Source of the DNA: a virus
Taxonomy: Duplodnaviria; Heunggongvirae; Uroviricota; Caudoviricetes
Strand: one strand, 5' to 3'
Length of the DNA stretch: 64,000 nucleotides
IMG/VR virus record: IMGVR_UViG_3300025913_000018
Part shown: piece after piece, positions 1 to 64,000 of the stretch
How positions within the stretch are numbered: the first letter of the stretch is position 1
Layout of the letters: every line of letters begins with the position of its first letter
Made by a program: the position numbers and the translations under genes
The notes under the pieces: generated by a model
Seen by the model: only the letters and a program-made list of their open reading frames with translations
What the model was told of the DNA's origin: nothing
The model's database searches: none

Positions 1-424
1 GGAGATCGTTGTCGCTCGGAGCGCGAACGATCTTCAGCAGGCACTTCGTCTTCGTTTCGGTCTCGGCGAGGTAGAGGTTCGAGACCTCTCCGCCGCAGTA
101 CTTCTCGATCAGCGTGTAGACGCCGGTCCGAGAACGAAGGATGGCGTCCACCGGAGGCTTCCGCGGCTTCCCGTAGTCCCCGCTCTTGAGAAGCGTATCG
201 GCTTCCTTCCGGAAGGCCAGAAGGCGGTTCATGTAGAACCCGGGATCCTTCAAGGACGGGTTCTTGTCGGGATGGATCATCGACACGAACTCGTTGAAGC
301 GGTGCTTCAGGGCTGCGAGGCGATCGGCGAGGAGAGCGTCCCCGAACGTTCCGAAGATGTCCTCCGGACGATAGGAGGACGCCAGCCGGTCGAGGAGGGT
401 TTTGGTCGAGGTCGCGTCGCTCAC
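1..424 (-). CDS. J-domain (HPD) plus protein-kinase-like fusion, runs off the left edge
   Basis: Manual translation from GTG 424: MSDATSTK...FNEFVSMIHPDKNP...YTLIEKYCGGEVSNLYLAETETKTKCLLKIVRAPSDNDL. HPD motif, then a Gly-loop-like segment and LLK lysine of a kinase N-lobe. Absent from the ORF track. Confidence 0.7.
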   Translation of the reverse strand, partial: MSDATSTKTLLDRLASSYRPEDIFGTFGDALLADRLAALKHRFNEFVSMIHPDKNPSLKDPGFYMNRLLAFRKEADTLLKSGDYGKPRKPPVDAILRSRTGVYTLIEKYCGGEVSNLYLAETETKTKCLLKIVRAPSDNDL

Positions 425-443
425 GAATTGCTCTCCCAAATCC

Positions 444-785
444 TTACGCCCGGTAGTTCGGAAGAGCGCCCGCAACCGTGAGGATCGCCCTCGACACAAT
501 CGCGGTGACTTCTTGGAGCGGATCCAAGACGGTCCTTTGATGGTGCGTCTGGACCCCGAAGGCCCTCGACTCGTCCAGAAGGGCGATACAGTCCCGCGCC
601 ACGAGGACCATCGCTAGGTTCGGCCCCGCCGCCGGGAGGGCCGCGAGCTTACGCAGCTCGGCTTCGCGTTCCGGGGTGACGTAGCCAGCCGGAGAGGTGT
701 CGGTCCAGATCTCGACCTGGAGCGCGCGATCGTTCGAGTCATCTTGGAAGACGCGACTGACCGTCTTCCGTTTCCGCTTCTTCAT
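444..785 (-). CDS. Hypothetical protein
   Basis: ORF; ATG 785 chosen because GCGTAA lies 8 nt upstream. Confidence 0.6.
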   Translation of the reverse strand: MKKRKRKTVSRVFQDDSNDRALQVEIWTDTSPAGYVTPEREAELRKLAALPAAGPNLAMVLVARDCIALLDESRAFGVQTHHQRTVLDPLQEVTAIVSRAILTVAGALPNYRA

Positions 786-866
786 AGCGGTCCTTACGCT
801 GGAACCCTCGCGCAACACTAACCCCTAAGCCGCCTGAAGGAAGGGGCCCCTAGGAGTAATCGACGC

Positions 867-1079
867 GTGACCGCGAAATTGAAGATGGAGTCGGAGTACA
901 TCCACCGGAAGAAGGGGTTCCACGTGATCGTGGGGAGACCCGCCTGGTGGGATTCCGAGCGCGGGGACGAGAAGATCCGAGGACCCATCGTCACCGTGAT
1001 GAGGTGCGGATTGAGCGAGGGCCGCTCGAAGTGGAACATGAGCGAGGCCTCGTTCTTGAAGAACTACAAGGAGGCGTAA
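867..1079 (+). CDS. Hypothetical protein
   Basis: 70 aa ORF ending in GCG-TAA. Confidence 0.5.
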   Translation: MTAKLKMESEYIHRKKGFHVIVGRPAWWDSERGDEKIRGPIVTVMRCGLSEGRSKWNMSEASFLKNYKEA

Positions 1080-1287
1080 TCCAAGACGTGGACCTCCCCC
1101 GACCCCCGCGAATGCTCCGCCCCGTCTTCGTCTTCCCCGGAGTGAGGGAGAAGCTGTTCGTCATCAGCTTCGCGGACGCGGTCGAGAAGCTCGGGGAGGG
1201 TTGGGCTGAGCACCTCCGCCATACGTTCTCTTCTGGCCAGGGATGCGCCGGGGTGTGGGTCCTTCCTCATCCCGACGACGATGGGTC

Positions 1288-1710
1288 ATGATCCCGAGCG
1301 TGAACCGCCTTCGGAAGAGGGTGAAGAAGTGGAACCGGTTCCGGCGCGACCGGTTCGACGAACCATGGGGGACTTCCCTGGCCGCTGTTCTTGAACGCGA
1401 CGAGCCCGACCTGCTCTTCATGCTCGCGGACGAAGACCTCGACCCGACCGGGTACCACGCTGGCAGTCTCCGGTACGAGAAGGCGTGGGGACGACTGATC
1501 GCCGTCATCACCGAGGAACTCGCTCTGATCGCCTCCGAGGAAGCGCGCCAGGCGGCCGTACGCGAGTATCTCTGGTCCGAGAAGGTCGACCCTCTGGACC
1601 TCTCGGAGGACGAGGAAGGACTACTTCCGCTTCCGGCTCTCTCTTCGAACCTCGATCCCCTTCGCGTAGAGGTCGGTGGTCGTGTAGTTGAAGTAGGTCA
1701 ACGCAAGTAG
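1288..1710 (+). CDS. Hypothetical protein
   Basis: Protein-like composition; 3' end overlaps the convergent gene. Confidence 0.5.
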   Translation: MIPSVNRLRKRVKKWNRFRRDRFDEPWGTSLAAVLERDEPDLLFMLADEDLDPTGYHAGSLRYEKAWGRLIAVITEELALIASEEARQAAVREYLWSEKVDPLDLSEDEEGLLPLPALSSNLDPLRVEVGGRVVEVGQRK

Positions 1711-2361
1711 CTCTCGAAAAGCGACACAGGCGTCGATCATAGGCCGATTCGCTTCCAGCCTTTCCCGAAGGACCTCGACAGGGGTCGTGTAGTCCTTGGC
1801 GAAGGGCTCGATCTGCTTCCGGATCTCGTAAGCGTGCGAGAGGGCTACCTTCCACGCGATGATCTCTCCTGAGTCCTCCAGGAAACGAATCGCCTCCCCG
1901 TTCGCTCCGCAATCGTGAAGCCAGATCTGGTCCGGATCGATCTTCGAAAGATCCAGCTTCGAAGGGGAAGACCCGTTGAACATCCGGCTCGTGTTGATCT
2001 CGTTCCCACAGTAGAGAGTGGTGATGAAGAACTGATCGACTTCCTCGTTGGGGATGATCTCGATACGAACCGACTTCTCGTCGATGAAGTGGAAGTAGCC
2101 GTGGGGCGTACGACCCATGCTTCCGAACACGAACCAATTGCTCGCGAGGTGGTATTCGGTATCCTGATCCTCCAGAGTGATGTTCTGGGAGATCTGATTC
2201 GGTTCCCCGTCCGGACGCTTCGCCACATCCTGAGTACAACCACAACCCCCGCGGTCCTCGTGGTCGGAGACCTCTTCGGGAGAAGACTCGGTCCATCGAA
2301 GGGTCTGGAGGGGTCCCTTGAAGAAGGAGTGGCGTTCCACCTTGAGGATCCGCTGGGTCAT
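1621..2361 (-). CDS. Hypothetical protein
   Basis: 246 aa ORF, GCGTAA 8 nt before ATG. Confidence 0.7.
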   Translation of the reverse strand: MTQRILKVERHSFFKGPLQTLRWTESSPEEVSDHEDRGGCGCTQDVAKRPDGEPNQISQNITLEDQDTEYHLASNWFVFGSMGRTPHGYFHFIDEKSVRIEIIPNEEVDQFFITTLYCGNEINTSRMFNGSSPSKLDLSKIDPDQIWLHDCGANGEAIRFLEDSGEIIAWKVALSHAYEIRKQIEPFAKDYTTPVEVLRERLEANRPMIDACVAFRELLALTYFNYTTTDLYAKGIEVRRESRKRK

Positions 2362-2369
2362 GTAGGGTC

Positions 2370-2385
2370 TTACGCCTGGGCGTAA
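2370..2385. promoter_or_regulatory. Divergent class II element TTACGC-CTGG-GCGTAA
   Basis: Palindrome between divergent genes. Confidence 0.6.
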
Positions 2386-2620
2386 GTCGCGAGCCTCTTC
2401 GACGGGTACGATTGTGTACCCAAGTCTTGGAGATCGAGAGATCTTCGATGAGCCCTACTCAGAAGCCATGCCACACCGTATCGTTCGCCGCCTCGCTACT
2501 CGATTGCTCACCCTCGTCGCCCGGAGGCGCCGGAAGGCCGATCCTTCCTTCGACTGGTTCTGGACCGGTCGGGAAGAGTCCGCCGACGAGCATCCGCTCT
2601 GGATCGGGTGAGGTTCGGTC

Positions 2621-2929
2621 GTGAAGAAGAAGGTCCGCGACGAGACCTGGACGGAGCTGTCTTCGATGTTGGGAACGACCGAGAGAAGGAAGCCGTCCGA
2701 GGGGGACTGGGTCAGCGTGACCGGGACGGACGGGAAGGTCTACCTCGGGAAGGTCATTCACCCGTGGGTCATGGAAGACGGGTCACACGTCCCGAGTGAG
2801 GCCGTGAAGCTCACCGTCTCCGCAGTCGGGAAGGAGCACCAGGTTGAGGTCGTCCCCCATCGCGACTTCGCCGAGGCCTCGGTCCTCACCTACTGGTTCT
2901 GGCCCGGCGAGAAGATGAAGGGGGCGTAA
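2621..2929 (+). CDS. Hypothetical protein with SH3-like beta segment
   Basis: GDWVSVTGTDGKVYLGKVI; ends GCG-TAA. Confidence 0.6.
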   Translation: MKKKVRDETWTELSSMLGTTERRKPSEGDWVSVTGTDGKVYLGKVIHPWVMEDGSHVPSEAVKLTVSAVGKEHQVEVVPHRDFAEASVLTYWFWPGEKMKGA

Positions 2930-2939
2930 GGCTCCCACT

Positions 2940-3383
2940 ATGACCGAGTACACGAACGAGTCCGAGAGAGCCTTCCACGAACTTCGCCCAGCGAAGGTCG
3001 GTCTCTTCCAGGTGGCTGACCTCCTGAAGACGGTCGTAGAGCGATTCCAGAAAAAGGAACCGCTCCCCTACGATCTCGACCTGGCCCTACTGACCGTTCA
3101 GACCGCCCTCGTCCACCTCGCTCGGGCGCGATCGCTCTTCGCGAAGGAGGCCGGTCTCCCGAGGTACGTCGAGGTCGAGAAGCCCACCGGGCCGGTCCTC
3201 GTCATCCACTACAGCTACGACCTCTCCAGCGACAGTTCCGGAGCCGACGTCTTCGCCGAGAGGACGATGGAAGCGGCCCAAGAGTCGGTTCGGTCTCGCG
3301 GATGGGGTATGAACGCCTGTACCTTCATCCCGTACTCCGAGACAGGGAAGATCGGTCCTCTCGCAAAGGAAAAGGACCTGTGA
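2940..3383 (+). CDS. Hypothetical protein
   Basis: 147 aa ORF in plus-strand run. Confidence 0.65.
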   Translation: MTEYTNESERAFHELRPAKVGLFQVADLLKTVVERFQKKEPLPYDLDLALLTVQTALVHLARARSLFAKEAGLPRYVEVEKPTGPVLVIHYSYDLSSDSSGADVFAERTMEAAQESVRSRGWGMNACTFIPYSETGKIGPLAKEKDL

Positions 3384-3782
3384 GGTACGAGCTTCCGATC
3401 CTGATCGCAAAGGCTCTCATGGTGGTGACGTGGATGGTGGCTTCCACGTACATCCTCTTCCATCTTCCCTGAGTCGTTCAGAGGCCTGGTTCGCTACGAC
3501 CCGTCGGGTACCTCAATCGCTTCCCAGGTGAGGTCGAGGCCTCCCGCCTTCAGGTCAAGCCCACGTTCTCTGATCTCCCTCGCGGCTCGATCGTCGGCGA
3601 CAATCGTAACGGAGGTGTCAAGGAGAAGACGGGAGACGTCCTGGTCTACTGGGATTGGGATGCGAAGGGTCTCGTACGTGGTGTTCAAGAGGTCCGAGAA
3701 AGATCGGGCTTTCCCTTCGTCCTGAAAGACGCGGACAGGCCACGAAGAATAGAACTCTCGACCCATGACTACCCAAGACATA

Positions 3783-4070
3783 TCAGACGAGACGGACGAG
3801 CGCCTTCACACTGATCGTCTCTGTCCGAAACTCCTGGTTCCGATCGAACCAGGAGCACTTCGCAGTAGCGAGATGGCGAGCATCGGTAGAGATCGACTCC
3901 ACGGTCATCTCGACCGGGGAGGCGACCCTCTGACTCCCGATGGGGACTTCGACTTGTCCTCGATCCGACTTCAGCTTGACCAAGTCCCCGGGCTGGATCT
4001 CACGATCCGGACCCTTCTTCGGGGCGAGCTTCTTCGGGGCTGACACGGACCGGGTCTTCTGAGTCTTCAT
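3783..4070 (-). CDS. YodC/DUF2158-like small beta-barrel protein
   Basis: GDLVKLKS...MTVESI...CSWFD...ETISVKAL pattern. Confidence 0.65.
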   Translation of the reverse strand: MKTQKTRSVSAPKKLAPKKGPDREIQPGDLVKLKSDRGQVEVPIGSQRVASPVEMTVESISTDARHLATAKCSWFDRNQEFRTETISVKALVRLV

Positions 4071-4091
4071 GGGGGAACCTCCGCGGGGACC

Positions 4092-4304
4092 CTACCCTCT
4101 GGATCCCTGTCCCCGAGAACCTTCTGCAGCGCGCGCGTCGAGATCGCGATCCGACGGGTCGTCCGTCCAGTAGAAGGGCTTCTCGTAGACCTTCCGGACC
4201 GTAGCGGGGTCGTGCTTGTCGCACGCTCCCAAGTGCCCGTAGGGCTGGCGACAGAACAACTCGAACCCGCTTCGCCCCACCGCCACAACCTTAGCACAAT
4301 TCAT
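4092..4304 (-). CDS. Small protein with C..CxxxxGHxGxC motif
   Basis: CAKVV...CRQPYGHLGAC. Confidence 0.55.
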   Translation of the reverse strand: MNCAKVVAVGRSGFELFCRQPYGHLGACDKHDPATVRKVYEKPFYWTDDPSDRDLDARAAEGSRGQGSRG

Positions 4305-4316
4305 CGGAGGACCTCG

Positions 4317-4862
4317 TTAGGATCGAAGGAACTTCTCGACCTGTTCGAGACGCTCTTCGTGGGAGGGGCTGGTTAGCCAAAGAACCGGAGCGGAACGAAT
4401 GTGCTGTCCGATCAGAGAGATCAGGAGGCGCTCGTATTCGAGGTGGTACTTCAGCTCGGGAACTCTTGCGGGGTCGTTCCCCACATGATGGAAGGCGGAG
4501 ATCGGACAGAACACGATGTGGGTGTGGATGCGGCTCGCGTCCCGGATGGACTGGATGAAGACGGGGCTCGCTGTCTCCGGGGCGTGGGTCATCGCGTAGG
4601 CGAGGTTGTCGATGTACGCGCGGTCCGTCACGAAGTTCTGTCGTTCGAGTTCCCATTCGAGCTTCGAGCTGAGAAGACGGCGCTGGAACTCCACCCGTCT
4701 ACCGGCCGCGTCTACATCGTAGGGGTTGTTGAACCCCATGTCTTTCGCGACGCTCCTCGATCCCACCGGACAGAACGGAATGGAGAGGTGTTCCGCTACG
4801 TGGGAAGCGATCGTGGACTTTCCGGTCCCAGAAGCGCCAGTGAGAGCTAGTCGAATCATCAT
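4317..4862 (-). CDS. AAA_28 / NadR-like P-loop nucleotide kinase
   Basis: N-terminal LTGASGTGKST Walker A and VTDRAYIDNLAY (DR motif). Confidence 0.8.
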   Translation of the reverse strand: MMIRLALTGASGTGKSTIASHVAEHLSIPFCPVGSRSVAKDMGFNNPYDVDAAGRRVEFQRRLLSSKLEWELERQNFVTDRAYIDNLAYAMTHAPETASPVFIQSIRDASRIHTHIVFCPISAFHHVGNDPARVPELKYHLEYERLLISLIGQHIRSAPVLWLTSPSHEERLEQVEKFLRS

Positions 4863-5251
4863 CCCTCGGGAACGAGCTGCGTAGAGATCAAGTCCTCAGG
4901 GACGAGAACGAAAGAACCGGGAGGGATCGCGGGAGTGGAATGGAGCGTCGCCCCGAGAAGGAGCGTCTCGTAGGACCCGTCGGGAAGCTGTCTCTGATCC
5001 ACGAGCGGCAGTCCGACCGAACGGAGATACGCGTAGGCGTCCGGAGGGACGTAGATCGACTCCACATCCACTCCGTGGACCTCGATCTGAGCGAAGGCCT
5101 CAGCGATTCCGATCACAGTGGGGTCGTGGCGACCGTCGGAGATGTTCCGGTTGTAGAACGGAGGGCGGCTGAGGAAGCCGATTCCTCGTGAGGGCGGGAG
5201 AGGCCCGAGCCCGAACACGAGATGGGTAGATCCCGAGACGACTTTCTTCAC
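4859..5251 (-). CDS. Hypothetical protein
   Basis: 130 aa ORF coupled to the kinase gene. Confidence 0.55.
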   Translation of the reverse strand: MKKVVSGSTHLVFGLGPLPPSRGIGFLSRPPFYNRNISDGRHDPTVIGIAEAFAQIEVHGVDVESIYVPPDAYAYLRSVGLPLVDQRQLPDGSYETLLLGATLHSTPAIPPGSFVLVPEDLISTQLVPEG

Positions 5252-5279
5252 AAACTGACCTTACCTGGTTCAGAAAGGG

Positions 5280-5293
5280 TTACTCCCGCGTAA
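5280..5293. promoter_or_regulatory. Divergent class II element TTACTC-CC-GCGTAA
   Basis: Between divergent genes; GCGTAA is 10 nt before ATG 5304. Confidence 0.5.
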
Positions 5294-5303
5294 CGTCCTC
5301 TCG

Positions 5304-5552
5304 ATGAAGCTTCGAACCTTGGTCTTGGTGGTCTTCCTCACAGCCGTAGCGATCACTTGTATCCTGGTGTGGGCTCGGACTCCGACTCGAATGCCTGATA
5401 CAATTCCAGGAAATCGAGGAGGAGAACACCGCCTCTTCTGCGACGCCTACTGCCAGAGCGGACACTCCACCCTTCTTCAGTTCGAATCGACGGACTACGG
5501 GACGAGCGTTCGGTGCGTCTGCGCTGTACTGGATTCCGCCGACCCAGATTGA
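5304..5552 (+). CDS. Small membrane-anchored Cys-containing protein
   Basis: N-terminal hydrophobic helix, CDAYC and CVC. Confidence 0.6.
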   Translation: MKLRTLVLVVFLTAVAITCILVWARTPTRMPDTIPGNRGGEHRLFCDAYCQSGHSTLLQFESTDYGTSVRCVCAVLDSADPD

Positions 5553-5554
5553 GG

Positions 5555-5917
5555 CTAGGCGCCCGAGCGCTTACGGTCCAGCTCCTCTTCCAACTCCCGA
5601 ACCGTGAGGCCGTAGAGGGGCGCCGGCTCTCCGGAAACCGCATCTACGATTCGGATCTCGCCTAGCTCGTCGACCTGCTCCGGCCGAACCCCCGTGAGGA
5701 TGGAGACGATGCTGGGGATGGAAGAGCGGAGAACGGCCTTCTGCTCTTCCGGCTCGGAGTAGGCGAGCGTAATCCGGGGAGCCCGTCGGGCTGGACCGAA
5801 ACGAGACTCCAATTGAGCCACGACCGCCTCTCTCTTTTCGAGCGCATAAGTCGCCAGCTCTCGGCTAGCGGTTCGGAGGACTACGATCGGTTCGTTCGGA
5901 GGGACCGGTTCGCTCAT
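5555..5917 (-). CDS. Hypothetical protein (start reassigned to 5917)
   Basis: C-terminal half of track ORF; forms a divergent pair with 5951 across GTACCC-GA-GCGTAA. Confidence 0.55.
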   Translation of the reverse strand: MSEPVPPNEPIVVLRTASRELATYALEKREAVVAQLESRFGPARRAPRITLAYSEPEEQKAVLRSSIPSIVSILTGVRPEQVDELGEIRIVDAVSGEPAPLYGLTVRELEEELDRKRSGA

Positions 5918-5950
5918 GGTGAACAGTACCCGAGCGTAAAGTCCTCGGAA

Positions 5951-6382
5951 ATGCTTTCGGAACGAGAGTGTCGGAGGATCCTCGCTCGTCAGACCCCAAG
6001 GACGAGTGTCTACATCCTCGCCTACTACCAATCCGAAGAACACGTTCTGTACGACTTCGGTCGAGGGAAAACGATCGTCCACAGCACGAACATCGGCGGT
6101 CTGATCTCGGTAGAGGACGGTCGGTTCAGCGTTCGACCCGACGCGGTTTCGAAGGGTCGACCTTTCACCACCCTCTCCTGTTGGAGATGTACGAAGGGGT
6201 GGGAGAACCTCAGCTTCAATTGGGACGACGATGTACCCCAATTCGATCGCTACCCCCTCTGCGAGAAGTGTCGAGGGTTCTCCTTGGGGAAGGGTCTCGG
6301 ATGGAAGGGGCGGGCGCTTCTGTGGTGGAAGCGTCGCCATCGCTCGAAGCAGAAAGTCCTTCCCTCCGGCCCGTACCGGTGA
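5951..6382 (+). CDS. Hypothetical protein with two CxxC pairs
   Basis: CWRC and CEKC; ATG 5951 follows GCGTAA. Confidence 0.6.
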   Translation: MLSERECRRILARQTPRTSVYILAYYQSEEHVLYDFGRGKTIVHSTNIGGLISVEDGRFSVRPDAVSKGRPFTTLSCWRCTKGWENLSFNWDDDVPQFDRYPLCEKCRGFSLGKGLGWKGRALLWWKRRHRSKQKVLPSGPYR

Positions 6383-6806
6383 CCGACGGCGTAAGTCAAG
6401 CCATGGCTCTCACGGAACACGAAGCGCACCAATTCAAGGTCGACCTCCACGGGGTATCGGACATGAAGGACGAGATCGAGTCCTTCGTGAAGCGAGAGGA
6501 CTGGTCGAGCGCCCTCCACTGTGCTCAGATCCTCACCGACCTCGCGAACCGACTCCGGGCGAAGATCGAGGAGAAGACCCCCGAGCGGCGATGAAGAGGC
6601 GAACGGTAGTCTACACCACCTTCTGGACGAAGAGGGGGATGGTAGAGGGACCCTCCTTTCGCTCCGTCGTCGAAGCCGAGCGGGCTTGCCTGAAGGCTCT
6701 CGCGGAGGGGTCCGTGAAGGTTCGCTACTGGATCTTCGACTCCCATCGGGGAGAGATTCGGAAGATCTACACCAAGAAGAAGCCCTTCTGGCATGACGAG
6801 TAGTCG

Positions 6807-7409
6807 ATGATCCGAAGGTCCATACACCAGTCCTGCATAGACTGGAAAGCCGTTCGGGATTGGGAGAAAGCTATCCCGGAGACCCGGCGCGAAGAGATAC
6901 ACTCGATCGCCGAAGGTTGGATCAAGAAGCTCGACCCGAGCTATCGGATCGACTGGTCGCCCTCTCCTGGATATCCGTACTCGTGGGACGGATCCGGGCT
7001 CCTTCGAATGGGGACCCAGAAGACTATCCTGGCCCTCCACGACATCGGCCACATCTACTACAGCCCCGCAGATCGACGTCGAGAACCGGAGTTCGGTCTG
7101 GGGGCTGACCCCTACCATGCTTCGAGGGCTCCGATCACCGCCTCACGGAAGAGGATGTGGTGGGAGGAACTCACGACCTGCCACTTGAACTGGGCGATGG
7201 CGGCCTACCTCGAAGGAATCAACGGAGGAGACCTCATCGCCTCCGAGACCAACTGCGAGGAGAGCGCCCCCTACGCGCTCTCTGACGCGGGCCTTCTTCG
7301 CTTCGCTCGGATCTTCGACGTCCCCGACTTTCTCCCGAAGGTGAAGGCCGTTCGGGAACAGGTCCGAAAGCGGAACCTCGATCATCGCTGGCGGAGACCG
7401 AAGACCTAG
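6807..7409 (+). CDS. HExxH-like (HDIGH) metallo-fold protein, loosely EpmC/YfcM-like
   Basis: ALHDIGHIYYSPADRRREPEFGLG with downstream EE. Confidence 0.45.
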   Translation: MIRRSIHQSCIDWKAVRDWEKAIPETRREEIHSIAEGWIKKLDPSYRIDWSPSPGYPYSWDGSGLLRMGTQKTILALHDIGHIYYSPADRRREPEFGLGADPYHASRAPITASRKRMWWEELTTCHLNWAMAAYLEGINGGDLIASETNCEESAPYALSDAGLLRFARIFDVPDFLPKVKAVREQVRKRNLDHRWRRPKT

Positions 7410-7465
7410 GCGTTTTTCCGTCTACCGACGCCTAGCGTAAGGTTCCCCCCTCGAAGGACGAGACC

Positions 7466-7852
7466 GTGAGTAAATTGCTTTTCGAAACAGCCGCCCGTAT
7501 CCGTTCGATCCGTCGCGTTCGAGCAATCGAAGAGTTCGAGGGAGACATCCTCGCGGAGCTTCGTACTCCGAACGGGGACACCTACGTGGAGAAGTGGTGC
7601 TCGTACGAGAAGGACGGCTCGGTCCGTACTCTGATCGTGAGGACCACGAAGGAAGCGATCGCTGAGTACGAAGCGGGAACGCTGTCGATGCTGAGTCTTC
7701 TCGTCGACTCGAACGAGAACCGAGGGATCTTGGCCGACTGGAAGTCCGGGACGCTCGAACGCTTCGAATCCGTAGAGGTCTCGTCGATGCGTCCCTCCTA
7801 CCTCCCCGATCCTTCTGCGGTACACGACCCATCTCTTCGCCCGAAGGTGTAA
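7466..7852 (+). CDS. Hypothetical protein
   Basis: 128 aa; ends GTG-TAA, the upstream hexamer of the next class I motif. Confidence 0.65.
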   Translation: MSKLLFETAARIRSIRRVRAIEEFEGDILAELRTPNGDTYVEKWCSYEKDGSVRTLIVRTTKEAIAEYEAGTLSMLSLLVDSNENRGILADWKSGTLERFESVEVSSMRPSYLPDPSAVHDPSLRPKV

Positions 7853-7874
7853 GGACCGGGGCTTCGTCCGTTAC
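7847..7874 (+). promoter_or_regulatory. Class I motif GTGTAA-N16-CGTTAC
   Basis: Exact motif before ATG 7884. Confidence 0.7.
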
Positions 7875-7883
7875 ACTACGGCC

Positions 7884-8255
7884 ATGACCACGACCTACAT
7901 CCTCCTTCGGAAGATCCTCCGAGACCGGACCGAACTTCCGCTGATGGCTTTCTCGTCGCGCGAGCGGGCCGAGGAAGTCCTCGCCGAGTTCGTCGGTCTC
8001 CTTCGAACGAGGAGCGACGAGGCGCGGAGGATGCAGAACGCGGGGATCCCTCCGTCCCCCACCGCCCCCGGCCTCACGAAGGCGGAATCCGAGGCCCGGA
8101 AGGCTCCCTACGAGGCGTGGTGGGAGACCTACCACAAGCTCTGGTCCGACGCAGATCGGGGCGCCCGAGCCCTCGGGGAGCCCGCTCTCCTGGCCGATGA
8201 GTATCGTATGGTCGAGGTACCGCTCCATGACCTTCCCTCATCACCCCGGACCTGA
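7884..8255 (+). CDS. Hypothetical protein
   Basis: 123 aa after class I motif. Confidence 0.65.
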   Translation: MTTTYILLRKILRDRTELPLMAFSSRERAEEVLAEFVGLLRTRSDEARRMQNAGIPPSPTAPGLTKAESEARKAPYEAWWETYHKLWSDADRGARALGEPALLADEYRMVEVPLHDLPSSPRT

Positions 8256-9245
8256 ATGTTCGTGCGGCTCGTGTACGAAGGTCGCCGAGGAAGCGGTGGC
8301 CAGCGTCTACCACCTCGTGAGCGCGGCCCTCACAGTTGGAAGCGTCGGCCTTTTCCTTGGTCTGATCTGGCTCCTCTGGAGAGCGCTCGCCGAGTAAGTA
8401 GGGGGTGATCACCCATCCCTATCGCGGCTCCAAGTACGGGATCCCCTTCTGTACCGAATGCGGAGTTCGGTCCCAGCGCTTCGCCCCTAGCGGAGTCCCG
8501 ATGCTGTGGTGCAGGAAATGCGCCCAGGCCTACGAGCAGGTCCTCTCCGATTCCCTAACCGACGCGCTCAGTAGAAAGCGCCAGGGTACGGAGTCGTCTG
8601 AACCCATGCCTCTCGACCCCACGCTCGAAGCTGGTTGAGACGCGGCTCGATGTAGAGCTGACGGACGTACTTCTCGTACCAGTCCGAGGAGTGGGAGACC
8701 TCGAACGTCCGATCGTACAGAACGTCTTCCGGACGCCCTAGGTAGTCCCCCCGCTCGATCGCTTGAGGGCTCGGGCGGTAGTAGACGTAGTGGTACGTGC
8801 TCATTGGTCTCGGTTGATCTTTCTTGACGTGAAGTCGTGGAACTCGAAGGTCCGACGGATCGGGGCGAGGCCGATCGCGGGGTGGGCGATGCAGTTGTGC
8901 ACGAACCACCAGAAGTGATGAGGTAGGGCGGACCCGGTCTCCCGCTTCCACTTCTCGATACGAACTTCGAAGCGACCGTAGGAGGTCGAGAGACGCTTCT
9001 TCATCGCCTCACGTTCGTCACGATCTTTGTACATCCGAGCCAACTGATCCTGGTCCCACATGGCTACCTCATCCCCGCGGTTCGATCTCGAAGCGCGTCT
9101 CGACGAGCAGTATGGACACCCGTGATCTTCACCCCGTCCTTCTTCACGATGACGCACGAGGCTCGGGGAAGAGCGCCGCAGGAAGGACACTCGATCTCGA
9201 TCACGCACCGCATCCAGAGGTTCTCCGGAGCCTTCAGCTCAGCCA

Positions 9246-9710
9246 TCATGTTCCCGTCCTCGTCCTCAGGACCCGTCTCTGAAGGTTCGGGTCCCAATCC
9301 GTTTCCCGATACAGGCGATTCAGGTCTTCCGAGGCCCCCTCGGTTCCGGCCGGAACTCGCTTCCACCACGGGTTCTGGTTAGGCTGCTCCACGCACCAGA
9401 ACCCGAACTCTCGGCACTCCGCGGTGCCTGGGTACTCTCCGCTCCAAGGCACTCGCCGGCTTCCCCACTTCGCGTCCCAGACCTCAAACATCTCCTCGGT
9501 CGGTCCGCTCATGTAGATTTCGGGATAAGTCTCCCTCATCGTCAACTGGTCGATCCCATTCTCCTCGTAGATGCACCCGCAAGAGATGTTCTGACCCCCG
9601 CACTTCGGGCACCGCTCCACGTCGCACCCCTCGACGTGAAGGGCTCCGGGAGCTGCGTCGCAATCTCCGCAGTTTCGAAGCTCGCGAGATCCGTCTGGTT
9701 GGCGATTCAT
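9246..9710 (-). CDS. Cys/His-rich phage protein
   Basis: CGDCDAAPGALHVEGCDVERCPKCGGQNISCGC; GCGTAA 7 nt before ATG. Confidence 0.7.
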   Translation of the reverse strand: MNRQPDGSRELRNCGDCDAAPGALHVEGCDVERCPKCGGQNISCGCIYEENGIDQLTMRETYPEIYMSGPTEEMFEVWDAKWGSRRVPWSGEYPGTAECREFGFWCVEQPNQNPWWKRVPAGTEGASEDLNRLYRETDWDPNLQRRVLRTRTGT

Positions 9711-10693
9711 CCCTTTCTTACGCCGAGCTTCTGGACGTCCGGAAGATCGGGATCGGCTCGACAGAACTCACATAGAGGCTGAGGGTCGTAGCTCTTCCGG
9801 TAGTTGGATTCCGGAACGGGAGCCTCCGGGAAGAACTTGCACTTGGAGCACATCTTCGGCTCCTTCTGGATGTTGTTCATTCGGCTCCGGAGTTCCCTGA
9901 TGTGGCCCCGAAGTAGGGAGTGGTCCATCACTTCGAACGGCTCGTCTCCGGATCGTAGCGCGCCTCGATACAAGTCATGATGTCGGGAGGGAGCGGACGG
10001 TTCCCGTAGGTCAGCGGGTCTTCCGTGTAGAAGTGGATCCCGTTACCGAGACGCCCATACTCTCCGCAGTTCTCGCAGGCCATACGAGTCGAACCGTATG
10101 GCTGGTTTCGCTGGGTGATGAGGTGGAGGATCTTCATCGGTTCTTCGGTCACACGAGCCTCTTTCGGTTGAGGATGACGAAGACGATCAGACCGAGAGCG
10201 ATCCCCTCTCGCGGTAGAAGATGGTCCCACACCCCGTAGAGGAACAAAGGGATCATGATCACGAGGAGCGTGTACCCCACCGCTCGAAGAACGGACGCGA
10301 CCCTCTCAGAGTACACGGACGCCTACTCGCAGTCTTTCTCTCGATCGTCGACCCAACGACGTCCGTGAGGAGAACAGTGAGGACCTTCGTGTCCGCGCTT
10401 GAGTTGACAGCGACCAGCGTTCGGACCCCTCTCGCCGATCTCCACCGCGTACGAGTTGTACTTCCCACAAGAAGGCGCCTCGGTCTTCTGTTCCATGGGG
10501 CGTGTTACTCCTTCCAGGGATGCTTCGATGTGGAGGTAGACCTCATAGGCGAGACCAAAACTCCCTGAGCCACCGGTGAAGACCGCGACTGGAGTACGTC
10601 CGGGGACGTGGAGGATCACGAGGACATGCTCCCCTTCTTTCAGAGGGCGAGTCCCGGGGACCCATCCTCGATCCGACGTAAGCTCGACCCGGC

Positions 10694-11302
10694 TCATCTT
10701 CTCCACCATGCCGTAGGATCTCCGGGCGCCGTCGTCACGAGCCGGAACGTGAGGTTCATCCGCGGACCCACGGGCTTCGACGTCTTCGGGACGCTATGGG
10801 CCCAGTACCTCTGGAGCGCTCCCTTCATGAGAAGGCAGTCACCCCCACCGAGGAGGTACTCGACCTTCTCGTCATCGCTCTTCCGCTTCAAGACGAAGCG
10901 GCGCGCGGACCCGAGGGAGACGCTCGCGATCACCGGCCCTAGCTCTGGCTCGTCGTCGGAATGGAACCCCACGGAGTCCTTCCCGTCCCGGTAGTAGTTC
11001 ACGAGGACCGAGTTGAACTCGCCGATCTCAACCAACTCCTTCCGAAGAGGGAGCAGCAAGTCAGGCCAGGGGAGGGGCTCGAACCGCTTCCCAGAGTACG
11101 TGTAGGAGGTTCCCGGTTCCCCGTGCCAACTCGTAAGCCGAGGCATCGGTACGTCCCCTCCCGCGAAGCGAAGAGACTCCTGTTTCAAGGGGAGGGACTG
11201 GACGAGGTCTCTCATGAGACGGTCGTGGTTCGGGACCGCGTCCACGTAGTGGTTGACGTGCCCGTCTCCCGGATAGAACGTCTGCGAAGAGACGAGCCTC
11301 AT
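10694..11302 (-). CDS. alkB: AlkB-family 2OG-Fe(II) dioxygenase (ALKBH2/3-like)
   Basis: PRLTSW, FNSVLVNYYRDGKDSVGFHSDDE (HxD), IASVSLG, WAHSVPK (distal His), RMNLTFR. Confidence 0.92.
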   Translation of the reverse strand: MRLVSSQTFYPGDGHVNHYVDAVPNHDRLMRDLVQSLPLKQESLRFAGGDVPMPRLTSWHGEPGTSYTYSGKRFEPLPWPDLLLPLRKELVEIGEFNSVLVNYYRDGKDSVGFHSDDEPELGPVIASVSLGSARRFVLKRKSDDEKVEYLLGGGDCLLMKGALQRYWAHSVPKTSKPVGPRMNLTFRLVTTAPGDPTAWWRR

Positions 11303-11826
11303 TGAGACAGCTCGTCGGCCATCTCCTCCAGGGCCAGGGCGAAGGCCGACCAATCGTCGGTCGGATGCCACTCGCCCACGTGGGGTCGCTTCCCTTGGTA
11401 GCTCCGAACCTTCTCGTGGTAGAACTTGGCCCGCTCGCGAAGCTCGGAGATGACCGAGTCGCGACCCGTCGACCTACGGACGGCGTCCGCGTAGTTGTCT
11501 AGGGCGGCCGAGAAGGCGAACCCGTCGCTCGACCCCTGGAGGCTGAGAAGAACGCCCCTAGCGTGTTCTACGGTGTCGGGCGCCAGGGCTCGGATCTCAG
11601 CCGCCAGATCGCTATCTCGATCGCTGATCATTCGCTTTCCCTTATCGCTCCGATGGGCCTGAAGGAAGAGGATCAGGATCGTCGGGAAGAGGCCGAAGTT
11701 CAAGACGCTCCAGAGCTGACCCCGCGATTCCAAGGCGAGGGTCACGGTGAGGAAGGCGAGGATAGCTCCGAGACCGTTCAGGACCTGGTCCATGAGTCTC
11801 AATCGCATTATCGCCCGTTTCGCCAT
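11299..11826 (-). CDS. Membrane protein, two N-terminal TM helices
   Basis: Two hydrophobic segments; start 7 nt from class II element. Confidence 0.6.
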   Translation of the reverse strand: MAKRAIMRLRLMDQVLNGLGAILAFLTVTLALESRGQLWSVLNFGLFPTILILFLQAHRSDKGKRMISDRDSDLAAEIRALAPDTVEHARGVLLSLQGSSDGFAFSAALDNYADAVRRSTGRDSVISELRERAKFYHEKVRSYQGKRPHVGEWHPTDDWSAFALALEEMADELSQ

Positions 11827-11833
11827 CGATGCC

Positions 11834-11848
11834 TTACGCCCGGCGTAA
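11834..11848. promoter_or_regulatory. Divergent class II element TTACGC-CCG-GCGTAA
   Basis: Exactly 7 nt from each divergent ATG (11826 and 11856). Confidence 0.7.
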
Positions 11849-11855
11849 CGTCCCC

Positions 11856-12152
11856 ATGAGAGACGAGAAGTTCATGTTGGAACAGTACGCTCGCGAGAAG
11901 AAAGACCTCGTGCTCTTCCCCCTCCCTGGAGACGAAGCGATCCGAGGCCGGATCGTCTACGTTCGAGGCGACGACTTCCTCTTCTTGTCCCGAGACCGGC
12001 GGAGGTCTCAGTGGGGGAACTTGAAGAACGACTCGATCCGTCCCTGGGACGAAGTGAAGCACTGGAACCGCTTCACCAACCGGAACGACTTCCACTTCAT
12101 CGTCGGGCCGAACGTCGGGGCGTTCATGGACTGGACCGATTGGGTGGCCTAA
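11856..12152 (+). CDS. Hypothetical protein
   Basis: ATG 7 nt after GCGTAA, no Shine-Dalgarno. Confidence 0.6.
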   Translation: MRDEKFMLEQYAREKKDLVLFPLPGDEAIRGRIVYVRGDDFLFLSRDRRRSQWGNLKNDSIRPWDEVKHWNRFTNRNDFHFIVGPNVGAFMDWTDWVA

Positions 12153-12181
12153 GCCTCATCCCCGAGTTCTCAGAACTGTAC

Positions 12182-12550
12182 GTGGCGCGAATTGAATACT
12201 TCGCGACCCTCTCCCACGACCTCTCTCGAAGGTACCTGGGGTACCCGGTGTACCTAGTGGGCGGGGCGCTCCTTCGGGACGAAGAACCGAGGGACGTCGA
12301 TCTCGTGATCGAACTCCCCCAGGACGTGTTCGAGTACGCCTACGGGAAGTACGACGATTGGATCGTAGGGAAGGTCTGGTCGAACGAGACGTGGCTCCGA
12401 TGGGCTCGGGACGTCGCGAAGATCAGCGAGAATCTCTCCCACGAGTCGAGAAGGATGGTCGACTTCCGAACCCAGCATCCCAAGACGTCTCACCTCTACC
12501 GAGACCTCCCGAAGATGAGGCTCTCGACAGAGATCGTTCGAGGTCGCTAG
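12182..12550 (+). CDS. Minimal Pol-beta-family nucleotidyltransferase
   Basis: VYLVGGALLRDEEPRDVDLVI (hG[GS]...DxD) and distal VDF; start uncertain. Confidence 0.7.
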   Translation: MARIEYFATLSHDLSRRYLGYPVYLVGGALLRDEEPRDVDLVIELPQDVFEYAYGKYDDWIVGKVWSNETWLRWARDVAKISENLSHESRRMVDFRTQHPKTSHLYRDLPKMRLSTEIVRGR

Positions 12551-12583
12551 GACGTTTTCGCCCCTATCGTAGCCCGAGAGGAT

Positions 12584-13054
12584 ATGGCTCCCCCTCGGAA
12601 GATCTATCAGGCGATCGGCGCCACCCCTCAGAGCGCTTGTGATGCGATCGGAGCGACCTCTACCTCCGACGTCGCAGCCCTTGGACTAGCGTCTGGGACG
12701 TACACGCCGACACTCGCCATCCGAAGCGGTGTCGGGCTCACTCTCGATCAACCCACGACACCATGGACCTACTCAAAAGTAGGGCGCGTGGTCACCGTCT
12801 CAGGATCCTCTCACGTCGTTTCGACGATCGGAAGCGGCGACGTACAGATCACCGCGACCCTGCCTGTCCCGGGCACTGCCGCCGGCTTCTCGGGTGTTGG
12901 ATGCTGCCTTAGCCCGGGCACGACGCCGCCTATCAACCCCAGCACGATTCTCGTCGGAAACCTCGGGAGCGGAGAGATCGCGCTGGTTACTATGACGCTC
13001 ATAGCGATCGTCGGATCCGCGACTTTCTTGTACTCGTTTCAATACACCATCTGA
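12584..13054 (+). CDS. Tail-fibre/receptor-binding C-terminal-like beta protein
   Basis: SGTYTPTL...YSKVGRVVTVSG...TLPV pattern; Thr/Gly/Ser-rich. Confidence 0.5.
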   Translation: MAPPRKIYQAIGATPQSACDAIGATSTSDVAALGLASGTYTPTLAIRSGVGLTLDQPTTPWTYSKVGRVVTVSGSSHVVSTIGSGDVQITATLPVPGTAAGFSGVGCCLSPGTTPPINPSTILVGNLGSGEIALVTMTLIAIVGSATFLYSFQYTI

Positions 13055-13496
13055 CGACCTACCGAAGACCGATCTTCGGGTAATTGGTACGAACCAGGTA
13101 CTGGACCCGGACCTCTACCCCCATCGTGCTTCGGAACAATCATGAGATGCGTGGCTGCGGTCATTGTCCACTTCGCTTTCGGTCTGCAACATACGCAGCG
13201 AACGACTCGTCATCAGGGTCGTCATAGTTGTCCCAGGCTGCTCGGATTTTCAACTTCGCGTCGATCATGCAGGCCCACCATCCCGATACGATCACGAGCG
13301 CTACCGCGACCCTCATCGTGAGCCCTCAGAGAGCCAGTACGCGGCTCGATCGAGCACTCGACAAACGATCGGGTACCGATCCGAATCGAGGGTCTGGGAG
13401 ACGTCAAGAAGAACGGCGACCAGAAGTCGATCTTCCGCTACCGCGCGTGTCCAGGCGATGTACCGGCGCTGTAGTCGAACTTCTCTCATGAGCCCC

Positions 13497-13512
13497 TTAC
13501 GCCGAAGCGTAA
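13497..13512. promoter_or_regulatory. Divergent class II element TTACGC-CGAA-GCGTAA
   Basis: 7 and 8 nt from divergent ATGs 13489 and 13521. Confidence 0.7.
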
Positions 13513-13520
13513 CGTCCCCC

Positions 13521-13790
13521 ATGAAGAAGCTCGCGCTAGTCGTCCTCGCCCTCACGCTTTCGGGTTGCCCGGTGAGCGACTCCAGCGCCGACGAGGCGCT
13601 CCGAGAGGAAGGTCTCCACGATCCTTCGTACGGAGGACCGTCGCCCTGGTCGTGTCACGACGGCGATCACTTCTCTCGAAGCTTCGACGCCCATCGAACG
13701 ACACTCGATCGAGACGGTCATCCTCAGGAGATCGCCGTCTCCGGAGTGATCTGCTGCGGGTACCTCACCTGCGTCGTTCGAGTAGACTGA
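13521..13790 (+). CDS. Putative lipoprotein
   Basis: MKKLALVVLALTLSGC signal peptide II with lipobox LSGC. Confidence 0.75.
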   Translation: MKKLALVVLALTLSGCPVSDSSADEALREEGLHDPSYGGPSPWSCHDGDHFSRSFDAHRTTLDRDGHPQEIAVSGVICCGYLTCVVRVD

Positions 13791-14200
13791 CCCCTCACTT
13801 GTAGAGAGGGAGCGATCCTCGGGTCACCTTGAAAGAGACTATCCCGGATCTGATCGGACGCTTCCCGATCTCCGCATACCCACCTAGATGAATCCCGGCC
13901 CCCTCGGGGAGAAGATCGGAGAGACGCTGAGTAGCTACCACGACCGCGTCTGAATCCGCGGTCGCGACTTCGAAGCTCACGATCGCCCCCGCCGTCTCCA
14001 GCAAGACTTGGTACAAAGGGACGCACTCCTCTGAGGGCTCCGGGTGTTGCTCCGAGGTCTCAGGGAAATGAAGGTTGGTTTCCCGGAGATGGTTCAAGGC
14101 TCTCGCTGCGTACTTCTCCGGCGTCCCGAGCGTCCCACAAGCGTTACTGTGGATGAGAGCAGCTAGGATTCGGACGTACTCTTCTCGTCGAGTCATGTTC

Positions 14201-14692
14201 TCATCTCCAGTAAAGGTGAAGGCCCCACTTCAGCTGTACGTCGTACACGGCGGAGAGGAGCGCGATGTCGGCTTCGAACCGCTTCTGGAACTGAGTCAAC
14301 TCCAGAGCCTGGGATTGACCGTCGACCGGAAGAGAGACGTGAGCGTCTCCTCCCTCGTGGTAGGAGAAGTCTCGCTGTCCCTTCGCGGGCCTCAGGTTCG
14401 AGAGGTAGTAGAAGACCGTCGGATCTTTGGTGTCTTCGATCCAGGTCAGGTTCTCTCGATCTCCCATAGCCTCCATCGGGTTCGGACGATACGGGAGCAT
14501 GCTCTGGGTCTTACCCCAGGCGGATCCGCACTCCGAACAGAACTTCTTCTCCACTTCCCAGGAGAACTTCGAACGCCTCGCGTAGGTCCCGCACTTCTCG
14601 TTCGTACAGCCGAACATGTCGGTGAGTCTCATCTCCGGACGAAACCGAGCCTCGACGTAGGGGCCGAGGTAGACGCTGAGGTAGCTTGACAT
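14201..14692 (-). CDS. Zn-ribbon-containing hypothetical protein
   Basis: CTNEKC and CSEC; start 7 nt from class II element. Confidence 0.65.
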   Translation of the reverse strand: MSSYLSVYLGPYVEARFRPEMRLTDMFGCTNEKCGTYARRSKFSWEVEKKFCSECGSAWGKTQSMLPYRPNPMEAMGDRENLTWIEDTKDPTVFYYLSNLRPAKGQRDFSYHEGGDAHVSLPVDGQSQALELTQFQKRFEADIALLSAVYDVQLKWGLHLYWR

Positions 14693-14699
14693 GGAGGGG

Positions 14700-14714
14700 T
14701 TACGCCCCGGGTAA
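14700..14714. promoter_or_regulatory. Divergent class II element TTACGC-CCC-GGGTAA
   Basis: 7 and 8 nt from divergent ATGs 14692 and 14723. Confidence 0.65.
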
Positions 14715-15124
14715 CGTGAAGAATGTTCTCTCGCGTCATTCATTCGAGGATCGGCTACTGCCCGACGTGTAAGATCGCGGTCCTCCTCGAAGTGAAGCCA
14801 GAGTCCGAGACGTACACCACCGGGAAGCACCTCGCGCCATGCGGGGCGCCCTGCTTCGGGGGCGGGCTATCCGAGACCCAGGTCGAGAAGAAGGACGCCC
14901 ACGGAGGGCCTTTCCGGTGCCCTAAGGGGTGCCCTGATCCGTAGCTCTTCGGGCGTCCAAGATCTCCTTCAGTCGGCTCGGATCTTCGACCCAGGAGGCG
15001 TACTCTGCCTCGGAGAACCCGAGCCATTGTGCTAGCGAGACCCCAGACTGAGCGGCGTGCCAGGCATCGATCGCGTCGTCGATCTCCTCAACTTCGCCGC
15101 GTAGCGCCCGCTCCACGAAGGTGG

Positions 15125-15643
15125 TCACTCTCGACTCAGTTCCTTCTGGTACGGAGAGGGAGCCAACTCCTTCGTGAACTGAGAGGAGTCGAGATGGTCC
15201 CCGATCGCCGTTCGTCCCTTCACGAGGTGGAGGAGCGCGATCTTCGCGTAGCTCGCAGCGAAGCCCAACTCACCCGGGACGTAGTCGATCGGAGTGTTCT
15301 CCGTCGGAAGGTTCAACGACGCCGTCTCCAACAGGAGGTAGATCTCGGCGAGGGCCTTCTTCACGGGGCTGAGATCTTGGAAGGCCAGACGATAGCGTTC
15401 GAGGATCGTCATGCCCGAAGAATCGCGGAACAAGAAGCGCGGAGCCTTCTTTGGATAGACGACACGAGGACCCCATTCCCAACCCACGAAGGGCTGAGGG
15501 ATCTGTTCGAGGTCCTTCAGCTTCCACTCGGTTCTCTCGAAGGTACAGACGTAGAGATCCGGAGAACCGCCGACCTCGACGATCATCTTTCTCCCCGTCT
15601 TCTTCTCGATCATCCAGTAGTAGCCGGCTTCGGTCGGTGTCAT
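15125..15643 (-). CDS. Hypothetical protein with N-terminal PTEAGYYW module
   Basis: Similar module in 36517..36774; GCGTAA 7 nt upstream. Confidence 0.65.
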   Translation of the reverse strand: MTPTEAGYYWMIEKKTGRKMIVEVGGSPDLYVCTFERTEWKLKDLEQIPQPFVGWEWGPRVVYPKKAPRFLFRDSSGMTILERYRLAFQDLSPVKKALAEIYLLLETASLNLPTENTPIDYVPGELGFAASYAKIALLHLVKGRTAIGDHLDSSQFTKELAPSPYQKELSRE

Positions 15644-16497
15644 GGGTCCCTTACGCTCCGATTCGAGTAGAGGTCCATCATCGTCTCGACGAGGTCTCTC
15701 TCAGGAAGCTTCGGAGCGAGGCTCCAAGCGAGTTCCCTCTTTCGTCGGCGCCGATCTCTTCGCCGACGCTTTCGAACCCGGCGCTTCCTCCGAGTCATCG
15801 CGAGCGGCGACGTTCGAGAACCGCCCGAGCGACGGCCTGGGCTCCGGCTTCGGAGATCACTCCACGAAGGTCGCTGAGGTCGACGGATGGGTGCTTCTTC
15901 ACGTACGCCTTCACGAGCGTCTCGACATCGAAGGCGAGTCCCCGACCCTCCTCCTTCATCCGACCGTCCGTCTCGAAGAGGCGCTTCGTACGGGGCTTCT
16001 TCGGTGGAGACATAGTCTTCGACAGGGAAGCGGCAGAGATCTTGGACGGATCGAATTCGCGAGCCATCCGTCCCTTACGCTCGGTTTCGCTGGAAGTAAG
16101 CAACGAGGCCTCCCACGATCCCTCCGCCGATCACCACCAAGACGGTAAGCGTGGGGTAGGTGATGAAGGTCTCGAAGAACGGATCGAAGAAGGCCTTCAT
16201 GACATCACTCCTTTGAGGTGGCGGACGGGATCAGGCTTTCCATCGCCCCGAGGGATCGGATGTAGACCTGGTAGACGGTGACTCCGGGCTCGCGGTGGGA
16301 AGGTTCGGCCTCAACCTTCGCTTCCCAGACGCCCGGACCGTAGAACGTCGAAATCCAATCGGCGAACTCCTGAGCCTTCTCACGAGTGTGGCGACGGTGC
16401 TTCCCGAGGGCTGGAACGATCCACTCCCCCGGAACAACCACCCCGTCCACGAGACGAGCTTCAGACTTCTTGCTCTCTTCGGTCATCGTACGTCCGT

Positions 16498-17133
16498 TTA
16501 AGAATTGGGAGAAGCTATCTGAAGGAACTGCCTCACGCGTTCCATCAGGTTCGACTCCGACTCCGAGCGTACCCGGAGAAGGAACTCGTTCAGTACGGGA
16601 GTGACCGCCCGAATCAGCTCCGGAAGGAGAGGATCCTCTTCGTTGGCTTCGTCTTTTGGCTGAGACACTGGAGCCGGAGACGAGGGTGCGGCCTTCTTTC
16701 GAGATTTCTTGGCGCGCTCAGAGTTCCTCGCCAAGAAGCGAGGTTCGTCCGAATGGATCCAAGCGAGGATGTTCGCGTCAGTCCAAAGATCCGCACTGGG
16801 CGAAGACGCCGAGGCGAGAAGAGCGCCCGCCTTCCTCATGACGGAGAGGGGGACAATACGATCGGAGTTGAGGTACCGATTCAACGTCGTACGCGGCACT
16901 TCCAGACGCCGAGACGCTTCGCGTCGACCGATACCCAGCTCGTCGAAGACCTCTTGGAGCTTCAGAGAGCACGTCGCGGGGTTCGATGAGGACGGATACT
17001 TCATGATCTTGATCAACTCCCAAGGATCTACGTCCTGACGGAGACGACGAGGGTCTCTCAGAATCGAGGCTAGCAGAGCTTTCTTCGGAGAAGAAAGCGG
17101 GCTGCGAGGAATCCACTCATCCAAGCTCCCCAC
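16498..17133 (-). CDS. XRE-family helix-turn-helix regulator
   Basis: LQEVFDELGIGRREASRRLEVPRTTLNRYLNSDRIVP; start uncertain. Confidence 0.75.
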   Translation of the reverse strand: MGSLDEWIPRSPLSSPKKALLASILRDPRRLRQDVDPWELIKIMKYPSSSNPATCSLKLQEVFDELGIGRREASRRLEVPRTTLNRYLNSDRIVPLSVMRKAGALLASASSPSADLWTDANILAWIHSDEPRFLARNSERAKKSRKKAAPSSPAPVSQPKDEANEEDPLLPELIRAVTPVLNEFLLRVRSESESNLMERVRQFLQIASPNS

Positions 17134-17448
17134 TTTACGCCGGAGGAGGTTCCATGAGCTCTCTGGCCAACCGAAGGGCTCGGATCGTCGAGATCGTGTT
17201 CCGAAGGTGCCAGCGACGATCGGCCGCGGGACACGGAGGACATCCCGGTCCGTGACGTTCCAAGAACGAATCCTCCACCTCGGACTCGTGGAACTGGATG
17301 GCGTCCTCGATCTCTTGAATCCGAACGCTCTGGACGGGGGAGAGGGAGTAGCGGAAAGCTCTCCGATTGCGGACGAGAACCGCCAGCTCCGACTCGCTCA
17401 AGGAGCGTTCTCGCCAAAAACGATCGTACCGAGTGAGCATCCTCTCCC

Positions 17449-17458
17449 TTACGCGTAA
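17449..17458. promoter_or_regulatory. Overlapping divergent class II element TTACGCGTAA
   Basis: Perfect 10-bp palindrome 8 nt from each divergent ATG (17440 and 17467). Confidence 0.7.
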
Positions 17459-17466
17459 GGTGGGGG

Positions 17467-17946
17467 ATGACCCCGACTGAGATCGACCTCGACCGAGCCG
17501 TCCGCCTTCTCGCCGCCGTGGGGAAACGGGTACGAGGCGAGGATTGCGGTTCAGAGTACTGGCGGAAGGATGACGCCTGTGTGACGAACGGGTGCGTCCG
17601 CCTCTTCACCGACGATGAAGGCGGGAACGTGAAGTGGTACTTCCGCGACGGAGAGAGCGTCTTGGAAGCTACGGTCTCAGCTCTTCTCGTAGAACGTTCG
17701 GATGAGCTGTACAGGTTGGCGTGTGACGACGCAACCTGCGCCTCTCACGGGAACCTCACTCGCTATCGAGAGAAGGCGGAGAGGCTTCGAAAGCTCCGGG
17801 CCGATCCAAACTTGGCCGAGAGAAACCTCTTGGGGGAGATGGACGATCTCTACTTGCTCCTCACGGAAGACGAGAAGGAGATCGTGGAAAGCGAGAGCTG
17901 GAACAAGACCCTCTACCCGAGACCCGTCGACTCAGAGGCGAAGTGA
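17467..17946 (+). CDS. Hypothetical protein
   Basis: 159 aa. Confidence 0.65.
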   Translation: MTPTEIDLDRAVRLLAAVGKRVRGEDCGSEYWRKDDACVTNGCVRLFTDDEGGNVKWYFRDGESVLEATVSALLVERSDELYRLACDDATCASHGNLTRYREKAERLRKLRADPNLAERNLLGEMDDLYLLLTEDEKEIVESESWNKTLYPRPVDSEAK

Positions 17947-18140
17947 CCCTCCTGGACGGCTACGTCACGAAGTACGAACCGGAGCGTGGTCTCGTCACCG
18001 TACGGCTTCGCGTAGGGAGCGAGGTCGAGTTCTCAGCCGAGGGGCTCTCTGACGGCGGTAGGCGCCTTCCGGAAGTGGGGGATGGGGTAGTGGTCGTCCT
18101 CGACGCGCGGGGGAAGGTACGGGGCGCGAGAGCAGCCTAG
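17943..18140 (+). CDS. Cold-shock-like OB-fold small protein
   Basis: GYVTKYEPERGLVTV...VEF...LPEVGDGV. Confidence 0.45.
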   Translation: MTLLDGYVTKYEPERGLVTVRLRVGSEVEFSAEGLSDGGRRLPEVGDGVVVVLDARGKVRGARAA

Positions 18141-18159
18141 TCGGTAGAGTCCGCTGAAG

Positions 18160-19008
18160 ATGGACATCCCGATCAACATCCGAGTCCAGTTCGATGAGAA
18201 CTCCGCGACCTACCAGTTGGAGAAGCCTTCGACGGTCTTTCTCTCGATGGAGCAGAGGGATGACGATTTGCTCGCGAAGTGGAGGGCGATCCTCTCTCGC
18301 CCGATCGAGGCCCCGACCTCGGTCTCCTTCTCGACAGGACGACCGCGCGAGACGCTGCGCCTGAAGGAACTGATCGCAGCGGTTCTTCTGGGAGTCCCGT
18401 CCGACAAGATCGGCCTCTTCACGAACATCCGCTTCCGCGACCCGAAGGGCGTTCCGATCGAGTACATCGGAACGGAACATCTCCGGTCCGTCATGGACGA
18501 ACCGAGGGATACCCCCTACCCGGAGCAGCCCGAGACGGAGGCTCGCCCGGCCTACTTCAAAGACCGGAAGTTCGACACGACACTCGAAGAGCCTCTCTTC
18601 GGGGTAGTGGAGCGTCCGTTGCTTGACAACGACCCCGAGCTGTCCCTGTTGTGGGGGGACTGGTTCTACACGAAGGTGAAGGTCGACCGAGCGTTCCCGG
18701 ACGCGGTCCCCGGTATCTACCATCGCTTCCCGGAAAGCGAAGAGATCGAGCCCCAGGAAGCGGTCGCTCTCGACATCCTCGCGGCCCAGCAGCGAGTCGT
18801 ACTACAGACTCAACTCGCCCATCATCGGAAGCTCATGGAGAAGGTTCGGGCGGCGACCTCGATCTTGGAAACTCGTTCGGCCCTCGCCGAATGCAAGAGC
18901 CACTACCAGATCTTGACGAAGGCGGAGAGGGCGATTCTGGACCCGGAGTTCAACCAGATGATGGGGGAGTTGAGCGTCTCTCCCGTTACTGGTCCCCGCA
19001 ACCAGTAA
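18160..19008 (+). CDS. Hypothetical protein
   Basis: 282 aa ORF with protein-like composition. Confidence 0.7.
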   Translation: MDIPINIRVQFDENSATYQLEKPSTVFLSMEQRDDDLLAKWRAILSRPIEAPTSVSFSTGRPRETLRLKELIAAVLLGVPSDKIGLFTNIRFRDPKGVPIEYIGTEHLRSVMDEPRDTPYPEQPETEARPAYFKDRKFDTTLEEPLFGVVERPLLDNDPELSLLWGDWFYTKVKVDRAFPDAVPGIYHRFPESEEIEPQEAVALDILAAQQRVVLQTQLAHHRKLMEKVRAATSILETRSALAECKSHYQILTKAERAILDPEFNQMMGELSVSPVTGPRNQ

Positions 19009-19013
19009 GGCGC

Positions 19014-19331
19014 TTAGAGGGGCCCGTAGGCTTCGATCGCTTCCTTCGCGTCGACCAATCCACACCCCGTCAACATCCGAAGACGCTGGATGGCGTGGAT
19101 CTTCCGAGCGTAGAGGGCGTCGGCCGAGGTCTCTCCTGGGCGAATGGAACGGCCGTGGATGACGGCGAGAGCGATCGAGGTCGCATCGAGGTTGGGCTCC
19201 AACTTCCCCAAGGCCTCGACTAGAGCGTCTCGGAGCTGAAGGGCGTCCTTCAGCGGGAGGACGAGAACCGACCCCGGGGAAAAGGGAAGTTCGATCCGAA
19301 CGGAGTCCTTGGAGAGGAAGACGTTGATCAT
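19014..19331 (-). CDS. Protein with ribosomal L7/L12 C-terminal-like domain
   Basis: RKIHAIQRLRMLTGCGLVDAKEAIE resembles the KI.AIK.VR..TGLGLKEAK..VE signature. Confidence 0.7.
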   Translation of the reverse strand: MINVFLSKDSVRIELPFSPGSVLVLPLKDALQLRDALVEALGKLEPNLDATSIALAVIHGRSIRPGETSADALYARKIHAIQRLRMLTGCGLVDAKEAIEAYGPL

Positions 19332-19478
19332 CCCTGTCTCCTCTCCGCTTCGGCACGACCCTCGATACGGCCCGCGTCCCAAGCTCGGCGATAGAGCAGG
19401 GAGGCGCCGAAGTAGAGGTTCAGCATGATGGACGCGATCATGACCATCCAGAACACGAACTCGGTGTCGTTGTTCATC

Positions 19479-20009
19479 TCAGTCCTTCGTGGAGGAAAGG
19501 TCGGCCAGGGTAGCAGCGAGGGTAGAGAGGGCTCGACCGCAGCAATCGTCGTCGTGGGTCGAGTCTTCGAAGGCTTCGGTCGCGGCTTTCGTAGCCAGTT
19601 CCGACGCTCTCTTCAACCCCATCACGATTCCTTCGGCTCGTAGGCGCTCGTCCCGAGCTTTCCCCGCCTCGTCGAGATTCGCGAGGACGTCCTTCACGGA
19701 AGGAATCGACGGATCAGGGAAGACGTGCTCGTGCTCCCCAGCCTTCATGTCGTGACCCCAGGGCGCTCGACAACGCCCGGTGGAGTTGAAGATACCGCAG
19801 CGGTCCCTATCGTCGGAGAGAGGGAGCTGACCTACGGCCTCGACGAGGGCCGCGAGGCGAGCTTCGGCCTTTTCGGTTGCCTCCGCTCGAACGGAGGAGA
19901 TCTTCTCACTCTCCTCCAACCTGTAGAGGAGGTCGTTCTCCCGGCCCAGGCAGCTGGGAGGGTGGGAACCGAACCGACCGCAATACGGACACGTCGTTTG
20001 AACGGACAT
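19479..20009 (-). CDS. Hypothetical protein with Cys/His clusters
   Basis: CPYC..HPPSC N-terminus; GCGTAA 10 nt upstream. Confidence 0.6.
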   Translation of the reverse strand: MSVQTTCPYCGRFGSHPPSCLGRENDLLYRLEESEKISSVRAEATEKAEARLAALVEAVGQLPLSDDRDRCGIFNSTGRCRAPWGHDMKAGEHEHVFPDPSIPSVKDVLANLDEAGKARDERLRAEGIVMGLKRASELATKAATEAFEDSTHDDDCCGRALSTLAATLADLSSTKD

Positions 20010-20183
20010 CTCCGCCCCGTTACGCCCGGAGCTTCTGCCGGAGACCGGCGATCACTTCCCTCGAAGAGCGCTGAGGATAGCGGCTACCTCACCCAAGACG
20101 CAGATCAACACGACGCCGAGGAAAAGCGAGGCTGCCCAATGGTTGCCGATAGCGGCGAGAAAGTCTTCCATGCGTGTCTCTCC

Positions 20184-20522
20184 TCAGGGCTCGTAGCGAA
20201 GGTAGTTCTTCCCGTTCGGCATGGAGACAATCCGGTAGTGGGAGGGCTGGGAGGGATATGAGTGGAGGAGGTAACGAAGGGTCGAGATGAGGGCTGGGCT
20301 GCGACCCGCCTCCCCGGTCTCGAAGATGTGGTGGTCTAGGAGGAGAATCGACTCTCCGGGGGAGTCCTTCGCCCGAGCGAGAGCTGAGAGGGCGAGGAGG
20401 GTCGTACGACCCATCCCGCGCTTCTTCGGGGAGGTAAGTGCCTCGATCCCCAAAGCGACCTTCTTTTGGCTCGGGGAGAGGGAGACCCCGAACTTCTTCG
20501 CCATCGAATGGATTGAGGCCAT
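20184..20522 (-). CDS. Small degenerate P-loop-like protein
   Basis: LSPSQ...RGMGRTT followed by a hydrophobic strand. Confidence 0.45.
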   Translation of the reverse strand: MASIHSMAKKFGVSLSPSQKKVALGIEALTSPKKRGMGRTTLLALSALARAKDSPGESILLLDHHIFETGEAGRSPALISTLRYLLHSYPSQPSHYRIVSMPNGKNYLRYEP

Positions 20523-20861
20523 AGACCCACCTTACCCTCGGGGAGGGGGGACGGACTGTTGTACGAGGGTCCTACGTGAGGTGTAGGGCTACGGACTCGA
20601 CCAAACACAGGGATTGAAGGTTCGGAGGCATGATGCTGAGATAGAGATGCGCTTCCTTCTCGGTAGCGAAGAAGAAGGCGTCCTCCAACTTGGCGCAGAA
20701 GTTGGGCTGCGCGTAAGCGCCTAGACCCTCTTCAACGAACCCGTGGGTGTCGGTAACTTTTACGTCCACCAACACTACGCCAGCGCTCCCCTTCACCCAT
20801 TCTTGGAAATAGGAGGTAGGCGAACCGCCTCGTCGGATTACGTACCTCTTCGCCTCCACCG

Positions 20862-21290
20862 TCAGAGGGTCCCGAGGCTTACCAAGACGTCGGAGGCGTC
20901 CCCGGGCGGGTAGGCGCACTGACGCTGGGGGGCGGATTCGAGCTGGAGCCCGAGAGAGACGGGGCCGTCGACCAGGACCTCGTTCGGGTCGGTGAACGTC
21001 AGCTCCCGGTCGGTTACGAGGATACCGACGATGGAGTAGCGGTAGACCTTCTTCCCTTCCCGGTCGACCGTCTCGGTCGGAGACTTCGCGTTCTGTCGGG
21101 GCCAGATCACGGCTCGGAGGTGCTCCCTCATGAACCCTTTTTTACCGGGAGAGGGGAGGGCGAGAGCGGCTCCGATTGCGTCACACTCGGCCGCGAACCG
21201 GTCGTTCAGCCAGTGTCTCATTGCGGGCTCCCGAGAGTGCTCGAACACTACTCGGGCTGCGGCTTCGATCGCTTCGTCTCGGCTGGTCAT
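20862..21290 (-). CDS. Hypothetical protein
   Basis: 142 aa in minus-strand run. Confidence 0.55.
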   Translation of the reverse strand: MTSRDEAIEAAARVVFEHSREPAMRHWLNDRFAAECDAIGAALALPSPGKKGFMREHLRAVIWPRQNAKSPTETVDREGKKVYRYSIVGILVTDRELTFTDPNEVLVDGPVSLGLQLESAPQRQCAYPPGDASDVLVSLGTL

Positions 21291-21649
21291 GCGGGTCTTC
21301 CTCTCGGAGGGGGGGACGGACTGTTGTAGGCTACCGGCTCACGAACCTTCAGGGTTACGGATACGGGAGGCGAGGGAACGGCTCATTTCGGCGGAGGCGT
21401 AGAGGCGATGGGCTCGGATCCCCTCTTCCTCGTCGCGCCATAGGTCCATGTTCCGTTTCGCTGCCTTCTCGCAAATCTCCACCGCCCGCGCTCGTTCAGC
21501 GGAGGTAGCCTCCTCGGCGCGCTTCTTCCACTCGTCCCGTTCAGACGTCCTCATCGCGAGGGCGGCGTTCGCCTCGTCGAGCAATCTGATCAGGCATTCG
21601 GATTCGAGGAGTTCGTCTCGGCGCGTCATGACCCTCTCTTACACCCTGG

Positions 21650-22455
21650 ATGAGCCCGAATACGCCCAATCGAGATGCTGGGTCCAAGGTGATCGAACTC
21701 GTTGATGATTTAGGGACCATTCCGTCTTGATTCTCAATATGATTATTGAGTGTCTCGGACGGCAGTTTCGACCCGAGGACGGGAGGGAGTCGGGACCGGA
21801 GGCGGCCAACGGAATCTCGGCCGTAAACTGTAAAATGAGTTGTCTCGGCCCTGGGTCTAAACCTCACTCGACGAACCCCCTAGACCCCACCCCAGCGATG
21901 GGTTTTAGGGCGTCCACGATTTGGAAATCAGACTTGGGGTTTTTCGCGGTCAATAACCCGTCAGACGTACCCAAGAGTACGAGGGAAGACCGGGCCGGAT
22001 ACGGCACAGGCGAAGGGCCAGGGGACTGGCTAGGAAGCCGTAGGGAGAAGGGCTAAGACCGGACTCGGTCCGACACCACCGACGTCTCCTAGGGGCGCGT
22101 AGGAGGGATTGGGACCGGTGGGTATATAGAGACAAGGTACGGACGAGCGGAAAGTGGGCTCGGGGGAGGTATATAGGAGTGGGGTGTACGGTGGGTCCTT
22201 AGGGACACCGGTGGGGTGGGGGGAAGGGACGCCTGAAACGAAGATGGCGGAGCCACTTTCCTTTCGGTGTCGGTTCGGCTACAACCCTCAAGACCTCGGA
22301 AAAAGTCAAACCGGCGTTGAAATCGAATTTCAAAATCGGCGAGAGGGATTTTCGAGCGAGCTTTTCCCGACCCGGAGCGGATACCCCCCGACTCCGTGGA
22401 TAGATAGACCCCACCCGACCCGACTCAACCCTACTGACGTACGTACGGAGGCCCT
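21650..22455. other. About 800-bp non-coding island (origin-, terminus- or control-region candidate)
   Basis: Longest gene-free gap; AT-richer patches, G-rich plus strand, palindrome TTGAAATCGAATTTCAA at 22317-22333. Confidence 0.5.
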
Positions 22456-23268
22456 ATGTCCCCTCGCCACTCTGGCGCTCTAGCTCTCTTCGCGACTCCC
22501 ACTCTGGTTGAGTCGACTCTCGACGAACCGACTCTCACTATCGTGAGTAAGCGCGTTCTCTCCGAGAAGCAACGTGAGGTGCTCGAAGCGGGCCGAGCGA
22601 AGTTGACGCTTCAACGAGTCGAGCGCGACGCCGAGATCATCACTGAACGTCTTACGCAGTTTGAAGGGCTGTTGAGACTCTTCACGCATCACGGTCGTCT
22701 CGTGAAGACGAAGAAGACGCCAGGGGCGAAGAAGGCTCCGAAGCCTTTCGTCGTTGGTATCGATCTCGCCGTTCGCGGGATCGAAGTGCGCAAGTTGTTC
22801 TACGCCGCTTTCGCTCGTGGCCTGGTGAAGGACGGGTACGACCCGGAGGATTGCCTCCAGGAGGTCTACAAGGGCCTCCTCACGCGCAACAGCGGTACGT
22901 GTCCGTTCGATTCGCGGAAGTCTTCCTTCGGTCACTACGTCCACATCGTGACTCGCTGCGTCCTCGCGAACTACATCCGGAAGGAGAAGCGGAAGCTTCA
23001 GTTCGAGTCGACCGAGTCCTCTCTCGGGGGAGGGGCGAGCGAGACAGCCTTCTCGATCGAAGGCTGTTCCGACAAGCGTGGTACGTCGATCGAGCCCGAC
23101 GCGGTTCTATCGCTGTCCAGATCTCTTGGGCACGATGGGCCGGTGGAGCGGGCTCTGCAGCTCCTGGTCGAGGGCTATTCGCGTCGGGAGGTCGTCTCCC
23201 GTCTCAGCGTCGACTCGAAGTGGCTGGACGGCGTCCTTCAGTCCGCTCGGGCCGCTCTCACCGCCTGA
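22456..23268 (+). CDS. ECF-type (group 4) sigma-70-family factor with N-terminal extension
   Basis: Region 2: DPEDCLQEVYKGLL...FDSRKSSFGHYVHIVTRCVLANYIRK. Region 4: ERALQLLVEGYSRREVVSRLSVDSKWLDGVLQSARAAL. Confidence 0.8.
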   Translation: MSPRHSGALALFATPTLVESTLDEPTLTIVSKRVLSEKQREVLEAGRAKLTLQRVERDAEIITERLTQFEGLLRLFTHHGRLVKTKKTPGAKKAPKPFVVGIDLAVRGIEVRKLFYAAFARGLVKDGYDPEDCLQEVYKGLLTRNSGTCPFDSRKSSFGHYVHIVTRCVLANYIRKEKRKLQFESTESSLGGGASETAFSIEGCSDKRGTSIEPDAVLSLSRSLGHDGPVERALQLLVEGYSRREVVSRLSVDSKWLDGVLQSARAALTA

Positions 23269-24067
23269 GGGTCCTACGATCCTCTGACGGGTGGAAGAGC
23301 CCCGCGAGCGACGGATCGGCGGGGGAGGGGTGCTAGGGATCCCGAGCGCCGTCTTCACCATCTTGATAGCGCTCAGCAACCCTCGAACCTCTGTCGTCTT
23401 CTCCGTGAGAGACGAAGTGAGGGAGAGAGACGCTTCGACGTTCCGCTCGCTGAGGCGGGCCTCCAGCTCGGCCGTCAGGCGGAGAAGCTCCTCTAGGGCG
23501 TAATCAGCTCGGCGGAACCGCTCTTCGGCTTCCTTCTCGTAGTCCATGGCGGGACCCTCCGGGAGTAGAAAGCACGATGAGCTCAGTGTTCGACGAAGAC
23601 CGGGAGAGTCTAGCTGAACTGGCCGCTCGGGCGAGGGACCTCTGGGAAGATCTCGATACCGAGGCGGAACGCTACGGCCACGTAAACGTAGGGGTGGACG
23701 AGGAGATCGTGGCCTGGGCGTTCGACGCCGGCCTGCTCACTTCCGGAGAGCCTTCCGGAGACCTCGCTCGAAAGCCGCGTTCGCCCGGTCGGTGAGCCGG
23801 TCTACGTACTCGGCCCGTCTTCGGATCCACTCCACCCGTTCCTCGATCCCCGCGTCGACCGGGGGAGGCGGAGGAGCCCCGCTCGGCTCGCTCACCGGTA
23901 CGGGCCCCTGTTCCGGAACCGGAACGCCTCTTCAGCCTCCATGAGGGCCTCCCGCTCGCGCTGAAGGGCTCGGCCGTACGCGTAGAAGCGCCGATCGTCC
24001 CGAGCCCGAAGGGTGATGATACCCAGAGCGGTCCCGAGGCCGAACACGAGGAGGACGAGGCTCATGG

Positions 24068-24331
24068 TCAGGGCCTCGACGCGTAGCGCGCCTTCAGGAG
24101 GCGACGGGCCTCGTTTCGGACGGAGTCCCCGAGGTCGGTGAACCGCCAGTACTTCTCCCACGTACTGGCGCGGAGGAACGAGACGAGGCCGAGCTTCTCC
24201 ATCGCCCTCATCGTGTTCTCGCTCCAGCCCCCGCGGCCTGAGTGGGTCGTGGAGTAGTCCGCCGTCTCCAGGACGCGAAGCTGGGCCTTCGTGAGAAGGA
24301 CGCCCTGGATCTCGGTCTTTTCGTTCGCCAT
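24068..24331 (-). CDS. Small winged-helix-like hypothetical protein
   Basis: LTKAQLRVLE...TMRAMEKLGLV...WRFTDLG; similar pattern in 28015..28239. Confidence 0.55.
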   Translation of the reverse strand: MANEKTEIQGVLLTKAQLRVLETADYSTTHSGRGGWSENTMRAMEKLGLVSFLRASTWEKYWRFTDLGDSVRNEARRLLKARYASRP

Positions 24332-24350
24332 GTTCGCCGTCTCCACCCCT

Positions 24351-24378
24351 GTAACGGACGAGGGGGAGGTTCCTACAC
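24351..24378 (-). promoter_or_regulatory. Class I motif GTGTAG-N16-CGTTAC
   Basis: Exact motif followed by GGAG and ATG. Confidence 0.75.
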
Positions 24379-24578
24379 TCGAATGCGCGAGACCCGGCCG
24401 GGAAGTGTATTCCGACCGGGTCTCGAAGGTTTAGGTCAACGGCGGGGACCTATCGCGCCCCGAGTTCGCCACTGGGTGGACTTCCCGTCGTTTCGACGGT
24501 CGGGCGAGGATCTCTGGCCCGGCGGGCTACCCGCTGCATTCTTACATAAAACCTCCGGTAGACGTAGATGGGTCGAAT

Positions 24579-24648
24579 CCGAGCGAACGTGACTCCTGAC
24601 GGCCCTTCGGGCTCTTCGCAGGTAGGGGTTCGATTCCCCTCGCTCGGC
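24579..24648 (+). ncRNA. tRNA-like element with no normal anticodon arm and no CCA
   Basis: Acceptor CCGAGCG/CGCTCGG; canonical T-arm AGGGG-TTCGATT-CCCCT directly before the 3' acceptor strand. Confidence 0.5.
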
Positions 24649-24658
24649 TTCTGAATCT

Positions 24659-24686
24659 GTAACGGACGAGGGTTCCGGTTCTACAC
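24659..24686 (-). promoter_or_regulatory. Class I motif GTGTAG-N16-CGTTAC facing a non-coding structured region
   Basis: Exact motif, no ORF downstream for about 280 nt. Confidence 0.75.
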
Positions 24687-25215
24687 TCAGAACCCTCGAT
24701 CTTCCTCCCGGACCTCGCAGCCCTGGGAGGAGAACGCGATCGAGAGGGCGCGCCACTCGACGGCCTCTACGACCCCGGACATGACGGGGACCCGTACGGT
24801 GACCGGGCGCTTCTTCCCACGGGGGACGACCGTTTCGGAGCGGGAAACGCTGTACTCGACCTTCGGCTCCCCGGCGGGGATCTCCCCGGAGATCGTCCGA
24901 GTCGGCTTCCCCTTCGCGAAGCGCAGGCCGACCGCGACCCACCCTTCCATCGGCTTCTTCTCGGTCATGGTGGGCTCCTCAACCGTAGTGCATCACGTCG
25001 GCCAGGTACCGCATCAGGTCCCACGAGATCCAGTACGTGGTACTGCCGTTCGCCTGAAGCTCGTACGCCGTACCGCCGAGGTACTTCACCTTCCCGCCGA
25101 CGACGTGATTCGCGAGCGCCGCGAGGGGCGCCGTGAACTCGGGCTCGGTCTCGCCCATCTCGGCGATCTCCAGGGCCCTCTTCTTCGAAATCGGCTCGCC
25201 GTTCTTTTCCGACAT
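24687..25215 (-). CDS. Two small hypothetical genes (24687..24968 and 24979..25215)
   Basis: Cassette downstream of class I motif 25232. Confidence 0.55.
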
Positions 25216-25231
25216 CTCGTCCTCCGCCTAT

Positions 25232-25259
25232 GTAACGGACGAGGTCGACGGCCCTACAC
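25232..25259 (-). promoter_or_regulatory. Class I motif GTGTAG-N16-CGTTAC
   Basis: Followed by ATAGGCGGAG and ATG. Confidence 0.75.
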
Positions 25260-25530
25260 TCGGAAAAGACCCTGCTACCAACCCGGCCGGGGTATCGAGG
25301 GAGCTACCCTCCCTAGTCTCCGCCGCTGAGCCTCCACGTAGATCGCGAGAAGCTCTTTTTGCGCCAGCCTTGACGGGCCAAACGACGACTTCGCCTAGTA
25401 CGGTAACCGGGTCTTTTCCGAGCGAAGAAGCGAAGGATGGGCTACGTGCACTCTACCCATCCGGCCCCCCTCCCTGCACGCGTAGCCAGATGATTGCTCT
25501 GGGCTCCCTTGGGGGGTTCTAAGTCTCTCC
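25259..25530. ncRNA. Structured intergenic RNA candidate
   Basis: 14-bp inverted repeat 25259-25272/25409-25422 plus a hairpin with pseudoknot or alternative pairing at about 25435-25487. Confidence 0.4.
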
Positions 25531-25535
25531 GGCTC

Positions 25536-26313
25536 TTACGCCTTGAGGTGGGCGGTCTTCTCGCCCGAGATCCCGACGACGATCCTCACGATCGGCTCTT
25601 CGGGCGCGAGGGCCTGGAGAGCCGCGATCGCCGCGTCCCTCGGATTGGTCGCCGCGACGACCTTCCGAGTCGTCTCGTCCGAGTGAACCGGGTTGTCCGT
25701 GTGAAGGACGAGAACGTCGTAGTTCCGGAGGTTCTCCGGGAAGTCTGACAGCCCCCCGTAGGGGCAGCAGGGGGCGCAGACCGGAAGGTTCGTGACGTAG
25801 TCGAGACCGCACGCCGTTCGAGTCTGGCAGGTCGCGCAGAGGATCTTGAGGTCGTGGCGGGGCCAGCCCGTAGTCGTATCCATGGTCACTCCGCGCAGTC
25901 CAGCTGCTCTTCGGCGAGGACGAGCGCGTCCACGGCGTCTTCGAGGTCGCCCTGCTCGAAGTGGGTTCGAGCGACGTTCAGGTTTTCGTTCGCGTCGGTG
26001 ATCGCGCTCGTGTTGAGGTCGGCGCCCGCGACGGCGAGGGCCGAGAGGTGACCGACGCGCCCGATGGCTCCCCGGTACCGCTTCATGAACGATTCCTTCG
26101 AGGTCATGACACGTCCGCCTCTCGGTTCGTCGCCGTCTCGATCAGGGCGATCCGGCGGTACGAGAACCAGTAGGTGGTCGGCTGGCCGACGTTGAGGCGC
26201 TTCCGGACGATCTTCCCCTCGGGCGAGACCGTTCCGACCCAGGCGTTCGAGGCAACCGTCGAACCGACCGGGAGATACCCGAACCGCGTGAACACCCTCT
26301 TCGTTTCCGTCAT
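25536..26313 (-). CDS. Three coupled small genes (25536..25889, 25886..26107, 26104..26313)
   Basis: Overlapping start/stop codons downstream of class I motif 26333. Confidence 0.55.
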
Positions 26314-26332
26314 CTTCGTACCCTCCGCCTAT

Positions 26333-26360
26333 GTAACGGACGACCCCGGCGGTTCTACAC
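26333..26360 (-). promoter_or_regulatory. Class I motif GTGTAG-N16-CGTTAC
   Basis: Exact motif plus ATAGGCGGAG. Confidence 0.75.
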
Positions 26361-26379
26361 TCCTCCCGTCTCGGAGCGT

Positions 26380-26789
26380 TCAATCCCCCAGAAGTTCAAC
26401 CAGATAGAGCACGGCCGATAGTTCGAAGTAGTACTGGGCGAGGCCGTTGAGCCTCTTGCGCTTCCGGCCTCGGGGGACCTCGGCGGCCTCCCGCGCGAAC
26501 TGGCGGGCCCGCTCCATCGCTCCGAGGGCCGTGAACATCAAGCCTTGAAGTTGCCGGTCGCCTCGGCGAGGAGGCTCTCGAAGGTGACCGAGTCGAGGGA
26601 TTGGCCGCCCATCGTCTCGTGGTAGCCGCTCATGATGAGCCGGAGGATCTCCGGACCCCCCTGGCCCTTCTCCAGGGCCCGAAGGAGCTGGACGAGCTTC
26701 AGGCCCTTCATCATGTGGTTCGCCCCATCCTCGTGGATGAGGAAGAGACTGACACTCAACGGGACCTTGGACTGAGTCTTCTTCGCCAT
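26380..26789 (-). CDS. Two small genes (26380..26538, 52 aa, not in track; 26538..26789)
   Basis: TGATG overlap; manual translation MFTALGAMERARQF...LVELLGD. Confidence 0.5.
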
Positions 26790-26808
26790 GTTCGTCGTCT
26801 CCGCTCCT

Positions 26809-26836
26809 GTAACGGGCGGGGGAGGGAGCTTTACAC
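26809..26836 (-). promoter_or_regulatory. Class I motif GTGTAA-N16-CGTTAC
   Basis: Exact motif. Confidence 0.75.
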
Positions 26837-26842
26837 TCCGGC

Positions 26843-27495
26843 TCAGAACGAGAAGCCGTACTCGCGTTCGATTACGGTCCGGACGGACGCCGAGCCGTAG
26901 TGGACTCGAACGACGGATCCGATCTTCACGACGATCGCCGGGTCCGGGTGCCGGTCCTGGACCAGCGCCTCACCCTGGGCGAACGTGACGCCGTGGTCGT
27001 CGTCCGCGAGGAGGTAGGGGGCCTTCGCCACCGTCTCGGGCGCGAGGGTCGTGTAGGGGACGGTCGGCGCCGTCGGGCCGTACCTACGGGGTCCCCAGGT
27101 CCCGAGGGTGCGGAGGCAGGCGGGCGAGTGGGCCCCGGCTCGGAGAGCGTTACTCTCGCAACCAGAACAGCCCTTTGTGACTTCCTTCATGCTGCCACCT
27201 TTCCGAGGAGGACTTCGCGTCGCGCGCGGTCCAGGGGGTTCTTCTCCGAGGTTGGGTAGACGAAGACCGAGATCGGCCCCTCGCCTTCCGAGCGCTTCGT
27301 GTTCTCTTTCGCCGCGTAGGTCTTCGCGCACTCGACGTCGGCCGGAGAGGCGCGATTCAGCCAGATGCACGCCCTGGCTTCCGAGGCCTTCCGAACGCCG
27401 GGGCGGGCCCCGAGGTCGGCCGCGTAGGGCCTCCCGTCGAAGATGACCGTCTCGACCGCCCACGCCACCACGACCGTAACCTTCGAGTCCGACAT
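26843..27495 (-). CDS. Two small genes (26843..27190 and 27187..27495)
   Basis: Coupled ORFs downstream of class I motif 27515. Confidence 0.55.
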
Positions 27496-27514
27496 TCCCG
27501 TATCCTCCGCCTAT

Positions 27515-27542
27515 GTAACGGGCGACGGGGACGATCCTACAC
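27515..27542 (-). promoter_or_regulatory. Class I motif GTGTAG-N16-CGTTAC
   Basis: Exact motif plus ATAGGCGGAG. Confidence 0.75.
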
Positions 27543-27556
27543 TCTCCGGCTCCAGC

Positions 27557-27975
27557 CTACGTCGATTCGTGGATCCTCGCGATTCCGCAGACGATCCGGA
27601 GAGCCGAGGTCATCGGCGTAACGGTCACCATGAGGCGACAGGCCTTCCCGGCGACGAGGAGAGCCGCGAACGCCTTCCGGGCTTCCGCCTCGGACGTACC
27701 GCGATACGTCTCGGTCCCGTCTTCGCTTCCGCCGAGGTCGACCGCGACCCAGGTACGGGGCTTACTCCAGCCGTCCATCACTCCGCCTCCCGGAAGAGCC
27801 TAGGCGCCTGTTTCGCGACGCCGATCACCCCGAGGACAGCCGTGCTCGCGCTCATGAGAGGGCGGGCGTAGACGCCTTCCTGGCGGGCGACGGATCCGCC
27901 GTCCCGGGTCCAGTAGGTCGCGTCGACCGCGAAGATCTCTCGGAACTGTCGCTCGGTGACCTGAAGCTCGTTCAT
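27557..27975 (-). CDS. Two small genes (27557..27781 and 27778..27975)
   Basis: Coupled ORFs downstream of class I motif 27993. Confidence 0.55.
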
Positions 27976-27992
27976 CGTCGTCTCCCGTTCCT

Positions 27993-28020
27993 GTAACGGA
28001 CGAGGGTCCCGTTCTTACAC
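27993..28020 (-). promoter_or_regulatory. Class I motif GTGTAA-N16-CGTTAC
   Basis: Upstream hexamer is the Val-stop of 28015..28239. Confidence 0.75.
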
Positions 28021-28239
28021 CTTCGCGGGAGCAAGGTCGGCGAGGGCCTTCCGGCCCGCGTCCGTGAGGCGCCAGACGACCCCGAACCCCTCGTCTCGGG
28101 ACGTCGCGTAGCCGAGGCGTTCGAGCGCGAGGAACGCCCGCTTGTTCGAGTTCGGGCCCTTCCCGACTTCCGAGTCCCCGAGGAACGTGAAGCTCGAACG
28201 CTCCATGATTTCCAGGGCTTTCTTCATCGTCTTGTTCAC
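28015..28239 (-). CDS. Small winged-helix-like hypothetical protein
   Basis: AFLALERLGYA...VWRLTDAGRKAL. Confidence 0.55.
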   Translation of the reverse strand: MNKTMKKALEIMERSSFTFLGDSEVGKGPNSNKRAFLALERLGYATSRDEGFGVVWRLTDAGRKALADLAPAKV

Positions 28240-28397
28240 GACTTCTTCGCCTCGGCCGCCCAACGGGCCTTGTACGCCTTCGCCTTCTCGACGAGGACCG
28301 GGTCGGTCGAGGTCGCGATCGTACAATCGATCGCGTGGCCGTCGAAATCGACGCTGCTCTTGAACTTCTTCTTACAGGATTCGCACTTGATAGCCAT
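28236..28397 (-). CDS. 53-aa C2HC zinc-finger-like protein (not in track)
   Basis: MAIKCESCKKKFKSSVDFDGHAIDC; directly after class I motif and RBS. Confidence 0.6.
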   Translation of the reverse strand: MAIKCESCKKKFKSSVDFDGHAIDCTIATSTDPVLVEKAKAYKARWAAEAKKS

Positions 28398-28414
28398 CGT
28401 CGTTCTCCGCCTAT

Positions 28415-28442
28415 GTAACGAGGCTCGACCCCATTCCTACAC
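28415..28442 (-). promoter_or_regulatory. Class I motif GTGTAG-N16-CGTTAC
   Basis: Exact motif plus ATAGGCGGAG. Confidence 0.75.
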
Positions 28443-28452
28443 CTTAGAAACG

Positions 28453-28488
28453 CGAAACCCGTAAGTACCTGAGTACCTACGGGTTTCG
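28453..28488 (-). terminator. Hairpin, probable intrinsic terminator
   Basis: CGAAACCCGTA/TACGGGTTTCG 11-bp stem plus GTAC/GTAC; weak T tract on the minus strand. Confidence 0.45.
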
Positions 28489-28589
28489 GCCTCTTCTAAC
28501 GCGGGGAGGTACCGGACGGGGTTCTTGGAGCCGCGTGAACCGTCTGTACGCAGGTCGGACTTCCGGAGGGATCCGACACCCTATCGGGA

Positions 28590-28835
28590 CTAGGCCGCCA
28601 GTTTGGTGAGGCCGAAGATGAACGTGCGGTTGTCGCCAACCGTGCGGGACCGAAGCTCGCCCGAGGCGAGAGAGTCCCGGAAGAGGTCGAGGAAGAGGGT
28701 CTCCCCGAGACCGGCGCGCTGGGCGAGGCGGGTGATGTCGACGCTCTCGACGTGGCCTTCCACGGCGTCCCAGAGGAAGATGGAGTCGTGGTGCGTAGCG
28801 AGGGCGAGGACGAAGCGGGCCATGTTGGTATTCAT
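28590..28835 (-). CDS. Hypothetical protein
   Basis: First gene of the leftward arm. Confidence 0.6.
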   Translation of the reverse strand: MNTNMARFVLALATHHDSIFLWDAVEGHVESVDITRLAQRAGLGETLFLDLFRDSLASGELRSRTVGDNRTFIFGLTKLAA

Positions 28836-28854
28836 TTTCTCGGTCTCCGCCTAT

Positions 28855-28934
28855 GTAACGAACGACCCCCCGAGCTTCTACACCCCTCGACGATTTTTCT
28901 CGGAGAGTGTAAAGGGGGGACCCTCGTCCGTTAC
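28855..28934. promoter_or_regulatory. Back-to-back class I motifs (minus 28855-28883, N17; plus 28907-28934, N16)
   Basis: Strand-switch point; 23 bp between the two upstream hexamers. Confidence 0.8.
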
Positions 28935-28953
28935 AGGGTCGGAGGATACGAAA

Positions 28954-29655
28954 ATGACGATTGCCGGTACGAAGCTCGAAGTTGCGTTCAAGGCCCTTCG
29001 AGCGACGGGCTTCTTCGCCCGAGCGAACTTCCTGTGCTGCAACGGCTGTGCCTGCTCAGACATCGCTACCCGCTTCGAGGAGAAGGCGAAGGAAGCGAAG
29101 GCGGCGGGGAAGGAGCCGAAGATCCCGACGGCCTACGTCTTCTACCACCAGCAGGACAACGAGGCCGTGAAGGAGTTCTTCGGGAACGGTCGCCGCTGGA
29201 ATCGTCGCCAGAACGAGGAGGCCACCCTCTACCTCCGCTACGGCTCGGTCGACCTCGAAGGTCGCGAGGAGAAGGACAGCGAGGAGATCGGCGCCGAGAT
29301 CTGCGCGGCCCTGAAGAACGCGGGGATCACCTACGAGTGGGACGGCGACTCGGGTAAGTGCATCGAGGTCCTGATCAAGTCGGCCTTCGAGGCGGTCCCT
29401 CCCCCGGTCCCGGTCCTTCACGGACGCGACCTCCTCATGGCGACGTTCCTCGATCGCCCGGGCGGCCGGAAGCTCACGAGCGAGCAGTTCCTCGCCGTCT
29501 ACCTCGCGTGCGACGGGTACGGCGCCGTGAACGAGAAGTTCGCCCGCGCTCAGTGCTTCGATCGGTCCCACGTCCGCGACTCGTCCCCCGAGGCGGTCGA
29601 TCGCGCGGTCGCCATGATCGAGGCGTTCACGTCGAGCGCCGAGGCGGCGGCGTGA
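28954..29655 (+). CDS. DUF6891-like domain protein with C-terminal extension
   Basis: AFKALRATGFFARANFLCCNGC...YVFYHQQD...LYLRYG...EWDGDSGKCIEV. Confidence 0.7.
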   Translation: MTIAGTKLEVAFKALRATGFFARANFLCCNGCACSDIATRFEEKAKEAKAAGKEPKIPTAYVFYHQQDNEAVKEFFGNGRRWNRRQNEEATLYLRYGSVDLEGREEKDSEEIGAEICAALKNAGITYEWDGDSGKCIEVLIKSAFEAVPPPVPVLHGRDLLMATFLDRPGGRKLTSEQFLAVYLACDGYGAVNEKFARAQCFDRSHVRDSSPEAVDRAVAMIEAFTSSAEAAA

Positions 29656-30180
29656 GTCCCGGGATGGGTCGGCACCGCGCCTTCAGCCACGCACGAGACG
29701 CGGCGATCGAGGCATCTCGTGCGGGTACCCTCGCCCTGGAGACCGCGGTCGATTCGCGGAAGCTCGAAAGCCGGTACATCCCCTGGGGGATCCACGCGTA
29801 CGAGTTCGCCGCAAAGCAGCGCCACTACGCGGGTCTCGCCGCCGTCTACACCCTGATCGGACTGCTCGCGAAGGAAGCCTGAGAGATGCGCGAACCGAAG
29901 TGCGCGAGAGAGATGGCCGAGGCGGGCGACTACCCGGGCTCGCGCCAGGACCCGGCGATGCAGGCCAAGCTCCCCTACGGGCGGGTGATCACGCCCTGGA
30001 CGAAGGTCCTCGTGGACGGGGAGATCGAGTGCACGTGGGGCGAGTTCCTCCACTCGAACATCGAGGGGATCTCCGAGGAGGAGATCGAAGACATCCTCAA
30101 CACCCTCTACTGTCGCGAGACGTATGAGTCCCCGGCGGGCGCGAGCGCGAGCTGGACGGTAGCGTTGCTGACCCCCTGAG

Positions 30181-31449
30181 ATGGACTTCCTGATCCCGAA
30201 CACGAGCGAACCCGAAGGCCTGGCGAAGTGCCGGCTCTGCGAGGAATCGTTCCATTGGATCGGAGACCACGTCGTCTCGGCCCACTCGCTCGGACTGGCC
30301 GACTACCTGGAGAGGTTCCCGGGAGCCGAGACCTGCTCCCTCACCCTGAAGACGAAGTTCGAAGAGACGGCGAAGACCCGTACCCCGGCGAAGTCTCGAC
30401 CGTCGGTCGGGATCACGTTCGCGGGGATCCCCTTCTCCGTCGACCTTCGAGTCCCGGCGAGCGCGTGCCTCCCGATGCCTGAGCACTACGCGACCCCGAA
30501 GGTCGGTCGCCTCGCTCTCGACGTACAGGACGTCGCGGTCTCCCTGAAGCGGTCTCGGTCGATCTGGATCTGGGGGCCTCCCGGAACCGGAAAGGACGCC
30601 GTCCTCAGCGCCTGGTGCGCCCAGACGCGACGCCCGAGCCTCCTGTTCACGATCGTCCAGGGAGCGGACGTCACAGCCTGGAAGTACAGCCGCTCCTTCG
30701 ACGCTGAGGGAACGTCCTGGGAAGAGGGGCGTCTCCTGAAGGCGCTTCGAGACGGCTACCTCGCCCCGAACGGCGAGCGGGTCCCGTACCTGATCGTGTT
30801 CTCGGACTTTGATCGCGCGACCCGTCAACAGGCGGAAGAGCTGCGTCAGATTCTGGACTCGATCCAAGGCCGTATCACCGGGCCGACGGGAGAGGTCTGG
30901 CCCGTCTTCCCGGGGACGACGATCGTCGCGACGGCGAACACGAGCGGGTCCGGGGACGCGACGGGGCGGTGTATCTCGGCGAATCCGATCGACGCCTCCA
31001 TCCTCGACCGCTTCGAGCGAAAGATCAAGTTCCACTCGATGCACAAGGAGGATGAAGAGCCGATCCTCCAAGCGAAGTTCCCGAGACTCCACGAGAGCTT
31101 CCCGAAGGTGATCGGGGCGATCATGAACGGGACCGAGAAGGTCCGTGAGGCGATCGCAAAAGAGGAAGTCTACTGCGAGTGGTCCCACCGGACCGTCTGC
31201 GCTTGGGCGGGGGCGATCGAAGACCTCCTCGTCACCCTCCCGCGCGCCGAGACGAAGGGCCCGAAGCCGAAAGAGACTCCGAGCGGTCTCGTGAAGCGAG
31301 GGGCTCGGGTCGTACTGGACGGGCTGCCGGATACGGACACCCGGGACAACGTGAAGAGGATCTTGGATCCGCACATCTCCGGGGGGATGATTGGGGCGGG
31401 GAACACCGACCATATCGCCAGCAGCGGGCTGGGGCCTGGGGATTGGTAA
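30181..31449 (+). CDS. MoxR/CbbQ/CobS-like AAA+ ATPase with N-terminal Zn finger
   Basis: CRLC...H...H; Walker A WGPPGTGKD; Walker B-like IVFSDFDR; IVATANTSG; LDRF Arg finger. Confidence 0.85.
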   Translation: MDFLIPNTSEPEGLAKCRLCEESFHWIGDHVVSAHSLGLADYLERFPGAETCSLTLKTKFEETAKTRTPAKSRPSVGITFAGIPFSVDLRVPASACLPMPEHYATPKVGRLALDVQDVAVSLKRSRSIWIWGPPGTGKDAVLSAWCAQTRRPSLLFTIVQGADVTAWKYSRSFDAEGTSWEEGRLLKALRDGYLAPNGERVPYLIVFSDFDRATRQQAEELRQILDSIQGRITGPTGEVWPVFPGTTIVATANTSGSGDATGRCISANPIDASILDRFERKIKFHSMHKEDEEPILQAKFPRLHESFPKVIGAIMNGTEKVREAIAKEEVYCEWSHRTVCAWAGAIEDLLVTLPRAETKGPKPKETPSGLVKRGARVVLDGLPDTDTRDNVKRILDPHISGGMIGAGNTDHIASSGLGPGDW

Positions 31450-31490
31450 CCAAAAAGCGTAAGAGTTCAAGCAGTCGTCACCTCCAAGCA

Positions 31491-31518
31491 GTGTAGGGTT
31501 ACGACCCTCGCTCGTTTC
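31491..31518 (+). promoter_or_regulatory. Class I variant GTGTAG-N16-CGTTTC
   Basis: Same spacing, one mismatch. Confidence 0.55.
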
Positions 31519-31533
31519 TCAGAAAAGGAACCC

Positions 31534-32457
31534 ATGTCGAAAACGAAGCTCACCCAAGGCACCACGACCCAGCTCGCGATCCTCACCGTTCTGAAGCGCC
31601 TTCGGGAAGCGGGCCCGGTCGAGGTCGCGACGGTCACGGCGGAGATCTTGAAGGACATGGGCCTTCCCGCGAGCGCGAAGGACGAGAAGGAAGTTCGGAA
31701 CGCCATCAACAACGCGAAGTTCGCGCTGAACGTGGGCGTTCGCGACTGCCTGAAGAGCGAGAAGGGGAAGTGGTCGATCACGGAGATCGGCCTCGCCGCC
31801 GTCGAGACGGGCGTGATCCCCCCCGACAAGCGCGGGAAGGACAAGAAGAAGGGGAAGACCGAGGGAGGCGCCCCGAAGGCCGCTCCGAGCGCGAAGAAGG
31901 CTTCGAAGAAGTCCGACTCGGCCGCCTCGGAGGGCGACCCAGCCCCACCAGCGCCGGTCGTTCGCCCGAAGCCGCGTCTCTCGATCGTCGGGCCCGCGAC
32001 GACGGCGGACGAGTCGTGGGTCGAGGATGCGGAGATCCGAACCCTCGTCGTGGCGAACACGCCCTGTTACGGAACCTACAGCGCGGGGGCGACGGAGTGT
32101 GGAAAGTGTCCGTTGAGAGGTCACTGCGGGGACTCGCTGGCGAGGATGCTGACGGGGTTGGCCGAGGCGATCTCCGCCGAGGCGAACGGCCGAACCGTGA
32201 TCCCGGGCTCCCTGATCACGAAGGTCGGGACGGCCGGGGTGAAGGCTCTCTCGTCCGGTCCGCGGAACGCCGCGACGGCGGCGAAGCCTCTCACGATCTA
32301 CGTGGACGGGGCCGTCTGCGCTCGGAGCGGGGTAGCGATGCCGAAGGGGTCGAAGGCCTACTACGTGAAGGGCGCCGGGAACGTCGCCTTCGAGGCCCTC
32401 ACCGACGAAGAGCGCGCGATCTTCCCGTACGACCTCGGGCTGGCCGTAACCCCGTAG
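31534..32457 (+). CDS. Mrr-N-like winged helix, Lys/Ala-rich linker and Cys4 cluster
   Basis: EVRNAINNAKFAL...EKGKWSITEIG; CYGTYSAGATECGKCPLRGHC. Confidence 0.55.
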   Translation: MSKTKLTQGTTTQLAILTVLKRLREAGPVEVATVTAEILKDMGLPASAKDEKEVRNAINNAKFALNVGVRDCLKSEKGKWSITEIGLAAVETGVIPPDKRGKDKKKGKTEGGAPKAAPSAKKASKKSDSAASEGDPAPPAPVVRPKPRLSIVGPATTADESWVEDAEIRTLVVANTPCYGTYSAGATECGKCPLRGHCGDSLARMLTGLAEAISAEANGRTVIPGSLITKVGTAGVKALSSGPRNAATAAKPLTIYVDGAVCARSGVAMPKGSKAYYVKGAGNVAFEALTDEERAIFPYDLGLAVTP

Positions 32458-32470
32458 CCTTCGAGGCCCC

Positions 32471-32971
32471 ATGACGCGGGCGACGGGCGGGCCTAGGAAG
32501 CTCGGGGACCGAGAGATCGTCACGGACCCTACTCGGACGATCTCGGAGCGCGTAGCGGCCGGGGCGAGGCTCTGGGACTCGATCAACACGGCGAACGCCG
32601 CGCTCGAAGTCCTGAAGACCGACCTCCGGAAGATCGCCTCGAAGTCGGGGGAAGCGGGGACGGTGACGTTCGAGGGGGACGGGCTGACCCGGGCGTTCGT
32701 GATCACGCCCCTTCCGGCCCTCTACCTGAAGAAAGGGAAGAACCCGGCTCCGCTGGCGGGGAAGCTCGGGGCGAACTTCGGGAGGATCTTCCGGGAATCG
32801 AAGACGTGGGTCGTTCGAGAGAACGCGTCTGCGATCTTCGCCCGTCTCCCGCGGAAGCTCCAGGAAGCTCTCCTCGACGTCCTCGGGGAGGACGCAGGGA
32901 AGCCGAGGGTGACGTTCCAGTACGGGGGCGCGGGACTCTCCGACATTTCGAGTGTAGAAAGGGGCCGCTGA
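32471..32971 (+). CDS. Hypothetical protein
   Basis: 166 aa. Confidence 0.65.
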   Translation: MTRATGGPRKLGDREIVTDPTRTISERVAAGARLWDSINTANAALEVLKTDLRKIASKSGEAGTVTFEGDGLTRAFVITPLPALYLKKGKNPAPLAGKLGANFGRIFRESKTWVVRENASAIFARLPRKLQEALLDVLGEDAGKPRVTFQYGGAGLSDISSVERGR

Positions 32972-32979
32972 GTCGTTAC
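32952..32979 (+). promoter_or_regulatory. Class I motif GTGTAG-N16-CGTTAC
   Basis: Exact motif, GGAG and ATG 32996. Confidence 0.75.
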
Positions 32980-32995
32980 AGACTCGGAGACCACC

Positions 32996-34197
32996 ATGAC
33001 CCTCGACACCTTGATCACGGTCCTTCAGAGAGCCCGCGCGTCCTCCCCTTTGAAGGGTGAGACGGTCGTGACCCTCTGCCGTAAGGGAAGCGGCGTCCCG
33101 AACGCAACGATCGAAGACGTCTTCATCCAGCTCGAAGACGAGGGGGCGCTGGTGGAGATCATCGGGACCTTCGAGGGAGACCCGTCGTGAGCACGCTCGC
33201 CACCCCCGCGTTCATCGACTCGGCCGGCCACCTCGAAGCTCGGTTCGAAGACGGCCACGACACGGTGACGGTCGTCCTCAACCACAGCGCGGCCTCGGGG
33301 AGGATCCTCGCCTACGCTCCCTACTACAAGTACCGGGCGTGGGAGGACGGTCCGAAGGACCGAGAGACCTACCAGCGTCTCGCGCTGGAGGCGTTCACGA
33401 GCGGCCTCGGGAAGATCTCGGCCGATTCCTTCGGGGACCTCTACGCAGTAGTGGGGCTGTGATGGGATACTCGTCCCTCACGAAGACGAACCCGCGGCAA
33501 TTCGAGGTCGAGATCCTCGGCCACCGTCGCCCCTCCCTCGGGGAGGTCTTCGAGATCGAAGTCGGGCCGCACCGCGTTCGGATCGAAGTCCAGTGCATGG
33601 ACAAGGCCGGACCGATCGCCCTCGTGGAGAAGACCGACGGGGGCGGAGCCTGCTCCGCGGGGACTCGAAGCCGCGTCATCAGCGACCGGAAGGAAGCGCC
33701 CCCGGACGTCGGGATGAGCGAGCACGAACGGAACTGGGAAGACTTCCAGATGGTCCAGGAGAGCGCTCTACTCGAACGCGAGGAGAACCTCGACCTGGAG
33801 CTGGACTACCCGGAGGACGTCCTGAAGGACGCCCTCGATCAGGTCGACCCGGACGGAGACCCGTCCTTCGATAGCGACTGGGACGACTAAGGTTGTCTCC
33901 GGGGGAGGCCCCATGAGAGTAGTGAAGAGAACCCTCCTCGGCTCCTTCAGCCGAGACACGAAGCTGTCTTTCAACGAGTTCTGTAACCTCGTAGGACGAA
34001 ACCGAGACGGGGACCCTCCGGCCCTCGCTGAGCGAAAGAAGGGGAGAGGGCTCGGAGCCCGTAAGCGTCGAGCGAGAGAAGCTCGGGCCCTTCGAGCGAA
34101 GGCGACCGACCGTCTCCGGGGTCTCCCGAACGGTCACTGGTACCCGCGTCGCACGATACGTGAGTGGTTGGAACGCGTCAGCGCGCCAGCCCTCTAA
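32996..34197 (+). CDS. Four small genes (32996..33190, 33187..33462, 33462..33890 with acidic tail, 33913..34197)
   Basis: Coupled ORFs. Confidence 0.55.
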
Positions 34198-34565
34198 ACC
34201 TACAACGGAGTCGTGACAGGTAGTCACGAGCCGGTAACAGCCTATCACGGGGTCCGCTCCTCCAGGGGAGTCGGACCCCACTTTCGTAGAACCGCTTAAA
34301 AAACTGTTCGGGGGGGTCCACACCACGCAAATTTGCGAATTCGACCGGTAGTGATTTTCCCACACTCGATTTGAAATCGTTTCAATTACCCGAAAGGAAG
34401 TGGGGCTTCGCCCTTTTCCGTTCCCTCATAACACCCCCACCTCGGACCCCCTCAGTTCCGGTATAAATGCCGGCCACGGTTCCCCGAATCGCGTTTCCCT
34501 CGAAATTTCGGCGGCCCGTTTTTTCCAGGTCGATTTGGAATGGGGGTCCTCGGCGTAAGGGGCGA
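34198..34565. other. Non-coding island partly homologous, in inverted orientation, to 22.2-22.35 kb
   Basis: TTGAAATCGTTTCAA at 34371-34385; reverse complement of 34390-34412 resembles 22246-22267. Confidence 0.5.
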
Positions 34566-35036
34566 ATGACCGACACCGGAACCTTCGTCACTGCGCTCCA
34601 CCCCGAGGCTCTCGCGAACCTGGCCCGGGAGATTCCCGAGAGGCCCTTCCCGGACGAGAACCACGCCCCCTTCCCGAACCTCCGACGGTTCTGGGCCACG
34701 GTGGACGCGTTCGAAGACGGGACCTGGTCCTTGGACATGTACGACCTGAAGGACGGGCTCGGGTACTTCGCTACGTACACGCCCGGGTCTCCGGGGACGA
34801 CCGAGGTCGGGAAGCTTCGAGTCGGGGGGACGGTCGCCATCTACGTCTGGGGAGAGGACGAAGACTCTCGGGTCCATTACGTCGCCCTGGCCACGAAGGT
34901 CGAGGCTCCCCTCCAGCTCTCTTTCGAGGAGTGGTGCGAGCACATCTCCGAGCAGTACCACTCCTTCCACCCCCCGGCCGGCCCCCTCTCCTTCGAGGAC
35001 TTCGTGAAGACCCTCCAGAAGAAGCTCTCCTCATGA
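34566..35036 (+). CDS. Hypothetical protein
   Basis: ATG 7 nt after GCGTAA. Confidence 0.65.
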   Translation: MTDTGTFVTALHPEALANLAREIPERPFPDENHAPFPNLRRFWATVDAFEDGTWSLDMYDLKDGLGYFATYTPGSPGTTEVGKLRVGGTVAIYVWGEDEDSRVHYVALATKVEAPLQLSFEEWCEHISEQYHSFHPPAGPLSFEDFVKTLQKKLSS

Positions 35037-36316
35037 AGGACGAGACGAACACGGAGGAGCGGGCTTTCTGGCGGGACACGTACCTCGCCTACATGCGTAT
35101 TCTCGCGAATGGTCACCCCTACATGAGCGGGGCCGGGACACCTCGAACGGCAGAGGAGGTAGCCGACGAGGCCCTCGCCGAGTACCGAACCCGGTTTAGC
35201 CGGTAAGCTCTCTCCATGGACGCGAAGTGCAGGGCTCCCGAGTACGTCCCGAACTTCGACTTGGTAGACGAGTCGACCGCTCGGACCATCATGACAAACA
35301 TCCGGAACGCCGGAGTCGAGGCGATGTACTTCCGCCGGTACGACTCGTACTCGACCTTCTTCGGTCGAACTCAGTATCCCAACTTCATCGAGCCGAGCTA
35401 CGTCGTAGATCCCGCTTACAAGGTCGCGCCGTGAACGAGCCGGACCAATATGGCCTGAAGCTCGCGGAACTCGAAAAGAAGTGCTCCGAGGCTCGGGCCG
35501 AGTTCTATCGAGCCCAGGACAAGAAGTCGGCTGCCTTCGTAGAGGAGTCGCTTTTCCGATGGGCTCGCGCGTACAAGACCGAACCTCCGGTCGGAACCCG
35601 CGTTCGTCACGTCGAGACTCGAAGGACCGGAGTCGTGGAGAGACCTACCCAAAACGAAGCCGAGCGGCTCGCCGGGGTCCCGGCCGGAGATCGAGTCGGG
35701 GTCGCGTGGGACGAAGGGTTTTCGGCCGAGGTGACCTGGTTCTGGCTCGAACCCGCGTAGGGTCGAGGCATGGCGTTTCCGTCTCTGTGCCGAAAGCTGA
35801 TCCCCTCTTCTCCCGGGGTCCTCACCTTCTTCGAGGACTATTGCGAGCTGGAGGCGGGTCACGAAGGGAAGTGTCGGTTCCTTTCGTCTGAGGAGCGGGA
35901 GAAGCTCCGGGCGCAATACGACGCGGACAACAAGCGGTAGGGTCGGGGATGTCCATGTCTGACCTTCCCGAGTCTCTCGTCAGTCTTCGTAAACTGATCG
36001 ACTTCGCCCGAGGGGAAGACCAGGCGAAGGTCGCTGCGGGGAATCCGGATCCGCTGAAGGCCACGGTGACGATCTCCCTCGATCTTGCCTATGGGCTGCT
36101 CGACGCGGGAGAGAACCTCCTTCGGTTGGAGAAGGCTCTCCAGGCGAAGCGGGACGCTGACCACTTGATCGACAAGATCCTCCCCCGACACCCCCGGACT
36201 AGGTAAGCCATGTCGCACGAAGAAGAGTGGGACGTTCCCTGTCACTGTGTATGTCACGTCCGTCCCGGCGTTCTCCACGTCACGCCCTGCTGTCACGCTC
36301 CCTCCTTCACGGCTCT

Positions 36317-36510
36317 CGAAGAGGGCCTCGTGGAAGACGCCGAACGACAGCGAGAGATCACGAAGGAGTGGTCGGTGACAGACGGGGACGGGCTCGACAC
36401 CGGTCGGCTCCCGAAGAGGGCCTCGTGGAAGACGCCGAACGACAGCGAGAGATCACGAAGGAGTGGTCGGTGACAGACGGGGACGGGCTCGACACCGGTC
36501 GGCTCCCGAA
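36317..36510 (+). repeat. Exact 95-bp tandem duplication
   Basis: 36317-36411 repeated at 36412-36506, with CGAA at each junction. Confidence 0.9.
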
Positions 36511-36773
36511 CTGCTCATGAGGAGCTTCAACTCGGACTACCCTCCCGGCGTTCCTCGCGTTCCCGGCTACTACTGGCGGAAGCGAACCGCGGGTCTCTGG
36601 AAGGACACCCAGATCGTCCGCGTCGCCTACGAGCACGAAGGCTTCGAGAACGACAAGGACTACCCGGGGCGTCTTTTCATCTGGGAGACCGGCGGGGATT
36701 CTCCCGACGTCGTAGACCCCGAGGACCGGACGACCCTCTGGAGCGAACCGCTCGTCCCTCCTCAGAATTGGTA

Positions 36774-36801
36774 GTGTAGGGTTCCGCCTCTCGTTCGTTA
36801 G
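36774..36801 (+). promoter_or_regulatory. Class I motif GTGTAG-N16-CGTTAG
   Basis: Before ATG 36810. Confidence 0.7.
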
Positions 36802-37909
36802 AGGGGCGTATGAGCCACGCGATCTTCACCCGTACCTCCGACGGCCACACCGTCTCCGTCCACGCCCTCGGGACCTGGAACAAGGAGACCGCCCTTCGTC
36901 GGGCTCGGGAGTTGAACCTTCCTCTCGGGACCTACCGGGTCGCGCCGACCGATCGCGGGGCTTCCTCGTTCGTCTTCGAGGTCGAGACGTACCAGGAGAT
37001 CTCCGAGGGAGAGGGCCAGTGGTCCCCCATCCACGCCGAGGTACTTTCGAGAAACTCTCGGGAAGTGACCCTTCGGATCCTCGCCCCCTTCTCGGGCCGG
37101 AACGCCGAGTACCGCCGGGGGGCGACCGTGAAGCTCCTCGCCGAGCACTACCGCGAAAAGCCGTAGGACGCCCCGAGAGGCGTCGACCCGTCCGGACGTC
37201 CGGACCCCTGGCTGGAGCCGGGAAACCGCCCTACGGAGCCTCCTAGAGCCTCCGGGAAAGAGTAACGACCAAGATGGAATCTGGGAACGGAAGTCGCGGG
37301 AACGTGTTCGTGCACAAGTGCTACTTGATTCTGGAGTTCGATATCCGAAAGGTCACCGACTCGGAACCGACGACTCCCTTTCGGTCTTCAGAGAAACCGA
37401 GGGCCGCGACCGCGGAGCCGGACCCCAACGGATTCGTGTTCCAGCGCTTCACCCTTCGCAGCTCGTCCTCGTGGGACGGCCATACCCACCGGAAGGTGGC
37501 CTCGACGACCTTCTTCGTGACGGAGGCGGACTCGTACCAGGCCGCCCAAGATCGGATGGTCGAGGCGGCGAAGTACCTCGCCCCGCTGATGAAGGACAGC
37601 CTCTGGCCTTCGATCTTCGAGTGGATGAAGAAGCAGGGATTGATCGAGGAGTAAGTCCAACATGCCCCGAGCCCGAGTAATCCGACGCGCCAGTACGATG
37701 CGGGACGGCCGTACGGACGCGAAGTACCTCGACGGGTCTCGGATCGAGTACACGGCTCGTCGGTGCGGTCACGTCTACGTGATCGACCACTCGAAGGGGA
37801 AAGCTCCCGGAGGCGCTTGGACTCCAGGAATGGCCTCTCATCTCGCGAAACGATGGGCTCATGGCGGCTGTATCGCCGTCTGCCCGGTCTGCGTGAAGGA
37901 AGGAAAGCG

Positions 37910-38869
37910 ATGACGACGGATACGAAGGCGGAGGAGGATTGGGGTCATCGGTTCTCCAAAGAGATGGACCTCGATGAATTGGCCGTTCTTTCCTCGAAGA
38001 TCAGCCAACGTCTCGCCCGGGGCGAGATCTCCGAATTGGAGATCCATTCCATCTACCGAGAAGCCCTCTCGGTCTTCCATCAGCTCTCGAAGGACGACGA
38101 GAACTACGGGCTCCTGAACGCTCTCTTGGACGTTCTCCTCGGGGCCTCGTCCGCTCTGGCCGAAGAGGAAGAAGAGAAGGCACGGAAGAATCTGAAGCCC
38201 GCTTCGCCGAAGTGGGACGAGAAGACCCGAGCGGTGGCGGACGCCCTGGTGCGCCGGTTCTCCGACGACAACCTCGATCTCCGGGGACTGATCCAGCTCT
38301 CTTCCGAACTCAGCCACTTCCTCGCCCGACGTCAGCTCCCGGTGGAAGGGATCGCCCTGATCCTCCACGCTGCGAACCGGGCCCATCCGAAGTCTCTGAA
38401 AGAGTCGGAGAGCGAGTACCTCCGGGCGCTCGTGGACATCCTCTCTGGGGCTCTGTCGGCCATGATCGACGACGGCGAGAAGGAGCTGGCGGCGGAGATG
38501 AAGGCCAACCCCTCGAAGTTCCACGAGGCCTTCGTTCGGAGGTTCTTCTCTCGGTTGAAGTGGACCGACGACTGCCAGGGCAAGAAGGACTACGACGGGG
38601 AGATCTTGACCCTCTCCTCGCGCTACTGGCCTCGGGGCGGCGGCTACCACGTCAGCACCGGTGGAGGTCCTTGGGAGGGGAACGAGACCCGTCCGGAGAT
38701 AAAGCCTTCGGCCGTCTCTTCGATCCTCCTCTTCGGGGAGAGTCTCGTTGGGAAGGACTTCGAAGGGGAGACCCAGGAGGAAGTCCAGCGGGCCGTCGAG
38801 GCTTGGGTGGAGAAGACGATCACTTCGCTCGTCGACCATCTCCGCTCCTGGAAGGAACCGACCCCGTGA
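37910..38869 (+). CDS. Protein with tandem-duplicated helical domain and a distinct C-terminal domain
   Basis: RFS..DL..L..LSS..S..LAR...AL.D.L.GA.SA occurs twice. Confidence 0.7.
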   Translation: MTTDTKAEEDWGHRFSKEMDLDELAVLSSKISQRLARGEISELEIHSIYREALSVFHQLSKDDENYGLLNALLDVLLGASSALAEEEEEKARKNLKPASPKWDEKTRAVADALVRRFSDDNLDLRGLIQLSSELSHFLARRQLPVEGIALILHAANRAHPKSLKESESEYLRALVDILSGALSAMIDDGEKELAAEMKANPSKFHEAFVRRFFSRLKWTDDCQGKKDYDGEILTLSSRYWPRGGGYHVSTGGGPWEGNETRPEIKPSAVSSILLFGESLVGKDFEGETQEEVQRAVEAWVEKTITSLVDHLRSWKEPTP

Positions 38870-41800
38870 AGTACCTCCTCCGGACGCCGAACGGGTGGCT
38901 CGGGTTCGACTACGTCTACGAGCACCCGACGACCGGGGCTCGGTTCGAGATCGAGACCCGCCACATCCCTCACCGGGACTCCGTCGGCCAGTTCGAGAAC
39001 TTCACGGAGGGCGGGGCCGAGACGTGGAGTCGGGCGAAGGGCTCCGAGAAGAACGCGGGCGTGTTCTCGTCTCCAGATCCGAAGTGGAGCGAGGCTCGGG
39101 TCGAGCGGGACCGGATCGCGAGCGGAGGCCTCCCCGCGGTCCACGATTCGATCGGGGACGAGTTCGTCGTGGGGATGCACCGGGCGGCTCTCCTCGACAC
39201 CCACGAGGAGAGGACCGCGGCATGAACGATTTCGAGAAGCCCAAAGGCGAGCCGGGGTCCCCTCCCGTTCTCCACACCCCGGCCGAGGAAGCTCTCTGGG
39301 CCGAGATCTTCTCGCGGACTCTCGCCGCTTTGCTGGCGAACAACAATCCCTACGCGGAGTCGATGGCTCAGCGCTACACGGACCGGGCGGTCTGTGCGAT
39401 CTTCGAGAGGCGCCAGAAGATCGACTACACGACGCCGCCCGATGAAGTGTAGCGCCAAGGCTGAGATCTCGAAGCCGTTGGTGCGGGGTCCGTACTTCCG
39501 ACCTTGCCCCAACTCCGCGAAGGTCGAGCGAGACGGGAAGCCCTACTGCGGGGTCCACGACCCGGAGCGACTCGCCGGGATACGGCGCCTCGCGAAACGA
39601 CGTTGGTACATGAAGCGTGGACTTCCCGTCCCGGAGTAAAGGCTCCTATGAATCTTGAACCGGATCATGTCAGGAAGTACGGGCTCGCTGCCCAAGCGGT
39701 GGTATGTAGCGAGAACACCTACATCCTGGTCGCGCTAGACCCAAACGTGAGCGCCCCCTTAGGCTTGGGGGATACGCTGGTGATCGAATTGAACGGTTGG
39801 GTGAAGCCCCGTCGTTCGATCACCTTTTCGAGAGGCCTCTCGGACGGAGAAGTCTTCGACGCACTTCTCCGTCGGATGGGAGAGGGGACCGTCTTGGAAG
39901 ACCTGATGGCTCTCTGTAAGGCCATCCTTCATTTCGAGGCCACCGCCTCCTACAGGGCGGGATGATGGTCACTTGGAAGTTCGCGGGCGCCGAGTCGGAC
40001 GAGGCTGGGTGGTGGACGATGAAGGTCGGCCTGAACCCGGACGGGACGCGTGTGGTCGAGAAGGTTCGGTTCTTCCCCCACTCCCGTCTCTCCCCCGGTT
40101 CGGCTCGATTCGCGGCTCACTGCGCCGCCTTCGATCTCGCCGAGAAGGAAGGGCTCCAGCGATTGGAAACGCCCGGAGAGGTGTAAGGTTGGTATGCTCG
40201 ATACGTCGTTCCACGAGAGTCCCGAGGGCTTCAAGTTCACCGTCGAAGTCCCGGCCCGAGTCGTCCACGTCTCTCGGAGCCGAGACCCTGGTGCCCGACT
40301 CCGGGTTCGGTTCGAAACACCGGTGATGTTCCCCGAACCGCCTCCCGAGCGGAAGGGCCTGATCAAGCGTTTCTCTTCGCGTATCGAGGGCTTCCTCGAC
40401 GAGAACATGGTGAGAGATCTCGCAGAAGCGGCTCGCCGTTGGCCGATGGATCCGGCGGTCGGTCTCTGGTACGCGATCGCGAAGGTCTACGTCGAGATCG
40501 ACGTCCTGAAGGCGCGCTTCGAGAACGACAGCGATCGAATCTACAGCGACCGCATCCTCGGGTTCCGCTCTCCCTCGGAGTGGGACCTCTCACTCTTCGA
40601 TCCGAAAGACGTCCCGTGAAGAAGATCGAAACGAAAGCCCCGGACCCGAACTGCCCCAAGTGCAAGGGCTCGGGTCTCTCCCCGCTGAAGTCGATGCCCT
40701 CGGTTTCGGCGAACTGTTCCTGTACGATCGTTCTTCCTCCGAAGCCCTCGACCGAAGAGGTCTTGGACCTGGCTCGAAAGATCGGTGAGGCCGGGGACTT
40801 CGAGATGGCCGAGGCGAGTGAGCTGGAAGGGCTCGCGACCGAGGCGGATCAGATCTGCGATGCTCTCGAAGAGATCTTGAGTATCCGAATCTCCTTCCTC
40901 TCCGACGAGTCGAGCTTCAGCGACTTCCGGCCTCGGGAAGGAACCGCGGAGGACTACTACCAGAAGATCTCCGCGAAGCTCGGAGTCCCCATCGGTCCCT
41001 CGGACTCGGTGGTCGAGGTCGCCCGTCGCCTCCAGAAGGCGAAGCTGATCTGATGTCTCGCAAGTTCGAGGTTGGTGACCTGGTCGAGGAGTCTGGAGAG
41101 GGTCGCGGACGCTTCTGGCGTATCGCCTTCGTCTCCGACGAAGCCGGGTTCCTGATTCTGGCGAACGGTTCGGGGTACTCGGTCGGTTGGAAGCCGTTCT
41201 CGAAGATGACCCTCGCTACCGACGCCCTGAAGGGACGGATCATGGAGCTGGAGGCTCAGCTTCGCGGCGCTCGGAACGAGCTTCGAGCGATCGAGAAGAA
41301 CCCCACCGGATACACCCAGCCCAAGAAACGGAAGCTCGTCCAAGAGTAGCCCAATGCCTCAGGTCTTGAAGAACGGTCTCGCGAAGCCGAAGCTCTACGC
41401 TACGGTGACTTGCCACAATTGCAAGTCGGTGATCAAGTTTGAACGCGAGGAAGTCCAAGACCGAAACCACGTGGACTGTCCAGTGTGCAAGGCCTATCTT
41501 TCCTCGTACATGGACCCCTGGCTTCCGGAAGAACCGTCGAAGACCGAATGACCGCTGCGCTCCGACTTCGGATCGGGAACAAGCCCGGGTTCAGTCTCCG
41601 AGTGAAGGCGCCTACGCTGACTCGTCTCGGAGGGATGAGCCGCATCTTGGACGTCGAGGTCGCGGAGTTCCGGAAGGTCGCGGTCTACTTCTCGTTCCCG
41701 TCGGGGGAGCGGATGTTCGTACTGGAGCCGGGTCCCTTCGCTCGCTTCGGCAACAACGTGTTCTACGTCGAGGGGAACTTCACCGTCGTCGAGAAGATCA

Positions 41801-42896
41801 ACAACTCACGTGCCGCCAACGACGCGTTCGCTCAATTCGTTCCGGAGTAAGGGAAGGATGACTTCCCAAGACGAGACAAAAGGCTCCGGCTCTGTGTGCG
41901 GGGCGCAGATGGGCGGGAACGGGGTCTGTCGCCTTCGCGACGACCACCCAGGTCCGTGTACCTCCAGCGAGCCTCCGGACCGTCCGGTCCAGCCTACAAC
42001 AGTCGCCCCCGCCCGAGTTCTTTCGACCCGAGAGGAGAGGATCGCAAGGTACGCGACGATGGACCCGCTCTACCTCGCTCGCCTTCTCGTTGGGCGAGAG
42101 GACGCAGAGGCCGAGGAAAGTCCGTACCACGGGCCGAATCCCTTCTCGACGAACCCGGACTGCACCCCGCCCAATCCTTGCGGGGAGTGCTGGGAGTGCA
42201 ACCACGACATCCTTCCGCCCCCGGGCGCCGAGCCCTGGGTTCGAAATTGGGGACCACGATGATCGTCTCCGAAGTCTCCGACCTCTACGATCCGTCGTGT
42301 TCGCTCGACGCGAACCACCAGCACCTGAAGCATGTCTTCGAGGGGTACCGAGCCTTCGGGCTCGGAGAACCGAAGAGCGCCAACCCCTACTCGAAGGGAA
42401 GTCCTCGGTGGGCCTCGTGGGACGGGGGTTGGCGGTTCGCAGAAGCCGATCAGAAAGGGAAGCACCAATGAGTCACGTAGTGACAACGAGTCGCGTACAT
42501 CGTTCGGGGGACATCCCCATCGTGAGGAAGACGATCGCAGTCGAGGTTCCGGCGGACTTCGAGATCGACGAGGAGGCGGTCGAGTGGATCGAGCACATCA
42601 TCGAGCGCGCCGGTCGGCGCGGCTCGGGCCTCGAAGACGCCGAGGCGGCCGTGATGCAGATCTCGAACCGGAAGGCAGAGACCGACGGGGTAAAGCGAGC
42701 GGTGAGGTTCGTTCGCGATCTCTCGGGGAAGGCCTACGCTGAGGGCGACGACACGAAGGCTCGAACCCTCCGTTCCGTCTCCGATAGTCTCGCCCCGCTC
42801 GTCGCCGAGATGGAGAAGGCCACCGCCGAGTACGAAGATCTCTTCATGACCCGCTACCAACAGGAAGTTCGCGAGCGGAGGAAGGCGAAGCTATGA
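38866..42896 (+). CDS. Run of about 13 coupled small hypothetical genes, several with CxxC or SH3-like motifs
   Basis: Start/stop overlaps at 38866, 39222, 39962, 40616, 41053, 41548, 42259, 42468. Confidence 0.55.
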
Positions 42897-43379
42897 GCTG
42901 GAGTCCGAAAGACCTACAGCTCCCCTCGGACGAGGTCGGGCTTCGTCGAACCCTCCGCAACAGCCTCCGCTTCCGACAGCGGTACGAGCGAGGGACGATG
43001 GGGTGGGCCTCCTCGTTCATCGTCGCTCGCGAGTGCATCCGGCGGATCCGACTCCTCGTGAACTAGGACGATCTCTTCTGGTTCGAGTACCACTTCTGAA
43101 GTCGGTACTCCGAGAGGTCTATGACCTTCGCCGGGACAGCTTCGAAGGGCTCCTCGAAGGCCTTGTGCAAGAGGGCCATCGCGATCCTCCCGTTGGCCTT
43201 CGAGCGAGCCGTCGAGATACAGACGTAGGCGTCGCAGTCCCGACACTTGGCGTGACCCTCTGGGCAGGGCCCACGAGCTACGTGAGTCTCACAGTAGCTC
43301 TGGCTTCCCCCGAAAGGGACGAGGGAAAACTTCCGGCATTGATCACAGGGAGGGAGGCTCATCTCTCGACTTTACGAGG

Positions 43380-43407
43380 GTGTAACGAAGGAACCCTCGC
43401 CCGTTAC
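43380..43407 (+). promoter_or_regulatory. Class I motif GTGTAA-N16-CGTTAC
   Basis: Before ATG 43414. Confidence 0.75.
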
Positions 43408-43605
43408 ACCTACATGAGAACGAATCTAATCCAAGAGTATGTGGAGGCCGAGATCGAGGTTCGAAAGGCCTCGGACCGACTTCGCGTTCTTCGAACGTCC
43501 CTCACTCCCCAGGAACAGGACGCGGGCCTCGCCGAGGCTATCCGCCGCTACCTCGCCCTCAAGGTCGAGGAGGAGAAGGCCGCGAAAACCGAAGATCCCG
43601 GAGGA

Positions 43606-43633
43606 GTGTAAGAACGAGACCCTCGTTCGTTAC
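43606..43633 (+). promoter_or_regulatory. Class I motif GTGTAA-N16-CGTTAC
   Basis: Upstream hexamer is a Val-stop; GGAG and ATG 43653 follow. Confidence 0.75.
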
Positions 43634-43652
43634 ACCCCCGAGGAGACGTCCC

Positions 43653-43970
43653 ATGACGAAGAACGAAGTTCTGGAAGCTCTGACCGCCGCGAAGAACGCC
43701 CCCTATGTTGCGGGCTCGATCTCGGGTTGCGGTCGCGCCTACGTGTGCATCACCAGCTCGAACGATCGTTCGGTCGTGAACGCGGTCGCGACGGCCTGTC
43801 GTCAGCTCGGCCTCCTCTTCGAGCGGAAGGGCCACTACGGCACCGGTAAGAACTCCATCTACATCGGCTACGACAACGCGGACGGCCGGGCTCTCGCTCG
43901 GAGCAAGGTGTTCGCGAAGGTCCTCTCGGATCGGGGAATCCCCGCGTACGACGACGCCGTGAGCGATTGA
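43653..43970 (+). CDS. Hypothetical protein
   Basis: 105 aa. Confidence 0.65.
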   Translation: MTKNEVLEALTAAKNAPYVAGSISGCGRAYVCITSSNDRSVVNAVATACRQLGLLFERKGHYGTGKNSIYIGYDNADGRALARSKVFAKVLSDRGIPAYDDAVSD

Positions 43971-43998
43971 CCCACAACGAAAAGAAGGACCTACCCAC

Positions 43999-44307
43999 AT
44001 GATCGAACGAAAGCCCGTCGAACTCCCCGCCCTCTCGAAGAAGGCCCTGGAAGAACAGAAGTTCTCCCGCATCAACGGAGCCGTTCTTACCCTCCGCGCC
44101 TCGGGCCACGAGGTGAGGACGGTGGACTACACGACCGGCGAGATCTCCTTCATCGTCCGCGAGATGGACGAGATCATGGAGAAGATCCACGAGGAGATCC
44201 GACTCAACCGCAGGATCGAAGCGATCAAGCTCTACCGCGAGCACTACAACGTCGACCTCTCCGAGGCGAAGCGCGTGATCGACCAGATCGGCGGGCTCCG
44301 GAAGTGA
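43999..44307 (+). CDS. Protein with ribosomal L7/L12 C-terminal-like domain
   Basis: RRIEAIKLYREHYNVDLSEAKRVIDQI. Confidence 0.65.
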   Translation: MIERKPVELPALSKKALEEQKFSRINGAVLTLRASGHEVRTVDYTTGEISFIVREMDEIMEKIHEEIRLNRRIEAIKLYREHYNVDLSEAKRVIDQIGGLRK

Positions 44308-44492
44308 GCTTCTTCGTTCGCCTTCGCTTCCGCCTGAAGGCGTGGCTTCTCGGGTGGGACGTTCCCCCGGGCGAGTTCTCGCGCCCGATCGGCCCGCTTC
44401 GCGACTCTCGGGTCTGGGTCTGTACCAACTGCGAAGACCGTTCCCCGCCGTTCGCCTGCCACAAGTGCGGAAGCTCCTTCTGAACCGGGAAG

Positions 44493-44520
44493 GTGTAGAG
44501 ACCATGATGTCGCCCGTTAC
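44493..44520 (+). promoter_or_regulatory. Class I motif GTGTAG-N16-CGTTAC
   Basis: GGAGG and ATG 44540 follow. Confidence 0.75.
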
Positions 44521-44539
44521 CTCTTCGGAGGAAAAGACC

Positions 44540-45121
44540 ATGACCAAAGCCATTTCCCGCGAGGAAGCCGAGAACAACCGCGAGCGCGCCGCGCGTTCGG
44601 CCTTCTACTCGGGGCTGTTCGAGACGATTCGGAAGAAGGGCTCGGTCGCGAGCTTCTCGTCGTCCGACTCGATCCTCGTGAATGGAATCTCGATTCCTCT
44701 GGGGGTGTACCCGGTCATGGAGGGTGGCGGTTCGTTCTTCGTCGGTGGCTGGACCGGGACGCACCAGGCGACCCTTCGCGGCGTCGACAACGGTCGAGGG
44801 AAGAGCGCCAACAAGGTGTGGCGCACTCGGAAGGACGGATGGCGGTTCGATGAGATCGCCGATTGGGTGATCGCTCGGGCCGGGCTGGTCGCTCAGGCGC
44901 GGACGCGCGAGAAGGAAGCTCGGGAGAGCGCGGACGAGATCGCCTCGAACCCCGAGTGGACAGTGCTCGTGAAGAAGGCTCGCCTCATGAACGTCACCCC
45001 CTACCTCTCGCTGGGGAAGGTGAAGTTCACGGTCGAAGGTCTTTCGCTCGAACAGGCGAAGGTCGTGATCGAGGCGCTCTCAACGGTCGTCCCCTCGGAC
45101 GGCTTCGAGGAGATGACGTGA
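44540..45121 (+). CDS. Hypothetical protein
   Basis: Good RBS after class I motif. Confidence 0.65.
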   Translation: MTKAISREEAENNRERAARSAFYSGLFETIRKKGSVASFSSSDSILVNGISIPLGVYPVMEGGGSFFVGGWTGTHQATLRGVDNGRGKSANKVWRTRKDGWRFDEIADWVIARAGLVAQARTREKEARESADEIASNPEWTVLVKKARLMNVTPYLSLGKVKFTVEGLSLEQAKVVIEALSTVVPSDGFEEMT

Positions 45122-45846
45122 ACCCGCGCTACCTCGCCTACTGTCTCGCTCACGCTCGTACTCCCGATGAGATGAGAGAGGCCGATAGCGAGGACTGGCC
45201 TGGCGGTAAGATGACCGGCTTTATCTTGTGGATGAGCCGGCGCTGGTCTCAGTGGGCGAAGCTCCGCGGCTACAACGTCGAACCCGCGAGCGTGCACCGC
45301 ACCGTCCTCACCAACGCCCATCACGCCGACTTCGACGCGTGGCTCGCGACGTTCGCCGCTGACGAGGCGAAGCACGGGCCTCGAAGCTCGTCCGTTACGA
45401 CGTGACGCTATCCTCGGGAGGCCTTCAGCTCCGCCAGGTGTCGCTCGGCCGACTCCAGGAAGGGGCCGGAGACGCCCTTCCGCTTCAGCTCAGAGATCGC
45501 CTTCTTCGCTCGGTCGATCGCGCCACTGATGGCGATCCGAGGGTCTACGTTTCGCCGGAAGGGGGACGCGTGAACCCTCTCCACGGACTTCGTGCAGTGG
45601 AACCCCCCGCACTTCGAACAGAAGTAGGAGCGTTGCCCGAACTTCGCGGCGATCCTTCCCGCCTCGTGCTCCTCGAACCGCGCCTTTGAGTCGCAAGACT
45701 TCCAGGTCATCGTCGAAAACTCCGTCTGACTGTTACTACTCCTAGGGCCTCTACCAGGCCCGTCTACGGCCTCGAAACCGAAACGGGCTCCCGGAGCCCT
45801 GAAGACGCCCGAGCCCTCCTAGGGCTGTCCTGAGCGTAAGGAATGT

Positions 45847-46272
45847 ATGATTCGCAACACCATCCGCGGGGACATCTTTCGTTCGGACGCGAAGCACATC
45901 GCCTTCGCCATCAACTGCGAAGGAACGAACGGGGCCGGCGTCGCCGGGGCGGTCGCTCGGATCTGGCCTGACATCCAGTACACCGGGCCCCTCCCTCTCG
46001 GAACGGTGGTCGTGGGGAAGGATCGCGATCCCCGGAATCCCGGACGGGTGTTCTACGGGCTCGTGGTCCACGGGCTCGGAGACGTCGGGTGGTCCCGGGC
46101 TCCGGAGATGGTCACGAAGTGCCTCGACCTTCTCGACGTTCCGAACGACGAACCGATCGCCTGCGTGTTCATGGGAACCGGTCCGGTCGGGCAGATGATG
46201 GGGGCGGATCCCGAGGCGATTCGTCGAGGGATCGAAGCGTCGGTGAAGACGATCGACCTCTACTCCCTCTGA
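45847..46272 (+). CDS. Macrodomain protein (ADP-ribose binding/hydrolase-like)
   Basis: IRGDIF...HIAFAINCEGTNGAGVAGAV...IACVFMGTG. Confidence 0.75.
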   Translation: MIRNTIRGDIFRSDAKHIAFAINCEGTNGAGVAGAVARIWPDIQYTGPLPLGTVVVGKDRDPRNPGRVFYGLVVHGLGDVGWSRAPEMVTKCLDLLDVPNDEPIACVFMGTGPVGQMMGADPEAIRRGIEASVKTIDLYSL

Positions 46273-47100
46273 CGAGGGGTAAAGCTTCCTCATGGACGAC
46301 GATCGCGATCCAACCCCCGAAGAACTCGACGCTGCCGCGAGGTTCATGGTGGATCGCCCTGGTCACGCCTTCGTCGTACACTCGGCCGGGGTCGAAGAGG
46401 TTCACGGGATCGTCTCCAACCATCCTGGAGCCGTCCACAAGTCCGTGAGACACCCGGGGAGGAACGGGGAGCACGCGCTCGGGAAGGCGATCGTGTCCGC
46501 CGCGAAGTCCTTGGGGTGGACCTTCGACCCGAAGGAGACGAAGCCATGATCGTGAAGGTACTGGGGCTGGCTGAAGGCGAATGCCTTCAACGACAGGCGG
46601 AAACGCTCGACTTGTGGGAAACCCCGGCCAAGCTCCGGAAGATGGCGCGGGTACTGGCGAACCGGTACCTGGGCCTCTGGCACAACGTCGATACCGTTGC
46701 GATCCGTCGGGACGACGACCACAAGATGATCGCGAGGGTGAAAAGGAAGAAGAGCTAGGATGACCGACGAATTGGTAAGGTCCTGGAGGGAGAGAGCGAA
46801 GGCTATCCGCGAGGTGAACGCGGAACTTCCCTCGGACGCCTCGACACGAGAGGCGCTCGCCATCGCCGAGACCCTGACCTCATGCGCGAGAGATCTCGAA
46901 GAGGTCCTCAACCCACCGGCTCGTAGACCCTTCGCTCCGTCCACTCCGGCGCTCGTCGAGGCTATCGAGGCCGGGAACTTCGTCCGAGTCAGCGGCGAGG
47001 TCGAGTGTGTCGTCTGCAACAAGGTCTACTTCGATCATCCTCGGATCGAAGGGTACACATGGCTGTCGCTCCTCTGCGACGACCGGATCGTGAAGCTCTG

Positions 47101-47499
47101 ATGAAGTTCTTCCAGACCGTGATGGAGATCCGAAGCCGAGCCGGGGTCCTCCACTTCCGTCGGTTCGCGATCTTCCAGTTCAGTTGGATCGCCCTCTACA
47201 TCCACACGATCTTCCAACCCGACCGCGACGATCACCTCCACAGTCACCCCTGGAACTTCTTCACCGTCGTCCTTCGGGGCTCCTACATGGCGCTCGGGCG
47301 AAGAGGACGGGAGATGAAGGAGCCCGGTTCGATCTCGTGGATGACCCGAGCAGGCTTCCACAAGATCGAGGAGATCATCCACGGCCCGGTGACGACGCTC
47401 TTCCTCACCGTAGGACGTCCGCAGACCTGGTATTACCTCGTGGACGGGGTAAGGATTGATTCGGACACCTACCGGAAGATCAAGAAGAGGGACCCATGA
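47101..47499 (+). CDS. Cupin-fold protein
   Basis: YIHTIFQPDRDDHLHSHPWNFFTVVLRGSY...FHKI. Confidence 0.7.
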   Translation: MKFFQTVMEIRSRAGVLHFRRFAIFQFSWIALYIHTIFQPDRDDHLHSHPWNFFTVVLRGSYMALGRRGREMKEPGSISWMTRAGFHKIEEIIHGPVTTLFLTVGRPQTWYYLVDGVRIDSDTYRKIKKRDP

Positions 47500-48083
47500 G
47501 AATCGAGGGAGGCCGCAGGGCCGGTCGGACCACCACCAGTCTCCTCCTCTGCGTAGATCTCCTCCTCCAGGGAAGGTCGGTCGTCTACGTCGTCCCGAAC
47601 GCCAGTTCGATTCGATCTGCGAAGGCCTTGGCCCAGAGCGTCCTGTACAACTCGGGGCGAAAGGCTGACCGAACGTCCAACGACGAGATCTGGGTCGGAG
47701 ACGCGTGCCTCAGCTTCTGCGTCACCAATTCTCTCCCCCGGTCTCTCGCGGGTCGAAGCGATGAGGTGATCGTACCCGACCACTTCGCCTTCGAAGACCT
47801 CTTCAATCGCTCGGAAGATCTCCGATCTCAAGTCCCCGAGCTGAAGGGGGAGATACGAAAGCTCCGCGAGTCTCTCGCCGAGGAAAGAGCCCGTACATCC
47901 CTCGCTTGGATCCGTACCCGGAGATTGGAGGAGGAGCTTCTGAACTCCATCCCGAAGTCTGACGTCTCGAAGATCTTCAAAATCTTCGAGACGTCCCTCT
48001 CGTCGCTCTCATCCTTCTCGAAAGAGATGGTCAAGGCGATTCGGAAGATCCGGAAGAAGTTGGACGTGTCTCCCCAGGAGTAA
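47496..48083 (+). CDS. Degenerate terminase/helicase-like P-loop domain plus coiled coil
   Basis: IEGGRRAGRTT...SVVYVVPN...VIVPD. Confidence 0.5.
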   Translation: MRIEGGRRAGRTTTSLLLCVDLLLQGRSVVYVVPNASSIRSAKALAQSVLYNSGRKADRTSNDEIWVGDACLSFCVTNSLPRSLAGRSDEVIVPDHFAFEDLFNRSEDLRSQVPELKGEIRKLRESLAEERARTSLAWIRTRRLEEELLNSIPKSDVSKIFKIFETSLSSLSSFSKEMVKAIRKIRKKLDVSPQE

Positions 48084-48674
48084 GGGGATCCATGGCCCAT
48101 CACCGAGGTCCTTCAGATACCGAGATCCTCGACGGCTGGATCAAGGACAGTCCGCTCACCCCTCAGTTGAAGAGCTGGGCGACGCGAATCGATGGGGCGG
48201 CGAGGACGCTTCCCCTCTTCTGCTCGGCTCACCAGTTCGGGTGCCCAGCCGAGTGCCACATCTCCGGATTCCAATCCGTCATGAACCGAGCGGGAGACCC
48301 GCCCTCTCTTTCGGCCCTTCTAGCCGAACGGTACGGTCTGACGCAGGAGGGGTCGGAAGATCTCCTTCGAGGTCTCGACGCCATCCGGAAGCCGAAGAGC
48401 CCCTGATGCCCCCGAAGAAGAAGCTGGTCAACCTACCGTCGACCCCGCCGCCGGTTCGATCGCCTGAGTTCATGAAGGCGAACGAGCAGTACATCATCGC
48501 GGGCGCCCAGGCGGAGGCTCTTCGCAATTCGGTCCGTACTGCCTTGATCATGGCTGGATTGGATACGACTCCGGAGGCAGTCGCCTATCTATCCAAGAAG
48601 ATGGTCGAGAAGGAGAGGGTCTCCCTCCTCGACGAGATCGAAGGAATGAGGGGGCAGGCGAAGAGAGTCTTCCG

Positions 48675-49097
48675 ATGAGCGAAGAAGTACCAAGAAGGAT
48701 CACCAAGCAAGTCCTCATCGTCCGGAAGGACCTCAACATGAGGAAGGGGAAGATCGCCTCCCAGAGCGCACACGCGTCCCTGAAGGTCTTCCTCGACATG
48801 ATGGTCGAGGAACCTTGCGGACCTTCGGACTGCATCCGCGTCCTCACCTACGAGAAGGGCTCGGCCTTCCAGGATTGGTTGAACGGAGCCTTCACGAAGA
48901 TCACCGTCTCGGTCGATTCGGAAGCTGCGCTCCTAGATCTGGCAGAGAGAGCGAAGACCGCCGGAGTTCCTTCCGCTCTCATTCAGGACAGCGGTCGAAC
49001 CGAGTTCCACGGAGTCCCAACATACACGGTTCTCGCGATCGGGCCCGCCTGGTCGGATCAGATCGACCCTCTCACCGGCGGCCTCCCGCTACTCTGA
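48675..49097 (+). CDS. pth2: Peptidyl-tRNA hydrolase, PTH2 family
   Basis: KQVLIVRKDLNMRKGKIASQSAHAS...KITV...IQDSGRTE...TVLAIGP...IDPLTGGLPLL. Confidence 0.95.
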   Translation: MSEEVPRRITKQVLIVRKDLNMRKGKIASQSAHASLKVFLDMMVEEPCGPSDCIRVLTYEKGSAFQDWLNGAFTKITVSVDSEAALLDLAERAKTAGVPSALIQDSGRTEFHGVPTYTVLAIGPAWSDQIDPLTGGLPLL

Positions 49098-49874
49098 TGC
49101 TGCTTCGAATCATAGACCCCATCGACCGCACTCTGGTCGCTTGGATCCGAATCGACCAGGATGGGGTCGATTACGGAGGAGGGCTCGCGACTGCCTTCCA
49201 CTACTGGACGACTCGGGGGATTCACGAGTGGATCGATCTGGATACGGATCCCCAACCTAGGACCACGAAGATCCACGAGCCGGAGTTCCTCCCTCGGCTC
49301 GCTTCGTACATCCGGAGGCAGAGCGAGTTCATCTGCCTGTTGGAGGAGACGGATGCCTAGGCGCTACAACGTACGTCTCGGCATCCTGCTCGTTTCGAGC
49401 GGGTTGTTCGGTATGGCCTGCCTCTCTCTTCGGTACTTGCCGGAGGAGGTCCAACAGTCTGTCTATCGCTTCGTCTCTTCGCTCGACGCGTATCTCTGCC
49501 CAGCGGCCACCGTCGTATGGTCGGTCTGGATCATCCGCCTCGGGGTGAGGATGATTCGGAAAGGGACCTCAGAATGAGTATCGCAACGCAGAGGGCGAAG
49601 GCCATGGTTCGGTCGCGCGGAGGGGTCGTTTCGGCCGACCAGCTGAAGGACCTCATGGATGCCGGGCTTCAGCCCTCGGTCGCCCGACCGCCTCGGCAGA
49701 CGCTCGACGCCCGGAGCTTCACCGAGGGGATGCAGGAGCAGATCCGTATCGCTTGGGAAGCGAAGAACTACGGACAGGCCGCCTACATCCTCTTCATCTG
49801 GTTGAAGATGTGTCCGGTTCCAGTACCCGAGGCGAAGCCCGAAGTCGCGTAAGGTCTCCCCACGGGAGAGCGCT

Positions 49875-50597
49875 ATGACGAAAAAAGGCTTCAGCTACAT
49901 CGGGATGATTCTGGATCGTTCGGGGTCGATGGACTCCATTCGGAAGGATGTGATCGGAGGGGTGAGGACCTTCATCTCGGACCAGAAGAAGGTTCCGGGG
50001 AAGGCCGTCATGAGCCTCTATCAGTTCGACGACAAGTACCAGGTCGACTACGAGGCCGTGGACATCCAGAGCGTTCCGGAGTTCACGGAGGAGAGCTTCA
50101 TTCCCCGAGGGTCCACGGCACTCCTCGATGCCGTGGGTCGTACGACGGTGGGGATCGGCGCGGCGATCGCGAAGATGCCCGAGGAGGAGCGTCCGGATCA
50201 GGTCCTTCTCGTCATCTTCACGGATGGGGCGGAGAACCACAGCACCGAGTACACGATCGAGAGAATCCGAGAGATGCTCAAGATCCAGCAGGAAGTGTAC
50301 AAGTGGAAGGTTCTCTTCCTCGGAGCCAACATCGACGCCGTCTCGACCGGCGCGAAGTACGGCATGAAGGGCATGAACTTCTCCGGGGCGTCTGGAAGCC
50401 AGGGGATGCTCCGGTCGATGAAGGCGGCCTCCGCCTACGTCGGGTCCAGCCGTCTCGGAGACTCGAAGACAGCCAATGCGATCTACGCGTCGAACGACGC
50501 CAACGACTCGGTGGTGAGGTCGGCTACCGAAGCCTTCGACAACCAGCTCAAGAACGAGCCGGCCGAGAAGTCCGACGACTCTTCCAAGACCCCCTGA
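49875..50597 (+). CDS. von Willebrand factor A domain protein
   Basis: MIDAS ILDRSGSM, GSTALLDA, IFTDGAEN, FLGAN. Confidence 0.9.
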   Translation: MTKKGFSYIGMILDRSGSMDSIRKDVIGGVRTFISDQKKVPGKAVMSLYQFDDKYQVDYEAVDIQSVPEFTEESFIPRGSTALLDAVGRTTVGIGAAIAKMPEEERPDQVLLVIFTDGAENHSTEYTIERIREMLKIQQEVYKWKVLFLGANIDAVSTGAKYGMKGMNFSGASGSQGMLRSMKAASAYVGSSRLGDSKTANAIYASNDANDSVVRSATEAFDNQLKNEPAEKSDDSSKTP

Positions 50598-50607
50598 GGA
50601 GGGAACC

Positions 50608-51321
50608 GTGAACGCTTTCGGGGAAGAGGATGATCTCGACGGTCCCGCCGATCAATGCGGGAACGTCGAGGGTACGAATGTCGTCTGTTGTCTGAGGCCC
50701 GGCCACTCCGGGTCCCACATGCAGATAACGATTGGTACCGAAGAGATTGGAGTCGAGTCCGAGGTCTCTCGCCTCACCAACGAGTTGAAGACCGCCTACG
50801 TAGCGCTCGAAGCCTATCAATCGATGACCATGGAGCAGAGGGTCGCCGCGGTAAGCCGTCTCGTCGAGAAGAACCTCATCTCCGTGAACCAAGCTCTCGG
50901 GCTCTCCCAACTGATCCGAGAACGGAACGTCTTCCTTCAGAGGCTTCTCCTTTTGAAGGCAGAGGCGAGGGCGGTTGTAGAGACCAACTCGGACGAGCCC
51001 GACGTAGGGCGAATCCTTCAAGGTCGGATCCGCGTTCGTGAACTCCTTCGTCCCGGACCCGAGGACAAAGCCGAGAGGGAGAAGCCCGACGAGATCCCGG
51101 AGGTCCAACACATCCCACCTTCGGCCGCCGAGGCGGTCGCGAACGCCGAGAAAGCCGTAGCCCTGGCAGCCCTCGCCGAAGCCGACGCTCGCGATGAGTT
51201 GGCGAAAGCGAACGGGGCCGGGACTCAGATCGGAAGCGCCCTCTATCTCATCTCCAAGGCGAAGCTCGCTCGGATCCAAGCCGTCAACGCCTTGAGGGAG
51301 TTGCGAGACGGCTACCGTTGA
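50608..51321 (+). CDS. Coiled-coil protein with N-terminal C..CxxxxGHxGxH motif
   Basis: CGNVEGTNVVCCLRPGHSGSH then long helical segments. Confidence 0.6.
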   Translation: MNAFGEEDDLDGPADQCGNVEGTNVVCCLRPGHSGSHMQITIGTEEIGVESEVSRLTNELKTAYVALEAYQSMTMEQRVAAVSRLVEKNLISVNQALGLSQLIRERNVFLQRLLLLKAEARAVVETNSDEPDVGRILQGRIRVRELLRPGPEDKAEREKPDEIPEVQHIPPSAAEAVANAEKAVALAALAEADARDELAKANGAGTQIGSALYLISKAKLARIQAVNALRELRDGYR

Positions 51322-52458
51322 CCAAGACGGAAAAGTGAAGGGGGTTGAAGATTTTTCGTAACTAAGGTGGTCCTCGAACTCCTTTACTGTAGAGGTGTTC
51401 GTCATGAGAACCAAAGTCAGTCCCCAGGTCGCTCGATACCGTTTGGCGGAGCGCCGCGCTCGGCTCGTGAGCCTCACCAATCTCCAAGCTCCTGAGATCA
51501 TCATCGAGAACGAGAAGAAACTGATCGCGAACGCGATCTATGAGCTGGAGACCGGGTACACGAAGGAAGAACCGAAGGCGGCCTCCTCCGAGGGGTAACA
51601 CCTTCGTGACCGACCTCTCCAACATCCCCATCCAAGAACTCAAGAAGGAGATCTCCCGTCGGGAGGAAGAAAGGCTTGCGGCGAAAGCAGCGAGCCTTCG
51701 TCAACATCAGGAAATCATCCTGAAGAACGTCCAAGCCCTCTTGGATCTGCTTCCCGAACACGATCGAACTTCATGTTCGGATTCCGCCCCTTCGAACAAG
51801 AAGAGGTGTCGTCGCTGCTCTTTCCTCTTCATCAAGAACGAGGGGTGGGTTCCCGACGACCTGAGGGTCTCGATCTCGACCGAAAAGGACAGTCTGTGAA
51901 GGGGTGGTCCGACAAGGTCGTGGAGAAGCGGGAGCGCTCGGGAATCCTGAAGCCTCCTCTCCGGAAAGTTCGCGTCCCCAGCGAGCGAGAGGAGGCGGCC
52001 GAGGAGTTCGCCTTTCAAGAGAAGGCAGTCCTCGGCCAACTCGAACTTCTCCGCCTCGCCCGGGAGAAGCTCGCGAAGATCGACGGAGAGAAGCTCCGCG
52101 AGCCGGATGAGCTTCACCGACTCGTCGTGAGGATCGCCCAGGCCGTGAACCGAGCCCTCTTCCGAAGGGTCATGACTCACGTTCAGAGGACCGAGACCCG
52201 AGAGGGTTGGATCGAGTCCGTCGAGGTTCGAGACGCGCTCATGAGCGACGATCCTTTCGCCGTCTTCGACGACGGGGAGCTGGCCGCCTTCCTCGACAAG
52301 TGCTGGACGCAGCCGACGCTCGCCGAGCTTCGAGCGAGAGGAGTTCGAATGGAGGAGATGGACGAGGGGTGGGACCTCCATCGCCTCTCCGCTCTCGTCG
52401 AAGGAGACCCCAAGAACGAATCGGTCCGGGCTTATGCGACTTGCGAGGCTCCGGCCAA

Positions 52459-53280
52459 ATGAACCAGCTCTGGGCTATCCAAACGAAGCTCATCCAGGAG
52501 GACGCCACGGCGGCTTTCTGCGACGCCTTCCGGTACCTCGGTCTGAACTGGGCCGCGTTCCCCTACCCGCCGTTCGTAGGCCACGTCCCGGACTTCCAAT
52601 GGGACGGCCCGATCGTCTACTACGGGTCGACGGCGCTCGTGAAGAAGGTCAGCGAGACCCCGAAGCTCATGAGAGGCTCGGCTCTCTTCTTCGACCCCCT
52701 GAGGCATCGCCCCGATTGGTATGGGCCTCAGTATGGGGAGGCCTACCTCAATCGGGGTTCGCGCCTCACCACCATCCGAGAATTCATCGGGGAGGCCCAC
52801 AACCTCAAAGAGCGTTTCTTCGTCCGGCCGAACAGCGGATTGAAGATCTTCGCCGGGAAGGTCTTCGACTGGTTCGTCTTCCGGGACTTCCTCGAACAAA
52901 GCACGGGGAACTCTCTTCTCAGTCTCGACACGGAGATCGTCGTCAACGACCCGAAGACGATTCTCCGCGAGTTCCGAAATTGGATCGTGGACGGGGAGGT
53001 AGTCGCCTCGGTCCAGTACAAGGTCGGGAGCCGGATGTTGGCCAGTCCCGACGTCCCGGAGGCCGTACGAGACTTCGCGCGCTCTCAGTCGAGGATCTGT
53101 AGCCCCTCGGCCGTCTTCGTCCTAGACGTGGCGGAGACGCCCGACGGCTATGAGGTGGTCGAGGTGAACTGCTTCAACTCGTCGGGGGTCTACCTCACGG
53201 AGCAAGTCCTCGACATCGTGGCCGAGGTCTCCCTCTACCTGAAGAGAGCTTCTTGGCCGTACGTCCCGATCACCCCTTGA
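52459..53280 (+). CDS. ATP-grasp domain protein, R2K/DUF4343 type
   Basis: FFVRPNSGLKIFAG, EFRNWIVDGEVV, FVLDVA, VVEVNCFNSSG. Confidence 0.85.
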   Translation: MNQLWAIQTKLIQEDATAAFCDAFRYLGLNWAAFPYPPFVGHVPDFQWDGPIVYYGSTALVKKVSETPKLMRGSALFFDPLRHRPDWYGPQYGEAYLNRGSRLTTIREFIGEAHNLKERFFVRPNSGLKIFAGKVFDWFVFRDFLEQSTGNSLLSLDTEIVVNDPKTILREFRNWIVDGEVVASVQYKVGSRMLASPDVPEAVRDFARSQSRICSPSAVFVLDVAETPDGYEVVEVNCFNSSGVYLTEQVLDIVAEVSLYLKRASWPYVPITP

Positions 53281-53297
53281 ACGGCGTAACCTGTCGC

Positions 53298-53325
53298 GTG
53301 TAGGAAGCGGCGGGCCGCTCGTTAG
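53298..53325 (+). promoter_or_regulatory. Class I motif GTGTAG-N16-CGTTAG
   Basis: Before the phosphoesterase gene. Confidence 0.7.
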
Positions 53326-54114
53326 ATGGGTACGGTTGACATGTCCAGAACGATCTTCATCGGCGACGTCCACGGCTGCTTCGTGGAGTTTCAGGAACTT
53401 CTCGGGAAGCTGGGGGTCTCGAAGGGCTCCGATCGCGTCGTCCTCCTCGGCGATCTCATGGATCGAGGTCCCGACCCGATCTCGGTGATCCGCCTCGCGC
53501 GCGACTTCGGGTTCGAGTGCGTCATGGGCAACCACGACGAGAAGCACATCCGCTGGGCTCGCCACGAGGAGAAGAAGCGCCTCAACCCGAACTACAAGAA
53601 CCCGATGCGGACGCTCCCCGAGAAGGACCAGAAGGATTCCCTTCTCCTTCGCGAGGAGGGTCACCTCGAATGGCTGAAGGCCCTTCCCTCGACGATCGCC
53701 ATCGAGAAGTGGAACGCGGTCCACGCCGGGTTCGAGCCTCAGTTCTCGATGTTCCAGCAGCGGGAGGAGAAGCTCCTCCGGATCCGGTACGTCGACCCGA
53801 ACGGGAAGATGGTTCCGATCAGCAGCGACACCGACCAGCCCCCTGGGACGGTTCGGTGGGCGACGGCCTGGAAGGAGCCTCTCCACGCGGTCTACGGCCA
53901 CCACGCTCGGGACTACGAGACGCCGATGATCGACGTCTACGAGGACGAGAGCGGGGCGCGGTGGATGCGCTACGGAATCGACACGGCCTGCTGCTTCGGG
54001 GGCTACCTCACGGCGATGGTCGTGAAGGATCTCTCGAAGGCGGAAGAGGTCGAATTCGTCTCGGTGAAGTCGCGCGGAAAGTACGCGGAGCTGTGGAAGA
54101 AGGGTGAGGACTGA
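53326..54114 (+). CDS. Calcineurin-like metallophosphoesterase (ApaH/PrpE-like); true start may be 53341
   Basis: GDVHG, GDLMDRG, GNHD, VHAG, YGH, GIDTAC motifs. Confidence 0.92.
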   Translation: MGTVDMSRTIFIGDVHGCFVEFQELLGKLGVSKGSDRVVLLGDLMDRGPDPISVIRLARDFGFECVMGNHDEKHIRWARHEEKKRLNPNYKNPMRTLPEKDQKDSLLLREEGHLEWLKALPSTIAIEKWNAVHAGFEPQFSMFQQREEKLLRIRYVDPNGKMVPISSDTDQPPGTVRWATAWKEPLHAVYGHHARDYETPMIDVYEDESGARWMRYGIDTACCFGGYLTAMVVKDLSKAEEVEFVSVKSRGKYAELWKKGED

Positions 54115-54121
54115 GGGTCGA

Positions 54122-54149
54122 GTGTAGAAGCTCGGCTCTCGTTCGTTAC
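54122..54149 (+). promoter_or_regulatory. Class I motif GTGTAG-N16-CGTTAC
   Basis: Before ATG 54156. Confidence 0.75.
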
Positions 54150-54455
54150 TCTGACATGGAACGCCACTTCGTACAGGACGCCCACGGTCAGCCGGATCTC
54201 TTCGAAGGGGAGGTCGAGATCGGCCGTCGAGAGACTCTTCCGAAGGGGGAGGCGCGATACGCCCGACTCTCTCGGATCGTAACGAACCGAGCCTTCGCGA
54301 CGTTCCGGGTCGGAAACGGAAGTCTCCTCGTCGACATGCAGACGGCGAACCTTCTCGTCTCGCTCTCCGACAAGCTGAATGAGAAGAACCGAGAGAAGTT
54401 CCTCTCGATGGATCTTCGGCAGATGGTGTCGGTGGCCTGGAAGCTCGCCCTCGGA

Positions 54456-54483
54456 GTGTAGAGGGACGACCCTCGGTCGTTAC
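54456..54483 (+). promoter_or_regulatory. Class I motif GTGTAG-N16-CGTTAC
   Basis: Upstream hexamer is a Val-stop; GGAG and ATG 54501 follow. Confidence 0.75.
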
Positions 54484-54500
54484 TTGGAGAGGAGAAGAAC

Positions 54501-54728
54501 ATGAACACCACGAACGAAACCGCCGTCCAGTTCCCGACCGACAAACCGAAGCTTCAGCTCTCGGGAGAGGACGGGAACGTCTTCATGATCATGGGTCTCG
54601 CCGCCCGCGCCGCCCGCAAGGCGAAATGGACCGCAGAGCAGGTCCAGGCGCTCCAGGATCACCTTCGTTCGAGCGAGGACTACGACGAGGTCCTCCAGCG
54701 ATGCATGACCCTCTTCGACGTGACCTGA
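54501..54728 (+). CDS. Small conserved-type phage protein
   Basis: LSGEDGNVFMIMGLAARAARKA...DYDEVLQ. Confidence 0.6.
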   Translation: MNTTNETAVQFPTDKPKLQLSGEDGNVFMIMGLAARAARKAKWTAEQVQALQDHLRSSEDYDEVLQRCMTLFDVT

Positions 54729-54730
54729 CC

Positions 54731-54931
54731 ATGGCGAAGCTCACGCGCCGGGTCGGTACACGTCTCACTTCTTCCGAGAACGCGGGTCTCCAACGAGTCG
54801 CGCGTTCCATGAAGATCCCCGTGGCGGAAGCGATCCGACACGCCATCAACCTCTACGTGTCTCAGGACACGGACGAGGAGAACGATCGAAAGCGCGAAGC
54901 GCGCCGAGTACGAAAGATCGGGCTTCGATGA
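54731..54931 (+). CDS. Ribbon-helix-helix-like protein
   Basis: RVGTRLT...LQRVARSMKIPVAEAIRHAINLY. Confidence 0.6.
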   Translation: MAKLTRRVGTRLTSSENAGLQRVARSMKIPVAEAIRHAINLYVSQDTDEENDRKREARRVRKIGLR

Positions 54932-55827
54932 GCTCAGAGACAGACCCGCGAACCGACGAGGAGATCGCCTACGCGGCTCTCGAAGCCTGGAGAACCCACG
55001 CCCGCCATATCCTATTCGAGGCGAAGAGCGCTTCGAATCCGGACGTACGCGACGTCCTGGAAGGCGCCGCTGAGCAAGTGCTCAAACAAACCCGCGCTGT
55101 TCATCGCCTTCTTCAGAAGGCAGGCGTCAGGGGCCTAGGCCCGATCGACTACTAGAGAGGGAAGTCATGAGCCGTCAAGAGAAGAAGGATCCGTTCGAGT
55201 CTCTGGACGCTCTCGTCGAAGGCATCCAGACTGCCCACGAGATGCGTCAGCTCCTCGAAGAGATCTACAACTGGCTCGGCCCGTACGGTCGACCCGAGAT
55301 CCCGCTCCTCCCGGAGAAGTACCGTCACATGAAGGAAACCCAGAAGCTCATGGAGGCCGTGACCTTGCCGGTCCCGCTCCAGATCAAGCTCCAGAGGTTC
55401 TTCGGCCACGACGACAACGAGTAGACGATGGGACAGAAGAGAGCTACCCGTCCTTGCGGAAGTCGTCAGTGCTCGGTCTCGACCGGGTACGACGACATGA
55501 CCCTCACCTTCGGACGAGGGGACCTCGACGACTACGGCTATTGGGAGAAGCCCTGCCTCACGTGCGCGATGGCCCACCAGAAGGAGTACCCCAACTCCCG
55601 CGTGTGGCCCTTCGAGGGATCTCCGCCTCCGATCGCGAAGCCGGAGATCCATGGGGGCCAGAGGTGGGTTCGAAAAGAAGGGGTGAACTCGGACTACGTC
55701 CTGATCCTCTACTGGAACCTGTACGACGGGACCTGGCAGGTGGAGACCAGCGAAGTGATCGGAGCCCGAACCTCGGTCGCCGAGGCCTTCATCCGAGAGA
55801 ACTACACGCTCCAGGAGTAAGGGTTCC

Positions 55828-56079
55828 ATGACCGGAACCGAAGTCAAGAGAGGCGTCTACCGCCACTTCAAGGGGAAGCTCTACTTCGTTCACGAGGTCG
55901 TCCTCAACGTGGAGAACGACGAGCCGGCCCCGACCGTCTTGTACGAAGCTCTCTACGGGAAACCCGGTCGACTCTTCGTCCGCTCGCTCGCGAATTTCAC
56001 GGAGATCGTCGAGAAGCCCGAGTTCAACTACCTTCGGGGCCCACGCTTCTACCGAGCCTACCCTGAGAACGACGAGTGA
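55828..56079 (+). CDS. DUF1653-family protein
   Basis: GVYRHFKGKLY...VLYEALYG...FVRSLANF...PRF. Confidence 0.85.
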   Translation: MTGTEVKRGVYRHFKGKLYFVHEVVLNVENDEPAPTVLYEALYGKPGRLFVRSLANFTEIVEKPEFNYLRGPRFYRAYPENDE

Positions 56080-56887
56080 GATGGCTCCGTTCTCTCCACG
56101 CTTCAAGTCGAAGTATGTCCCCGGTCTCGTCATGTGGGAGAACGGGGCGGTGGTTCTCGTCGAGCTGGACGAACACGGCAACATCAAGAGGGTCGGGAAG
56201 ATCGAGGCCTCGAAGCGTGTAGTGGTCAAGGAGTCGATCGGGCGCATCTCGGTCGACGACAAGGACCTCGCGCAGAAGATCTTCCGGACGATCGAGACCC
56301 ATCTCTCGAACCGGAGGCCTCAGTGAGCCCGTATCGGAAGAACGCTCGCGGAGCCCCGAGGAAGTACACCCTGAGAGATCGCTTCCGACGGGTCCGAACC
56401 CTCGCTGAAGAAGCCTACACGAGGTACCGCGAGCGCGAATGCGTGACGAAAGGTCACTCGTGGTACGTGTCGAAGCGATGGGTCTTTGGGTTCGAGATGT
56501 ACGTCACCGGAGTGGATCACTTCGGCTACGACGCGGAGTGTGGGAAGTGCGGAAGGAAGATCCGCATGTTCGACCTCATGGAGGCCGAGATCCGCAACCT
56601 GGTTCGAGGAGCCCCGGACCCGAAACTCTCGAATCCTCGGGCTCTTGAAGAATGGTTGAAGATCCCGGCGAAGGTTCGGTCTGAGACGATCCGAAAGGGA
56701 GTCCTCGCCTCCGGCGGGTACCTTCACGGACCTCGCGACAGCTGGACCTATCTTCGAAACCCGAAGGGATTTAAGGGATTCCCTCAGGTCGCCGAGTACT
56801 GGATCTACGGAGAGGTTGTCCACAACGTTCGAGGGATGGTGATCTACTCGAATCTGAACATCGTCTCCTCCCCGGACAAGAGGCTGG

Positions 56888-57469
56888 ATGGTTGAGAACC
56901 CCTACTCGTGTCTGAGGGACGCCTTGGAGTCGAAGGGGCGCTCTCTGAACGATCGGATCATCCTGATCGGAAGTCGCGCCTCGGGTTGCGCTCGTCCGGA
57001 CAGCGACTGGGACTTCCTCTGCGTCACGACCGACGTCCAGAAGATCCTCCACGACTCAACGAAGAGTCCCGTACAGGTGATCCTCGTCCACCCCTACTAC
57101 ATCCACGAGACCGAGCTAGGGGTTCATGCCGCTTCTCATGGGATCGGAATCACTACGTCCGTTCCTCGGAAGGAGACCCTCGACATCCCTCTCGCGACGA
57201 AAGCCCTACGACGTCGGACTCTCTCCGCAGTGAGAAGGCTCCTGGCGCCTCGAACCCTATCCGTCGGGTTCATTCGGAACGAGAGGGCCAGGCTCCTCCT
57301 CGACTGTATCCGCCTTCGAAGCGCGTGGGGTCGAACGATCCCTCCGAACGCGAGAGTGATCGAGACGGCGGAGGGCATGAGCGAGATAGAAGAAGCCCAT
57401 CTCTACGTAGAGTGTCTCGGCCTCAGCCTGAAGGTCGCCGAAGGTCTATCCAATTCTCGTCGGACTTAG
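56888..57469 (+). CDS. Minimal nucleotidyltransferase (MNT-like) with helical C-terminus
   Basis: IILIGSRASGCARPDSDWDFLCV. Confidence 0.8.
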   Translation: MVENPYSCLRDALESKGRSLNDRIILIGSRASGCARPDSDWDFLCVTTDVQKILHDSTKSPVQVILVHPYYIHETELGVHAASHGIGITTSVPRKETLDIPLATKALRRRTLSAVRRLLAPRTLSVGFIRNERARLLLDCIRLRSAWGRTIPPNARVIETAEGMSEIEEAHLYVECLGLSLKVAEGLSNSRRT

Positions 57470-57478
57470 GAGTCGCTC

Positions 57479-57649
57479 GTGTCCCGAAAAAAGATCAGCA
57501 CCACGGTCTACCTCCACCAAGATCAGTACGACGCCCTGAAGCTCCTCTCCGAGAAGACTCGGGTCCCGGTAGCGATTTACGTTCGCGAGGGAATGGACTT
57601 GGTGATCGAGAGACACCGCAAGAAAATCCTCCCCGAGCCCCTCGCTTGA
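57479..57649 (+). CDS. 56-aa ribbon-helix-helix protein (not in track)
   Basis: Manual translation MSRKKISTTVYLHQDQYDALKLLSEKTRVPVAIYVREGMDLVIERH; AGGAG upstream. Confidence 0.8.
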   Translation: MSRKKISTTVYLHQDQYDALKLLSEKTRVPVAIYVREGMDLVIERHRKKILPEPLA

Positions 57650-58244
57650 CCGTCCAAGATCCCCAGGGATTTTTGGGCTAGTATCAAGAACGAAAGAGCG
57701 TAAAGGGAGGGTGAAGGATCCGACTATTCGCCGGCCTAGGGTAGGGACAAAGCAAATGCACGAGCCGAGAGAAGCGCCCGTGGAAATCACCCAAGTCCGG
57801 AAAATTCTAGGCCCTCGGGTCTGGGAGAGTCGGACCCTGGGACGTATCGACCTTCCCCCGCCGGGGGACGGCCCCGAGCCCCACCTCATGAACTACCTTC
57901 GGGAAGCGTTCGCCGAGGAGGCCCGGATCGAGAAGCTCCTCCGCGCCCGAACGAAGTAGGGCATGAGCGCCGAGTTCTTGGAAGAGGTCCGGTCTCTTCG
58001 AGACGAGATCGAATCCACTGAGAAGGAACTGTCCAAGAAGAAGATCCGCCTCGCCCAATTGACGGGCGAGGGGATGTGGATGGACGGGGTCCGAGACCCG
58101 AAGTTCCCCTGCCCAGACTTCAAGAGGGGGAAACCGGCGGGCGAATGCGAGTCGGACGGTCACTACATCTGTAGCTCGTGCGTGAACCGGATCGTCTGCC
58201 GCGGATGTGGGAAGCATCCGGAAGATTGTAAGTGCGAGCCTGGA

Positions 58245-58272
58245 GTGTAAAGGGAGGCGCCCCGTTCGTTAC
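58245..58272 (+). promoter_or_regulatory. Class I motif GTGTAA-N16-CGTTAC
   Basis: Upstream hexamer is the Val-stop of 57963..58250. Confidence 0.75.
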
Positions 58273-58310
58273 TTGAATGCGAGACCTTCGCGTCAAGAAA
58301 GGCGTCCCCC

Positions 58311-59048
58311 ATGTTCGACTTCCGCCGCCCCTACAAGCGCACCGAGACCGTGAACTCGTCCCTCGACACCGAGTTCGAGGAGGAGCACGAGTCCTTCGGG
58401 ATGGTCTCGATCGGACGAATCCAGGGAGGTCGCCACCTCTTCGGTTCGAGCATCGAGCAACACGGGACGTTCTTCCGGCTCTCGATCACCCAGGCCTCCG
58501 TGAAGCACAGCCTCAGCCGGGACTGGTACCACGGGAACCTGAAGACGCTGATCGAGATCGATCTCTCGCCGGCCCAGTTCGCAGAGATGATCACGAGCCT
58601 CAACATGGGCGGAGGAGTCCCCTGCACGATCAACTCCATCCTTCACGAGAGGATGGAGGACCCGCCTCCCGGTGAGCGTACCGAGGCGGAGAAGATCCAG
58701 AAGACCTTCCGTCTGAAGATGAAGACCCTCGTGGGGTTCCTGAAGGAGAAGGTCGAGACGACGCGGACGCTCCTCGACAAGAAGACGCTCTCGAAGGACG
58801 ACAAGAAGGAGATCATCTGGGCCGTGGAGAAGGCTCTCCAGGAGATCCAGTCGAACGCCCCCTTCGTTCTGGAGTCGTTCCAGGAGGCTTCGGAGAAGGT
58901 CTCGGCGACCGTGAAGGCGGAGATTGAAGCCTTCATGGCCCTCTCCCTCCACAAGCTCGGCGTCGAGTCGCTCCAGAACCGTCTCGGGAGCGGACCCTCC
59001 GTTCCGGCCCTTCCGGGGATCGTCGCTCCGGACGAGGAAGAGGGATGA
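58311..59048 (+). CDS. Conserved-type phage protein of unknown function
   Basis: HESFGMVSIGR...LFGS...DWYH...IEIDLSPAQFAEMITSLNMGGGVPCTI plus helical C-terminus. Confidence 0.7.
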   Translation: MFDFRRPYKRTETVNSSLDTEFEEEHESFGMVSIGRIQGGRHLFGSSIEQHGTFFRLSITQASVKHSLSRDWYHGNLKTLIEIDLSPAQFAEMITSLNMGGGVPCTINSILHERMEDPPPGERTEAEKIQKTFRLKMKTLVGFLKEKVETTRTLLDKKTLSKDDKKEIIWAVEKALQEIQSNAPFVLESFQEASEKVSATVKAEIEAFMALSLHKLGVESLQNRLGSGPSVPALPGIVAPDEEEG

Positions 59049-59965
59049 GCCTCTACAAGATCCCCGAGCCCGATTCGGAAACCCTGGAAGCAGCGTTTCG
59101 CGCTTATCGGCTCGCGGTCGAGTACGAACGTCGGGTCATCCTGAAGTGGGAGCCACGAGACGTCGAACTTCGGAAGCTGGGCGAGTTCAACCGCACTCGC
59201 ATCGCGTGGGAGAATGAGATCTACCTCGCTGAGGAGGTTCGGAAATTCGCCTCTGACATCCTTCTCCGAACGGCTAGTTGTTACGGTCGGCTCTACGGGA
59301 TGGACCAGGTTCTCTACGACGCCCTCTCGAAGCGGAAGGACCGAAACCTCATTCGCGTTCTCAGAGCCGTCGAGAAGGCCTTCGTCCTGTTTCGCGAGCG
59401 AATGAAGAAGTCATGAACGACATCCTCGCGCTTCTCGGGGCTGCGGAGCCTGAGCCCCCGAAGGAGCCCTCCCCGGCTCCATCCGAGCCCGCTACGCCCC
59501 CCGAGGAGGCCACCCCTCTCTTCGTAGGTCCCTCGCTCCCCGAGGAGTCCTACGTGTGCCCGAAGTGCGGGAAGACCTACAAGGCGATCTTCCTCTCGGC
59601 TCCGGTGAACTACAACTGCACCCAGTGCTTCTACGGGTCTTCCCGAAGGTAGGAGAGAAGCGATGAAGGATCTCATCCAAGAAGTGAAGGACCTCGTTCG
59701 GAGGACGAACCTCGACCCGGATCTCATTCTTCGCCGCACCCGGGAGAATCTCCGGCCGGAGAGTCCGGCGGGAGGGGCCTCCATGAAGTACGATCCTGTC
59801 GTTCGGATCTTCCTCAAGATTCCCCAGAGTCGGGACCCGCAGAACTTCGTTCTGAAGATCCTGAAATCGCGTGGGTATTCCGAAGAGGCTCTGGCGCTCG
59901 ATCGGTGGGCGGACGACGGAGGCCGAGTCTCGGAGAATCCGATCCCCACGTTCGCTTTCCGAACA

Positions 59966-59993
59966 GTGTAACGGGAGCTTCCTCGTTCGTTAG
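59966..59993 (+). promoter_or_regulatory. Class I motif GTGTAA-N16-CGTTAG
   Basis: Upstream hexamer is the Val-stop of 59663..59971. Confidence 0.7.
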
Positions 59994-59995
59994 GC

Positions 59996-62696
59996 GTGTA
60001 TGGGAACGATTCGTCAGCGCCGGTTCGTGAGGGTCTCGTCGTGAGCAACGTGCTCCGCCGTTTCGCCTACACCGATCGACACACCGGCTCGGGACGCTTT
60101 CGGGAAAGCACTCCGTGCGACGCGTGCGGGAAGCCGATCGGAACGGCCTACTACACGGACGATGAAGTCTGCGGCGCGACGGACGGCCCCGGGTTCTTCC
60201 TGTGCGAGCGAGTCCGATGCGTGAAGGCTCGGGATCTTCCGGTCGAAGAGCGACGGTCGCTCTACGGTCGGGTTCGGGAAGCGGCTCGCGCCGCTCACGC
60301 CGAGAGAGTGGCTAGAGCGAGGAACTCATGACGACGATCATTCTGGAGAAGCGGGCGACCGACACGATGGCCTACATCGAGGGGAAGCGAGAGATGTGGG
60401 ACTGTGGGAAGACCTCGGACGAGGCGATCGGCCGTCTCGTCCGCACCCACGGCCCTCGACTCGGGATTCGGATCCAGGATCCGCCCGTGAAGGTCGAGCG
60501 CGATGCGGTCGACCTCGGGATCGGAGCGGTACCCCGGTGATCCGTCGGTACCTCACCGTGGGGGCGCTCCGGAAGGCGCTCGAAGGCGCGTCCGACGATC
60601 TCCCCGTCCTCGTGGCGGGAGGCCCGGATCACTCGTACCGAACGATGACCGGCTCCGGTGTCACCACCGTCGCGGTCTCACAGAATCGCGGTCGCGAGAG
60701 CTTCGCCGAATGGGCGGGCCCGGAGAACGCGAGCCCCGGCGAAAAGCCAGCTCCGGCCTTCGTGGTGGGAGGTTGAACATGAAGGCTTCAGCCATCTACT
60801 ACGTCGTGTCCCTCAACAACGTCGCCGTGGACGCGGTCGGAAGTCCCGGACCCCTCTACCTCACCTACTCTGGGAAGAATCCCGAGGCTCCCTATTCGGG
60901 GACGACCTCGAAGCGCGAGGAAGCCTTCTTGTTCGGGACCTCGGAACTCGCGCTGGTGGAAGCGCGGAAGGTCTCTCACGAGTTCAAGGTCTGGCGCGTC
61001 TTCACCGAGACGGAACTCGTCGTCGACTTCGGAACGAGGTCGACGCCATGAGGGTCTTCGTTATGCAGACCCGACCGGCGATCATGCCGAGGGTGAAGTG
61101 CGAGAAGTGCGGATCGGTCGCGGCCGAGCAACCCCTCGTCGGTCACTGTGGCTGGAACGAGATCTCGCGCGAAGATCTGAACGAGACCTTCGGCTACGAA
61201 CAGATGTGTGACCATCTGGTCGCCGCCTGCGTCCAGAACGTGGAGCCCGCAACATGAGCCGACAGATCTACCGCGTCCCCCTCGACTTCAACCATCCGCT
61301 CGAAGAGACCTGGCCCGGGTTCCTCGATTCGGGAATGGCGAAGTGCGCGAAGTGCCGCGCCCGACCGAAGGCCGGTTCCAACTTCGTTCGGAGAGAGGAC
61401 TGCCAGGAGTGCTTCGGGTACGGCCTAGTCGACGTCGATCCGCCCTCCGGGGAAGGATGGCAGGTCTGGGAGAAAGTGAGCGAGGGCTCTCCGGTCACTC
61501 CCGTCTTCCCGACGGCGGAAGCCCTCGCGAAGTACCTCTCGACGGTCGGGGACCTCTGGCATCAGAAGACCGATTGGCTTCGTCGGGAGCCCCTCCCGAC
61601 CTATCAGCAGGCGCTCGACTTCGTCCTCGAAGGCGGCTGCGGTGGGCTGACCATCGATGTCTCCCCCTCGTCCGTGACGGTGACGAAGGAGTATGGACAG
61701 ACGAGGAACTTCCAGCGATGATGATCGAGATCAACAAGACCAAGGGCTACCTCTTCGTCGAAGACGACTCTTCGCGGACGGTGGGTGTGATGATCACGGG
61801 GACGGGAGACGTTCTCCTCACCCGTCCCAGCGGAACCCCGGGACGAGTAACCTCGTTCCTCAAGATCGACCGCGAGACGGCTCGGGAGCTGGCCCGAGGG
61901 ATCCTGGAGCTGGTCGGTGAGGAAGACTCCTGAGGAGGGTCTTTCCGGCTGCCTAGGAGGCCCCGGGAGCCCTTCCGCCACCCCAGACCAGGTCGAGGCC
62001 GCTCGACGCTACTGCGAGTTCCAGGACGCCTATCCGGACGCGACGGGGTGCTTCTGGAAGCGGTGCGTGAAGGCCCGCCTTCCCTCTCTCCCAGAGCCGG
62101 GCCCGCTCCACCCCTACGTCGAGACGCCGTGTCATGACTGTCCCGGGAAAGGTCGAGAGCGCCTCGGCTTCATCGGAACCTTCTCGGAGGGTAAGTGATC
62201 CATGAGTACGAAGATCTACTACGGGTTCCGATTCCGGTTCCAGGACTTCTCTCGCGGCGTCGAGTTCCTCCGTTCTCGGATCTGGAACGGCGTCATGAAG
62301 CTCGCTTCCGAGTACGACTTCGTGGACTCAGTGACCGGGAGCGAGAACTTCGTGAGGGCCTACGGAGACGCGGGGCTCCATGTCTTCGTCGATCCGGACC
62401 GCGGATACACGAAGTATGTCTACGTGATCCCCTACGGACTTCCGCGTCTGATCGAGAAGATCGGTCGTCTCCCTCGATGGATCCAGGACTACGCCTACTG
62501 GAACAACACGGACCTACCTGAAGGAATGTCCGAGAAAAGATGGAAGGTTCGAGGGAAGACCTGGGACAGGGTCGCGCTCGACGACTCTCGGTGGGCGACG
62601 AACCGGATGACGATGGAGATCCTCTCGAACGCTCCGCACTGCCAGGTCGCCCTCATGAGATTCCTTCAGGAACGGAAACGGAAATCGAAGGTGTAG
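59996..62696 (+). CDS. Run of about 9 coupled small hypothetical genes (including 61254..61721 and 62202..62696)
   Basis: Start/stop overlaps; several CxxC motifs. Confidence 0.55.
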
Positions 62697-62718
62697 CCTT
62701 CGAGGTCTCGTTCGTTAC
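62691..62718 (+). promoter_or_regulatory. Class I motif GTGTAG-N16-CGTTAC
   Basis: Upstream hexamer is the Val-stop of 62202..62696. Confidence 0.75.
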
Positions 62719-62724
62719 TAGGTC

Positions 62725-63599
62725 ATGACGAAGACGTTCCAGCCGGGCGATGTGGTGGGTTCGAAGCGATGGCCGTACCAGGCGGCCCATCCCGACTGCT
62801 GGCAGAAGCCGCTCCAGGGCGTCGTCCTCCAGCAGGACGACCCTCGCGTGTGGGCCGGCTCGATCGCGTTCCCCGTCGCGAAGCCGAACCGAGCGAAGGT
62901 GAAGGCCCACGTCGCCCGTTGTCGGGCGGAGGGTCTCCTTCGAGAGATCCCGGTCCTCTGGACGTGCCCTCGTCAGGGCGGCGTCGAGTTGAAGGTTTGG
63001 TGGGAGAGTCCGGAGAAACTCCGCTCCTACGAAGACGACTGCGCGGAGTGGGCGACCGCCCGTGATAACGAGAGGGCCCGGTACGAGGGCTCGAAGAAGG
63101 CAGCATGAGCGTCGCAATCCTCTACAGCCCCTGCTACGGGGGCGGTTGGTCGTCCGAACACAGCGGCTCCGACGAAGAGCGCTTGTTCCTCCTCACCTAC
63201 CCTGGGTTCATCGAGGCCCTCGATCGTCAACGCCTCCACAACGAGGCCGAAGATCAGTTCGCCTACCGTCGCCCTCGGACCCCGGCCGACTACGAGCGGA
63301 AGGATCCGATCGAGATGGTCGAGGCGAGTCTGGCCGCCGAGGCGGCGATGCGGGACTTCGCCCCCGATTTCGCGGACATGTACGACGCGGACTTCTTCCG
63401 TCGTCTCCAGTACGAGCTGGTGCTCGCGGTCCCGAAGTTCCTGAGCGACTGGAAGGAGAAGTTCCCCGGGCGCGACTACCTCCCGCTCAGCGGTCTCGAT
63501 GAGCTGAAGATCGGGGCGGTCTCGGATCTCTCGACGCTCCACATCGAGTGCCACGATGGGGCGGAACGGATCGGCTACCGGCGAGGGATTTGGGAGTAA
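62725..63599 (+). CDS. Two hypothetical genes (62725..63108 and 63105..63599)
   Basis: ATGA overlap. Confidence 0.6.
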
Positions 63600-63609
63600 G
63601 TCTCTCGTA

Positions 63610-64000
63610 GTGTCCGAGACCTCCGAGCCTCCTTCGAAGCCGAAGCCGACTCACCACGAGGTGAAGGCGAAGAAGTCCATGGAGGGATCCCTCCATGGAG
63701 GACGCGTCCGCGCCGGACATCGTGCGACGCTCTTCGGGATTCTCGGGGAACGCTACATGGTTCCGATCCGGAGCGCCGGGAGGCGCTTCTTCATGATCGG
63801 CAGCTTCCCGTATCGCTCTGCGATCGAGAAGGTCGCTCACTTCTCGAAGATCGCCGACGGGGCGGATCGTGCCCCAACCCGAGAGAACTATCGAGAGTGG
63901 GCGGACGAGTTCAACCAGGGTCGGGTGAAGCCTACGATTCAGATCGCGGCGACCGACGACAACATCAACGTCCGAACGTTCATGGCCCTGATCGGCGGAG
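63610..64000 (+). CDS. Hypothetical protein running off the right edge
   Basis: Open frame from GTG 63610 to the window end, GAGTAA 10 nt upstream. Confidence 0.45.
   Translation, partial: MSETSEPPSKPKPTHHEVKAKKSMEGSLHGGRVRAGHRATLFGILGERYMVPIRSAGRRFFMIGSFPYRSAIEKVAHFSKIADGADRAPTRENYREWADEFNQGRVKPTIQIAATDDNINVRTFMALIGG

What the first reader, a model, noticed from the sequence alone, without database searches (positions are those of the whole stretch)
444..20025. Single-hexamer GCGTAA signal 7-10 nt before start codons: a possible leaderless-transcript programme
Seen: GCGTAA precedes starts at 794, 1074, 2370, 6389, 9718, 11834/11843, 13497/13507, 14700, 15651, 16075, 17449/17453 and 20020, and also 34553, 45834 and 57698. 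GAGTAA variants sit at the same spacing at 37649, 39634, 41845, 48078 and 55815. The gap often has no Shine-Dalgarno (for example CGTCCCC-ATG). Established: a -10 element lies about 6-8 nt from the TSS, and T4-type late promoters are -10-only. Inference: a phage-specific -10-only promoter that starts transcription at the ATG. Alternative: a translation-initiation signal, since TAAGG can pair with the 16S 3' end.
Basis: partly seen in the sequence, partly recalled or inferred. Interest (0 to 1): 0.72.

Follow-up and report, generated by a model that had tools for sequence, protein, structure and literature searches.

The report
Start-codon-abutting GNGTAA promoter-like hexamer
In this uncultivated giant soil phage, the short signal G-N-G-T-A-A sits 7-8 bases before about 35-40 start codons and at the head of nearly every transcription unit in a 22-kb block of small genes, so it is most likely a minimal -10-type promoter that starts messages at the start codon.

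Summary
GCGTAA occurs 35 times against 11 expected. GNGTAA followed by ATG after 7 or 8 bases occurs 26 times against about 0.5 in shuffles.

The true motif is G-N-G-T-A-A (N mostly C, then A or G). No -35-like element lies upstream of it. Most copies are not stop codons of real genes. Where the TAA is a stop, the effect is TAA-specific: GGAGTAA 6 of 10, GGAGTGA 0 of 9.

Three results favour a promoter:
- The motif marks 14-17 of the 17 unit heads in 0-22 kb, and no sigma-70-type promoter is found there.
- Its distance to the ATG matches that of the leaderless members of the phage's second, bipartite promoter class (GTGTAR-N16-CGTTAC).
- In a relative, CGTAAC replaces CGTTAC as the -10 box of that bipartite promoter.

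Four related metagenomic phages whose sigma factors are 62-68% identical show the same motif at independently called gene starts.

No RNA data exist, so the transcription start is inferred, and an RNA-level start-selection signal remains a live rival. What reads the motif is unknown.

This scan has already reported other phage promoters that abut start codons, on other DNA. I file this one as a new variant of a known kind.

The parts
794..799 (-). GCGTAA, gap 8, ATG at 785 (gene 444-785). Head of a divergent unit.
   Evidence: the Logan/JGI gene call gives the same start
854..859 (+). GAGTAA, gap 7, GTG at 867 (gene 867-1079). Head; divergent partner of 794.
   Evidence: Logan call
1074..1079 (+). 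GCGTAA whose TAA is the stop of 867-1079. Gap 8, GTG at 1088.
2370..2375 (-). GCGTAA, gap 8, ATG at 2361 (gene 1621-2361, 246 aa). Head.
   Evidence: JGI/Logan call
2380..2385 (+). GCGTAA, back-to-back partner of 2370. No start codon within 11 nt. The next called gene starts at 2621.
2924..2929 (+). GCGTAA whose TAA is the stop of 2621-2929. Gap 10, ATG at 2940.
5288..5293 (+). GCGTAA, gap 10, ATG at 5304 (82-aa ORF that fills an otherwise gene-free gap).
5934..5939 (+). GCGTAA, gap 11, ATG at 5951. Head. The divergent gene (start 5917) has the variant GGGTAC at gap 8.
6389..6394 (+). GCGTAA, gap 8, ATG at 6403.
9718..9723 (-). GCGTAA, gap 7, ATG at 9710 (first start of ORF 9246-9710).
   Evidence: Logan call
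11834..11839 (-). GCGTAA, gap 7, ATG at 11826. Half of the back-to-back pair TTACGC-N3-GCGTAA.
   Evidence: Logan call
11843..11848 (+). GCGTAA, gap 7, ATG at 11856. The other half of the pair; 29 nt lie between the two ATGs.
   Evidence: JGI call
13497..13502 (-). GCGTAA, gap 7, ATG at 13489 (58-aa ORF). Half of a pair with N4 spacing.
13507..13512 (+). GCGTAA, gap 8, ATG at 13521.
14700..14705 (-). GCGTAA, gap 7, ATG at 14692 (163 aa). Half of a pair.
14709..14714 (+). GGGTAA, gap 8, ATG at 14723. Partner of 14700.
15651..15656 (-). GCGTAA, gap 7, ATG at 15643 (172 aa). A strain variant carries a 1-nt insertion in the gap, making it 8.
16075..16080 (-). GCGTAA whose TAA is the stop of 16075-16200. 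Gap 7, ATG at 16067.
17449..17454 (-). GCGTAA, gap 8, ATG at 17440 (101-aa ORF). Overlaps its partner by 2 nt (TTACGCGTAA).
17453..17458 (+). GCGTAA, gap 8, ATG at 17467 (159 aa).
20020..20025 (-). GCGTAA, gap 10, ATG at 20009 (176 aa).
20532..20537 (-). GGGTAA, gap 9, ATG at 20522 (first start of ORF 20184-20522).
21639..21644 (-). GTGTAA, gap 9, ATG at 21629. Head of the minus-strand block, facing the 830-nt non-coding region.
34553..34558 (+). GCGTAA, gap 7, ATG at 34566 (156 aa). Not a stop codon.
   Evidence: JGI call
37260..37265 (+). GAGTAA, gap 8, ATG at 37274. Not a stop codon.
   Evidence: JGI call
37649..37654 (+). GAGTAA whose TAA is the stop of 37274-37654. Gap 7, ATG at 37662.
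   Evidence: JGI call
39634..39639 (+). GAGTAA (stop). Gap 8, ATG at 39648.
40181..40186 (+). GTGTAA (stop). Gap 7, ATG at 40194.
41845..41850 (+). GAGTAA (stop). Gap 7, ATG at 41858.
45834..45839 (+). GCGTAA, gap 7, ATG at 45847 (141 aa). Head of a unit; not a stop codon.
46277..46282 (+). GGGTAA, gap 9, ATG at 46292.
48078..48083 (+). GAGTAA (stop). Gap 8, ATG at 48092.
51593..51598 (+). GGGTAA (stop). Gap 7, GTG at 51606.
55815..55820 (+). GAGTAA (stop). Gap 7, ATG at 55828.
57698..57703 (+). GCGTAA, gap 7, GTG at 57711 (82-aa ORF).
62189..62194 (+). GGGTAA, gap 7, ATG at 62202 (164 aa).
22456..23268 (+). Phage sigma-factor gene (Sigma70_r2). Candidate reader of the bipartite promoters and possibly of the hexamer. 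Neither motif lies upstream of it.
54122..54158 (+). Example of the second promoter class used as internal calibration: GTGTAG-N16-CGTTAC, then 6 nt, then ATG at 54156. This is a leaderless member with the same -10-to-ATG geometry.

Best explanation
GNGTAA is a minimal, -35-independent, -10-type promoter element of this phage lineage. If transcription starts 7-8 nt after the hexamer, as at other -10 elements, the hexamer occupies about -13 to -8 and the first transcribed base is the A (or G) of the start codon, or the base before it. The mRNAs are then leaderless or nearly so.

Back-to-back copies on opposite strands drive divergent units whose start codons are only 24-31 bp apart. Inside co-directional gene runs the same hexamer doubles as the TAA stop of the upstream gene.

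Shown: the motif, its spacing, its placement at unit heads and its conservation in relatives.

Inferred: that it acts on DNA as a promoter, and that the start site is the start codon.

The reader of the motif is unknown. Candidates are the phage's ECF-like sigma working without a -35 contact, another phage factor, or a host holoenzyme.
For: 1. Spacing and enrichment. 26 GNGTAA-N7/8-ATG against about 0.5 expected. 41 sites at gaps 7-11 open ORFs of at least 50 codons, with gaps 7 and 8 dominant at 18 and 14.

2. Location. 58 of 79 GNGTAA copies lie in the roughly 12% non-coding DNA or on a stop codon.

3. Unit heads. In 0-22 kb, 13 of 17 unit heads carry the motif by strict rule, against 9 of 40 interior genes (Fisher p = 2e-4). 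One miss is a start-call artefact (11856). The other three carry a variant or a distant copy.

4. No alternative promoter. There are 0 sigma-70-type sites in 1-20 kb against 3.0 expected. No upstream k-mer or column is conserved.

5. Paired copies. Spacing between the two halves varies from -2 to +5 nt, while each half keeps 7-8 nt to its own ATG. A strain variant with a 1-nt insertion at 14704 changes only the spacing between halves. Another at 15647 changes a gap from 7 to 8. Both are low-depth contigs.

6. Internal calibration. The bipartite class GTGTAR-N16-CGTTAC puts the ATG either 7 nt after CGTTA (5 cases) or 17-20 nt after it with a GGAG(G) in between. The class-A gap is therefore the gap of the leaderless members of a conventional two-box promoter.

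7. -10 box in a relative. In relative L003 the -10 box of that bipartite promoter is CGTAAC in 6 of 10 copies. CGTAA is thus used as a -10 box in this lineage.

8. Geometry. CGTAA at -12 to -8 matches the ECF -10 register (C-12 G-11 in sigma-ShbA, PMC12019637). GTAA at -11 to -8 matches the AACA box of AR9 late promoters (PMC5312081).

9. Conservation. The motif recurs at independently called gene starts in L003, L005, L006 and L009 (p = 2e-6, 3e-8, 2e-4, 2e-3). It is absent from L007, whose sigma is only 42% identical.

10. TAA specificity. GGAGTAA 6 of 10, against GGAGTGA 0 of 9 and GGAGTAG 1 of 7. 19 of 28 TAA stops are GNGTAA.
Against: No transcript 5' end is available, so nothing shows that RNA begins at these ATGs.

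Only five bases are specified and there is no -35, which is unusual for ECF-type sigmas; they normally need one.

21 copies lie inside coding sequence (15 sense, 6 antisense) and would be stray promoters.

Eleven start-associated copies sit on the stop codon of a co-directional upstream gene, where no promoter is needed and a translational role would be natural.

A spacing of 7-8 nt is also typical of ribosome-binding sites, and two thirds of the sites read TAAGG.

Position -12 is variable (C, A or G), whereas the bipartite class keeps C there.

Orthologues of class-A genes in relatives do not keep the motif at the same gene.
Confidence: 0.62

Rival explanations
1. GNGUAA acts in the mRNA as a start-selection or translation-initiation signal. 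It would be a 'start-associated sequence' read by the ribosome or by a phage-encoded or phage-modified translation factor at SD-like spacing.
For: The 7-8 nt distance to the start codon is SD-like. 18-19 of 27 sites continue with GG, and TAAGG can pair with the 16S 3' end in some bacteria. Eleven sites are operon-internal, on the stop of the upstream gene. The window encodes translation-related domains: an RMF-like domain at 27.1 bits, plus PTH2 and L12-C-like hits. Precedent: the SAS repeats of Cluster K mycobacteriophages, whose function is still unknown (PMC3203893).
Against: A third of the sites have no GG after TAA yet keep the same spacing. The invariant bases (G, G, T) cannot pair beyond a normal 16S 3' end. 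The phage uses ordinary GGAG(G) sites elsewhere. At divergent junctions of 24-31 bp, the promoters for both mRNAs would have to lie inside the opposite gene, and no conserved signal exists there. The motif is tied to unit heads. There is no strong ATG bias: 34 of 41 against 121 of 162 overall. CGTAA is a DNA-level -10 box in relative L003.
Confidence: 0.2
2. The hexamers are half-sites of an operator for a dimeric phage regulator that controls divergent gene pairs (TTACGC-N-GCGTAA palindromes). On this reading they are not promoters themselves.
For: Five junctions carry inverted copies: 2370/2380, 11834/11843, 13497/13507, 14700/14709 and 17449/17453.
Against: Half-site spacing ranges from an overlap of 2 to +5 nt, which is incompatible with one dimer geometry. 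Most copies are single. Each copy is fixed relative to its own ATG, not to its partner.
Confidence: 0.06
3. GNGUAA is an RNA-processing site. A phage or host endoribonuclease would cut there to free monocistronic messages with short leaders.
For: The motif lies at gene boundaries, including on stop codons, in long co-directional runs.
Against: This gives no reason for copies at divergent unit heads, where no upstream RNA of that strand is expected. No nuclease with this specificity was seen in the window. It does not explain the shared geometry with the bipartite promoters.
Confidence: 0.05
4. The pattern is a by-product of TAA stop codons and base composition, with no function of its own.
For: TAA is a stop codon, and 19 GNGTAA copies are stops.
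Against: 30 of the 41 start-associated copies are not stops. Shuffles give about 0.5 against 26 observed. TGA and TAG contexts show no such spacing. The pattern recurs in four diverged relatives.
Confidence: 0.02

Closest known systems
[quoted passage not shown]
   Same: A -10-type element alone, without a conserved -35, lies a few bases before the start codon, and the message begins at the start codon. In D. radiodurans the motif alone was sufficient as a promoter.
   Different: The sequence there is TATAAT/TAnnnT-like. Here it is GNGTAA, and only 4 of 27 sites have T at the sixth position counted from TA. Here the host is unknown and no TSS data exist.
ECF (group 4) sigma promoters, for example sigma-ShbA CGTAAC-N16-CGATGA (PMC12019637), and this phage's own GTGTAR-N16-CGTTAC class
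   Same: The core is CGT(A/T)A, with C-12 G-11 in register if the ATG is +1. A sigma with region 2 is encoded 0.8 kb from the class-A block. CGTAAC is the -10 box of the bipartite promoters in relative L003.
   Different: There is no -35 box and no fixed spacer partner. Position -12 is not always C. There is an extra invariant G at -13. ECF sigmas are not known to work from a -10 alone.
T4 late promoters (TATAAATA, read by gp55 with gp33 and the clamp) and the late promoters of phiKZ-like phages (AR9 AACA-N6-TA/G; phiKZ TATG; PMC5312081)
   Same: These are very short, -35-less phage promoters. The AR9 tetramer occupies -11 to -8, exactly where GTAA falls here if the ATG is +1.
   Different: The sequences differ. 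AR9 mRNAs have 26-491-nt leaders. No gp55-like protein and no phage RNA polymerase subunit was found in this window.
Start-associated sequences (SAS) of Cluster K mycobacteriophages (PMC3203893)
   Same: A short oriented repeat lies a few bases before start codons of a subset of non-structural genes. It sometimes contains the stop codon of the upstream gene. Its function is unproven.
   Different: SAS is 13 bp with an AGGAG core and shows a marked ATG bias. Here the signal is a 6-bp motif without an SD core, it is linked to unit heads, and it occurs in back-to-back pairs.

Membership tests
Leaderless '-10 adjacent to ORF' promoters | A conserved short element ends 6-8 nt before the start codon, with no conserved -35 | tested here: met
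   Gaps of 7 (18 sites) and 8 (14 sites) dominate. No upstream conservation.
Leaderless '-10 adjacent to ORF' promoters | Element matches TATAAT / TAnnnT | tested here: not met
   The consensus is G-N-G-T-A-A-g-g. T at the sixth position from TA occurs in only 4 of 27 sites (listing).
Leaderless '-10 adjacent to ORF' promoters | Mapped 5' triphosphate ends at the start codon | not testable with these tools
   No RNA run holds this DNA.
Leaderless '-10 adjacent to ORF' promoters | Element present at the heads of transcription units | tested here: met
   13 of 17 heads against 9 of 40 interior genes, p = 2e-4. The remaining heads have variants.
ECF sigma promoters | Two boxes with a fixed 16-17 nt spacer | tested here: not met
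   Class-A sites have no partner box. The criterion is met only by the separate GTGTAR-N16-CGTTAC class.
ECF sigma promoters | -10 box with a CGT core at -12 to -10 | tested here: inconclusive
   22 of 41 sites are GCGTAA. The rest are GAGTAA, GGGTAA or GTGTAA. CGTAAC serves as the -10 box in relative L003.
ECF sigma promoters | Cognate sigma factor encoded by the element | tested here: inconclusive
   A sigma gene lies at 22456-23268 (Sigma70_r2, E = 1e-5). Its link to the hexamer is untested.
T4-type late promoters | TATAAATA box read by gp55/gp33 | tested here: not met
   The sequence differs. A Pfam scan of 140 window proteins found no gp55-like or gp33-like family. The rest of the genome was not available.
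Start-associated sequences (Cluster K phages) | 13-bp repeat with an AGGAG core, 3-7 bp before the start, with ATG bias | tested here: not met
   The motif is 6 bp without an SD core. ATG in 34 of 41 sites against 121 of 162 for all genes.
phiKZ/AR9-type nvRNAP promoters | Phage multisubunit RNA polymerase present | not testable with these tools
   None was found in the 64-kb window. The whole genome is not held.

The most novel reading that the evidence does not exclude
GNGUAA is not a promoter. It is a phage-private, Shine-Dalgarno-independent start-selection code in the mRNA, read by ribosomes that the phage has remodelled. The window carries an RMF-like domain protein, and RMF is known to mask the anti-SD region. 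It also carries L12-C-like and PTH2 genes. Phage early messages would then be translated while SD-dependent host initiation is blocked.
Probability: 0.1. Interest if true: 0.85.

Novelty: new variant of a known kind. Interest (0 to 1): 0.55.

Why it matters
If the hexamer is a promoter, this lineage of giant soil phages runs a block of about 20-25 small orphan genes from the smallest promoter one could build: five specified bases and no -35. The copies are packed back to back, so that divergent genes start 24-31 bp apart, and every message is leaderless.

It would also show a sigma-70-family -10 box (CGTAA/CGTTA) used in two modes in one genome, with and without a -35 box. That gives a clean natural system for asking what makes a promoter -35-independent.

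Practically, the motif fixes the start codons of dozens of otherwise ambiguous small genes. It also explains why two thirds of the rare TAA stops in this GC-rich genome sit in one sequence context.

Tried and rejected
Close relatives in annotated phages: none by megablast.

Relatives in IMG/VR by three proteins and one exact 38-mer: none.

Whole genome of the window: not held. Records behind the loci could not be searched. Genome-wide counts were therefore impossible. Only 8.4 kb beyond the window's start was added, and it holds one further site.

RNA evidence: no RNA holder is listed for this DNA.

Strain variants in two other rhizosphere runs gave only low-depth contigs, and only 40 of 191 differences were shown. 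That was too little for a conservation test.

Homologues of a class-A protein (11299-11826): only itself among 5.8 billion proteins. Ten proteins with the motif upstream had no Pfam family, and only one had a weak PHROG hit (45847-46272, phosphatase-like).

Orthologue-level test: the few class-A genes with homologues in relatives do not keep the motif at the same gene. The signal follows unit architecture, not gene identity.

Search for a -35 partner by column information and by 4-6-mer enrichment over 48 sites: nothing survives multiple testing.

Sigma-70-type promoters and T-tract terminators: none or depleted.

Terminator hairpins just upstream of co-directional sites: only one was convincing (7406-7435, z = -2.8). 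The others were not significant.

A second sigma-like gene seen in relative L003 has no counterpart in the window.

Host inference from the phage adenylosuccinate synthetase: best hits of 42-47% are spread over Chloroflexota, Myxococcota, Actinomycetota and Patescibacteria, so it is uninformative.

Full report
WHAT THE WINDOW IS

The window is 61-62% GC and densely packed with short genes. My codon-usage caller finds 162 genes covering 88% of the sequence. PHROG families of unknown function hit strongly. Earlier notes of this scan describe the genome as an uncultivated giant soil phage. A near-identical 110-kb JGI rhizosphere contig and a Logan contig carry the same genes, which gave me independent gene calls.

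THE OBSERVATION

- GCGTAA occurs 35 times against 11.1 +/- 2.8 in shuffles.
- 16 of the 35 are followed by ATG after exactly 7 or 8 nt, against a 1.7% background. No other hexamer comes close, except GAGTAA at 7 of 18.
- Aligning all GTAA-N7/8-ATG sites shows the unit G-N-G-T-A-A. The first G is present in 26 of 27 sites, there is a weak GG after the TAA, and no column upstream of it is conserved.
- GNGTAA-N7-ATG occurs 14 times and GNGTAA-N8-ATG 12 times. Shuffles give 0.34 and 0.20.
- Allowing gaps of 6-11 nt and ATG or GTG, 41 sites open ORFs of at least 50 codons. Gaps: 7 (18 sites), 8 (14), 9 (3), 10 (5), 11 (1). Starts: 34 ATG and 7 GTG.
- Many of these starts are also the ones chosen by the JGI or Logan callers.

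THE STOP-CODON CONTROL

- Only 1 of the 16 GCGTAA sites with gap 7-8, and 11 of the 41 start-associated sites, are stops of called genes.
- The relation runs the other way. 19 of the 28 TAA stops in the window are embedded in GNGTAA.
- The spacing effect is specific to TAA. GGAGTAA has ATG at 7-8 nt in 6 of 10 cases, GGAGTGA in 0 of 9 and GGAGTAG in 1 of 7.
- TAA stops therefore appear to be recruited by the signal, not the signal produced by the stops.

WHERE THE MOTIF SITS

- Of 79 GNGTAA copies, 39 are intergenic, 19 are on stops, 15 are sense and 6 antisense within genes. Coding sequence makes up 88% of the DNA.
- The non-stop copies cluster in 0-22 kb, a block of small orphan genes on both strands.
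- In that block, 13 of 17 heads of transcription units carry the motif by a strict rule, against 9 of 40 interior genes (Fisher p = 2e-4).
- The four misses are explained as follows. One is a start-call artefact (11856). One has a copy 235 nt upstream (2380). Two have variants: GGGTAC at gap 8 before 5917, and GGTAAG at gap 9 before 5251.
- Five junctions carry the motif on both strands. The distance between the two halves ranges from a 2-nt overlap (TTACGCGTAA at 17449-17458) to 5 nt, while each half keeps 7-8 nt to its own ATG. That argues against a dimeric operator and for a signal positioned relative to each gene start.
- Two low-depth strain variants fit this. A 1-nt insertion at 14704 alters only the distance between halves. 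One at 15647 turns a gap of 7 into 8.

WHY A PROMOTER IS THE BEST READING

1. The 0-22 kb block has no sigma-70-type promoter (0 found, 3.0 expected). It has only one copy of the phage's other promoter class (7847). Its units nevertheless need promoters, and at junctions of 24-31 bp there is no room for anything else. No conserved sequence is hidden in the neighbouring gene.

2. The other class, GTGTAR-N16-CGTTAC, has 23 copies, mostly in 24-63 kb. It is a conventional two-box promoter of ECF type. A sigma gene with region 2 lies at 22456-23268. Its start codons fall either 7 nt after CGTTA (five genes, for example 43414, 54156, 62725) or 17-20 nt after it with GGAG(G) in between. The 7-nt gap of GNGTAA is therefore the gap of the leaderless members of a bona fide promoter class.

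3. In relative L003, whose sigma is 62% identical, the -10 box of the bipartite promoters reads CGTAAC in 6 of 10 copies and CGTTAC in 4. CGTAA is thus used as a -10 box in this lineage. In the window itself the two forms are cleanly split. All 23 bipartite copies use CGTTA, none uses CGTAA, and every leaderless CGTTA that precedes a called gene start (4 of the 5 CGTTA-N6-8-ATG matches) has its -35 box.

4. With the A of the ATG as +1 and a gap of 7, GCGTAA places C-12 and G-11. That is the register of an ECF -10 box solved for sigma-ShbA (PMC12019637). GTAA then falls at -11 to -8, the place of the AACA box of AR9 late promoters (PMC5312081).

5. A -10 element that abuts the ORF has been shown to suffice as a promoter and to give leaderless mRNAs in Deinococcus-Thermus (PMC12340547; PMC4007540).

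CONSERVATION IN RELATIVES

Homologues of the sigma factor lead to long metagenomic contigs. The results per relative:
- Window: 29 of 79 GNGTAA sites precede ATG at 7-9 nt (p = 6e-26).
- L003, 62% sigma identity: 7 of 29 (p = 2e-6).
- L005, 62%: 9 of 26 (p = 3e-8).
- L006, 68%: 4 of 13 (p = 2e-4).
- L009, 62% over part of the protein: 6 of 26 (p = 2e-3).
- L007, 42%, no bipartite motif: 0 of 11.

The matched ATGs coincide with the independent gene calls, for example 12 starts in L005. The few class-A genes with homologues in these relatives do not keep the motif at the same gene. The signal belongs to the lineage's gene-expression system rather than to particular genes.

WHAT REMAINS OPEN

- No RNA run holds this DNA, so the start sites are inferred.
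- The spacing is also that of a ribosome-binding site, and two thirds of the sites read TAAGG. Eleven sites are operon-internal.
- An RNA-level start signal, like the unexplained SAS repeats of Cluster K mycobacteriophages (PMC3203893), is therefore a real rival.
- Against that rival: the sites without GG, the invariant bases that cannot pair with 16S rRNA, the phage's normal use of GGAG(G), the head-of-unit association, and the DNA-level use of CGTAA in L003.
- The reader of the motif is unknown. The sigma gene has neither motif upstream. Instead it has a roughly 45-nt element shared with three relatives, which suggests it is expressed first from a third kind of promoter. Both motif classes could then depend on it, but ECF-type sigmas are not known to work without a -35 box.

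VERDICT

The kind of element, a phage promoter abutting start codons to give leaderless mRNAs, is known experimentally, and this scan has noted it in several other phages.

New here are:
- the sequence and its extreme brevity;
- the back-to-back packing;
- the double use as a stop codon;
- its kinship with the -10 box of a co-resident ECF-like regulon.

Noticed in passing
window 42247-42471 (+), possibly starting further upstream in ORF 41896-42471: A small protein has a ribosome-modulation-factor-like domain (PF04957, 27.1 bits against a cut-off of 27.9). The motif EGYRAFGLG...NPY...WDGGWR resembles RMF. This is a possible phage interference with ribosomes.
   Followed up: partly
window, among the 140 proteins scanned: There are single hits to PTH2 peptidyl-tRNA hydrolase (E = 2e-33), the ribosomal L7/L12 C-terminal domain (E = 2e-4), a 2OG-Fe(II) oxygenase, DUF1653 and a nucleotidyltransferase. 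I did not locate the PTH2 and L12-like genes.
   Followed up: no
window 21630-22455, and L003/L005/L006 about 9900-10000: An 830-nt non-coding region separates the class-A block from the sigma gene. Its last roughly 90 nt (...CCGTGGAYAGATAGAC...ACGGAGG...ATG) are conserved upstream of the sigma gene in three relatives. This suggests a third promoter or leader type, and that the sigma protein starts at ATG 22456 (270 aa).
   Followed up: partly
L003 12784-15178 and 19861: In this relative the bipartite promoter's -10 box is CGTAAC in 6 of 10 copies. The window uses CGTTAC exclusively.
   Followed up: yes
L003 13109-13711 (-): A second sigma-like protein (200 aa, HTH plus Sigma70_r4) lies 3 kb from the first sigma gene in a relative. 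No counterpart exists in this window.
   Followed up: partly
window, all TAA stops: TAA is the rarest stop (28, against 99 TGA and 33 TAG). 19 of the 28 lie within GNGTAA, six of them as the GTGTAA -35 box of the bipartite promoters. Stop-codon choice seems dictated by promoter motifs.
   Followed up: yes
window 5304-5552 (+), 13313-13489 (-), 17135-17440 (-): Three ORFs of 58-101 codons start right after a motif copy and fill gaps left by my gene caller. They are probably real small genes.
   Followed up: partly
window 7406-7435: A 9-bp-stem hairpin (z = -2.8) directly abuts GCGTAA at 7435. It could be a terminator-promoter junction.
   Followed up: partly
window about 36310-36415 against L001: The JGI contig differs from the window by a roughly 95-105-bp length difference here and is otherwise 99.97% identical. 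Another strain (run X2) lacks 13065-13328.
   Followed up: no
window 31487-31533: A variant bipartite promoter, GTGTAG-N16-CGTTTC, precedes gene 31534. The GCGTAA at 31457 lies 71 nt before that gene and may be inactive.
   Followed up: no
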